Shown: positions 1 to 64,000, counted from the stretch's first letter. The stretch is DNA of 64,000 nucleotides from Azolla caroliniana (GCA_043228905.1 JBHGNT010000006.1:1674001-1738000), one strand, 5' to 3'. The notes: generated by a model from the sequence alone, not told the origin. Numbers and translations are program-made.

Positions 1-487
1 CTGCCCAAAGAAAACAAAGTTTGATGGGAGAAAGAAACAAATAGACGTATGCAGACATCACAACTGTGATACCACTTGAGAAAAATGTTACGAACAGAAG
101 TTATATGCCAAAAAGGCTGGCAGTAGCAGAAAATAAACAATTTCTTAGTGAGGCTCAAAGCCTTTCAATACAAAAATGATAGTGGCGTTTTAACATATGC
201 ATTTATGGAAATAATACTGTGCAGTGTCAGGTCCAGAAAATCAGATGAATAAATGCTGGAATAAAGCAAATCTAGACTGTAGAAGGAGATACTATAGTCC
301 TAGGGCTGTCACCTACAAATAGTTAGATCTCGTGGTTCTATGATAAATAGAATAACTTGTGTTAGGATGCCACATTGAATCTATCTTTGACACTATTCAG
401 TTAGTGATGACGCCGATTTAACCCAGTTTTCTCTCTTGACAGATATAATGTACTAGATTGGTACTAATGATTAGTACATTTTAGCAG

Positions 488-635
488 GTGCTACTCGATC
501 TTGCATGAGGACAATGCACTTGGTGCCATTTTCAGCATCTGGAAAGAATTGAAGACAGCAAGATCATGGAAAGAAATAGAACAAAGAGTGTGGGGCTTCT
601 TAGAAGAGTATGAGAATTCTACTTCACATGTCTGA
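488..635 (+). CDS. Probable terminal coding exon of a gene starting upstream of the window (product not recognised)
   Basis: TTAGCAG acceptor at 481-487, then an open frame CYSILHEDNALGAIFSIWKELKTARSWKEIEQRVWGFLEEYENSTSHV* ending TGA at 633-635. AT-rich UTR-like sequence follows, with AATAAA near 912. Confidence 0.45.
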
Positions 636-2874
636 TTGTTTATCTATATGGATGGTATCGTTAGCTTCTTGTGGGTAATCACGCCATCTTTTGTATTGTA
701 TTCATTTATTGGATGGTATTCATTTATTCAGCTAAAACAACTATTTAAATGGCTAGATTGCTTCTTGTGAATAGGTGCTGAGCACAATATTGTCCCTGCA
801 AACAATTCCAAAGTAAATGATCAATAATCATTTCCTTGTAATCATTTCCCTTTTGGTGTTTCAAAAGTACAATGACAGTCAATACAGGCTTTTAAAAGAT
901 TATTACATCAGAATAAATAAAAATATTGCAACAAAAATAAAAACTCGAGTTTTCATAAAGGTCCTAAGTTTTCTTTAGCGTGACATTCAAGTCATTTGAC
1001 ATCACCCCATGTTAATATGTCATCATGGCTGTCACACTGAACATTTAAAAGCAAGTGATATTTATCCTCGACAAGCCCTTGCATACCTAGCTTGTGTGAT
1101 CAAGTGATATTTGACATATTTTGATGCCATTATCCAGCTTCAATACCTAGCTTGTGTGATCAAGTGCAAATGAGTGAGGGCTCTGAAAGAGTTAATACTC
1201 ATGTTGGTAATGAGGTGAGGTTGAACATGATCAATTGGCATTCTTGCCTTCTATTGAACCCAACATTCGGGGTTGATGTTTGAAATGTAATATTCTGATT
1301 TTGGCCTAATGTCTTCACATTTCTTCCTTATTGGTTGGTTCCATTAACATTTTTTGAATAACTACATATTTCATAGTATCACTTGAAAGCTCTAAGAGAC
1401 CTTCCGCACCCCATCTTTTGAAATATTTTGTGATATAAACTACCCAAGTAGATGAGAGAATTTCTCTCTTGTGATTCCGTTTTAGTTTATATTCCACATT
1501 CAAGCACATGTAGTAATCTCTGATTTTCTCTCTTGTGATTCATTTTTAGTTTATATCCAACATTTCAAGCAAATGTAGGAATCCATGGGTATCACTTTGA
1601 TTCAGGCTAACATATAATAAGTTTTCCAACCAACTTGATGCTTAGACTTAAAAGCATAAACTAGATTTATTTGAGGCAGGTTCATTAATAACTGATATAC
1701 TACGCTTTTCACACATAGGGTATTAGTCAGGTTGGACAGTTTGCATTTATGTCATTTTTGTTTTATCCACATTCATAATTAGTCCACTACTTTGGCGAAA
1801 TGCTTTTAATTGCTCCAAGTAAACGTTGAATATCATCAACATTATATGAAAAGGGAACCACATCATCCGCATTTAAAAGCAATAAGATAACATGTAAGTT
1901 TTGGAGCATCTATTTCTTCTTCTCTTGCAACTTTATTCACCACTTCTTCCAATTTTGGTGATAGTGGACATTCTTACTAACCCCATGTTACTTAAAAAAA
2001 TATTCTGAGAATTCATCATCAGCTTCTAGTTGGCATCTAGCTTGCTCATACAATTGTACAATGGCGATTAAATACTCTAATGGCATGCTTATTCCTACCA
2101 TTTGATTCCAAACCTCAATGCTTGGTATACTGTCAAAAGCTTATTTGAAATAAAAAAACAATAATAGAGTGTGTGTTTTGGTCTAAAACCAACTTGCCAA
2201 ATGCTTTTTTGTTTCTAATTTCAACCCATGCACTTATCCTTTGCTCCATGATAGTGCTATATAGTTTAGTAGTAATTAAGCTCGCCATGATAGTTGATAA
2301 TTTGATACTTGATTCTAATCTCTTGATTTGGAAATTGGCTTAATCCCACTGATAAGCTAATCATTCGGCAAACCTTGTTTAATTGCTTGATCTATATAGT
2401 CAACATATAATAATTATGTGGCATTGTCCATTTTAAGAGCTCAATTCACTTGTAATGAGAGTCATATTTTTATTCCCCCCCCCCAAAAAAAAAAAAAAAA
2501 CTCCTTCCATTAGTTATAAAATTTTACAAGATTATGTACAAATCCCTGTAGGGACAGGATAGTTCCATCCATAGTACGTAAAATTCGTGTTCGTCAGGCT
2601 TATCATTCGTTTTCCTACGTTGGAAACGAACACGAATGATATTAAAAAGTTCGTGTGTTTTTTTTTTTCATTTTTTTTCATTTTTTTTTTCGTTTTTTCC
2701 CTCTTTTTCCCTCTTCTTCTCTGGACGTAACGTTACGCTCTCCTCTCCTCTCCTACCTAGCCTCCAACGATCTACACAGTGCACACTGCTTACCAAGTTT
2801 CAACGACTCACGACATTCAGGTATGATTAGAATTTAGGTTTAATAATCGCTATTAGGGTTTAAATTTCCAAAAC

Positions 2875-3129
2875 GAAATTTCAGAAATTTCAGCCATGAA
2901 ATTTCAGAAATTTCAGCCATGAAATTTCAGAAATTTCAGCCATGAAATTTCAGAGATTTCAGCCATGAAATTTCAGAGATTTCAGCCATGAAATTTCAGA
3001 GATTTCATGTCTGAAATTTCCAAAATGAAATGTCTGAAATTTCATGTCTGATCATCTCTGAAATTTCATGCCTGAAATTTCTGAAATTTCAAGCATGAAA
3101 TTTAAGAGATGATTAGACATGAAATTTCA
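2875..3129. repeat. 23-bp tandem array GAAATTTCAGA(A/G)ATTTCAGCCAT (~5.5 copies) followed by inverted copies
   Basis: Directly visible; built from the palindrome TGAAATTTCA. Confidence 0.9.
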
Positions 3130-3598
3130 AGTTCCATTTGCAAAGGATGCTAATCGATTAAGCACACCAATCAAATGGTGGGAAACTTTTGGGGCAAGCA
3201 CTCCCAATTTGACGAAACTTGCAATTAGAATATTATCTCAAGGTACAAGTGCATTGTCTTGTGAAAGGAATTGGAGTACATTTTCATTAATACATACTAA
3301 AAGGAGAAATAGATTGAGTTCAAATCATGTGCAAAAATTGGTTTTTTTGCACACAAATCTTCGTATTCTTAAGAAGATTAAAGAAAGATGTTTCAATCCT
3401 ATTGAGATTACTATTGAAATGATTGAGAAAGAAAATGATGAAGAACGGTTATTAGTGTTGCAAAGTGAACAAGAAGCACAACAAGTTGATGAAAATGAGA
3501 GCCTCACCAATGTGATGGCTTATATTGATGATAATGCACAAGATGAGGATGAGGATGATGATTTTGATGATGATGATATCACCTTGAATGAAGATTAG
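3119..3598 (+). pseudogene. hAT transposase C-terminal dimerisation domain fragment
   Basis: WWETFG..TPNLTKLAIRILSQ..SALSCERNWSTF..IHTKRRNRL followed by an acidic tail. The catalytic region is absent. Confidence 0.9.
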
Positions 3599-4716
3599 GA
3601 ATCTTCGTTTTGATTAACACCTCATTGAGATTTTTTTTGAAGAGTAGGATTTTGGATAGTTGTTATTAGAGTTTACGAAAAAATGCATATTATTATTAAG
3701 AAGGTAATGTGTTTTTTTTTTGCAATTTTTAAATTTTTTTTTACCTTGAAAAAATATTTATCTTATAGTAAATAGTTTAACCAAAAGTATGGTATTTATC
3801 ATTCTTTGAGGGTGTTTACCCTTCTCGAATGATTGAATCATTCTCGAGCACGAATGCACGAATGGTTCGCATGGTTCATACTATGGTTCCATCTTATGTG
3901 GATGCCCACTGACTCAAGAAAGGGAGAGGACGACCATTGTTGGATGAAGGCTATTCGTATTTGTCATATTTTTTGTTCCTTTATTAACATTCTCAATATT
4001 AATGTATGAATTACAAGGCGTTTCAATATTAATGTATGAATTACAAGCCACTCTATCATTCCTATATGGCTTTTGCAATCTCTAACATCGCTTCATTCTT
4101 TAATCAAGTTTGTGAAGTTAACAATATTTTAAGAATCCTTCCACAATCCTCATAGTACAATCCTTTGAGTCACATAATAAATAACCAGCTACTATGTTTT
4201 CTTCCTAGATCTCCATATTTTGTTATTTTCCTACTATAGAATTAAAATCATGGATAATCAACACTTTACCAAACTTCTTAAAGAAAGTATGTATTGAATT
4301 AAGTTTGTGAAAAGATTGTCATGTTCCAAGGAAATTCTACTATAATGGTTTAACTCTTTATAATGAATTTTGCTTATGGCTACGTAGAACTTGTCTTCCC
4401 CAAAGTAATCGTCATATTTAGATACTTTTATTTAATTATCTAAGATCTCATGTAAATATTTATTGTACATGCATATTCAATATTCCCTTTTGACTAAGGC
4501 CATATTAATTTTTTGAAGTAGTCATCTATCTTAAGTTTGTGTTTTGCCTCACGCTTCCGAGTTTTAGTGAAAAATATAATATTAATACCTTGACCTATAT
4601 CACTTAGTCGAGATCCTCTAAAATTCCAAAACAAGATTTCCTGAAGTATGTGTAGTTTCATAAGTCATCATCATTTGCTACACGTTTTGAATTATTTTCC
4701 TAAATGCATATGCTTG

Positions 4717-7700
4717 TGTAGACCATGCTACTTTAGCTGCCGCGTTGTCATTCCTATTCCCAGCCCATAGAAAACCCCGAGTACATGTTTTAACAATACG
4801 AATAGCATGCTTGTCAAACATCCACACTGAGACCATATGCCATAGCGTAGACAATAGCACATGGTTAGCTACTATGGTCCTACCAGCTAATGATAAATTC
4901 ATCCCTGACCAGATGGAGATTTTGTAGCAACTTTTACTTTGAATTTGTTTCGACTGTATTCTTTTGTCGATATCTACACCAATCCACATTCCCAGATATC
5001 TAGTGCCTTCCCCTTTTGCAATCCATCTGAATTTAGCATTTGGTTTCCATACCGGCTCTACCTCCGAACTAATCCAGAAACCCTTGGACTTATTCCAATT
5101 GATGGAGGCCTCTGATGCTTTGCAAAAGAGATCAATAGCGATCTGGGCCCTCTCAAGATTTGTTTCATTACCTTGGAAATATAGCATCGTATCGTCCGTG
5201 AACACCGAGTCGAGCAAGGACTTCCTTTTTTTAGGGCTTGAAAGACCATGTAAAGTTGTTGCTTGACTATTCAAAAAGGTAGACATTGCTTCAGTAATAA
5301 AGAGGAATAGAAAGGGGGCGAGAGGACAACCTTGCCTGATGGATCTAGTTAGAGAGATTCTAGCTCCTTTCTTCCTTGGAATCAACACCTTGAACCATTC
5401 CTATATAAGGCTTGAGTAGCACATCTCCATTCCCACGGTAGCTCAATCACCTTCATCACTTCTTCATGGAAATACCATTGCACTCGATCATAGGCGATCT
5501 CGAAGTCAAGCATCAGATAGGCTAAGTTTTGCTTGGTCTCCCTCGCCGTCGCAACAACCTCCTTAAACAAAATCATGTTGTCCATAATAGAACGATGCTC
5601 CATGAAACCGATTTGATTGGTCTGGATGATATCTCCTAGAAAGGGCTTTACTCTCTACACTAGTATGTTAGCAATTTTTTTATAAATGAGATTTTAAATT
5701 GTGATGGGCCTCCACTGTCTAATCTCGTACGACACATTCTCCGACTTAGGAATCAGGTATATCAATCCTTCATTGAAGCTACTCGGCATCCTTCCCGTTC
5801 TCCACATCTCTTGTAATCTAGTTTCCAAACTGGGAAAAATTTGCTCCCAAAATTCCTCAAAGAAGACTTTGGGAAGGTCGTCAACTCCAAGGCAAGCCCT
5901 ATTGTGAATCATGTCTAGCCCCGCCACAATCTCTTCCTTCTCTATGGTCTTTGACAACTGTGTTTTGGCTACCTCTCCAATCCTGGTCTTCAAGCATCAA
6001 GTTAATTGGTGGGGCTTCTGTGAACGTTGGAGCTAAAAGGTCTTTGTAATACTTAGTTTCCATTTGCAAGATTTCATCTTGGTCAGTTGCCAACGAATCA
6101 TCCTCCCGCTTGAGACTTAGAATATGCTTTCCCCTTAGTTTCGAAGCCTTGGTAAGAAAAAACTCCATGTTAACTTTATCTCCATTGACAACCCACTATG
6201 TTGCCGACTTTCTGAAGGGGAATTGCTCACGTTGTTTCCTAATCTCTAGCATTACCTTTGTGGCTTCCTGCAGTCTATCTTTCGCTCAAGAACAATGTGG
6301 ATCCACTTGTGTAAGCTTTTGAGCTCGGATGACTGCCTTCCTCAGGCGTTGCAACTGGTATTGACACCTTACCAGCTCCTCTCTAGCCGCTTTTTGAAGA
6401 ACATGTGAAGAATTAATAATCTTTTCCTCCATTACCTATATCGAATCGTCGGATGATGGAGATGTCGCATAGATGCATAGATAGACACATGTGTGATATT
6501 CGTGATATTCGTAACATTCGAGAATACGAAATTGTCCCAAGAATATTATAAAACCATTCGTTTTGCAAAATAAATATATAAAAATTAATTAATTAATTTT
6601 TTATTTAAATAAATTTATTTCACTAAAAAAAGAACAATTATTCATTAATAGATTGTAGTGTCCGCCTTCATGAAACTTATTTTAATTAACTAATTAATTA
6701 ATTAATTTTTAAAACATAAATATGATTACTGTGAACTTTCAAGTGCTATTTTTAATGTCAAACGAATACTTGACCACCCATTCATATTCGTTTGCATTCG
6801 AATGGGAAACCCCACGAATGCGAATATGTCAATCTATGCCCAGATTTTATTCACTACATCCTTAACCTTCTAGATACCAAAAATATTTGGAGGAATCCTC
6901 AAATTGCACTCACTCTTCTTCGTATAAATAGGATCAAGAGTCAGGGACACTGGAAGGTGATTGGAGTAGGTAAACCCAGCTAGAATGGATGTGTAGCCGT
7001 TCCAATCCTCTATTCTGGGGCTCACATAGATGTGGTCCAATTTAGAGTCGCATCCTTTACTCTCCTTCCAACCAAATCGTGAAAACCTCAAGGAATTCGC
7101 CTCAACCACCATACTAGAATACCATGAATCTTTGATTCCAAGCATAGCAATGAAGAAACTCCATGCTCTAAGGTCTTCCCCTTGTAACAAGTTCGAGTGA
7201 GTCGGGCCTAGACAATCTTTCGTTCTCTCTGTCATGTTAAAATCTCCTGCCACTATCCAGTTGTCGAAGGAGGGAATTTTGTTTGCCAACGCACTCCAAA
7301 ATGAGGTTCTCTCACTACTACTATTTGATGCATAGACATCCAACACCCCAAATTTTACATTCCTTCATTCCAAGTGGCAGAACATGACCCTTCCTTCTAT
7401 CAGTATGCCATGATCTAGAATGGGGATATCAAGCGATTTCCTCACCGAAATACAGACTCCACCTCTCCTCTCTAACACACCGTGAGCTAGATCCCACAAT
7501 GTGTACCAATCCCCTAGCAACGGGACTTTGAAAAGTTTTGTTCTTTCTCTCCAATGTGATGCTATTGTAAGACCAAAATATCAATCGTTCTACATAAGCC
7601 AACAACTTCAAATTCCCTCCTAAAAATTCGCTTCTCGAGTTGATATTGTGACCCACCAAGTCCCTGCACATTCCAAGAACAAATTCTCATTAACTTGGGT

Positions 7701-8293
7701 TCAAAGGAAGAGCCAAGGGGGATTCTCCCTTGCTTGACAAATATGTCGCCATCATACTCCATATACTTTCCCACTCCATTCTTATTTTCTAGTTTTTTTC
7801 CTTCGGTAATTCACCACAATGGAATTGGAACCAACCAGGTTTTAGCACTAGATCGTGCACCCTCCAAAACATCTAGAACAAGTTCCATAAACTCCCCTTG
7901 TATCGGGGAGCTCTTCCACAATGTTTGCATTCCCTTAGCCTCGTTTACAGATGTAAGGTACCACATACACATTGTTTCCCTGTTACAAAACGTCTTCAAG
8001 GATGAGTCTTCTCCCCTTTCATCTTCCAAATTAGGCTTCAAATCAAAGGAGCATCCCTAAACCCCGTGGTTGTTTTCTCCGAGGGTACCAAACATAGAGG
8101 TGGGTGCTGAAACGTGAAGAGATTGGAGGATGTCTATGCGGAATGTGGGTTGTGTGAGGCTCATGTTGAGGGGATTCGGTTGAGTAATACTGTGCTCATC
8201 GAATGAAGTAGTAACATATGAGTTCTAAATTATCCTATGTACATTGTCTTAACTAATGGAAGTAGTAATTGTTTTGTGAAAAAATAAATAAAT
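4717..8293. mobile_element. Decayed L1/Tx1-type LINE with 5' inversion: minus-strand EN+RT joined to a plus-strand 3' end and A-rich tail
   Basis: Minus-strand endonuclease motifs (SWNVQGL, WIVAGDFN, SKLDHIY, SNHLPV) and RT motifs (WRPIT, LDFEIAYDRV, RQGCPLAPFLF, FTDD, RYLG, KVAW). Plus-strand LINE 3' end at ~8100-8293 is homologous to 23660-23860. 14-bp TSD AATGCATATGCTTG at 4703-4716 and 8294-8307. Confidence 0.85.
6476..6838. mobile_element. hAT-type MITE inserted in the LINE
   Basis: TIR CATAGATAGACA...TGTCAATCTATG; homologous in reverse orientation to the MITE at 33322-33959. TSD is degenerate (CATAGATG/CCCAGATT). Confidence 0.8.
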
Positions 8294-11200
8294 AATGCAT
8301 ATGCTTGCTTTTACGTTCTTGCTCTTTTGATGTAAGAAACTTATACCCTTTAGATACACCTAACTTTTATCCAAAAGGAGAGCTTTGTTGTGTTCATCTA
8401 GGATTGTGCAAACAATAACTCGATCAAACACTTTTTTTGACTTGTTTGTCACGATAATTCATTTGTGTGGGAATATAGAGTGTGGGTCAAACATTTGAAA
8501 ATTTCTTCAAAGTTTGAATAAGAAATTCTGAGACATGACTATTGTTGACTTTAATCATGCTTTGCACCTCAAGAGTGTTATGAGGTCTACCCGCTAGCAT
8601 TATCAAAATAGGCAAGATAGGTATCATATTTTTCTTCTTGATCACTCAAAGATATTATTGTAATGCAAGAGAGAAATGTCTCATGTTTGAGGTTGAAGAA
8701 TGATCTAAAATTGATGTAACTAATGCAAATGAAGAAAAGGAATAAAGTGTTTTCTTATTGGAAAATGCATTTGTTTCAAGTTGTTCACAAAATATTAAGA
8801 ACTTGTTGATGTCAGTGGATCAAGATATGAACAGATTCGAGGATAGTAAAAACACATCTAACAAAATCCAGATGTACAAAAACTGAATCATAGAGACTAA
8901 TGACTCCCAACACTTCTTGAAGCTAGATAATGGAGAATTACTTTCTAGTGGAGAAATAATTTATTTGTGTGTATATGCATGAAGTAGTGAACAACCATAG
9001 ATATCGAGTAGGTTTATGACAAGGTAGTTGTTCTATGCCACATCTTTTAGTTCGGCGTAAAATTTTTAAGACTTATGTATATGTGGCTATTAGACACTTC
9101 GATAGCTTTTGTACATGTACCATTTAGTTTGTTGTATGTGATCTTAATTGCCCAAAATTCTTTTGACCAAAGATTGTTGAACAAGAGGTGACATAATAAA
9201 GATCATAAGAATACAAGAAAAACTAGAAGATAACACTCTTTAACTAGAACAAGGTAGCTAATTAAAGTACGCCAATTTAAAAGTAAAGGGAGTAGTGTAT
9301 CCACGTGTACACGATAAAGAAAACATATCAAAACTTCAAATATAGGTGATATGAATTTAGCTAGATTTCATGAAAAAGGTGTGCAAGTACAAATGAACAA
9401 TATTGGCTACAAAACAAAGGTGTCCAAAAGTAAATATGTAAGATAAGGTGTATGTACATAATAGTTGATGACATGGAAAATATATGATCTAATACCCTCC
9501 ATACATACATGTGTGGGAGATTAAATCAATATAGCCACCACAAGAATCTTTTGAATTGTGAAAAGTTTATTGCGTGGGAGCCAAGAATCTATGTGGTATT
9601 AGAATACAGGGTTGAAAGATTGGATCACAATGAGAGGGGGAAACCATTATTTTGTTGTTGTGGGGCTTTGAAGTATCACAAAAGTAAAGGCTCAAAACAA
9701 TTGACTTTGTTTATTCCTAAGTTACGAAATCTTTTCTTAATCATAATCCATACTTATGACGTCATGGATTTTTTTGCGGGTACAAATATAATGACAATTA
9801 CATTAGATGGAAGTTGGACGATTGATTGCAATAAAATAGGATACCACTGAATAGATTTCAAACAATGGAGCTTAGATAAGATCATACAAGAATTGAATAT
9901 TTGAAGAATTTCCATAAAAACCTTGATCTTATTCAAGAGCAAACACATAATGACCCAACAAAAAAACTTTCTTACAACATGCTATTTCAATTCTTCATGA
10001 CATATACATTTAACACATTTAAATCAATCCTTCCACGTCTTCATATCAATGTTTAATCCATTGTGATTTCTCACACACAGCATAATGTGGCAACCTTTTC
10101 AATTCAAATGTTTACAATGTGTCTAATATATGCATGGTACAAATTGGTGTGCTATACATTTGACCACGAGTACAAACATTGTCTTATATTCTAGCAACAA
10201 TCAATCTTGTTATTTTCTTCTTCCTTCTTTGGTGTCGTGTCAACTTTCACTATAAGAAATCGGTGTACAAATCTAAATCGTGTCTCATATTTATGTGATT
10301 ATTGTTCTCCAATGTTGAAAGACTCATTCTACCTTTAAAATAATAAAAAATTCAAGAGACGTGCATATCATTATGGTCAACCATTTAAAAACAGCAACCG
10401 GAAATAAACAAATGTAACAATAGTCGATGCTTCGCTTATGAAATTCAATTATTGCTATAAATAAATCATGTATTCATGATTGCCACCTTGAACCACCGTG
10501 ATAATTTGAGATAATTCACAATGTCTTTGAAGTTGGACCATTACAAGCATAAGTATAACCACGTTTAACAAGAACCATGAGTCAAAATCAAATGTGTGAT
10601 ATACCTAACCATGATCAATGAAGAAGAGGTATAATGAGACCAAAGCATCCTTTTCATGAAATAAACATCATCTCTAGCCTTCATGAACTAGTGTAGTGTC
10701 ATATATTTGTTGAGTTTAACCTAAGTGGACGGCAAGACTTGATGGGACATATGGTGTGAACAAAATAAAATTTTCAAATCATTTGAGTACATTCAATTAA
10801 TAGTAGCCTTAGATCAAAAGTAATATATTGTGGATTCCGCACATTTTGTGACGTGACCTTGAACCAATGTGCAAGAACACAATCTAATGAGAGATATTAC
10901 CTGATTATTTAAGATTATTCACCACCTAGTATGTACAATAATGGTTCCAATTACAGTTGAGGTTAGTTTCTTAGCTCAAAATAATCATACCAAACATGCA
11001 TGCACATTGTGGGGTACTTGATGTGCAAATTACTAGAAATATTAGGATAAATAATAATAAGGCAAAGGGTTTAGTCATTACATGTTGCTTGATGGCTATT
11101 AGATTGCCATGTAATGAATCTATTGTATAGATCATACCAATAATGATTAAGGCCTATTATTTAACTGGGTCCAATTCTACATTTGAGGTCCATATTTCGA

Positions 11201-13783
11201 GAACTCATTTATATTGCTAGACTTGTTGCTAGGTATGACAAGAGTTTTGGCATGGAGTGACCCTCCAATGTCATCAATCATTTAACTTGCAAATCCTTAT
11301 TGCAGGAAAATTATTTGCTCGTCGTTCCCTTTGTAAAGCTTCTAAGTATTTGTAGTAGTGAATATCCTTAAAAAAAATTGTTCATAATCTTTGCATGTCA
11401 TAAAATAAATAGGAACCCTTACATATTCCATAATCGAGTTATGTAGTTTGAACTCGACATCCATGCCTAATAGTGAACCTTAGTATTGGCTGAGGGCTCT
11501 ATAGACTTCATCTTTATTCAAAGAGTAAGACATGCAACTTGAACCACAAATTGAATGAACTATAGCACATCATATATAGGGACCAATGTGTAGCAAAGTA
11601 GCATATGTGCAACAAAGCTTTAAAAGCTTGGCGCCATTCTTTCAAAATTTCATTTTTTTAAAGGATTGCTTTCGGTTGTCTAATTTTTTATTGACTTGAA
11701 CTTTCAACCTACTTCTACTTTTTAATAGTTAGATCTACACTTGAGGGTTTGGGGTAACCCAATATAGCATAAGCTTGTAAAATAGCATTTAATCCATATG
11801 TATCTATATCACTTACATGTATACTATACATATTATTAACATAGATGCTCTACATGACTTATCTATTATGGTGTCTTACCCGATTTGGAAAGACCTTAGG
11901 GCAAAAGACCTTACCCAATTTGGAAATTGGAAGATCAAATGGTCATTCAAAAATTCATGTTCTTAAAAGGCATAGATTAAGCAACTCAACCTTGAGTAGA
12001 GATATTGTGTTATTTCTTTGAAAATATTGGTATCTACGATGGTGAACTAAGGATTGATGTGTTGTCTCAAGGTGCACATCTTTGGATCAGTGGAGTTTTG
12101 TGTCAATACCAATATTGTTCGTTGAGTGGTTTGGGTCACATTATACCTTTTGGGTGGTGAACCTGGTGATGGTGGTTGTCACTTGCTCCAAAGCCATTAG
12201 CCTCGATAAACCGAATCCAACTCAACTCTCCTAGCAATTCTAATCTTACTACAAAGTCGCCAATACATTAATGGGTTTAAGTTGTGATACTTATGCTAGT
12301 GAACACTCACCAAAGAGTTGCACACATGAGCAAAAATCATGCGTCTAGTAGTAAAGGTATAAGCTACACCACATACAATGGGGTTTAGATAAATAAAATT
12401 TAGCCCTAATCACTCATCTTACAAAGAGATGAGAGACAGAGAAAAAGCAAGAGCTTTAGCCTAGATTTTAAGACGAGCCTTTTTTGTTTTTAAACTAAAG
12501 ATTGAGAAGACAAGTTTGAAAAAGTGAATTTTATAGCTTTTTACAAAGGGCTTGTTTGGTTTCACATTAAGGTGGCCTTTGACAAAAGCTCTAGAGCAAC
12601 TTAACTCTAGTCCCCATTTTCTTGTTTTTACATTGGCCTTTGGTGCCTTTGTCGATGTTGATGTCTTTGTAGGATGTGTGTTGTACAACAAGGGCTTAAC
12701 AATTGATGACATCATGATGCTACCTGAACAACTAACACGTGTGAACAAGTTCAGAGAAGTATTAAGGATCTATGAGAGAAAAGGCTCAAAGGGTTAGTAA
12801 GATGTGGTTGGATATGTCCTCACATTTTTACAAAGTATTGGGGGCTAGCATTTGCAACTTAATATTCAGTCCCCATCTTGCTAGTTCATCCTTAGTGTGC
12901 CTCTAGTAATCTATCGTCAATGTTCACATGCTTCGTAACATCACCTAATAGCCCCAATAGATATTTCAATCCCCATCTCTTGAACCATTTCATAATGTCA
13001 AACACCTAGGTAGACGAGAGGATTTTGCCCTAATTAGTTTTTTGTGCCTTGCATCCTATGCTCCAAGCAAGTTTTGGCAATCTATAATTAGACATATTCA
13101 TGACTTTGTGATATACTTGTATACTTTTTGCATTGGCAGTACCTATATGGCCAAGCACGTGTTTCTAATAGCATGACATGATATGATGTTGGGAATTTTA
13201 CCACCAATTTTCTATTTACGAACATTTTTTTGATTTTCTCAATTTCACTCCATGCACTAAGTGTGATAGTGTCACCCCACACTTTCACTCTATGAAGCAA
13301 CATTTGGACCGCCATCCAATTGAATACCACCAATATGACTTCTCATCAAAGGTATTGTTTACATTGATTCTTAAACATATAATAACTATTCCAATTTCCA
13401 ACACACTTGAAGTCTAGAGTGATCACTTACATTCCACATATATGTCAATGGGACAATAATACCAAGATATTTGAAGCTTTTCACCGTATATAACATCATC
13501 CCTTGAAGTCTACTTTGTTACATAATTAGTCATAGTGTAACTAAATGATTGACAATGGGGTGTTAAAGCTTGCTTGACCAAGTCCTTGTTTGTGATGATG
13601 TTCAACCCGTGAGCTAACCAAATGTTGCATGATAATGTTATTTAACTTGGTCATATGCAAGCTAACCATGATAATTCCATAGTTGGATAACAAAATTTTA
13701 TCGCCTTCTTTAATGATTGGTTTAATCCAATTCACGAGCCAATCTAAATCCTTGCTTGATAACTTGATATATGATAATTATTA

Positions 13784-14096
13784 GGGAAAAGTACTAGGAT
13801 ACCCCAGGAAGTTCGTCTATTTACTAGAATGCCCCTGGAAGTTCCAAATTTACCAAACTACCCCTATGTCCAAAAAATTACACTTTATAAAGTAATTATA
13901 CACTCAAATCTTTGGTAAATAGGGCTAGTTCGGGTCCATTTCTTCCATCTTTGGTAAATAGGGTTTGTAGATTTGAGTGTATAATTACTTTATAAAGTGT
14001 ATTTTTTTGGACATAAGGGTAGTTTGGTAAATTTGGAACTTCTAGGGGCATTCTGGTAAATAGAGGAACTTCCTGGGGTATCCTGGTACTTTTCCC
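13784..14096. mobile_element. Mutator-like (MULE) MITE
   Basis: ~127-bp TIRs starting GGGAAAAGTAC / ending GTACTTTTCCC, with a perfect 9-bp TSD TAATTATTA (13775-13783, 14097-14105). Confidence 0.93.
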
Positions 14097-14542
14097 TAAT
14101 TATTATCCTTTGGCGAGTTTAGTCTTGCCCATTCCAAGACATCACTTGTCATTAAAGTTGCATCCACCACTTTGCCATTAGAAATCATTCTTGTTTCTCT
14201 ATTAACACCTTCGATAGACACACATGAATTATATGGTGTTTCCATATTCAATGCCATATACATTATCCCATCATGCATACAAAGATTATGTTCACATTGT
14301 CCCATCTCTTCATCAGTGAGTTCTCCCATAATATCTTCTTTTTACCCTTTGAATTATCTCCATCCCAACTTTGATTGGAGTTTAAACATTTGCGTTTTCT
14401 TCCTTTTTTGCATTTGATAATATTATATCTTCTTTCTCCTCGCCATTCTTCAGTATTATATAATGTTACAACATTTTCATTTATATCTTTTATGATAATT
14501 GAACATTTTTTATAGGAGCCTTGCATTTTTCATCAAACCAAG

Positions 14543-16235
14543 TGTTACGGGCATGACCATATAATATCTGTGGTGAGAATGTATCGTAGTATTCTATACA
14601 CGTGGATAAAGTGTGAGGGTTAAACGGGAGTGTAAAGAAGGGGAGGATTACTTTTAATCCTCAGGGTTGAGACAACCCATTAGGCCAAGTGTGAACTTGC
14701 ATGGGGGCCTTGGGTCTCGCTATAAATATGAGGCCTAGCTACCCTCATTTCATCATCTCTTGACTACGTGGAAACTCCATTCTTGTGGTGGGTCAACTCT
14801 TGTAGCGAGCGTGCCAACACCAGGTACGACTCGACGCCACGACGGTGGTATGGGACGCCGATCGAGGCTCGAGTATGTCTCGATCCCTTCGCTCGGATCG
14901 CCACCCGACCACCCCCGATGAGGGTAGCTAGCCCTCATATTTATAGCCAAACCTAAGGCCCTCAAGCAAGTTCACACTTGGCCTAATGGGTTTTCTCAAC
15001 CTTGAGTATTAAAAGCAATCCTCCCCTTCTTTACACTCTCGTTTAACCCTCACACTTTATCCACGTTGTCGCGGTTATTCGCGCGTACATGTCGACTTGG
15101 GCGGGACCACGAGGGTCATGAACTAGGTAGTCGGATGGTGGAGGTCTCGCTCTCAACGAGCCTTGACCCTTTGGTTTTTCGCTCGCGTTAGTTTCCGGTT
15201 GAATTGGTTCGGTCTGGTTCCCAGCCGGATTGGTCCAGATCGGTTTCTGGATGGATCGGCTTGGATCGGTAAGACGATTGACCGTGAACAAGAACTCAAC
15301 TCAAATAGGTGAAAACAAAGAGGATTATACATGAATATATATATGCTACAAATGTTTTACAACGAATCGACTTACAACCCATGAATCTAATGGTTATTAC
15401 AAAACAATCGACTAAATACAACGAGTTAAGAAATGGGAACTGGCGAAGGCGAGTCAAGTGGGTGGTCAAGACCGCAATGTCCACTGTTGGTCATGCCCTG
15501 AAGATTGTGGAGTGTTCCCATGTCACACCATCCTCCCTTCTCGAACTGGCCGCCACACGAAACACTCTCCATCGAGGAGAGGAAGCCAAACCACCAAGTG
15601 CTGCCACCGGAATACCGAAGCGTCGTCGTTGTAGAAACCCCAAACCAAAGCCAAACTCTCACACGAAGAAAACCGAAACCCTAAATCTCCCACGAACTCT
15701 CACAAGATGAAGAACCAAAATGGAACACTAAACCTCCACTCAAGAAGAAGGAACCAAAACCCACAAGAAGAAGAAGACCTAAAATGAAACCCTAAAACGA
15801 AATAGGGTGAAGATGACCAAAGTAGAAACCCTAAGGGAAATAAGAAGAAGAGAAAACTCTCATACCCTAGATCTAAGTGGTATACCCTCCTAACTCAAAA
15901 TGGGCAACCCCTTTACAAGAGACCCCTCCCTTGTTTTATAGTCCAAGGAGGGAAGGACGTTACAATGTGGGACATATATTCCTCTTTTTCAAAGGAGATA
16001 GCTTGCCATGATTTTTGTAGGGGCACGTTAAACATCCTCATGTTCACACTCATTCCTCGATAACTCCCTTTTATTTTATACACATTTTCGAATGTACATG
16101 TGCACACGGTGCAGATTGCCAACTTTGCCCGTTCCATCCAGTTTTCTCACCATAGCTGGAAATCTTCACGACAACGTGTATAGAATACTACGGTACATTC
16201 TCACCACAATATATTATATGGTCATGCCCGTAACA
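14543..16235. mobile_element. Foldback element made of two inverted 5' ends of the chromovirus LTR family
   Basis: Arms 14543-14748 and 14918-15066 plus 16178-16235 are reverse complements and match the LTRs at 40761 and 60369. Termini TGTTAC...GTAACA; 5-bp TSD CCAAG/CGAAG. Confidence 0.85.
15067..16173 (-). mobile_element. Solo LTR of the ACGT-targeting family
   Basis: TGTCG...CGACA termini, TSD ACGT/ACGT. The empty site is visible in the opposite foldback arm (TATACACGTGGATA). Shares sequence blocks with the LTR at 49191. Confidence 0.9.
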
Positions 16236-17897
16236 CGAAGCATTCCATAGAAACTTAGCATTCAATGTCAACCTACAAATGAACGATTAATATCCTACCT
16301 TCATGTTGACATCCTTCAATTGCTCCCAATTTGTTCACATCTTTACTACGGGAAGGGTTCATTTCATATAGATTAGCCTTTTGATCGCAAGGTTGCCGAA
16401 TGTTACTTTTTTCCTTTTGTCATGTAATGCATTGGACAATGTGCAAGTTTTTTGTTGCATTGTGCAAGTATAAAGGTTTGTGGTCCAAGTCTAGTGACAA
16501 TGGGCCAATTATGGATGAGACACCATGGATAAGTCACATTCTTCCACCACTACATAGTCAACTACACTTCCTCCTCCAGAGGTTGGGATTTGTCGTCGGA
16601 AAACCATGGTACCATTGAGTATCTTCAAGTTTGTGCAATTATGCTTGAGCGCAAGAAGCCTACCATGATTTGACATTATACAATTTTTTGAGTGATGTAC
16701 ATTGTCATCAATGTTTACATCTTGATAAGTTCTAACTCTAGCACTAAAATCTCCCACAAACTACCACTTTTCCAACCTTGTCATATGTAAAAATGTTAAC
16801 ACACACACCAAACAAAGGATCATCACAATCTAGCTCATATAAACGATAGTACTTGGATGCTTTATGAGGAATCTAACAACATGCCAAATCAAGTTGATCT
16901 TTACGAGTGTTACTTCCATACACATATATCTTTTGTGTTCATCACACTTAACATACTCTTATGTAGTTTTCCAAACCCTCAAGATAAACACACACAAATC
17001 TTGCTCGCCCAACATTACTTCTAATATGAGGTCATAACGATTTTATGATATAACCATCAATATTAGCAATACCTTTGGCTTCATGCTCCCAAATTTTAGC
17101 CAGAAACATAATATCTTTATCATAAGCGATATGACTTAATCTCAACCCCTTATTACGTGGATATCCTCGACATTTCCAAGACATGATTTTCAAACTTGAG
17201 GTAGTCCCATAGGTCATCGCTTGCTATGGATTTTGAGTTCCTTTTCGGAATGCACTGTCTTTAGCCTTTGTACTCCTTTGGGTTGGATCTTCAGCTTCAA
17301 AGAATGTCGTATCTTTTAGGTAAACACTCCTACGATCTAAAACGATAACACATTTCCTATCATGTAAGAGTCTCCAAACAAAGGCTTTGGTACGATTCTC
17401 TCTATTTCTGATGTCTTTCGACCATATACCATAACATCACTCAAAGCAAAGGGAGAGACAAGAGAGAGAGAGAGAAGATATATATATATATATATTAACG
17501 TCTTCTAAGGCCAAATTTGGCCCATCAAGATCAGAACAGGGCACACATGAATATACTCCGAGTCAAGGAGACTAGCAATCGGGCGGAGGGCCAAGAGTAT
17601 CTTTTAGCTGGGGCCGCTACGATCGAAAGACATGGTGTAGGAATGCCAACGGCGGATAATTTGTATGTATATGTCTTTGTTAAATATGCATGTATGTTTC
17701 ATTGTATATAATGCATATATGTGTGTGCGCATTATTCCTCTTCATTTTTGGTTCATGTTCTCCCCCCCTCCCCTGTTTCTCACTCTTCTCCCCTGTTTCT
17801 CTTCCCCTTTCTTTATTGAGGTATACTGACAAACCCTTCTTTTCTCTCTGTCTCTCTATCTGTGTTCCACTCCTCTTTCTCTCCCTGCATCATAGCT

Positions 17898-19772
17898 ATG
17901 GCGGCCATCACCACCACAACAGCAGCAGCAGCAACAACAATGAGGATGGATTCTGTCATCGCTTCCTCCCCCATAGACTGCACCATCTCTTTCTCTTCAA
18001 GCTTTCTTGTCAAGAAGCTCCCTTGGCTCCGCAACTCTTCTCGCAATCGTCGTCGTTTCAGAAGATGTCTTCAGTACAGTATCATAGCTCTCACTTCTTC
18101 ACACAGCGAAGACTCAACATCCTCTTCTTCCTCTTCCTCTTCTTCTTTGGCGGCAAAGAACCCTTTCTGGGGTCATGTGGCTAAAATAGCAGCCAGCCAA
18201 AAACCAAAGGAAGCAAACGAAGAAGAAGAAGAAGAAGAAGAAGAAGAACAGAGTTTAAGAGAGGAGTGTGGTGTGGTAGGAATCTATGGGGATGAAGAAG
18301 CGGGTAGGTTATGTTACCTTTCTCTCCATGCTTTACAACACCGAGGCCAAGAAGGGGCCGGGATTGTAACCTCAGATCAAAATACCCTCCACTCTGAAGT
18401 AGGCTTAGGGTTAGTCAGTGAAGTTTTCAACAACAAGAAGCTCGAGAATCTCCCGGGTGCCTCTGCGATTGGGCATGTCCGATACGCCACAGCAGGTTCC
18501 TCACTTGTTGAGAATGTCCAACCCTTTGTCTGTAGCTACCGCTTCGGGTCCCTGAGCATTGCCCATAATGGAAATCTTGTCAATTACAAGCACCTCCGCA
18601 TCCAACTCGAAGAGAGCGGTTCCATCTTTAACACATCGTCTGATACCGAAGTCATTCTCCATCTCATTGCCAAGTCGCATGAGCAGCATCTTCTCTTGAG
18701 GATCATGCATGCATGTGAGAAGATTGAGGGGGCCTACTCTCTTGTTTTCCTATCAGAAGATAAGCTCATAGCTGTGCGTGACCCTTACGGGTTCCGCCCC
18801 CTCGTGATCGGGAGACGGAGCAATGGTGCCATTGTGTTTGCATCAGAGACATGCGCGCTTGACCTAATCGAGGCGGAGTATATTCGAGAAGTGCACCCTG
18901 GTGAGATTGTTGTGGTAGATAAGGAAGGCATGACCTCTTCCTACCTCCTTGCCAGGCGCCAGAGACAGGCCTGCATATTTGAGCACATCTATTTCTCCAT
19001 GCCAAACTCGATCGTGTTTGGCCGCTCGGTTTACCAGTCCCGTTACACATTCGGACAAATCTTGGCTGAGGTGTCGCCAGTCGAGTGTGATGTTGTCATT
19101 GCAGTGCCCGATTCAGGTGTCGTCGCGGCCCTCGGTTATGCAGCGAAAATTGGTGTCCCCTTCCAACAAGGCTTGATAAGGTCTCATTATGTGGGGCGAA
19201 CGTTCATTGAGCCATCTCAAAAGATTCGTGACTTTGGGGTGAAGCTCAAGCTCTCCCCAGTACAAGCAGTTCTCGAGGGCAAGAGAGTTGTGGTTGTCGA
19301 TGATTCCATAGTCCGAGGCACCACGTCATCGAAAATTGTCAGGTTGCTTAAAGAGGTGGGTGCCACCGAGGTTCATATGAGGATAGCGAGCCCCCCTATC
19401 ATAGGGTCATGTTATTACGGTGTTGATACGCCGAGCACAGAAGAGCTGATATCATTCAAGAAAAATGTGGAAGAAACAAGGAAGTTTATTGGGGCAGATT
19501 CTCTGGCATTTCTTCCTCTGGAAAGATTGAGGGGGATGATGGGTGAAGAAGCCCCGACATTTTGTGATGCATGCTTTTCGGGTTCATATGCAGTACCGCC
19601 CACCGATCTTTTGAAAGAGAAAGGTCTCAATATCCCAGATGTGCTCATTGATGACCTCGATGTTGTTGTCGATACACGATTTGTTAGGGCTCCATGGGAG
19701 CAAACAGCAGGGGATAGAGAGGCTCCATGGGAGCAAACATCAGGGGATAGAGAAATCGCTGGAATTTCCTAG
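17898..19772 (+). CDS. purF: Amidophosphoribosyltransferase (glutamine PRPP amidotransferase), plastid-targeted, intronless
   Basis: S/T/A-rich transit peptide, REECGVVG (N-terminal nucleophile Cys after the propeptide), LQHRGQEGAGI, GHVRY, HNGN, PRPP-binding VVVVDDSIVRGTTS, CYYGVD and CDACF Fe-S motifs. 624 aa from ATG 17898; plant ASE/ATase. Confidence 0.97.
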   Translation: MAAITTTTAAAATTMRMDSVIASSPIDCTISFSSSFLVKKLPWLRNSSRNRRRFRRCLQYSIIALTSSHSEDSTSSSSSSSSSLAAKNPFWGHVAKIAASQKPKEANEEEEEEEEEEQSLREECGVVGIYGDEEAGRLCYLSLHALQHRGQEGAGIVTSDQNTLHSEVGLGLVSEVFNNKKLENLPGASAIGHVRYATAGSSLVENVQPFVCSYRFGSLSIAHNGNLVNYKHLRIQLEESGSIFNTSSDTEVILHLIAKSHEQHLLLRIMHACEKIEGAYSLVFLSEDKLIAVRDPYGFRPLVIGRRSNGAIVFASETCALDLIEAEYIREVHPGEIVVVDKEGMTSSYLLARRQRQACIFEHIYFSMPNSIVFGRSVYQSRYTFGQILAEVSPVECDVVIAVPDSGVVAALGYAAKIGVPFQQGLIRSHYVGRTFIEPSQKIRDFGVKLKLSPVQAVLEGKRVVVVDDSIVRGTTSSKIVRLLKEVGATEVHMRIASPPIIGSCYYGVDTPSTEELISFKKNVEETRKFIGADSLAFLPLERLRGMMGEEAPTFCDACFSGSYAVPPTDLLKEKGLNIPDVLIDDLDVVVDTRFVRAPWEQTAGDREAPWEQTSGDREIAGIS

Positions 19773-21359
19773 TTCTCACATTCTAGGAATCTTTCTATGG
19801 GTCAGTTTTAGTTGCTTTTACTTGTTTGGGGAACCTAACTCAGCTCTTATGAGAAGTTGTATTCTTGGAGAGTGCAATAGCTCTTCTGAGAAGTTTTACC
19901 AATCAAATAGAAATCATATAGTGTGCTCCTTTTATTTCAAAATAGTGTCTGCATCGAAATGCAATGCTAGTTCTGATCAATGAACAATGTATCAAAACGG
20001 ATTATCATGTTAGGTTTTATGATTTGATTGTTCGGCAAATTGTTTCTTCTATGTGAAAGCAAGGATTGTGCTTGCAATATAATGTATATAACAAATGCTC
20101 AAACAACAAGAGATCATAAATGTTCGTACTTGCTTTCGGGTGCTTGATTATGTTAATGTCGTGTATATGCAATAATGTTCGTCCTTGGTCATTTTCTTTA
20201 TTGCAAATTTCAGGAGGAACTTGTGTTGAGTCTATGATGTTACACTGAAAGGATCAAACATTCTATTTTTTGAATGCCAAGCATTGCTTGTGTTTGCATT
20301 AAAAGGAAACCAGTTAGTTCCATCTCGGTATCAAATAGTTTAGTTCTCTGTGAAATACTGCCATTCTAAGCTTGACCTTGCACAGATTGAATGAATGGTG
20401 AGTTTTGGCTATGAAATACATGCCACTCCAATTTTCAAAGTTAATAGAGAACCTTGTTATGAGTCTTATGTAACAGGTAGTAATCAAAGATATAAAAGCT
20501 TGGTCATGTTCTTTATGAGAAAAGGGTCAATGATATGATATAAGTTTGTTAACCAAATATACAAAACATTGTATACATGATCTATGCAACTAAAACATCT
20601 TGTATACATCTCTATAACAAGGCATTCATATCTTCTTTCAAATACTACCCAAGGTTTAGCTTGTTGTTTAGGTCATGACTCGATTCGTCTTTACCTTCTT
20701 TGGACCAAGAATTCTCCTTGCCTAAATAGTGTGTTATCATTGCTTGCTTGGGAAAAGAAAGTGATTGTCCTCTCATAAGCCCCATGTCACCCACAGCTTA
20801 GTTGTTACATAACCGTTATGTTTAGGTACTTAATCTATTTATAACTTTACCCTCTCTACTGGATTTTATATATCTCTCACTAGATGGCCAACAAAAATCA
20901 ACCATATAACTATGAAATGACAATAACCAACAGTCTAGAGGTTCCCCCACCCCTTTTATTCACATGACCCTAATCCTCTCTCACCCTTTACCTCCCTTTC
21001 CCCTATTCTACGATAGCCATCAAACCCCTTTCCACACTCACACCCATGCGCCGCCCCCTCACCTAATTAGCCTAACCCGCCCCCTTCTTACACTTAGGTC
21101 TTTAAACATAGTTGGCTTTCTAAATTGCCATTTATACCAAAGGTCTTCAATTGGACATTAATGATTGGAGCTTCGATCTAAAAAGATGTGAACAAACAAC
21201 AAGCAAGTGCTTCTTTTGCATTGTTCAAGTAGAAGATAGGACTCATCGCTTCCTATCATGTTCGATTGCTTGTAAGATTTGGTGTTACATTTCTTAGATT
21301 TGGGAAGTATCGCGTTATTATTTGACACCAAGATAAAGTTGTTTGTACAATTCACGTAG

Positions 21360-22296
21360 TTTTTTTTCCAAAAAAAACTCCTTCCATTGGTTATAAAATT
21401 TTATAGATGAGAGTGTTATATACAAATCCTTGTAGGATGTGATAGTTTTATCTTATGTGGATGGTCGCTGACTCAAGAAAGGGAGAGGACGACTACTGTT
21501 GGATGAAGGCTAGTTGTTGTCTTTCAACTCCATCGGATTCGCTTGTGAGGCCATCGTATTGGCTCTTTAGAGTGGCTACAACTTCACTCCATATCTATGC
21601 ATTAACATTACTGGGTGTACAATTTGGTTGGAGAAGACCCGTCTACACAATTGTTTCCATACAATCAAAAGTATTATTGGGTTGACTAATTCCAACACAA
21701 CTTGAGATTTGGCATTAATAGGAGTTGAGTGGATATTGTCGATGGTGGAAAAAAAAACCTCATGTGTTTTTATCACCAAAGTCATCCCCTCCTCTTGACA
21801 TTCATACTTGTCAACTGGGGCATGCCATGATAACTAACATACATTTCCTCACTTGATTGTGCCATGCACCTGGCATAATTGCAATAGGTGGCCAACCCCC
21901 CGCCATATTCAATGGGTCTCTGGGCAATCCCATAGAGCGTGTCAGATTGATTCTATAGCATTTGGGCATGCTACACAATTAGGAGAGCTAAAGGTTCCCA
22001 TGCTGTTATGCTATAACCGGTAGTGATTTATGCATTAATAGCCATTAGAAGGTGGTAATTCGCCTAGCGTGTTGTTGTTTCTAGATTTTTTGCCAGAACA
22101 TAGTGATAATTGTATGAGTAACATGATATGTGTGCCATCCTTTATAGCAGCCGGCTCTCGGTCGGTTTTTGAGCGGCTAAAATGTGGTGACCCAATCTAG
22201 TCGTGAATTGGAAGGAAGGGATGGCTTGACCCACATAAGGATTGCGCCATGTCAATCGCAAAGGGTCCCAACTGACATTACATAGCTATGTGTTTT
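21360..22296 (-). mobile_element. 5'-truncated L1-type LINE 3' fragment
   Basis: IVWKQLCRRVF C-terminal motif; colinear with the LINE at 35782-39000. Confidence 0.8.
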
Positions 22297-23559
22297 CTCC
22301 ATAACTTACTAGCACCAATGTGGAACTTAGATTTTAGATAGGTAGATCATTTTGGTAGAAATTGACTAGTACCAAGAAAAATTAGAGATAAAAAAGATGG
22401 ATACAATGTATGTCCATTATACATAACTTTCACATATTTGGGAAAGATTCACACATACTTAATACATTGCCTTATTTGGCAGAGTTCCGCAAAGTTGATC
22501 AAATTGTCATTATGAATTATATTTAAAGACAGTTTCTTCCTAGTGACTTGTGATTGATGATGTAGAGAGGGTGCATTGCTATCCATCCATTAAAACATTA
22601 AAAATGACAAAATTGTACTATGATCCAAAGCAACAACACCCGTGCCCCCCCAAAAAAAGCACAACAAGGGTTAGCCTTGTCATCTCTATTCTTTTCGTTG
22701 TTTGCACGACCTTGTAATAATGCCTCTACTATAATAAGTGGCAATGCATTGTAAAATTTCGGAACAACTTTCAAATGACTTTGCCTTTCAAATTTAGTGT
22801 CAACAAATATGGACCAAATTTGATTTTTTTAAATGTTATTCTACCCGTTGCCTTAATGATTCATTAGGTAACAGTAAGTTCACCAATTTTTTCAATGTTA
22901 TTATCTAATAAAAACTCTAGACAATTTATATGCAAATAGATCATGGTTGGTCCAAAATATCTAGACAAGGTATGTCAGGGTATTATTTCAGCCTTACGAC
23001 TCTTTAGTTTTCATAAATGAAAACTAAGGCATTGTTGAGAAATGTGAAAAGTAATTATATATAGCCACCAATTGACAACACATTATTTTTACGAGAACTG
23101 AAATTGCATTTACATAGCAAACTAGCTAATGATAAATTGTTTTAGTTCTTCCTTATTATGGATATGAACAAATTTGCTTTTTAGAGGAATAAATCTACTT
23201 TATTTAAAGGTACACAAGTTGGCATGTAAAGCTACTTTTTTCTGTGTGCTAGTCCAACAAATTCTCCCATGGATGATGATGCTTGTTGATATGTCAATAC
23301 GCTTTGATCTCTTGCTTTTGGTAATTGGGAACCCATTAGTAGGATTATGTTTTCAATAATTTTAATGGTGAAGCATTAAAATGTGTTCCTTTAGTACTAA
23401 ATTGATCAAATGTTGGAAGTTAGTTCCACAAAACCTTTGAGAAATGGTAGAGGAACAAATGTTGATAGCTCCATGATATTCAAGAATCTCTATTGGAGCT
23501 CTCATTTTGATAAACCTCTAGCTCTCATTTTGATAAACGAAGTGTTAATTTCATTTGTT

Positions 23560-23880
23560 TTGTGGTCAATTATGTTGTACGTGTTCCGAACTTTCAACAT
23601 GCAATTGAACGATACAATATTGGTCCTTGCCAAAAATAGATTTCGTAAAGATATATGGAGTGGAGGACATCTATGCTGAATTCGGGTTGTATGAGGCTCA
23701 CATGGAGAGTATGTGTTTGGGTAATGCTATGCTCATCGAATGATGTGGTGTTTTTGTTGTTTCCTCTACACATATTGTTTTCTTTTGACATGCAAGGTGG
23801 CATGTAAGATATGAGTTGTATATTATCCTATGTACATTGCCTTAACTAATGGAAGTAGTTTTTTTTTTTTAAAGAAGAAG
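23560..23880 (+). mobile_element. LINE 3' stub
   Basis: Homologous to 8120-8270; ends CTTAACTAATGGAAGTAG followed by a T/A-rich tail. Confidence 0.6.
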
Positions 23881-26800
23881 AAGATATATGGAGTAATGAC
23901 AACTATTTACCCCAATTCCTTCATAAGAAACATAAAAGTGGCTTTTGGATTTGCTATTGAAGCAAGGATAACATTCATGTTCATATGGTTTGCATCACCA
24001 ACTCATAACATCTACAAGTTGTGTCTTCCCCCTCATTGGGTACAAACTATATAGCAAAACATCGTATTCAAGGCATAGTAGAAAAAAAGACTTAATCTAT
24101 TAAACTTTGGAATTCAAGTTGTGGAGATGCTTTTAGGTTACTTTCAGTAGGATCTCATTTAGAGAAAAGGAGAATAATTCAATCACTTTATGTGAGGTGT
24201 AGTATGATCAACACAACCAATCTTTGACTCGGATTTCCAAACATGCAGGTTGGAAAAACCCTTTTGATTGTATGATCTCTTTCCCAATCACTTACATGTC
24301 AATGCCATCTTTTTCATTGGATAAGGTTTCCTATTGCAAAACCATCTTATGGACCATTGGGATCACTTGAAATTTTATTGCCCACTTTCATAGACAAAAT
24401 CTTTATGATTTTCTCCACTTTGCAAAAATCCCTCTATAGCTATATTCAACTTTCATTTGGTAACTTGTGTGTTCATATCTGATTTTGTATATCCATATGT
24501 TTGTGGGTCTTTACTTAAGTTTGAGGTTTCCAACCTGTAATCATATTGCCAAAATAAAATGAACAAACTCTTTTGCAATTCAAGTTTTGACAATTGTCAA
24601 AATGCCATTTAATTCATATCAATATGATTTGCTCGTGTATATAGTATACATTTATTTCCTTTATGAACACTTCCATATTCTAATTTATAAATTGTCTTGA
24701 ATATCCATGTTCACATGCATTCATTTAAGTAGGAGATACACTAGCACTCAAATGGTGGCTAGTATCAAGCCAAAGCAAAAGCCATGGTTGCAACAAACAC
24801 TTAAAAAAGTATAGTATGAATTCATTACGTGAATAGGATGGAGTACAAGTACTCATTATCTCTAAGTGTGCATGCATATAACATGTTTGTGCGAGAGTTT
24901 ATGGCCCATATTTGCATCTACATGCATATAATCTTGAAGATGATGCATGTGTATTCATTACAAACATCCTAATATACATTGAAGTCATGAAACAACATGT
25001 CTTGTGAAGGAGTTGAGATGAGGTTAGAAGTCTATTTATAGCGTAACTTTGAGGTATGTAAATATTCTTTAATATTATCCATAAGAGGAAGAATGATTTG
25101 GATTATCCCATAGTGTACTTCAGTTGCATTCACTCTCATTCAACTGTCATGGTTTACTCGGTATTAGTGATCACTCACCAATCGTGTGGGTAAATGAAGG
25201 CTTAATATGTTGCAATTTCCGCCCAATAGTTTCTCATGTTGCGAGGGTAATGAATAAACAACAAAGAAATGTGGTTTTTCTTCTCAATTTAGTTTTTGCT
25301 ACAAGATCCATTCATATCAAGGTACACAACACATTTATGTGATGCTTCTTATTTATCACAACAGCAAAATACTTGTCGATCATTTGGATTCACTTATTCT
25401 TGTGCACTCAAGGGGCATGTCATGAGCTACTATCTTAAATTAAGCACATAAGCTTAGTTGCATTAATATGCATTGAAATCTTTAATTCATGTCATGGGGA
25501 TAAAGAGTCTCTAGGGATTTTTAAATTATTCTATGATTTGCAACAATATGCATGCACATGGATATATGTATCCAAGTCGACAAAGATTCTAATGTTGAAT
25601 TGCTTCTATGAGTATTAATTATGGTAAACAACAATATGTCCTAATGACAACAATCCTAGCAAAGGAGTTTATTAAACAAGGATTCATATATTTTTGGATT
25701 TCATTTCTAATTCACGAATCACAACATTTTTATCTTTTGCATATCATTGATGTTATGTATAGTAAGTAGACAAAAGTATTCTCATAGTTGAATCACAAAC
25801 GAATCGACTTTTGGCATACTGTTTTTTTAAACATATTAACTAACAACATATTTTGCCGAAGAAATTTGGTCTTGTTTGTGTATGGAGGTTTAACCCTTAG
25901 AGCAAAATGCACAATTATATACACATTAGTCACTTATTCTATTGTCTAATATGAAAGCAAAGTATGATTTGGATGATGTTATAGGAGGCACTTGCAAGAT
26001 ATTTCCAAAGGAAAGTAATGGTCTTTGGGATTTTAATGATTGTGGAATACCTTAAAGCATGACCGTGATTTATAGCTTTTTACTACATCAAGGGTCCCAT
26101 ATGCACATATATCATAAACATTTTCATATTTATAGGTTCACTTGTACAAACAATATTGTGCATGTACTATATTATATTGATAATATATCCAAATAATGGA
26201 CTACATAAAAATGTTGGATTCACATTCAGTCAATAGTAAAATCGCAAAAAAAACTCCTTCTCATGGTGGAATTTATCTTCAATTGCACCATATTATTTCA
26301 CACACATCAGTACAATAGAGGTGCACACATTCATCTTGCCTTTGTATCTTCTAACACATTAGTAATATAACAAACCAAGTGAGGTTGCGTTAGTAGTGTT
26401 TAGAAGATCTTATATGAGAACAATATTGAGTCTCACATCTTATGTCCATTGGCAAGTAAACTTGTATGTGTGCGATATATGGTGATGCCAAAAATGGAAT
26501 TACAAAACTAGGCCACTAGCTAAATGTATTGATTCACACCCGCTCACAAGTGTGGGAAGGCCCCAATAGAAGTTGCATTCAATTGTTATAGCGTTTGAAT
26601 TCTCATAATGAAGGGGAATATTCATATCGGTAAGACAAATAGAGAGATAATTATATCTCTCACAATGTTAATGAAAGAGTGATCTTTGTTGATTTATCAA
26701 GTTTGAACAACATGGCACATTAATGGATCAGATATGAGAAAAGATAAGAGTTTTTTTACCTAGGTCAACATTTCATGTTTTGAGTATTGGAGGATCATGC

Positions 26801-27887
26801 TGGTTCCCATGTGGTTGAAAAATTCATTGAAACGATGGTATGTTCTGAAATCGTGTGTGTTCCTTTGATTGTATGGTCGTACCTAAAAATATTAGGCATG
26901 TGTCTATGCCGCACACCCAATTGCAATCGACAATAATATGAGAATTAATTTCCCAACTTTGGATTAGAGTGGTTTCATATCAATAGGTCTTAGCTTGGGT
27001 TGATCAAGCGGTTTGCCATCGCTTTATATGGTGGTTTTTCTATACTTGGGAGTTATGGAATAATTGGAGGTTGTGAAATACTCTCTCCTTTTTTTAGATG
27101 GATGAAGTGGAGAGGCCCATTAGATATGGCATGTTGCTTCTAAAGTTGATTAGTTAGTTAGTTAGTTAGTTAGTCAGAGATGTTCTCTTAAAACCATTCC
27201 AAATGTGACTTGTTTATCGGCAAGACCTCATGGGGAGGTTGTGCAAGTGTCACTTGATATCTGCAACAACAATACATGCATCGTCCGAAAATTCAAGTCC
27301 ATGATCTAAGAAGATTGATCCCTATATTACAATTATTTGTGAGGGCACCATGTTGCGTATGTTAGTGTAGTGTCGTATGATAATAAATATATCGACAAGG
27401 TTATGAAGAGGTCGGAAGGGGTTTTCGATAGACCAAGAGATCATGGGAACATAACAGTGGCATGATAGTAAATGTGTCTGCATATAGGCATACATGTAGA
27501 CCATTAACGTTGTAAATGTATGTGTGTGTGTGTGTGTACACATGTAGTTATTATATTGCTAACTTTAGAGAAAGAGAAAGGGATCGATCAAGATGTACAT
27601 AATAGGATAAAATTTTGTATTGAAGTTAAAAATAAATGTCACCATATATTCCCCCATCTCTTTCTTATCTATCACTTTCTTTTGCTTTAATTAGTAGACA
27701 TTTAATGAACACACACCAACATACATAAATACAATAAAAACCTCTTTAGGAACAGGGCCATTTTCTTCATCATTGCTAATAATCATAAGATGAATAAGAA
27801 ACAGAGCATTTCTTCGTCATTGCTTCTTCCCTTTCCTATCCCTTCTACTTCTTCATTGTCCTTGTTCGTGCGTTAATTCTAGCTAGT

Positions 27888-28022
27888 ATGGAAAATAATA
27901 CTCAATCCAAGGGCAACGTCAAGACCATTTCTGTGGATAATCATGTTGATCAATCCCCTAGCGTCGCTGCATTCGCCCACCTAATGAAGATCAATCATGT
28001 GATGAACCCCATACTCCTACAG
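27888..28022 (+). CDS. DTX54: MATE transporter, exon 1
   Basis: ATG 27888, 45 open codons (MENNTQ...NPILLQ), CAG|GTAAAA donor, phase 0 to the acceptor TTTGTAG|GTG at 28199/28200. Confidence 0.8.
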
Positions 28023-28199
28023 GTAAAAATTGATGGATGCATTTGACATCCGAATCAATAGGGATTCGTTAATTTGATCCTTCCTTCCCATGAATTAACT
28101 ACAATTTTCCCCAATGAAATTAATATGAAATCCCATGGATTATTAAACTAACGTGACTGATTTATGGGGTTATAATATATGAATATGACAAATTTGTAG

Positions 28200-29731
28200 G
28201 TGATCGTCGAAGAGTTGCGAGATCTAGCTCGAATAGCTCTCCCGCTGACAGCGATGAACTGTGTGGTGTATGTGAGGGCCATGGTTTCAGTGCTGTGCCT
28301 GGGGCGCCTGGGAAGCCTGGAACTGGCGGGCGGTGCTCTGTCGGTCGGCTTCACGAACATCACCGGCTACTCGGTCCTCTTCGGGCTAGCTTCGGGGATG
28401 GATCCGGTGTGCAGCCAGGCCTTCGGCTCCAAGAACTGGAGCCTCATCAGCCTGTCATTGCAGAGGACCATCCTCATGCTCCTCTCAACATGCATCCCCA
28501 TAAGCATCATGTGGCTAAACCTGCACAGAATCATGCTGGCATTGGGCCAGAACCCTAACATCACCAGAGTGGCCAGCATCTACTGCATCTACTCGCTCCC
28601 GGACCTCCTGGCCAATAGCCTGTTGCAACCCCTGAGGGTGTTCCTGAGGTCCCAGGGCAATACCGCGCCAATGATGTGGTGCTCGATCCTCGCGGTCACC
28701 CTCCACGTGCCGCTCACCATCCTACTGGTTTTCGTGTTGAAGCTCGGCGTGCCCGGCGTGGCCATCGCGGCGGTTTGGACCAACTTCCACATGGTCATCT
28801 TCCTGGTTCTCTACATGTGGGTCTCGGGTGCTTGCAGCCAGACATGGGGGGGTTGGAGCATTGCTTGCTTCCATGGCTGGTGGCCTTTGCTTAGCCTGGC
28901 TTTGCCTAGCTGCTTTGCAATTTGCTTGGAATGGTGGTGGTATGAAGTGCTTACCATATTGGCTGGCTACTTGCCCAACCCACAAGACAGCATTGCCTCC
29001 ACCTCCATCTTGATCCAGACCACCTCCTTTATGTACACCTTCCCGCTCGCGTTGAGCTCCTCGGTCTCGGTCCGCGTGGGCAACGAGCTGGGCGCCGGCC
29101 GCCCGGCCCGAGCCCGGGTTGCCGCATGGGTGGCCCTCGCGTGCGCGGCCGCCATCGGCGTCACCAACCTCGCGTGGACGACACTATTCCGGCACACGTG
29201 GGGCCGCGTGTTCACGCGCGATGGCCGAGTCCTCATGCTCACCGCCTCCGTCATGCCCATCGTCGGCTTGTGCGAGCTCGGGAACTGCCCCCAGACCACG
29301 GGCTGCGGGGTCCTGCGTGGCAGCGCCAGGCCGGCCATCGGCGCGCGCATCAACTTGGGCTCCTTCTACTTCGTGGGGACGCCTGTCGCGGTAGGCCTGG
29401 CGTTCTGGTACAAGGCCGGTTTCGTGGGGCTCTGGTTCGGGCTGCTCGCAGCCCAGGCAGCCTGTGCGTTCTCCGTGCTTCTCGTGGTGTCCAGGACCGA
29501 CTGGGCACACGAGGCTGCCAAGGCAAAGCAGCTTGCATGCGGCATTGGAGATGGAGATGGAGATGGAGATAGAGATACCCAACGTGAAGTAGAGCTGATC
29601 ATAGCTAGTACTGTACAAGAAGCACCCAGGGGGGATGGCAATACGGCTAATAATAGCGGTACTAGATCTGGTGCCGGTGCTCCCGCTAATAGTAGTGTTG
29701 GCAGGGGGAAGGGTAGAGGTACATATAGCAT

Positions 29732-29766
<35 letters not shown>

Positions 29767-29828
29767 AAGGTGGTGATGATGAGGAGTACTTGCCTTTCCT
29801 ACATCATCATCATGATGACCATGAATGA
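28200..29828 (+). CDS. DTX54: MATE efflux transporter DTX54/BIGE1-like, exon 2 (587 aa in total)
   Basis: [45 protein letters not shown]...[43 protein letters not shown]; resembles Arabidopsis DTX54 from recall. Low-complexity GD/S/H tail. Confidence 0.93.
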
Positions 29829-32107
29829 TAGGGGATCAGCTTTCGGTACATGATGATGATGATGATGATGATGGTGATGGTGATGGTAATTGAACCCCCC
29901 CCCCCCTCCCCACACACACAGAACCTATTTTTGCTTTGTCTTTTGTTTGTTTCCCTTTTCGATCATCATTCAACAAATGAATGAATGGATGGATGGATAC
30001 ATGCATGCATGCATGCGTGTGAGCAGTGCATCATGCATGCCATGATCCATCCATCCCTCATGCTATTAATATTGTTATTATCATCCATCATAATGAGCGC
30101 CTTCTTCTTTTTTGTTTGGTTTCTAATGGTCCAAACATGATAATGACGATGATGAAGATGACGAGAATGATGACGATTACGTTGGCATGACGTGGATGGT
30201 GACGTCGACGTTATATACATAATAAGAAATTAAATGACGTATAACCTCACCCAGTAAACAACTAACCTTTTTTTTTTCTTCCAAAAATACCCAGAAAACA
30301 ATTTAAAATTTTATGCTCCTCACTCTTCCGCGTCATAATCTCCTCATCCATTTGATACGACGCATTTTATTGAATTTTGTAAATGGTTTTGAATGGATTC
30401 GAAGGCGCCAGGATTTTACTACAATTTGTTATTTATCGTTTTATTATTTTGTTATGCATTTGTATGCTTTTATTTGCTATTTGCTATTTAATTATTTGTT
30501 GTTACCTACGTTTTATATTTTGCAGAACTATACTGTAGATAGGAAGGACATTTTCTTTTCTCAGGTCCTTTTTCGTTTTCTTTTCCTTTTTTAAAAGCCT
30601 TTCGCTGCTTTGATTTTTTATTGTTGGGGTTTTGGGGAGCAGCCCGTGACGTCATCGGATCCTATTTTTATACCATTCCCCCGCCCCCCCCCTTTTTCAT
30701 TTTGCTTTTTGCTTTTTCTTTTCGTCTTCTTCTCCTTTCTCTCTTCTTCTTTGCTCTTTGGAAATAAATATATAGTTTCAAATTTCTCCTTCATCGTATG
30801 TAAATAATATATACATATACTCAAAGTTTATATTGACTCACATTATCACCCTATGCTTGAGTTCAGTCCTTTCCTACGAATGAAGCGGCACATCAATCTT
30901 AACCCCATCGTTGTTCCTGTTGAATTGTCCTTCGAGCAAACAGGGCATCAAAATATGTCTGTATAGCACTTGGGACTCAAAATCAATGACCCTATAAACT
31001 CTTGTGTTCCTGATACTTCTTACATACACAAGGGTATTGTTGAGTGGGTCCTTGGGAGAAGGGGGGATCATTGGGAGTGTGTCATGAAGAGACACTATAG
31101 AGAAACGACGTGTTTTACTCATGAATTTTCTTTTTTTACCAACAAAAAGGATTGATCCAAAGTAGGCCTTGAATATGTGTGATGTTGATGGTGAAAATGT
31201 TGTTGTCCTTCGTGACAAAGGACTAATGGAAACATATAGAGCTTAGGTCATATATTACATCACAATTGGCACAGTATTGGAACACTGAACTTGTTTGATT
31301 TACAATAAGACTGACAAACTTCTCCAAATTGTTGTTTTTAATCGTGTCACCACATATTTGTGATAAAATAGATCGATGTTAGAATGAGACGGTACATATC
31401 TTTGCTTTTTTGTGATCTCTTTAGTGTATTGTTGCAGGCTCATTCTAGAAGTTTACAGAGCACTTAAATAAAGTTCACTTAAGCATCTTCCAATTATAGC
31501 TTTGATTCTAATAAGATCTCGACAGTTCTTGTTTTGTTATATTATAACCATCAAAGCATTATATTCCACAAAATTAATGCCCTTAATCTTTAACACGATG
31601 CAAAATGTTGGCATGTTAGTTCTCTTTGTCATATTACTTTACTTTTGAAAGAGGATGTCGGCCTAGTCTATCACATAAAAGAGCAATATTGATGGATTGT
31701 TTTTAATTGCTTAACATTTTCTGTTCATGGTGCTAGGGCTATCCGTACAATTTTAGAAAATGTTGTGGCTACATGTACAATGCATAAACATCGGAGGCTT
31801 TCTCTTTTATTATTGTTGTTGTTGGCAATAAGGATTCAAATATTGAGCATCTTTGTGCCAGAATTGTTGACATGAATATTGACATGCCAAGAATATGAAG
31901 GGTCTGTATTCTCGAAAAAAATATTACTCATCAAACAAGCGTAAAATATCATATCATATATGAACATATTGGTAAGCCAAGAATCACAAGTGAGTTCCTC
32001 CTTGTAGTACTACCTTGATTTCTTCATGTTTTACCAACTTTATGGATTTGGTGAATGAAGAAAAGTTGGAGCTTTGTCGTTTAATTCGTTGCATTTTGCA
32101 GTGAGCA

Positions 32108-32269
32108 TGTATCACAATAAGTAAATTAACTTATGCATTGTAGATGATAGACATAGAGTATTTAACTTCAGTTCGCATGAAAAGCTATTGTATCATGATA
32201 AGTAAATTAACTTATGCATTGTAGATGATAGACATAGAGTATTTAACTTCTGTTCGCATGAAAAGCTAT
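32108..32269. repeat. 81-bp tandem duplication
   Basis: Two near-identical copies of TGTATCA..ATAAGTAAATTAACTTATGCATTG...GAAAAGCTAT. Confidence 0.9.
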
Positions 32270-33321
32270 TTACGCTAGAAGATTAATGGCATATGTCTTC
32301 CTTTCTTTATTTCCTCTCGAACTAGTGATCATGTCTTCACTTTCATTTAGAAACTTAAAACGCTATTATGAGCGCCTTCGTTATATTTACCTTGAGGTTA
32401 AAAAATGAGGAGAGAACAATGCATGAGGTCTAAAAATGAATACCCCCATTTTGTTGAACTCTAGATTTAGAGCACAATGTGAAAATTTGCCTTCATACAC
32501 CATGCGCAAGAAAACTTTTTAAGGCAAAGATTGTTATGGGCGTTTCTCAAGACAAAAATAGTAAAATAGGTTGGATATGTCTACTATGTTTAAATGTTGG
32601 TATCAAGCACGCTATATTTTACTCAAAAAATGGAACATATTTCTAAATGGAACCATAGTTAGGCAATACTTATACATGTTGATCATCATGACGACTCTTG
32701 ATTGGTTTGAACTTAATCTCTTAGTGCATATTATCTTATGGTTTTATATAGTCATGTGACCTTAGGGCCACCAACAATATAGTACATTTTCCATCGTGCA
32801 CAATTCGTAGAGTTTAGAGTCAAATATGGTGTCACATACTTGTTGCATTGATTTGGCCCATGCATCATCCTAGGATCTCTATGTGGCATCCCGAAACTCG
32901 CCTAATTATATGTATGATAACACACCCTCTGCAATAAATCATTCAAGTTGTATTCAATGATATCTTAAATTCAAATATGCATGGTAACTTGAAGCCATAC
33001 CAAAATAGAGTATCAACATATACACATAATTAACCTTTCAAGATGAAGAGATGCATCAACAATGCTTGGAAATTTCTCATCTATTAATATCCAACCATTA
33101 ACAAAGATTCATATGAAATCTTTAACTCGTCATTAATAAGCAAAAAAATATAAATCTCTAAGTCATTGTTAATAAGAAAAATAATGTAGTTAATCAAATG
33201 CAATGATCAATTTTCATGTTTTTGCTTTCTTTGCAACCAACTCCAAACCATTTTAGGAAAATGTGACATTCATGGTGTTTCACAACAATAAGAAATACAA
33301 GAACATGAGCTTTTACACGAC

Positions 33322-33959
33322 CATAGATTGACATATTCGCATTCGTGGGGTTTCCCATTCGAATGCAAACAAATACGCACACGAATGCAAGGTCAAGTAT
33401 TCGTTTTACCCACACACAAAAAAAAAGGCCCAAGAACTCCCTCCTTTTTTAGTAGGATAAAAAAAAGGGACATTAAAAGAGGGACTTGACACTAATAAAT
33501 TTTTATAATAAATATAAAAGTATTCGTTTTATTTTTAATAAATAAATAAAATAAAATAAAGGTTCATTAGTTCCTCACTTTTTATTCTCTCAAAAAATAT
33601 GGATATTTTTATCTTGACATTAAAAATTGGACTTCACACTAATCATATTTCTATAATAAATATACAAATATTCGTTTTTTTAAAATTAATTAATTAAAAT
33701 AAAGGGCCATAAACTTCTCCATTTTTTATTATACACTATAAAGAAGAGTAAATACTAATCATATGTTTATAATCTTTTTAATAAATGATTGTTCTTTTTT
33801 TAGTGAATTAAATTGATTTAAATAATAAAATGAATTAATTAATATTTTATATATTTATTTTGTAAAACGAATGGTTTTATAATATTCTTGGGTCCATTTC
33901 TTATTCTCGAATATTGAGAATATCACGAATGGAGAATATCTCGCATGTGTCAATCTATC
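33322..33959. mobile_element. hAT-type MITE
   Basis: TIR CATAGATTGACA...TGTCAATCTAT(C), perfect 8-bp TSD TACACGAC (33314-33321, 33960-33967), AT-rich interior. Confidence 0.92.
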
Positions 33960-35745
33960 TACACGACTAATAGCTCAAAGGCTAATTAGGTGCTAGGATG
34001 GATGAGAAGCTAAATTTGATAAGTTTATTTTACATGTTGTTACAATTTTAATGGCATGGATTTTGTTGTTTTTTCTTAAATTCAAATTAAGTTTCATGTT
34101 ATTAGAGAAGCGTTTAATATGTGTAATAAATTTAGATAATCTTTTCTACTATCATATGATGATGTCCCATCATACCATTCAAATATGTTTTTTATTATCA
34201 ATGAGCCACCCATCATTTGACGCTGAAAGCTATTAAAGGCATTTGGATGTTATTGCATACACTTTCTCCTATTCCTTTTAGCTATTTGGGTTGTACCTTC
34301 GCAATTTTGATGCTTTTACAATGAGGCGATGTTGCTTGCAAGGATATCCACGAGCTAGACAATATGTGGGATTGTTGTTTTCTACAAATTAATATCATAC
34401 TTTTGGTCTAAATTTAAAGATAGTGTGTCTGTTTTGAACCTCAAATATTTAGAGTGATTGATATGCAATCCCCAATATCACATAATAGGATGATATAAAC
34501 AAACAATGAAGATCCACCACATCTCGTTGATATATTCTCCATCTTTCATGGAATATATATTAACCAAATAGTGCAATTTACTAGTGTTGTATACCATCAT
34601 ATTCTAACTGCAACTATTTTCCATGTGGTAATGTTTTGTTCCATGTTATCCTCCTATCTCAAAGGATAAGACAACTACTGAAATGACCTCATTTAGCTAG
34701 CCATATTTTTTAACAAAATGACTTTTGCATAATTTTATATACGAATATTCCCATTATCATGTGAAAGCATCGAGCTTAAACTTTGATCCCATATTCACTT
34801 ACGACCCACCCAACACTAAGCAACTACCATCCTTACAACGAAGACTGTTCTTTTTATATTTTTAAATGGTGAGATCCAAACAAGGAACGAGAAAACAAAC
34901 GTTCAAGACATTACATACTAAAGCATAATCTTGAGAAAATCCTTCATACTTATTGTTAACATTTTTATAGTCGATTGCCTAATGTTAGACCTCGAACATA
35001 TTAGTTAGACCTCAAGATGTTTGAGAAAATCTTCTCCCAACAAAACAATAATTTATATGCCTAAGTTATGCAATTTGTTTGATATATTCTCTTGGATAAT
35101 GGCATGTGGTATAATGGAATGTGTATTTTTTTAGGGGCTGAATCTCCTAAAGTGAAACTAATATATGTCATGCTTTATAACGTAATGAAGACATACCACG
35201 AAGTTAAATGTAATGAGCAATTTTGCTTGTAGTATCACATCCTATTCGTCTAGAATACTGAATTGGTTTCTATATTATATAAAGTAATTTATGCAAAATA
35301 GTTTTTTCTTGTGCTATTGTATTTCATTAGAAATCAACTATAATGTTCGTTTGCTAATATCTTTCATGCATTTTATTTTTCTGAAACAATGGAGACCATA
35401 TATTATCAGAAATCGTAAGAAAATGGTGTCCAATGAATAATATTGACTCAATACAAGAGAGAGGACAGGCTTATGTGATAGCATAATAGAAATGGTCATT
35501 CATTTATCTTAGACCTATTAATGATAGATATGCCCAAGGAACTCCATTTGCAGTTGGAGGGTTTTCCATTAACAATGCATGAGGCACAAAATTCTATTAG
35601 GTGTGCCATTTGATATATGGGGCCAGTCCTTTGATGATTTATGTATGATGTAAGAGTGCGTGATTTTAGAAAGAGGGAGAAGAAGAATACATGTATCAAT
35701 GGCTCTAAAGTGGCTAATGTGACCTATGCAAACACATCGTTCGTG

Positions 35746-35781
<36 letters not shown>

Positions 35782-35786
<5 letters not shown>

Positions 35787-38700
35787 TCTTCCATTAGTTA
35801 TAAAATTTTATAGATGAGAATGTTATATACAAATCCCAGTAGGGACCTGATAGTTCCATCTTATGTGGAGGCCTACTCACTCAAAAAAGGGAGAAGACGA
35901 TCATTGTTGGATGAAGACTAATCATTGTCTTTTGATTCCATCGGATCTACTCGCGAGGCCATCGTATTGGGTCTTTACAGTGGTTACAACTTCACTCCAT
36001 ATTTCTTGCAGGAACATTGATTGATGCACGGTTTGATTGGAAAATACCCGTCTACACCGTTGTTTCCAAAGAATCCAAAGAGTTATTGGGCTGACCAATT
36101 CCAACATAATTTGAGTTTTGGCATTAATAGGAGTTGAGTGGATATTGTTGATGGTGGAAAACAAAATCTCTTGTGCCTTTATCACCAACGTCATCCCCTC
36201 CTCCCAATGTTCGTACTTGTCAACTAGGGCTTGCCATGATAACCAACATACATTCCCCCACTTGATTGTGGCTTGCACCTAGCATAATTGCAATAGGCAA
36301 CCAATCCCTGCCATATTCGATGGGTCTTTGGGCAGTCCACAGAGCATGTCGGATTGACTATGTTACATTTGGGCATGTTACACAATTAAACACGTTCGCG
36401 TTCACAAGTGAAAGGATCGCGCATTCCACTTATAGATTCCTTTTATAATCTTGCGATTTTAGGCAATTTTCAGAAAACTTGATACACTAGTATCACATGT
36501 TTAAAATAGCATGTAAAATTTGCTAATTTTTAAAGATTTAACAAGTTTCAAAATTATAATTTCGAAAATTGAATAGTTTTTCAATAAATGTTTAAACGGT
36601 GATGGTCTGCTGATATGAAATGTAAAACCAATATGCATATTTTATTCTTGTAAAAACAAAGATTTTAGTACAATTCGAGTTCATGTCCTAAACCTATTTT
36701 ATTTGAAAAAAAAGAAGATTTCTAAACATGAACTCGATATATTGTATCGAGTTGATGTAAAAAACAGAGTTTTCATCACAATTCCATACAATGTATCAAA
36801 TTCATGTTCAAAGTTTTTTTTCCTGGATTTAAAGAAATAAAAGAATCGAGCTTGAGTTGATGGAAAAACCTATTTTTTCATCACAAATCAATGCAATGTA
36901 TCGAGTTCATGTTTAAATTAATTTTCTTTTTCTTTTTTCCTTTTTTTTTTTAAATTTAAATTTTTTTTTTTGGAAAAAATAAACTTTAAACACGAATTCG
37001 ATACATTGTATTGACTTGTGATGAAAAATCTGGTTTTTTCATCACTTCAAGCTCAAAAACAATTTCAAAAAAAGAAACAAAATAAATAGAAAAAAAATCA
37101 CTTTAAAAAAAAAAACCCGCAAAAAAACGTTCAACATGAACTCAATACATTGTATCAGGTTCATGTCGAAAAGTCATCTTTTTGACGGGAACTCATATAA
37201 TATATCGAATTGGTCTTGAAAACTTTGTTTTTCAACACAAACTCGATACAAGTTCGTGTCAAAAAGTTGACTTTTAAACATGAATTTGTTACAATGTATC
37301 GAGTTTGTGTCAAAAAGTTGACTTTTCAACATGAATTTGATACAATGTATCGAGTTTGTGTCAAAAAGTTGACTTTACAATTCCATACAATGTATCAAAT
37401 TCATGTTCAAAGTTTTTTTTCTTGGATTTAAAAAAATAAAAAAATCGAGCTTGAGTTGATGAAAAAACCAGATTTTTCACCACAATTCAATACAATGTAT
37501 TGAGTTTTGTCAAAAAGTTGACTTTTCAACATGAATTTGATACAATGTATCGAGTTCGAGTTTAGAAATCTTCTTTTTTTTCAAATAAAAGAGGTTTTTT
37601 AAACATGAACTCGAATTATAGTAAAATCTTTGTTTTTACAAGAGAAAAAGATGCACATCGATACTACAAAGAAGTATGTTGCACAACAAGATACCTTTGG
37701 TGAACATGTGCTTCATTGATTAACAAAAAACCATTAATAATTGTGTTGGTGGTAATTGAACCTTGCAAATGCCATTTACGTGCTCTATAAAATATTGTCG
37801 TGGTTCTTAATCACCACTTTAAGCACTTAATGTTGATCTTCATAGTTTGGTTCATCTACAATAGAGAAACATTTATGTGGAACTAAGGATGACAACACGA
37901 GCATAACTCAGGTGACAAGGAAACTTGCAATAACTCAAGGTGGGAATATTAATAACTACACATGTAGATGGCCATGACCTAGGGCACCAATTCTCCATTG
38001 GTAAATTTTTGGACGTGGTGATGCATTAAACCTTTGTAATACATCTATAGTTAAGATTAATGAGGTGGATATCATTGTGTATGACTTTACACTAACAAAA
38101 GTTGGATGTTTAAGGACGACAACGATAGACATAATAAAAGAGATATTACCAAGTTTAGAAGATATCTCAGATTGAAGGCGAACAAGATTTAGTGCACACC
38201 ATTTGGTGAAGACAATGATTTGATTGGTACATTTGAAAATGAGGAGGAAGAGTCACAATTCTATATTAGCTATAGTAGTGATTCTCATGAAAGGAATGAT
38301 GATAGTGATGCAAATAACTTCTAAATGTATTTTTTGTGCAACGATATGTAACAAATTTAGACAACATTTTATCGAATGAAATAAAAAAGTTGATTGTTTT
38401 GAAATCTTTCGCTTATGATTTCGTTAGGGTCTAAAATACTACTAGTTGTAATTTCTCATTAAAAATACGCAAAGTTACTTTTCGTATTTGACCAAAATTT
38501 GGCATTTTTCAATTTTACCAAATGGTGAAATTTTAGATTTTTCATCAAGTTTTCGAGAACATGTGATACTGGTATCAAGGTGTTGTGAAATGGCCAAAAA
38601 AGCCCCAAAATCAGACGGAATATTCCTTATCCATCCATTTGTGCGCGATCCTTCCACTTGTGAACGCGAATGTGTTATTAGGAAAGCTACAAATCCCACA

Positions 38701-39830
38701 CTATCACGCTCCAACTGGTATTGACCTATGTATTAATAGCCTTTGGACGTGGTAATTCACCTAATGTGGTGTTGTTCCCATATTTTTTGCCAAAATTTGG
38801 TAATAATTGTATGGGGAACATGATATGTCTACGAAATCTTTGCAACAGTCGGCTCTTGGGCAATTTCAGCAGCTAGAATGTGGCACCCCAATCTAGTCGT
38901 GAATTGAAAGAAAGTGATGGCTTTGCTTGCTTGATTTGTATAAGGATTGCGCCATGCCCATTGACAAGGGTCCCAGCTTACCTTATGTAGCCATGTGTTT
39001 TCATGAGTACATATGTGTCATTCTGGTTATACTTTGAGCAGCTCAAGGTCTACAATCCATTTACGACATGTATATATGTGAGTACTCGAATTGCCATGTT
39101 CAATATTGGTACCTCATTGTCTTGCAATTCATGGCCTTGAGTCATGTCTGGTGTTTCCCTACCTCTTGGGATCAAGGAGCCCTCCTCCTCGTAGTCCATC
39201 CACTTCTTTATTGTCATCCTTTGATTAGTAGCTTCTCCAATCGATAGAGTGTTCATCATTTCAGATCTCATAGTCCATCCGCCCTTGATTCCATGGAGTA
39301 TGTTGGCTTGATCTTGTAGTGGCAATGGCATAAACCGTCTCCAACATTCTATGCTCTTTCATGGACTTTTTGCAATGCTTCCCAATGATAGCCCCTTACT
39401 TGATCCAATTACTTGACCGGATTAATCTTTGATACATGGGTTCCATAGGATGTGTTCAGTAAGCCAGGCAGGCTCATAGTTAGGCCAATAACACTTGAGT
39501 CCTCATCTTCTGTCACACCACGCCTTCCACATGGATGCACTGAAGCTATTCTCCAATTGCGTGAGAAACTTGGTCTGAGATCCATGTTTAGAATCCATCC
39601 TGTCTGAGGGGCTCAATTGGCCCCTTTATGTGGTGTAAAGGAAGCAAAGCGTATTCGCAATAACTTTTTCCAACAGTCATCCCCTGGTTGGAGTCCTCGC
39701 ACCACAAATTTGGCGAGTAATGCTTTGGACTGTGAGAGGGGATCAATCAGATCCAATCCTCCTCTCGACTTGGGTGATATAAGCACATGCCACGCCACCT
39801 TAGCCCGAGATGCATCTCATTTTGTTTGAT
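35782..39830 (-). mobile_element. 5'-truncated L1-type LINE (post-RT region to 3' end), interrupted by a TIR element
   Basis: AWHVLISPKSRGGLDLID (39613-39798), LWILWKQRCRRVF (35922-36278), and a 3' end abutting a (TA)n tract. Confidence 0.85.
36389..38676 (+). mobile_element. Non-autonomous TIR DNA transposon with a 4-bp TSD (superfamily uncertain; Sola-like candidate)
   Basis: ~35-bp TIR AACAC(G/A)TTCGCGTTCACAAGTG(A/G)AAGGATCGCGCA, TSD ATTA/ATTA, and the empty site CACAATTAGGA in the paralogous LINE at ~21974-21984. Confidence 0.85.
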
Positions 39831-40278
39831 ATGAGATAAGTGATCTACATTATACTATTGTGTTAGAGGAGTTATAATTCAAGCCTTTGATGTTTCACAT
39901 TAATGATGGTTCTTATTTGTTTGTGGAGTGAGCACATCATTCTTTTCCTAGAATGTCTTTGGTGTCTCCTACATTTTTTTTACTCTCTTCAAACATATAC
40001 TTATGGTATATACTTGTCTTCCATCTACTTTATGGTATTAAGTGGGTTCTGAGACTTGTGATATGCAAGTTAAAGTTGATGATCATGGTTTGTTCTAATA
40101 ATTTTTCTGGTGCCTTATGGATAATTTAAGGTCCAAAGGTCTAAAAGAAGAATCCCCAAATCTTTTGGTCCTTGAATACCATTAAATGGCACAATTAACC
40201 AAACCTGTAAAAGAATAATCCCCAAATATGTTATGAGTTGATATGGAGAGTGTGTATTTTGTTTAATGTTGTACACAT

Positions 40279-40321
<43 letters not shown>

Positions 40322-40950
40322 TAGACATATCATTGTCTCTAAGTGAAATGATGAGATCACCAAGAGAATAGACCATGCACACAAAAAGGGATAGAACATA
40401 GAAGAGGATGAAGAGATTTGAGAGGAACAGGGTACTGATATGACATTGAAAAATAAAATAAAATGGAGAGAGCGAATCGACACACTAGAAAAGAGAGAAT
40501 GTTATGATTGTAAGAGATCAAGGGAATTTGCAAAGATAATGAAAAACTAGGAGCGAATGGGAATGCAATGAAAAGCTTAGGGGTACTTGAGATTTTTTCC
40601 AAAAAGATATATCGTCAAAGATCTACGCACCCTACTTAGAGTTGTCTTCACTTTGGAGTCTCTTGACATTGTATAAATTAGTGAAAAAGGTATGCATAGA
40701 TATTTCTTATTGCCAGAAGTGTATGGGCACATGAGTTTATGCAAGCTCAACGAACTCTAATGTTACGGGCATGACCATATAATATCTCGTGGTGAGAATT
40801 TACCGTAGTATTCTATACACGTGGATAAGTGTGAGGGTTAAACGAGAGTGTAAAGAAGGGGAGGATTACTTTTAATCCTCGGGATTGAGACAACCCATTA
40901 GGCCAAGTGTGAACTTGCTTGAGGGCCTTGGGTCTCGTTATAAATATGAG

Positions 40951-41040
40951 GTCAATACCTCGATTTCGATGTAAATGATATGTGTAAGAGGTCAATACCT
41001 TGATTTCGATGTAAATGATATGTGTAAGAGGTCAATACCT
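40951..41040 (+). repeat. 40-bp tandem repeat at the 5'-LTR deletion junction
   Basis: GTCAATACCT(C/T)GATTTCGATGTAAATGATATGTGTAAGAG x2.25. Confidence 0.85.
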
Positions 41041-41241
41041 CAATTGTGTATTATGATTAACCCTTATTTTTGGATGTTTCGTGTGCGTAGAGGCTATATG
41101 CCTCGATTACCTATCTCGATTACATCATTGTTGGCTATTTGATATTACGATTTATTTAATATATGCATATGTGGTCACGTGTATATGTATTTGATCGTAT
41201 ATATGTGATAAATATACATATGTGTATATTAGTTATTACGT

Positions 41242-41991
41242 TGTCGCGAAAATCCGTGCGTGTGTGTCGAGTAGGACAAGACTGCAGGGGGTCTTGGACT
41301 AGGGAGTGAGGAAAGGGAAGGAATCTTGAGAGTTTAACCGAGTAGAAGGCTTAAGGTTAGAGAGGTTAAGATTGGAGAGATTAAGATTAAAGACAAGACA
41401 AGATCCATTGAATGATTATATTACGAAAACACCACATGATGGCCGCATAGGCCGAATGTAAACCGCTAAATGAAACCCTAAACCTGAAATCCTAAGACCC
41501 GAAACCCTAATGGTCTACCCAAACCAACAAAATGGCGACCCCAAAGAAACCTCAAAAGTGACCCCTCACTCCCTTTTATAGTAGTAAGGGGTGAGGCACA
41601 TTACTTAAGGAGGGGTCAAATACCCTTCTTTTAATGGGGAATATTTTCCTTGATCTTAGATTGATGGGGCCTTAACTCTCTCCCCTCACACTCTATGCCA
41701 CTACCCACTACATCCGTTGTCGCGGTAATCCGCGTGCGCATGTTAGATCCGGGGCGGGACCATAAGGGTCTTGGACCTGAGAAAGACGGACCATGGAAGG
41801 TCGAGCTTCACCGTTCTTGACGACCAGCTAGAACACCAACCAGAGCGTTTCCGGATACGTACCGAGAGCAACCGAATGAGAGAGGGGGAAAGGACGCGCA
41901 CGCAACACTGACTAGACACACGCATCCTATGTACAGAAACCAAAAAGAAGGAACTCCAAAGACACCCACACAGACACAAATGCACATAACT

Positions 41992-42029
<38 letters not shown>

Positions 42030-42793
42030 AGAGCAAGATACAACTTCGGCCTTGAGCTGGACCATGGTAGACTAGGTTACAACAACGTTCTGTCGCCAAG
42101 TCGCCGATCGGGGAGCTCATGGGCTAGTTGCGCCGAGCGGGGTCTTGCACAAGAGACAGAGCGGAAGCGAAACCCCCTTAGGACATATGAGCTCTCAACC
42201 TGGACTAAACCCTAAACAGACACGAAGAAGAAGACCTCAAAGAAACTCTAAAAGAAAGTAAGAAGAAGAAAGCTACCAAACCCTAGATCTAAGTGGTATA
42301 CCCTCCTAACTCAAAATGGGCAACCCTTTTACAAGGGACCCTGAGGCTCCCTTCCTTTTATAGCCCAAGGAGGGAGGGACGTTACAATGTGGGATAAATC
42401 CCTTATTACTTCGGATTCTCTATCCCAACTTAACTCCTATTCAACGCCATAAAGGCACCCCATTATCTTACACGGGTATACAAGGGTGAGTGCTCACACC
42501 GCACCCTGCCGATATTCCCAATAGGCCCGGTTTTCTCACTATGGCCATGAATCTTCACAACACCGTACTCCCATGCACTCCTTTTTAGTCTACATGTGCG
42601 TGAGCCCCTAGGTCCACATCATCTTTATACTTCACAAACTTTGTAGTGCACTTTTAGCACCTTACATTCTACCCTTCCTTTTACATTTGTTACTTTATTT
42701 TACAAATCTATCAAGTGCATGTGCAATGTTGCACATCCCCATTTTATTCATCCCGTTCGGGTTTTCTCACCATAGCCGAAAATCCTCACGACA
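41242..42793 (-). mobile_element. Solo LTR of the ACGT-targeting family, containing another solo LTR
   Basis: TGTCG...CGACA termini; TSD ACGT (41238-41241, 42794-42797). Confidence 0.88.
41718..42562 (-). mobile_element. Solo LTR of the ACGT-targeting family nested in a relative
   Basis: TGTCG...CAACA termini; TSD CCGT (41714-41717, 42563-42566). Shares CCCTAGATCTAAGTGGTATACCCTCCTAACTCAAAATGGGCAACCC with 15067-16173. Confidence 0.88.
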
Positions 42794-43639
42794 ACGTGAT
42801 TTCTATATCGAATGTTCCTTTTCAAGGAAAGGATCTTGGTGGTCGTCCTCACATTTTTGTGAGAATGGTGTAGTCACCATCCTTTTTTCAACAATTTTTT
42901 TGTTGACATCCCCATTGGTCACTTCGATTTCGTTACATAATGAAACGATCATAGCCACAATGATGTTGAGGACGTAAGGCTTGACCCACTTCATGTGAGA
43001 TCGCTCCTATGACACACATATCCAACATCCCTCCCTCATTACATGGATATGATGCCACCATGAGATCATTCTTACGAAAGGAATTTGTAATGATGTAACC
43101 ATGTGATGGGTCACGTGGGCCTACTACAAAAAGAGAGCTCATTTGGCTTGACCATTAGGTTGCACTTTGGCGTATGCCATCGTAATTATGAGACTTGAGG
43201 TTAGGTAACGTACCAACACAATTTGTGGTAAACGAGAGGGAAATAAGGACTCTTGACATATATGTTTCTTTTAAAAAAACGTATATGGGCAAATGTCTCG
43301 CATATCTCTTATACGCATAAAACGTTAAACATTCAACACGAGCAACCTATTTGTGTATAAACTATTCATGACGCGAACATACATGGTTGAGCCTCGGGGA
43401 GCTGCCATGAAAAAATCGATATAGAGATTAGGGAAAGACATTCATTTGTCACCCCCATGGTTTTTAAAACACTTTTGTTACCATAGTAACCTGATCTTGA
43501 ACCTCGTCTCATACGTCTAGAGGGGTATTGACGTGAGATCATGATAACGATTAATGTTTGCCCATGATATTTTTACATCACAACATGATGTTATGACTAT
43601 TTGTCTGACCTTATCCTATTTCTTTGCCAGAAATTATCA

Positions 43640-44525
43640 TTCAATGGCTCATAATAACAACCCGATGTCATCTGCTCAAGCGGAAGGAATTCAAGGAAAT
43701 CCTCCTGGCCCAATCTCCACTGACTCATATTTCTTACAAATACAAAAATTCCTTAGTTCAACCGCTCATCAGATGTCCAAACTTCGGTAATCTCATAGTC
43801 TCTCGAGGCACGTGTTATTAGTTTACAACGTGGCACTAATAGACCCGATGAGCGTTAGGGTGAACCAACATTTTTTGTAAAGCCATTTACGGGAGAAAAA
43901 AAGGAAAGAACCGAAGAAGCAATCTACACGTGGTTGGGCTGATGGGAGTCTCATTTTGAGCTCTATCCCACGCCAGATAGTACAAAGATTGCATATGTCG
44001 GCCGAGAATTAGGGGCTAAGGCCATCGCCTGGTGTCGTGGGCTCCAAACTTTAGGGAAATTGCTCGATACCTGAACAAATTTTGTCACGATTAGTTTTCC
44101 TCGCTAGAAGACTATGTTCACCATGCTAGAACCCAAATCCAAAAATTGGGTCTTGAAGGGGACAATTGGTTGGTAGCTTGTTTTGTCAATGGCATCCCCA
44201 ATTCAGACTATCACTGGATAATGCACGATAAGGATCCAAAATCCTTCGAAGAGGTCGTTGAAATAGTTCTTCGCTATCAATGCACTTCAAAGAAGGACCA
44301 TAACAAACCCAACGAAGCACCTGGGACTAAGCTGTCGCAATTCTCTAGGAAACGCAAGACACCCAACGAATTCATGGATCACGATTGTAAGCAACATCAT
44401 CCTTTTTGTGTATTTTGTAGAAAGAAGGGTCATACAAAAGAGCAATGTCGAAAGCTCCAACGGAAAGAGCACGACAACAAAACAAAAGGTGCAGACCATA
44501 AAGGTCATATTCCTAATGTCCTTCA
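43640..44525 (+). pseudogene. Chromovirus gag remnant
   Basis: PKSFEEVVEIV...CVFCRKKGHTKEQC zinc knuckle; contains stops and frameshifts. Confidence 0.75.
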
Positions 44526-45074
44526 TGCTAGGAAACATGTCCCTCCGGATGGGAACAGAAGTACCATGTTGCAGAAACTGAAATCGAAAACCGAAATTGT
44601 TTTGGAAGACAATAATTGTAAATAGTCTAAAATGCCCCTTGTGGGCTATACTTGTAAATAACTAGAAAGTTGCTTTTGTTTATAAGCAACTATGGCAAAC
44701 TTTAGTAATGTGTAGTTGATCATTATTGAAAAGTTAGAACGAGGTAGTTGCCTCTATAACCGTGAGTGAGAGAGTGAGAGTGTAACTCTGTAGCCATCTG
44801 TCAGACAAAGGAGAACTCAAGGTTGTTGCCTCTGAGTTCCGTATCTGTACTTCCTCTCTACTATAGTGATCTGTTTTCTCGGGGTTTGTGAACCCCCGTG
44901 GTTTTTTCCCATTTCGGGTTTTCCATGTAAAATATCGGTGTCTCTGTGTCTTCACGGTTTTTTGTCTGTGTACTAGTTCTTGGTTTTTACACATGAACAC
45001 GAACACAAACGTTGTTGCGTTGTTACGCGCGTGCGTGTAGAAAGAGGCGGGACCACGGGGGCCTTGAACCGAGG

Positions 45075-45125
<51 letters not shown>

Positions 45126-45777
45126 GAGAGGAGAGGAGATTTGCAGATACGCAGAAGGGAGAAGGAAAGAGAAAGAAACGGAACACTTAATTACAGTAAC
45201 CGTCGATTACAATATCAAGAGATTACAAACTCTGACGATTACAACCAGCAAGGCGGCGATGGACCCGACACGGGGATCCTACTCACGCACACAGACAGAA
45301 CACACTGGACCCCCCCCCCAAAAAAAAGCGTAGAAGGGAGAGCCTCTACTGGCAGCGCACGGGCTACCCACGAAGCAGAGGCGTCGAACTCCCAGCACCC
45401 ACAGAGAATGACGATCGGAGGAGGAGAGAGAGCTCGGCACTCGGTCCTGCAGCACTTCGTCCTCCCTAACGCGCGATGCCCTTTCTTCCTTCTCTCCCTC
45501 CTTAAATAGTTCGCAAAAAGGGGGGGGTGCCCCTTTCTCCCTAGTCAAAACCGCTTTATTCCCTGTCCCTTTCGACAGAGATACGCACAAAACCCCTAAT
45601 AAATGTGTACTACCTAGTATTTACATCAGCCGACCTAATTACGAATTATGTACAAAATATCATTTCTCGCGTCCACTCGTGTAAGAGCCGGTTCATGCGC
45701 CTTTTTCTCTGATTCCGCCCATGGCCGGTTTTCTTCACGACAACGTGTAAGTGGTTGTGGCCGGCCGATTCCTAACA
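44526..45777 (+). mobile_element. Ty1/Copia solo LTR related to the LTRs at 53412 and 58215
   Basis: TG...CA termini, TSD CTTCA (44521-44525, 45778-45782), shared blocks GTCCCTCCGGATGGG, CTCAAGGTTGTTGCC and CCCGTGGTTTTT. Confidence 0.88.
45013..45742 (-). mobile_element. Solo LTR of the ACGT-targeting family inside the Copia solo LTR
   Basis: TGTTGCGTTGTTACGCGCG...CACGACA; TSD ACGT (45009-45012, 45743-45746). Confidence 0.9.
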
Positions 45778-48410
45778 CTTCAGGTCTATACACATCATTT
45801 ACGTAATGTCAATGTTCTTTCCCTCACTATGTGTTGGGACCCAATGATTTACTACGTGCAAATGGGTATATCAATGGATTTCCAATACAATTTTCATTTA
45901 ATTCAGGAAGCTCACACAACTTTGTGAATGATCGTTTGGTTCAGATATGGGGAATCCAACCCACCATAAGTGATCACACATATAAGGTGCGCTTGGTTGA
46001 TGAAAGAGTACAATGAGGTGATTCATTCATTAGGAATTTCTATTGATACTTATATAGAGGAAGTAGACTTCCATGTAATAAATCTTTGTACCACTGATGT
46101 AATATTGGGTTATCTCTGGTTTTTTAATAAAAACTTTTCTTTATCTATTGATTGGGTTCTTCATTCCATTACTTTTGTACTAAACGATTCTACTCATTTT
46201 ATTCAATGTGTTAAAAAACAATCTCCTTCGATTGTTTCCTCTCCATCAATATGCGAGTTGTCTTATTCTACTTTATTTTATTGTGTACTTGATCCACACA
46301 TTCACGTTACAATATTGATAATGTTTTGGTTCAATTATCATATTTTGAACAACAACTCGATGAAATCTTAAATGATTTTCGTGATGTTTTTTCGAGTGAA
46401 CTACCACATGGGTTACCTCCTAAATGTAATATAGACCATCGTATCGATATTCTACCTGGTGTTGCACCAATAAGTATACCTCCTTATCACTTATATCAAT
46501 CCGAAGAGGATGAGGTATCTAAGCAACTCAAGGACTATTTATGAATGGGTTATATACGTTATAGTAAATCTCCATGGGGTGCACCTGTTCTCTTGGTAAA
46601 AAAGAAAGAGGGCACATGACGTATGTGTATTAATTACCAACGCCTGAATAAAGTGACGATCAAGAATTCATATCCATTGCCTCGCGCTGGCGATCTAATT
46701 AGCCGTCTCTAGGGAGCTTGGTATTTTACAAAACTTGATCTCCGTGCAGGCTACCATCAAATTCGTATAAGTGAGGACAATGTTCCTAAAAGGACATTTC
46801 GTGCATGTTATGGCCATTATGAGTTTTTGGTTATGTCTTTTGGTTTGACCAATGCTTCGGCCACATTTCAACAAGAAATGAATGACATTTCCGAGAACAA
46901 CTTGGAAAATTTGTCGTTATTTTCTTGGATGATATTCTAGTTTATAGTCGTACATTAGAAGAACATGCTAAACATGTCCCCTTTGTTTTACAAACATTGC
47001 GCGACAAACAATTCTACGCGAAGATCTCAAAATGTGAGTTCTTCAAGAAATCAATTTCTTATCTTGGACATCTCATAACCGAACGAGGAGTTGAAATTGA
47101 TCCTTCTCGCATCGAGAGATTCAAACTTTGGCCCACTCTTGGGAATATTCGAGAAGTTCAATCATTCATTGGTTTTGTCGGGTTTTTGCGAAAATCCCTT
47201 CCTAATTACTCCCAATTGACAACACGGTTTACTGATCTTCTAAAAGGTCAAACACGTAAGTCTACAAAACCTATTGTGTGGAATCCTAAACTAGACCTCA
47301 CCTCTAAGGAACTCAAGGACTTGGTATGCAAGGCTCCTTCACTTCTTTTACCCGATCCTTCAAAACCTTTTGAGGTTGAAACCGATGCAAGCGATTATGC
47401 TATAGGTGTTGTCTTATATCAAGATGGTAAACCAATAGCATTCAAGAGTAAGAAACTTGATTCTTCTCAATGTCGGTATGCTGTTCAAGAAAATGAATTA
47501 ATTGCAGTTATACATGCGCTCAAAACATGGCATGATTATCGTTATGGATATCGTTTTGTGGTAACTACGGACCACGAGTCCTTGAAATATTTCTATGACC
47601 AACAAGACCTGAAAGGTCGTAAGGCACAATGGGCTCATCTCATTCAGGACTTTGATTTTTCCATATGATATCGTAAAGGTTCCATGAACACTGTCCTTGA
47701 TACACTAAGTCGCATCCGTGAAGTTAACATGCTTAGCTTCACTGAAATAACATCATATCTTTATGATCACCTTCGAGGAAAGTATCTTGATGACAATTAT
47801 TTTGCGAAATATTGGGCAAGAGTTGAGTCTGGAACAGACACCACTACATCCTCGAAGGAATCCTTTCACATTGCTAATGGTCTGCTCTATCGTAATGGGA
47901 AGGTTTGTGTTCCACATTTGCTTGAGGTCAAAAAGAGAATTATTTTTGAATGCCATGATGCACCCTCAACAGGGCACCCTGGAATACATCGTACACTCGT
48001 TCTCAACTCGACTCAATTCTATTGGCCTAAGATGCGTCCTAACATACATAGCTATGTGACTAAATGTCACCAATGTCAGGTTAACAAAGCCAAGTGACTT
48101 AAAGCCACAAGACTTTTACATCCCTTGGACATTCCCAATAATAAGTGGGAAAGTATATCCATGGATTTTATTGTTAGCCTTCCTCGCACCCAAAAAGGCC
48201 ATGATGCCATCTAGGTTGTGGTTGATAGACTAACTAAAATAACCAGATTTATTGCTACTAAAACCACGATAACAGCTCCTGAATTGGCTTACCAATTCGT
48301 TGACAAGTTATTTCGTTTTTATCGATTACTGATGGATATCGTGAGTGATCGAGATCCAAACTTTACTAGTGACTTATGGATGCAAGTCTTTAAGAAGTTA
48401 GAAACTACGT

Positions 48411-49070
48411 TGTCGTGGAGAAAACCGCCCCCTAGGAGGAATCGGTGGATAGTGTGCGTGAACCGGCCCTTACACATGGGCACATGTTTTGATGTATTGT
48501 ACATAGTTAGGTACAGGTCGGCGATGTGAATATCCTAGGTAGCGCGTATGCATTAGGTAGAGAATCGAGGGGTATCTCTATCAAAAGGGACATGGAATAA
48601 AAGTGATGGAACAGACTCTAACGTCTCTCTCCTTGGGCTATAAAAGGAGAGGAGAGGGGATCACGTTTTAGGCAAGGACGAGGTGTTGTCGGAATGGGAA
48701 CCGAGCTCTCTCCTCCTTTTTCGTTGCTCTTTGCAAGATTCTGGGTGGGTTGCCTCTACTTCGAGGAAAGCCGTGTGCATTCGGGCAAGGCTCTAATGTG
48801 TGTGCGTATGGGTGTGTGATTGTTTGGGTTGGGTATGATGTCGGCTAGGCGGTTGTAATCTTGCTAACACTGTAATCGTTACTGTTGTTGTAATTGAATC
48901 TCCTGTTTTTCGTCTACATGTGTTTCTCCGGCAAACGTTGTTGGTTGTAGACAAGTCTACCCCAGCCCTACGCGCACACGCTTCTCCCTTCCTCTTCTTT
49001 CGCTATCTCCTCGGTTCAGGGCCCTCGTGGTCCCGCCTTATTTCCCACGCGAAAGCAAAATAACTTGACA
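48411..49070 (+). mobile_element. Solo LTR of the ACGT-targeting family inside the chromovirus integrase
   Basis: TGTCGTG...TGACA; TSD ACGT (48407-48410, 49071-49074). The host integrase reads ETTL(T)MSS once the insert is removed. Confidence 0.9.
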
Positions 49071-52000
49071 ACGTTGACCATGAGCTCCACGGATCATCCT
49101 CAATCCGATGGACAGACAGAACAAGTAAATCAAATTATTGAGGACATGCTTCGAGCATACGTTGGTGCAAAACCAACAAAATGGGAACGTTGTCGTGAAG
49201 AATTTCGGCCATAGGCGAAAACCGGGAAACATTGTCTACATCGGCGGGGTGCAGCGTGTGTACGCACCCATGTACATTTGGTGTGAATATTGAGGGCACC
49301 TTTATGGCGCCGAAGAGTAGTCAAGTCGGGACAGACGATCCCATGAAAGTCGGGATTTGTCCCACATTGTAACGCGTCCCTCTCCTTGTTCTATAAAAGG
49401 GAGGGAACGCCCTTTGTAAAAGGGGTTGCCCATTTTGGATTAGAGGGTATACCGGTAGGTTTAGGGTTAGGGTTCTTCTGCTTCTTCTTCTTCCCCTTCG
49501 TGTTCGTTTAGGGTTGGCTGCAGCTTGTCTCCTGTGCAAGACGCCGCTCGGCGTGACGAGCCCGAGAGCTCCCCGACGGCGGCTTGACAGCAGACGACTG
49601 TTGTAAACTATCTTGGTCCGGCTCGAAGCCGGGAGTGTATTCTCTCTATATATATATACATATACGTTTGCGTCTGTCTGTGTATATTGGCGTCTTGTTG
49701 GTGTCGAGTGCTCCACTCCTTCCCTGCGTTTCCTGTACATAAGGGCGTGAGTCGGGTCGGGCTGTGTGTGCGTGTGTGTGCGTGAGTCGGTGTTAAGCAC
49801 GCTCTCTCTCTCTCGCTCTCTCCCCCCCTTCGGTTGCTTCCGGTGTGTTTCTGAGATGCCCCAGAAGCCGTGAAGCACGACTTCCTACGCTCCGTCGCTC
49901 CCTAGTCCAAGATCCCCGTGGTCCTGCCTTTCTCCACGCACGCGCGTAACAACGCGACATCTTTGGTGAACCCGACGTGAAAGGCGGCAAGGGAGGATGG
50001 AGTCGGAAGACGACGACCTTGTGGAGATGGTGGCCGAAGTGGTGTTGGAGTCGGCACGAGTGGTGATGAGGCGAGAAGCAACACAACAAGCGGTTGGTCG
50101 AAAGAGTCGGCCGTTTCAACGGGGACAAAGTCCCATCTTACTTGGAAGCCTACAACACGGAAATGGGAGAGCGTGGCGTAGACGAGGCGTTGAGGCTGGA
50201 GTTCTTCTGTCGGGTCGTAGCTGTCCGGATGCATGCGGAAGTAATGGAGCTCCGTGACGCTCGTGGTTCATGGGAGGCCTTCGAAGAGGCGCTCCTGAAG
50301 GCATACGGAGGACGGTGGAAGAGCCAGGGATGGCACCACTTCGACCAGTGGGTAGCATCGACAAAGACCCACCGGGGTGCGACGAAGGCGTTCCGGGAGT
50401 TCGAGCGACGACTTGCTCGGCTCCCAGAGCGGGAACAAGGTTTGGTGGGGGCGGACAAAGTCCTTTTGTTCGTCAGGTCAATCGACCGAGCGGAACGGGA
50501 AGCCATCGGGATTGAGCTCGAAGACGATGATGGAGCGAATGGGCTTGCGGAGGACTGGTCGAGGGTCGGAAGGGTGTGCCAAAGGCTAGGCAATGAGTGA
50601 GCCGAGAAGGCTAAGAGGAAGGTACGCGACGGCGTGCCATCACAGCGGGAAGAGGCCGAACGGCAAAGAGAGTCGGCAAGGGTCGGCGTAGGGGCCAGGA
50701 TTGCGGAGGCGTATGCAGCTCTCAAAGCGAAGCTCGAGGAAGAGGGGAAAATCGAAGCCGAAGAAGGGCTTATTATGGAGTCGGGCCGGAGGCGATCAGA
50801 GGATGAGGGGGCCGAAAGAGAAGATCGGTACCACGGTACCACGGGAGAGGGTGCGGAACGAAATGGCCTCTCGACTTGCGGAGAGAGAACGGCCAAGGAG
50901 AAGGCCGAGATACGGATCGCGGAACCGGAATGTTGGGACCAGCGGTTTCGGGCGTGTCAGCCCGAGATCCCGGTCATTGAAGAAGCAAGCCCAGATGGGG
51001 CTTGCGCGATCGGTAAGAAGTCGACCACCGACCACGGAGAGCCGGTGGCTACGGACAAGGGCGTAAAACGGACGGGTGATTCTGTGTCTTCCCACACTTG
51101 CTCCCAAGATGATGGCAGTCGGGCCCGAGTACCCACGTGAGTCCCAAGCGGAGGAAGGCGGCGGCGGAGGGCCAAGAATCACCGGCGAGACGATACGGGG
51201 AAGGAGCAGACGAAAGCCCACAGACCCGATTCCGGAGAACTCGGCACTCGGGCCCGTATGCCCATGTAAGACCGAGGAGATGGATGGCGGTACCGAGGAG
51301 TCCTGGCACGATGCCAGCAAAGACGGATGGGAAACGGCCTGCGAGGAGGCCGAGGACGGACACGGCACGAGGGGATCAGCATTCTGATGCGGGTGGAGCG
51401 TGATCCGGTCATGGATCGTTTGTTCGGGTCCGGTTTCGGCATGGAAGAGCCGATACAGAAGGCGGTGCGGGACGAACCGCCCTCTTTTACATGGGGAGAA
51501 AGACCGACCGGACAAAGGTCGAGATTAGGAAAGAGAATGAAATCCGGTCCTATGGGATTCCTTACACTGGTCAGGCTGCAGGCCCGAGTGCCGGCGCAAG
51601 TCCTGTATGAGAGACGGTGGCGACAGGAGAACGGGACTCACCAATCCGGAGAAAGACGAACGGACCCGGACGAGAACCGGGCGGAGCGGACTCCCGGATG
51701 ACCATTCCGGGAGGGAGGAAGAGAGCAGGTCTACGAAGAGGCCGAGGACACGGTACGTCGGTACCACGGGAGAGGGTGCGGAGTAGACCGCCCTCTCGGC
51801 ATGAGGAAAAGGACGACCCGAGATAGGGTCGGGAAGACAAATCGGGGAGGCCTACGGAGGATCCTTCACACCGGTTCTAGAGACTTCGGCAGTCGGCAAC
51901 GCGGTCGACGTAAGACCAAGATACTGACGGTGGCGGCGAGGTGACGAAGGCAAGGGCTACGGAAGGGCGGTCTACGGAGGATCCTTCACACCGGTTCTAG

Positions 52001-53411
52001 AGACTTCGGCAATCGGCAACGTGGTCGACGTAAGAATAACATACTGACGGTGGCGGCGAGGTGACAAAGACAATGGGCATAAGGAAGTCCGGTCCTACGG
52101 GATCCCCACACTTAATCGGAGACTCCGACAGTTCGGCCAACGTGGCAACATGAGACTGAGAGAGAAGGTTGGTGGCGGCGGGAAACGGGACCCGCCTACG
52201 CGGAAGGCACGAGGAGAGTCCGGGAGGGACTCGAACAAAAGGCACCCGACTTTCGGCAAGCATAGAAACGGAGTCCGGTCCTATGGGACCCTCACACCGA
52301 TCCGGAGGCTCCGGCAGTTCGGCCAACGTAGCAACGTAAGACCGAGGGAGAAGGACGGTGGCGGCAGGGAACGGGACCCGACGACACGAAGTTCGGAAGA
52401 AGCCGGTAAAGGGCAAACACGGGGAGGTGTGTCAGGCCGGAAAGGCACACCTAGAACAGAACAAGAGTCTCACAAATGGCCATCGCGGGCCGGATCAAAG
52501 CGTGACTACGGGACGGTGCTCGGCGTGGGCGAGGCCGAACGAAGGAAGCGGAAGACGGCACAAGGGAGGTGCCGAGAACAAAGGGACAAGTGCCTAGTGA
52601 ACTGCACAGGGTCGGAGTCAGGATGGCAAGAGAGGCCGGAGGAGGATCCTCCACACTCGCTTCGTAGATCTCGGTAGCTCCGTCGAAGTAACAAAGACCG
52701 ACACGGCAAGCCGGGGTGACAAGCTGGTGGGGGCGAGGGGACGACGGCAAGCGGAAGATTCAGGACTTATCGTAGCAACACGACGACGGGAAGGGCCAAG
52801 CGGGCTACTGCGGGGTGTTCCTCGGATGCAAAGGTCACCGGTATGCGGGAGAACAGCGATGCATGATCAGGCCGGAAAGGGGCCGACAAGGAGTGCAACA
52901 CGGGCAGTACCAAACGACAGACGAGGGTAGTGGCACATGGAGGTGCCAGAGCGGAAAGGCGAGCGCGGAGAAGGCCGGAAAGGGATCTTCCACACCGTTC
53001 CGGAGACCATGGCGGTTCGAGCCGACGCGGCGATGTAAGACCATGGAGAAGGAAGGCGGCGGCGTAAGGACGAAGGCCACGCGAAACACCATCGGGACAT
53101 CACGATTCGACAACGGAGGCCAAGCGGGTTGCCACAGGCATTCCTCTAGCGGAGGAGATCGGGCATACAGCGGGAAGCGGGGCGTTCATACGGCCGAACA
53201 AGGGCCAACGGAAGAACGCGTGCTACGGAGATCGCAGCAGAGGACCCATCGACGGGTCGAACAAGCCTACGGGGAGGTGAGCGCGAAGGAAGACTCGAAG
53301 CCGCCAGATCAAACCGGCAGCGAGCCGAGATGCGGATCACGGGAGACCGGTTTCTCGCCGACCGAAATCTCTCACCCTTCAGCCAGATTTGGCACGTACC
53401 GGTGGACGTGT

Positions 53412-56400
53412 TGTTGGGATTTCGGTCCCTCCGGATGGGATGTCCGGAGATGAATGACGGCAAGCCCGGTTACGGTTACGGAACCGGACGAAGATACAGG
53501 CCCGGTGAAAGTACTCACCGGGTGTGAAGAGTACCCGGTATGAAGCCGGATGATGAAGACCCCGGCTACGGAGCCGAATGATGAAGACCCCGGCTACGGA
53601 GCTGGATGACGAATGTACCCGGAGAGAGATCCGGATGCGGGGACATATTTGTGAATATGTTTGCCAAGGCCCCTTGAGGCTATATTTGTAAATAGCCCGA
53701 AAGTCATATGTGTATAAATATGACTTAGGGCAAACTGTTTATTGTTGCTGTAAGTTGTTACTCATTTTTCTGTTTTTCCACTTAGAGGGAGCTAAGTGAG
53801 CAGCCGAGAAAGAGAGAGAGAGAGAGAGACGAAGAGGTCGTTGCCTCTGTGTATTACCGCCGCCTGTGGCGAAGACAGTGAGCTCAAGGTTGTTGCCTTG
53901 TAGCTTCACCATTGTACATCTCTGTGTATAGTGATAGTTGGAGTTTGAGGACTCCCGTGGTTTTTCCCCCTTAGGGTTTTCCACGTAAAATATCCTGTGT
54001 ACTCTTCTCTCTATTGTCTTCGTGCATTTTTTTTGTATTTCCTATTTTCTGTGAGTTGATCCTATTCCTCGGTTGTGGCCGAGCACTGTGCTTTACAAAC
54101 TGGTATCAGAGCAACGTTTACACAGAAAATGGAAGGCGGCGGTAGTGGGCCTCCGGGCATGATGGTGTTGAACTCACAGAACTACGCCGACTGGAAGATA
54201 AAGATGGAAGACCTTCTCATCGTCCGAGACCTGTACGAACCGATCGACAATGCCGAGATACCCAAGGGGGTAATAGAGTCGGAGTGGAAGCTCCTGAACC
54301 GGAAAGCCGTAGCGACGATCCGGCAATATGTCGATGTAAGTGTTCTGCAACATGTGGTGAACGATACGAACGCCTATGAGATGTGGCAGAAGCTGTCCGA
54401 ACTGTATGAGAGGAAGAATGCTCTGACCCGGACCTCCCTGATGAGGAAGATAGTGAATCTTAAGTACCGGGACGGCGAGAGCATGGTCGAACACGTCAGC
54501 ACGTTCATGGGATTCGTGAACCAGCTTGCGGCGATCAAATTCCCGTTGGATGACGCAATGCAAGCCATCATGCTGATGTGTACCCTTCCGGAGAGCTGGG
54601 AGAACTTGGTAGTTACTCTCAGCACCTCCTGTAAGGAAGAGAACTTGTCGTTACTAACGGTAAAGACAAGTATTCTAAATGAAGAAGCGCGTCGGAGAGA
54701 TAAAGAACCGGCCTCCGACTCGAAGGCGCTGCTTACCGAATCGGAACGGGGAAGACAACGGAACCGGAGTCCGCAAAGACGGGAGAAGTCGGGGACACGG
54801 TCGCAGTCGAGGGGAAGACCTACATGCTTCTACTGTGGGAAGCCGGGACACTTCCAGAAGAACTGTCGGCATTTCCGGAAAGACAACGGAACCGACGGTA
54901 CCGATTCGAAGAAGTCACCGGAGCGAAACGGTGCATACCGGGGAGCCACGGACCGGAACGGTTCGGATCAGTGAGGGCAGGACCGGAAAGGAACAACGGC
55001 ACTCGCGGCAAGTGAAGAGGAGATCATGCTCATCACCGAAGAAGGTGAACTAAACATTGCCGGCGATGAGACTACCTGGGTGGTCGATTCCGGAGCGTCG
55101 TTCCACCTGACCCCGGAAAGAAGATACTTCTCATCCTACACAGCCGGTGAGCATGGCTGTGTTCGGATGGGAAATGAAGGTACGTGCCGGATTGCCGGCA
55201 TAGGAGACGTGTGGTTGACAACCTCGACCGGATGCAAAATGTTGCTGAAGGATGTCCGACACGTTCCGGAGGTTTGATTGAACCTGATTTCGGCCGGGAG
55301 GCTAGACGATGAAGGCTACACAGGTAGCATCCGGAACGGCGTAATAAAGTTAAGCAAGGGGAGCCTGATAGTGGCTCGGGCCTGGAAAGTCAACACACTG
55401 TACCTTATGAATGCCTGGTTGTGTCCGGAGGAGCTGAACGTGGCAGCTGACACTGCCGGTGAGCTGTGGCACAAGAGACTGTGCCACATGAGTGAGAAGG
55501 GGATGAAGAGGCTTGCAGAAGACAACCTTATTCCAGTGAAGCATGTGCACCTGGAGAAGTGCACCGATTGCCTGGCTGGTAAGCAGAACCGAACCTCCTT
55601 CCACTCAAGGCCACCGATGAGACGTAGTGTACCATTGGAGTTGGTACACACTGATGTGTGTCAGGTAGAAACGAAGTCACATGGCGGAGCCCAGTACTTC
55701 GTAACATTCATAGATGACCATAGCCGGAAGCTGTGGACGGCACCGTTGAAGACAAAGGACCAAGTATTGTCCGTCTTCAAAGAACTCCACGCGAGAGTGG
55801 AAAGAGAATCCGGCAAGAAGCTGAAAGCACTACGAGCGGATAACGGAGGAGAATACCGAGGGCAATTTGAGGAGTATTGCCGTTCGATGGGAATCCGGCT
55901 CGAGTTTACTGTGCCGAAGACGCCGGAACTGAACGGGCTGGCCGAGAGGATGAACCGGACCATAATGGAGAGGGTTCGGAGTATGCTAGCACATGCGAAA
56001 TTACCCAAGGGATTTTGGGCTGAGGCAATGTCGACGGCGACATATGTGATAAATAGATCACCCTCAGTACCCCTGGATGGAGACACGCCACAGAGAGTGT
56101 GGACCGGTAAGGAAGTGTCCTACCGGCATCTGAAGGTGTTCGGGTGTCTCGCATACGTGCATGTGGCAAAGGACCGGAGAGGAAAGTTGGATCCAAAGAC
56201 CCGGCCATGCATATTCCTCGGTTACGGCGACGACGAGTTCGGCTACCGAGTATGGGACCCGGTCGACAAGAAAACATTCAGGAGTCGAGATATCATCTTC
56301 ATGGAGGACAAGACACTCGCCGACTGGGAGTCGGAGAAGAAGATGAAGAGCTCCAAGTCGACCGGTGAGGATCAACTCTACGAGGAGCAGTCCCGACCGG

Positions 56401-58872
56401 CAAGGGACCGGTTAGCACTCGAGGATCCGGCCGAAGACGGTGAAGAAACAGAACCGGCCGAGGAAGATGAAACTGATACCGGAACCGGCCCCGATCCCGG
56501 AATGGATTCGGATGAAGAGGAAACGGAGGAGCCGGTTACCGAAGCTCCGGAACGGAGATATCCTCTAAGAGAGAGAAGGGCCCCCCGGAGATTTCCGGAA
56601 CCAGAGCACGTGCTGCTAACCGACGAGGGGGAGCCGGAGAGTTTTGAATAGAAGCAAAGCTTGACACCCATAGCCGCAGGTGGTTAAGTGCCATGCAGGA
56701 GGAGATGGATTCCCTGCATGAGAACCACACATATGAACTTGTGGAGTTGCCGAAAGGAAAGCGAGCACTTCAAAACAAGTGGGTGTTCAAGCTGAAACCG
56801 GGAGATGCCGGAAACCCCCCGAGATACAAAGTCAGGATCGTGGTGAAGGGGTTCCAGCAGAAGAAGGGCGTCGACTTCGACGAGATATTTGCCCCGGTAG
56901 TGAAGATGACCTCCATCCGGACGGTGCTGAGCATAGCGGCAAGCATGGACCTCGAGGTAGAACAGATGGACGTGAAGACGGCATTCCTTCACGGTGACCT
57001 CGAAGAAGAGATCTACATGCAACAACCGGAAGGATTCGAGAGGAAAGGGAAGGAGCACCTGGTATGCCGGTTGAAGAAGAGCCTTTACGGACTGAAGCAG
57101 GCTCCCCGGCAGTGGTACCGGAAGTTCGACTCCTTCATGACCGACGAAGGGTACCACAAAACGCAGTCCGATCACTGCGTGTTTGTGAAGAAGTTCGAAG
57201 GAGGAGACTTTCTAATACTCCTCCTGTACGTGGACGACATGTTGATCGTCGGACGGGACCAGGTCAAGATACGGATGCTGAAGAAGGCGCTTCACCGAAC
57301 CTTCTCAATGAAGGACCTGGGTCCGGCGAGGCAAATACTAGGGATGCACATCATCCGGGACCGGAAGAAGAAGCAGTTGTGGCTGTCACAGGAGAAGTAC
57401 GTGACAAAGGTGCTTCACCGGTTCAACATGTCGGAAGCAAGACCGGTCGGGTCAACCCTCCCGGCAAACTGCAAGTTGTCCAGCAAGCAAAGCCCCAAGA
57501 CAAAGGCTGAGAAGGAGGACATGATGAAAGTACCATATGCCTTTGCCGTCGGAAGCTTGATGTACGCAATGGTGTGTACAAGACCGGACATAGGATATGC
57601 AGTCGGAGTGGTGAGCCGGTACATGAGCAATCCCGGCAAAGAACACTGGAACGCGGTCAAGTGGATACTCCGATACCTGAAGGGCACGGCAAACGTGTGC
57701 CTCCGATTCGGCTCCGGTAAGCCCGAACTCGATGGATTTACCGATTCAGACATGTCGGCTGATGCAGATACCAGCCGGTCCACATCAGGGTATGTGATGA
57801 CGTATGCAGGGGGGGCTGTTTCGTGGCAGTCGAGGTTGCAGAAGACGGTTGCGTTGTCAACCACGGAGGCGGAGTATATGGCGGCTGTTGAAGCCGGCAA
57901 GGAAATAATATGGATGAAGGACTTCATTAGAGAACTCGGTATCCGACAGGAGGAGTACCGACTCTACTGCGACAGTCAGAGTGCAATTCACCTTGCGAAG
58001 AACGCGGCCTACCATTCCCGGACGAAACACATCCAGCGTAGATACCACTGGATCCGGGAAAGGATAGAAGACAAGGAGTTCGTGCTGACGAAGATCCACA
58101 CGGACGAGAACGGGTCGGATATGCTGACCAAGGCGCTCACACCCGACAAGCTGGAAGCATGCCGGAAGAGGATCGGATTGGAGAGACATCCCATGCCGAA
58201 GTGAAGGGGGAGTTTGTTGGGATTTCGGTCCCTCCGGATGGGATGTCCGGAGATGAATGACGGCAAGCCCGGTTACGGTTACGGAACCGGACGAAGATAC
58301 AGGCCCGGTGAAAGTACTCACCGGGTGTGAAGAGTACCCCGTATGAAGCCGGATGATGAAGACCCCGGCTACGGAGCCGGATGACGAATGTACCCGGAGA
58401 GAGATCCGGATGCGGGGACATATTTGTGAATATGTTTGCCAAGGCCCCTTGAGGCTATATTTGTAAATAGCCCGAAAGTCATATGTGTATAAATATGACT
58501 TAGGGCAAACTGTTTATTGTTGCTGTAAGTTGTTACTCATTTTTCTGTTTTTCCACTTAGAGGGAGCTAAGTGAGCAGCCGAGAAAGAGAGAGAGAGAGA
58601 GAGACGAAGAGGTCGTTGCCTCTGTGTATTACCGCCGCCTGTGGCGAAGACAGTGAGCTCAAGGTTGTTGCCTTGTAGCTTCACCATTGTACATCTCTGT
58701 GTATAGTGATAGTTGGAGTTTGAGGACTCCCGTGGTTTTTCCCCCTTAGGGTTTTCCACGTAAAATATCCTGTGTACTCTTCTCTCTATTGTCTTCGTGC
58801 ATTTTTTTTGTATTTCCTGTTTTCTGTGAGTTGATCCTATTCCTCGGTTGTGGCCGAGCACTGTGCTTTACA
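53412..58872 (+). mobile_element. Full-length young Ty1/Copia retrotransposon
   Basis: LTRs 53412-54097 and 58215-58872 are nearly identical. TSD CGTGT, PBS TGGTATCAGAGC (tRNA-iMet, 54101-54112), PPT GAAGGGGGAG. Confidence 0.97.
54129..58204 (+). pseudogene. Copia gag-pol with two in-frame TGA stops (54972, 55275) and a +2 frameshift (~56649)
   Basis: CFYCGKPGHFQKNC; WVVDSGASFH; LWHKRLCH; FIDD..DNGGEY..NGLAERMN; LYVDDML; RNase H GFTDSD..STTEAEY. Confidence 0.95.
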
Positions 58873-61790
58873 CGTGTAGTTAGGTGGGGGCGGATGTCGT
58901 GAAGAATTTCGGCCATAGGCGAAAACCGGGAAACATTGTCTACATCGGCGGGGTGCAGCGTGTGTACGCACCCATGTACATTTGGTGTGAATATCGAGGG
59001 CACCTTTATGGCGCCAAAGAGTAGTCAAGTCGGGACAGACGATCCCATGAAAGTTGGGATTTGTCCCACATTGTAACGCGTCCCTCTCCTTGTTCTATAA
59101 AAGGGAGGGAACGCCCTTTGTAAAAGGGGTTGCCCATTTTGGATTAGAGGGTATACCGGTAGGTTTAGGGTTAGGGTTCTTCTGCTTCTTCTTCTTCCCC
59201 TTCGTGTTCGTTTAGGGTTGGCTGCAGCTTGTCTCCTGTGCAAGACCCCGCTCGGCGCGACGAGCCCGAGAGCTCCCCGACGGCGGCTTGACAGCAGACG
59301 ACTGTTGTAAACTATCTTGGTCCGGCTCAAAGCCGGGAGTGTATTCTCTCTATATATATATACATATACGTTTGCGTCTGTCTGTGTATATTGGCGTCTT
59401 GTTGGTGTCGGGTGCTCCACTCCTTCCTTGCGTTTCCTGTACATAAGGGCGTGAGTCGGGTCGGGCTGTGTGTGCGTGTGTGTGCGTGAGTCGGTGTTAA
59501 GCACGCTCTCTCTCTCTCTCGCTCTCTCCCCCCCTTCGGTTGCTTCCAGTGTGTTTCTGAGATGCCCCAGAAGCCGTGAAGCATGACTTCCTACGCTCCG
59601 TCGCTCCCTAGTCCAAGACCCCCGTGGTCCCGCCTTTCTCCACGCACGCGCGTAACAACGCGACAACATTATCTCCCAATTTTGGAGTTTGCTTATAACA
59701 ACTCCAAGCATACGTTTATGGGATATAGTCCTTTTATGTTGATGTATGATTTTCAGCCACGAGCCCCGATTGATGTTAATATACATCATGATGAGTTGCG
59801 AAGTACGCAAAACTTTCTTCGGGATATGCAAGATATGTTGCATATTGCACGAGATAATATAAAAATAGTTCAAGATAGAGCACGTTTTTACACCGATCAT
59901 AATAGGCAACCTCGTGTATACAACCCTGGTCAAAAGGTATTTTTACGTGTACCTCACAATTCTAAGACATTGTCTACGGGTAAGTGCGCTAAGTTAGCCC
60001 CACAGTTTTGTGGACCTTATCAAGTCAAACACATTGGTTCATCAACTTATCGTCTCACTCTTCCCGATGGCAAATTCATCCAATTTTTCATGTAAGTCGT
60101 CTAAAAGAACTTTTAGGTTATTGCGACAATACAGTTACAACTGAAACTCTGGTTACTTTTGAAGAATTATCTTTTAAACCACATGTACCAAAAATAATTC
60201 TGGATGTTAAAACAAAAAATATGTGTACTAAAACAATCCGAGAATTTAAAATTAAATGGATGGATAAATCTATCAAAGATGCCACATGGGAACGCGAAAA
60301 TACTCTTAGAACTAACTTCCCTAACTTTCTATTGCAAGAGTGCAATGTTTTAAAGAGGGGGAGGAGTATGTTACATGCACGACCATATAATATCCCGTGG
60401 TGAGAATTTACCGTAGTATTTTATACACGTGAATAAGTGTGAGGATTACTTTTAATCCTCGGGATTGAGACAACCCATTAGGCCAAGTGTGAACTTGCTT
60501 GGGGGCCTTGGGTCTCACTATAAATATGAGGCCTAGCTACCCTCATTTCATCATCTCTTGACTATGTCAGGACTCTGTTTCGTGGTGGGTCAACTCTTGT
60601 AGCGAGATCGCCAACACCATGTATGACTCGACGCCACGATGGTGGTATGGGACGCCGATCAAGGCTCGAGTCTGTCTCGATACCTTCGCTCGGGGGTGGT
60701 CAGGTGGATCAACAACCTTCTTTCTCTCTCTACTTTCTTATTTCATATATATTATATCCTTATCATACGCTTACATTAGATCATCACTATAACATCTAAA
60801 AGCAATGTTTTCATGATTGTGTGCCCTTTTAATTAAATTAAAGAATAACACTAATGGAGAGAATATGTTATAAGCTAAATAGCCTAAAGCATTGATATCA
60901 ATTGAAAGGCTCCTACATGGAGTGGATTAGGGCTTTGACTTGCTCGCATTTGATATATTAATGATGAAGTAGGCTCTTTAAGGTAGTTCCACATAAGGGC
61001 ACATGCAAGGAATAGCCCAACATTTGGTTCAAGAAGAACCAAGGTAAATTATCTAATTCTTTAGGGACCAAATTAAAATCATGTGACACAACTAAATCCA
61101 ACTTGCAATCGACATAAGATATATGAATAGATTAGTGTCTAGGAGTAAATCCTCTTCTATGGTGCTCAAAAGTGAGTGAGACTCGACGAGTACCACCACC
61201 AACACCTATATAATCGATCTTGGCACGACAAGGCAATGTTGATGTTGGGTTTGAGAAAACAACATTGGCCTTGTTTCTTAAAACACCCGTGGGAACTTCC
61301 AACTTACATTTATAATTTGACAGAAATAACTGAAGAAATCTACCAAATTCCTCACGATCAGCTTTGATACCATGGCCGGTCACTAAAGAAAAATTTCCCC
61401 GAACACAAGACCATGGTTTTGAGTTGTGTTACATGGACTTCTTTTTTTGGTAGACCAGACCATCCATAAACACATCACTAGAGAAGAGTCAGTAAACTTT
61501 CCGCTCCCTCAGTGGATTTTTTTTCCTTGGTTTCAAGTCTGAATCTTAGCGGTATTTTGCCCAAATCCTTCAAGCCCCACATCGATTTTCATCGGGCACA
61601 TCGAGAAATCAAGGTCTCAGACTTACATTTTACCCCAGATGTTCAAATGAGGGGAGGATCTAGGGTTTCAGACATACATTTTGAGCTCACAGTTCAATGA
61701 TTAGATTGAAGATCTCTCTGTAGGGGAGATGACCCTCGGCTTATTTTTACCGATAATGTGAAGATTCGTCATTGTCATCTTCTAGGTGAC

Positions 61791-62060
61791 ATGGATTCTT
61801 CAAGAGGAGTTTCTAGCAGTATAATTGATAATTCTATCGTGAAGCTAGATCAAGTTCCTCGGTGGAGCGATGCTGATTATAATGTTTCCGATGATGGATC
61901 GGGTTCGGGAGACCCTCTTTCGTCTTCAAATGATCATGATCTTACAGAAGTAACCACTTCACGATTTCCACTCGATCATGGCATCAATTCGAAGCTTTAC
62001 CTATGGCGTGGAACCCCATGGAACCTTGACATCGATGCTGTCGTCAATTCTTCGAATGAG
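61791..62060 (+). CDS. GDAP2: GDAP2-homolog (Appr-1''-p processing macro domain; CRAL-TRIO expected downstream), first coding exon
   Basis: LDQVPRWSD...RFPLDHGINSKLYLWRGTPWNLDIDAVVNSSNE then GAG|GTATGG donor. An acceptor TTCTAG just upstream of the ATG implies a 5'-UTR intron. Confidence 0.88.
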
Positions 62061-62129
62061 GTATGGACCAATCTGAACTTTAATGGTTCTCACTATGCAT
62101 TATGGTTTTTATGTTATTGGGTTCTTTGC

Positions 62130-63370
62130 AGCATGATATGGTATGGTCAATTCATCTGTTGGAAGTCTGAATACCAATGAAATGGTGTAGGTATCTCCAA
62201 GATAGTTTTCATTATTGGACGTAGTGGTGCATCCATTGGTTATGGGCTGCATTATTAGATGCATTGGCTTCATCCATTGATTTGTGTCTATGGAATTTTG
62301 CGAGCATTCGTTATGGATTGAATTCCTTTATTGGATCCATTGGTTTGGGCCTATGGAATGGTGTAAAGATCCATTATGGATTTAATTATTGTAAACATTC
62401 ATCTTTTTGGGGCATTCATGCCTATTGAATGGTGTAACAATCTCATTATAGTTCTCATAATGGGATTCATTGTTTTGAGGCATCAATCCCTATAGCATGG
62501 TGTAAGGATTGAGCTTTGGTTTTTGTTATTAGATGCATTGTTCTGTTCACTCGTAATTGCCTTTGGAATGGTGTGAGGATACATCATGATTTTCATATTG
62601 AATGCACTGGTTTCATTCATTAATTTGGGGCGTAAATGACTGTGGGATGATGTATGAATTTATCATGGTTTCCATTATTGGATTCGTTGGTTTCAATCAT
62701 TGGTTTGAGGCATCCATGTCCCTATGAAACAGTATGATGATCCATTATGGTTTTCATTGGTTATATTCATTGATTTAAAGCATCAATGCATATGGAATTG
62801 TGTGAGGATCTATTGTGGTTTTCATCATTGGATCAATGCATATTCATTTGTTTGAGACATCAATGCCTACTGGTGTACGGATTCATTCTTATTTCAGTAT
62901 TAGATACATCAATACATCCATTGGCCAGAGGCAGTAATGCATATGGAAAGATCTAATAATATATTATGATATCCATTGTTTGAGGCATTAAGGCCTATGG
63001 TATGATCTAAGATCAATTATCGTATCCATTGGTTTGAGGCATCAAAGCCTATGGAATGGTGTAAGGATACATCATAGTTTTTTTTAATGGGTTCATTCGT
63101 ATCATTCATTGGTTTGATGCGTCAATGCCCATCAAATGGTTTGAACTCCATTATGGTTCTTTTGATTGGATGCATTGGTTTCATTTATTAATTTGATGTA
63201 CTGCTTTTGTTTTCTTGAGGCATCAATGCCCATTGAATGCCATGAAGATCCATTATGGTTTTCTTTATCGGGTCCATTTTCATTGTTTTGAGGCATCAAT
63301 GCTCATTGAATATTTTAAGATTCATTTTGAGGCAGTGGTTTCATCCATCGATCTGAGCCATCAATGCATT
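62130..63370. repeat. Degenerate ~70-80-bp minisatellite in the GDAP2 intron
   Basis: Recurrent CATTGGTTTGAGGCATCAATGCCTATGGAATGGTGTAAGGATCCATTATGG units. Confidence 0.75.
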
Positions 63371-63921
63371 GATACTTGCCTCATTATAGTTGACACTCAA
63401 TCAATCAATTTGTGATCATGTATGATAAAACTGAATGAGTTTTTGCAATCCTTTACCAGAACTGTCCTTCAAAAGGCATGATTGATTTATCCTAGCTGCC
63501 TTCTAGAGTGTTGTGAAACCATCGTGGTTTACTTATTTGTCTTTGCCATCTTTTCATTACACTTGAAATTTACTACAAAAATTACTATCTTTCATGTGTT
63601 ATTGGAATAAAAAGGCCAACCCTATATTGTTGAAGCCCGCAAATATTGCGATTGATTTAGTTGCATGGCCACATTGAACAAATGTAATTACTATATACTT
63701 ATGTCTGAGACCTATAGTTCTCAAATTCAAATTGAGAATGAAGAACATAAGTGTATTGGGAATTGGGCCATGAACCTTTTTCTGTTCAATGCTAGTTTTA
63801 TATGTGGACATTGAGTACATGTACTATGACATATGAGAATAAATAATACATGCTAGCAACACTTAACGAATGACCACTAATTAAGTTTTTATATCTAATT
63901 TAAACTGTTCCTCGCTAACAG

Positions 63922-63999
63922 AATCTTGATGAGATGCATAGCAGTCCAGGATTACATGCTGCAGCAGGGCCAGGACTTGCTGAGGAATGTTCAACATTG
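63922..63999 (+). CDS. GDAP2: GDAP2-homolog second coding exon (gene continues beyond the window)
   Basis: CTAACAG acceptor, then NLDEMHSSPGLHAAAGPGLAEECSTL, the macro-domain segment expected after VVNSSNE. Confidence 0.9.
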
Positions 64000-64000
64000 G

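Follow-up and report, generated by a model that had tools for sequence, protein, structure and literature searches.

The window analysed here, a stretch of 64,000 nt, carries six insertions of one Ty3/gypsy family, every one with TG...CA ends, and it raises the question of what brings such a family to the same kind of four-base site time after time, within the DNA of other transposons.

The Six Insertions and Their Hosts

The insertions, together with the chromovirus that houses most of them, are as follows:

40761-60794, plus strand: host chromovirus (Ty3/gypsy) with RT-RNaseH, integrase, SH3 and Chromo matches, a 3' LTR at 60369-60794 and the 5-bp target-site duplication (TSD) TCTAA
15067-16173, minus strand: solo LTR A, 1107 bp, TSD ACGT at 15063-15066 and 16174-16177 (ends, flanks, empty site in paralogues, LTR homology)
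41242-42793, minus strand: solo LTR B, 707 bp once its guest is subtracted, TSD ACGT at 41238-41241 and 42794-42797 (ends, flanks, LTR homology)
41718-42562, minus strand: solo LTR C, 845 bp, within B, TSD at 41714-41717 and 42563-42566
45013-45742, minus strand: solo LTR D, 730 bp, TSD ACGT at 45009-45012 and 45743-45746 (ends, flanks, nhmmer)
48411-49070, plus strand: solo LTR E, 660 bp, TSD ACGT at 48407-48410 and 49071-49074 (ends, flanks, empty site)
49191-59665, plus strand: element F, a full but non-autonomous, gag-only copy, TSD ACGT at 49187-49190 and ACAT at 59666-59669

When the flanks were re-read, the boundaries, TG...CA ends and 4-bp TSDs given in a preliminary description of this DNA were recovered at all six insertions. 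The seven LTR copies, which range from 660 to 1107 bp and comprise the five solo LTRs A-E and the pair in F, are mutually homologous, most pairs over their full length (blastn, nhmmer), and solo LTR C matches the LTRs of F from end to end (nhmmer); the same searches found no additional family copies in the window. Read in element orientation, the TSD is ACGT in five of the six, one of them decayed to ACAT, and ACGG in the sixth, solo LTR C (CCGT/CCGT on the plus strand). All six duplications are thus 4 bp long, centred on CG and of the form NCGN, and three are confirmed by empty sites. Given the tetramer frequencies of the window outside the family (ACGT 0.16%, NCGN 2.0%), at least five ACGT among six would arise by chance with P ~7e-14, and six NCGN among six with P ~7e-11.

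Annotation of the surroundings as host chromovirus, LTR, Copia or family DNA bears out the earlier placement of all six copies in transposon DNA. Solo LTR A interrupts an inverted pair of chromovirus LTRs. The host chromovirus, whose Chromo domain is matched at E 2.9e-5, has as guests B (with C), in the 3' end of its 5' LTR or in its leader; a Copia solo LTR (~44540-45777) that contains D, the left flank of which aligns to Copia LTR positions 14-614; E, which splits the integrase core; and F, which sits in the integrase between core and SH3 domain. The claim that insertion is always into transposons holds for the location of the six copies but is overstated: behind it stand five primary events, four of them in one host element. 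Both the host chromovirus and the Copia element nested in F (53412-58872, TSD CGTGT) were correctly described as making 5-bp TSDs.

Empty Sites and the Ends of the Element

A palindromic ACGT prolongs the inverted TGTCG/CGACA ends of these LTRs, and one filled site cannot discriminate between a duplicated target and a tetramer that belongs to the terminal inverted repeat (ACGTTGTCG...CGACAACGT), with no target duplication at all. Empty sites can, and the three that had been called verifiable were confirmed independently. For solo LTR A, three chromovirus LTR paralogues read ...TTATCCACGTGTATAG..., with a single ACGT. For E and F, the three pieces of the host integrase, aligned separately, are collinear on Ty3 Gag-Pol (7q5b_A): the piece at 48218-48409 ends at Ty3 residue 1256, that at 49071-49190 corresponds to residues 1256-1295, and that at 59667-60092 begins at residue 1295, so that one codon is exactly doubled at each junction, in agreement with the prediction from a 4-bp TSD. 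No paralogue or reading frame in the window provides the empty sites of B, C and D. Exactly one ACGT at the empty sites rules out ACGT as an element terminus, and two further observations also tell against that reading: the tetramer differs between insertions (the window has ACGG, and the liverwort relatives described below have ACGC, ACGA, CCGG and ACGG), and the internal LTR ends run into TCTT/TATT and the primer binding site, or are preceded by the polypurine tract, and show no ACGT. We regard the inverted-repeat reading as almost certainly wrong.

Element F and Its Autonomous Relatives

The two LTRs of F (49191-49959 and 58895-59665) are 98.2% identical and enclose an interior of its own of 49960-53411 plus 58873-58894, with the following features:

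49964-49980, plus strand: primer binding site TGGTGAACCCGACGTGA, 4 nt past the 5' LTR
50094-50600, plus strand: gag-like ORF, 168 aa, sharing 41% identity with the N-terminal portion of the contig L067 gag
53412-58872, plus strand: nested Ty1/copia element outside the family, LTRs ~686 bp and 95.5% identical, 5-bp TSD CGTGT
58882-58894, plus strand: polypurine tract AGGTGGGGGCGGA, abutting the 3' LTR

The primer binding site is complementary to what we take to be the 3' end of plant tRNA-Trp. The assignment to tRNA-Trp, which also leans on a published lineage table (PMC6317226), agrees with the preliminary description. The gag-like ORF has no Pfam match, and the nested Copia element carries gag, integrase and RT ORFs.

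A scan for the LTR 3' box brought up 110 metagenome contigs that belong to this family, with identities of up to 96%. One of them (L101) is 91-96% identical to F, which identifies the metagenome family with that of the window, and its uninterrupted interior displays the empty site of the nested Copia. The tRNA-Trp primer binding site follows 29 of the LTR 3' box matches on these contigs, and the same GGTGGGGGCGGA as in the polypurine tract of F stands before 17 internal LTR starts.

An autonomous tRNA-Trp partner, for which the preliminary description had suggested a search, was found in L067, a non-chromovirus Ty3/gypsy element with the same LTR end and primer binding site. Its gag carries DUF4100 and matches the window gag at 41% identity (E 2e-34); its pol is complete (1166 aa, with RT, RNaseH, Integrase_H2C2 and rve). 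The copy is truncated, and its full size is estimated at ~7.3 kb. The integrase tail of L067 contains no chromodomain at E <= 0.1 and no other domain, and its complete pol contains no second RNase H of the RNase_H or RVT_3 type; F has no pol, and domain order was tested on L067. Gag-only copies, F among them, presumably depend for mobilisation in trans on autonomous relatives like L067, which have the same LTR ends, primer binding site and polypurine tract.

Relatives also occur in the liverwort Riccia sorocarpa (pol identity 58-65%). Five intact elements of 8.7-9.9 kb all have perfect 4-bp TSDs, and all five are NCGN (ACGC, ACGA, CCGG, ACGG, ACGT); the primer binding site is tRNA-Trp in three and Thr-like in two. 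Among the Pfam domains precomputed for the Riccia polyproteins there is no additional RNase H.

The Target Across the Family

The logo against background that had been proposed as a check was built from 77 unique outer flanks on the metagenome contigs. CG occupies TSD positions 2-3 in 66 of the 77 (86%, vs. a background of 3.2%; P ~2e-86), and a further seven have TG or CA there; each of the two central positions carries ~1.7-1.8 bits. Position 1 is A in 48, C in 16, G in 10 and T in 3, and position 4 is T in 37, C in 20, G in 17 and A in 3. The commonest tetramer is ACGT, with 24 of 77 (31%). Of the earlier ACGT rule, site selectivity, the 4-bp duplication and the CpG centre all stand, but the rule itself widens to NCGN (~VCGB). 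The target is best written (A>C>G)CG(T>C~G), with the stagger centred on the CG to the base pair. The share of ACGT is higher in the window (5/6) than in the sample from across the family (Fisher P = 0.018); differences between subfamilies or an AT-rich setting of the targets may lie behind this. Upstream 4-mers are NCGN in 12 of 14 cases. Of 14 solo-LTR candidates in the metagenome, 12 lack two-sided TSD identity, which we provisionally attribute to chimeric short-read assembly across repeats.

Lineage and Prior Description

The preliminary description knew of no earlier account of this target rule in a plant family, and the novelty claim fails by the condition set there, an existing description with this target. 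In the Phygy lineage all elements (100%) have 4-bp TSDs, the target is NCGN, sizes lie at 7.7-10 kb and the primer binding site is for tRNA-Trp in 81% and for tRNA-Thr in 6% (Neumann et al. 2019, Mobile DNA, PMC6317226, Additional file 5), and Phygy within Tcn1 chromoviruses is the most common recurring nested pair, with 4-bp TSDs of GC-rich centre (Jedlicka et al. 2019, PMC6911290). The habit of inserting at CG is therefore already published for the bryophyte Phygy lineage and is here found in another plant. What is new relative to PMC6317226 is the refined preference, with an A-rich position 1 that avoids T and a T-rich position 4 that avoids A.

The earlier guess of a Phygy-like family is borne out by the 4-bp TSD, the NCGN target, the tRNA-Trp primer binding site with a tRNA-Thr minority, the lack in L067 of a chromodomain and of a second RNase H, and the nesting in chromoviruses, which is frequent in Phygy (PMC6911290). 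We consider it probable that the six insertions, five of them solo LTRs and one a gag-only copy, belong to a Phygy-type family of non-chromovirus Ty3/gypsy elements with a CG-centred 4-bp stagger in a non-seed land plant, an assignment made from diagnostic features, not phylogeny. Autonomous copies here measure ~7.3-9.9 kb, the L067 estimate falling just below the published range, and F differs from Phygy as a gag-only non-autonomous derivative. The original account restricts Phygy to Physcomitrella patens, but the window does not come from P. patens, its MATE protein being only 60% identical. The MATE gene is in fact nearest to lycophyte proteins (76% to Diphasiastrum), and TatI, the Tat subclade of Selaginella moellendorffii, shares 4-bp TSDs (100%) and tRNA-Trp (75%; PMC6317226). 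TatI is nevertheless a very unlikely identity for the family: its archaeal-type RNase H, present in 100% of elements, is missing from the L067 pol and the Riccia Pfam lists, and the NCGN preference and the pairing of Trp with Thr, both present here, are listed for Phygy and not for TatI.

Chromovirus membership was rejected, as the L067 integrase tail has no chromodomain whereas the host element has one. Retrozymes have 4-bp TSDs and, like TRIM-type elements, are non-autonomous LTR elements mobilised by Ty3/gypsy; the present family differs in its LTRs of 660-1107 bp, its gag ORF and its lack of a hammerhead. Retrozyme membership was rejected on the last of these, no Rfam family, hammerhead ribozyme included, reaching the gathering score in the window.

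How the Target May Be Read

The lineage primes reverse transcription with tRNA-Trp, and the cuts at which its integrase attaches the LTR ends are staggered by 4 bp. The central CpG step would be read directly when the symmetric complex of integrase and DNA captures its target. Base-pair precision, a two-fold symmetric preference and the absence of an appended reader domain favour direct readout over a chromatin tether, and the sequence-specific part of targeting is likely a base-specific reading of the central CpG by the integrase. PFV and MLV likewise have a 4-bp stagger. As far as the references given in PMC2527525 go, retroviral integrases have a weak palindromic target consensus, and rice Tos17 is cited with the target ANGTT-TSD-AACNT (PMC6911290). 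In these accounts the preference is likewise two-fold symmetric around the staggered cut and ascribed to a symmetric integrase multimer, but it is weak, amounting to fractions of a bit, against ~1.7-1.8 bits per central position here. A precedent is the purified integrase of Drosophila ZAM, which directly binds a strict CG-rich palindrome, CGCGCg (Faye et al. 2008, PMC2527525). Direct binding is a feature of ZAM and putative for the plant integrase, and ZAM differs as an insect errantivirus-type Ty3/gypsy element with env, a longer target and an unrelated lineage.

The preliminary description proposed that the integrase recognises a CpG-centred target, possibly methylated CG, which would steer insertion into silenced transposons. 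All six window insertions being in transposon DNA agrees with this, as do TG or CA in place of CG in the seven metagenome TSDs, compatible with deamination of methylated sites, and transposon protein homology in 27 or more of the 65 flanks from the metagenome, although this 42% comes from repeat-biased contigs and is without a control. So does the host chromovirus, which contains 33% of the available ACGT sites in the window and has received modestly more insertions than expected: for four or more of five primary insertions there, P is 0.045 if available ACGT sites are counted and 0.007 if NCGN sites are. Methylation is not readable from sequence, however, and the L067 integrase tail has no methyl- or chromatin-reader domain; surviving insertions are already filtered by selection against gene hits; and CpG o/e in the window peaks in the targeted transposons (0.8-1.1, vs. 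0.42-0.62 in the AT-rich background), so that plain CG density predicts them already. We regard methylated-CG recognition as unlikely. A shade less likely still is the fuller version, in which base-specific CpG reading has been kept since before the moss/liverwort split and is joined to discrimination of, or a requirement for, methylation. If true, the element would home into silenced DNA through the epigenetic mark carried by the very site that it cuts, the dependence on methylation being the new part; we know of no LTR retroelement that homes by cytosine methylation at the cut site.

The same chromovirus excess could instead stem from a preference for a region or a chromatin state, over and above sequence, such as nucleosome-occupied transposon DNA or co-mobilisation of host plus guest. 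The P values of 0.007-0.045 persist after correction for availability, making chance somewhat unlikely. In Jedlicka et al. 2019 (PMC6911290), Phygy-in-Tcn1 pairs are described as recurring with an unchanged position, in several cases between integrase and chromodomain, and a general association with nucleosome occupancy is noted. On the other side, the primary events number only five, the region was picked after the fact, the insertions come from diverged subfamilies and lie at differing positions, and the window contains no second copy of the composite. Such a preference seems to us possible though doubtful, and a better prospect than either methylation reading.

The places where CG sites have survived in the genome account for most of the nesting in transposons, which is most simply a by-product of the CG-centred target. 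Young transposons keep CpGs that the AT-rich background has lost, so that insertions would pile up inside them, and insertions into genes would additionally be purged by selection. The density of NCGN sites rises from 15 per kb in unannotated DNA to 31 per kb in the host chromovirus and to 69 per kb in DNA of the family itself.

Six insertions and their target duplications

The window holds six insertions of one family of Phygy-type Ty3/gypsy LTR retrotransposons, five solo LTRs (660-1107 bp) and one full gag-only element, each flanked by a CG-centred 4-bp target duplication.

15067-16173: solo LTR A
41242-42793: solo LTR B
41718-42562: solo LTR C, inside B
45013-45742: solo LTR D
48411-49070: solo LTR E
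49191-59665, + strand: element F, full element

The ends and flanks of all six intervals are as the preliminary description stated. In element orientation, the LTRs start with TGTCGTG(A/G)AGA in every copy except C, which has TGTTGTG, and most end with (A/C)CGCGACA, the exceptions being D (CGCAACA) and E (CTTGACA). Homology links all seven LTR copies through their first ~35-40 bp, a block at ~165-350 and their final ~60 bp, and nhmmer aligns several pairs from end to end; neither homology search nor nhmmer found a further family copy in the window. The flanking tetramers are ACGT/ACGT at four insertions, ACGT/ACAT at F and ACGG/ACGG at C (CCGT on the + strand). Against the window's own tetramer frequencies, ACGT at five of six sites has a P of about 7e-14; the target pattern in the window cannot be chance.

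All hosts are transposon DNA, accurately described at the outset. A chromovirus (40761-60794), with RT-RNaseH, Integrase_H2C2, rve, SH3 and Chromo (E 2.9e-5) domains, received B with C inside it, a Copia solo LTR with D inside it, E and F, while A lies inside an inverted pair of LTRs from the same chromovirus family. The 4-bp duplications are real, since empty sites of A, E and F bear out the three that had been proposed. When the two flanks of A were abutted and aligned to paralogous LTR copies, three of these host-LTR copies had a single ACGT at the junction. The interrupted integrase of the host chromovirus was searched in three separate pieces against solved structures, and the pieces are collinear on Ty3 Gag-Pol (7q5b_A; residues 1194-1256, 1256-1295 and 1295-1428). 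At the junctions of E and of F a single codon occurs twice, as a 4-bp duplication would cause, and the reading frame is continuous across both insertions once the duplication is counted once. The flanks of B and D are non-coding or degenerate. The empty sites, together with the varying tetramers elsewhere, rule out ACGT as part of the element's inverted termini. Two comparison elements have 5-bp duplications, as had been reported: TCTAA for the host chromovirus and CGTGT for a Copia element nested in F.

The inverted host-chromovirus LTRs (14543-16237) are 93% complementary over 149 nt, with the right arm split by A, and a second inverted repeat lies at 13761-14119 (151-nt arms, 92%). Solo LTR B contains a plant telomere-type, AAACCCT-like repeat (41472-41510; 2.7 copies of a 15-bp unit), and solo LTR D a (GA)n microsatellite (45074-45139).

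Target preference across the family

A target logo over family copies had been proposed as a check on the rule, and we built it from metagenome contigs as a stand-in for a genome-wide sample. With a pattern for a conserved box close to the 3' end of the LTR, we recovered 110 contigs, every one of them from ENA assemblies ERZ1034375-ERZ1034427; scans of a viral contig collection, by LTR box or by LTR end joined to the primer binding site (PBS), gave no match. One contig, L101, is 91-96% identical to F over 3.9 kb, and its interior is uninterrupted at the Copia site; the contigs therefore derive from the plant of the window or from a very close relative.

The pattern matched 112 times; 29 matches have the tRNA-Trp PBS after them and are internal ends, and 77 are unique outer ends. 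CG occupies target-site duplication (TSD) positions 2-3 in 66 of these 77 (86%), against an NCGN background of 3.2% in the same flanks, and another seven carry TG or CA at these positions. The outer positions have a mirror-symmetric preference, with A48 C16 G10 T3 at position 1 and T37 C20 G17 A3 at position 4 (n = 77). Relative entropy is ~1.7-1.8 bits per central position, 0.3-0.5 at the outer TSD positions and approximately nothing beyond. What stands of the rule first proposed is thus the CpG-centred 4-bp target; ACGT itself is too narrow, being the commonest tetramer at only 31% of the 77, followed by ACGC, ACGG, GCGT, CCGT and CCGG. At LTR starts without a preceding polypurine tract, the upstream tetramer is NCGN in 12 of 14. 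Gag-only, non-autonomous derivatives obey the same rule.

One-sided flanks were used because two-sided TSDs matched in only 2 of 14 cases on metagenome contigs, a mismatch attributed to chimeric short-read assembly across the repeated LTR, whereby flanks of different copies are joined; the two-sided comparison carries no weight as evidence here. Contigs L001, L032 and L101 have the order interior-LTR-PBS-interior or a duplicated PBS; this tandem-like look is what assembler collapse of two LTRs produces, and we do not take them as true tandems.

Autonomous relatives and lineage

The relatives of the window gag, with identities reaching 76%, are without exception from metagenome assemblies, most of these from ENA with few others, and Pfam has no family for the window gag ORF or for the ORFs of L001. 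More distant gag homologues carry DUF4100 and adjoin RT-RNaseH-integrase genes; an autonomous relative in GCA_015689235.1 (P0115, P0377) is known here from gene layout. The autonomous partner with a tRNA-Trp PBS that had been anticipated was found in metagenome contig L067, which has the same LTR end and PBS. Its gag (725 aa, DUF4100) matches the window gag at 41% identity (E 2e-34), and its complete pol of 1166 aa comprises RT, RNaseH and integrase, without a chromodomain or second RNase H.

Among named sequences, the closest to the L067 pol are polyproteins from the liverwort Riccia sorocarpa (58-65% identity). Each of five Riccia loci retrieved holds an intact element; lengths range over 8.7-9.9 kb and LTR identities over 95-100%, the termini are TGTCGTG...(C/T)GACA, and the PBS is for tRNA-Trp (3/5) or tRNA-Thr-like (2/5). 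All five have perfect 4-bp TSDs: ACGC, ACGA, CCGG, ACGG and ACGT. DUF4100-gag relatives with a different PBS, TGGTGCTTCCACTGAGAG (tRNA-Thr-like), keep the ...CGACA LTR end in locus L002 (1470-1510) and in two of the Riccia loci, L116 and L117 (near 5900). Both Riccia loci also keep the 4-bp NCGN duplication, and the target rule is therefore independent of the primer tRNA.

Neumann et al. list for 186 Phygy elements a TSD of "4 bp (100%) (NCGN)", tRNA-Trp (81%) and tRNA-Thr (6%) primers, a size of 7656-9968 bp and no extra domain (PMC6317226, Additional file 5). The family described here has every testable feature so listed, and the initial guess of a Phygy-like element was right, the assignment being by features and not by tree. 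The other lineage with 4-bp TSDs and tRNA-Trp, TatI, has an archaeal-type RNase H (PMC6317226), which is absent in this family's relatives.

Probable target recognition by the integrase

The placement of CG exactly at TSD positions 2-3, with mirrored outer positions, suggests that specificity would reside in the target-capture complex, presumably a two-fold symmetric integrase assembly. We reject a tether as the source of specificity because it would give regional, not base-pair, precision. A documented precedent is ZAM of Drosophila, whose purified integrase binds its CG-rich palindromic target directly (PMC2527525). Because gag-only copies share LTR ends, PBS and polypurine tract with autonomous relatives, the latter probably supply their pol. 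Few integrases of plant LTR elements are known to be as sequence-specific as one that cuts on CpG with base-pair precision, and such an integrase would be a tractable system for studying how target DNA is read and for testing whether cytosine methylation matters.

Why the insertions lie in transposons

The preliminary description suggested that methylated CG might steer insertion and that the integrase C-terminus might carry a targeting domain. The integrase tail of L067 has no such domain and no appended reader domain. Outside family DNA, the window offers 81 ACGT and 994 NCGN sites, and the host chromovirus (6.5 kb) holds 27 (33%) and 204 (21%) of them in 13% of the sequence. That at least four of five primary insertions fall in the host chromovirus has a probability of 0.045 when ACGT sites are taken as available and 0.007 when NCGN sites are, an excess that is suggestive but weak, the region having been noticed after the fact.

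CpG observed/expected ratio in parts of the window
Young family copies and Copia: 0.96-1.12
Host chromovirus: 0.82
Older solo LTRs: 0.58-0.95
AT-rich remainder: 0.42-0.62

The AT-rich remainder has a matching excess of TG+CA. It follows from this distribution that an element requiring CG has the bulk of its available sites in genes and young transposons, and insertions into genes are unlikely to survive. This passive explanation, CG supply plus loss of gene insertions, accounts for most of the transposon pattern. In the metagenome assemblies, which are repeat-biased and lack a control, at least 27 of 65 flanks have transposon protein homology (12 Phygy-type, 13 Copia, 1 chromovirus and 1 LINE).

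Relation to published work

The target rule had been supposed to be new, a claim that falls because both it and the nesting habit are already published (PMC6317226, PMC6911290). Jedlicka et al. (2019) place Phygy among the few lineages dominated by 4-bp TSDs, describe such TSDs as palindromic in look with a GC-rich centre and AT-rich flanking positions, and report Phygy in Tcn1 chromoviruses as the commonest recurring nested pair in P. patens (PMC6911290); later TEsorter-based work records Phygy in a liverwort (PMC12885004). The published record of the target rule amounts to one sentence and one table cell, without mechanism; our literature search found no further treatment of an NCGN retrotransposon target and none of its mechanism for this lineage. 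The 4-bp NCGN TSD, tRNA-Trp primer and chromovirus nesting have been in print since 2019 and, as a discovery, add little. The additions made here are modest but specific:

(i) The rule extends beyond Physcomitrella patens to the window's non-seed plant and to Riccia sorocarpa, and is therefore an old, conserved property of the lineage.

(ii) The preference is sharper than recorded, with a central CG of ~1.7-1.8 bits per position, an A-rich position 1 and a T-rich position 4.

(iii) Gag-only derivatives fall under the same rule.

Element F and its nested Copia

The LTRs of F measure 769 and 771 bp and are 98.2% identical. Its interior is 3.45 kb and purine-rich, with a gag-like reading frame as the sole recognisable ORF.

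49964-49980, + strand: primer binding site, TGGTGAACCCGACGTGA, after a 4-nt spacer
50094-50600, + strand: gag-like ORF, 168 aa
53412-58872, + strand (same as F): Ty1/copia element, 5.46 kb, with gag, integrase and RT domains; TSD CGTGT (5 bp)
Directly before the 3' LTR, + strand: polypurine tract, AGGTGGGGGCGGA

We take the PBS TGGTGAACCCGACGTGA to be the complement of the plant tRNA-Trp 3' end; ARAGORN found no tRNA gene in the window or in eight loci. Small RNAs annotated as miR894 (...TTCACGTCGGGTTCACCA), abundant in plants, are the exact complement of the PBS at 49964-49980, and in Cryptomeria they are reported to map to gypsy elements (PMC5846777). Their probable origin is the 3' part of the primer tRNA, and this retrotransposon lineage could be among their targets. 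An Rfam scan of the window found no family, which rules out a retrozyme or Cassandra-type identity.

The nested Copia lies 22 bp upstream of the F 3' LTR, beside the polypurine tract, and L101 shows its empty site. Its ORFs encode gag (299 aa), integrase (457 aa) and RT (503 aa), and its LTRs are 95.5% identical; the RT ORF has no exact database counterpart. On the + strand, the F interior (49960-53411) has a GC content of 0.60, GC skew up to +0.24 and AT skew up to +0.27, and it contains tandem repeats of 120 bp (51845-52145); long spurious ORFs are numerous on both strands.

Other features of the window

An intron-free MATE ORF at 28200-29828, DETOXIFICATION 54-like, has a GC content of 0.59 in a neighbourhood of 0.33-0.35 and a low-complexity tail of GD repeats, a serine run and a histidine run. 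Its protein is 76% identical to that of Diphasiastrum, the best match, 73-75% to those of Selaginella, Ginkgo and liverworts, and 60% to that of P. patens, which is thus not the plant of the window. Copies of a ~600-900 bp repeat family (21375-22297, 35782-36388 and 38677-39002; 74-84% identity) flank the gene in direct orientation, 14.4 kb apart. The stretch 2800-7400 holds fragments of a hAT transposase (dimerisation domain 3113-3595) and of a LINE, the latter encoding RT (4681-5400) and endonuclease (6873-7364) on the - strand.
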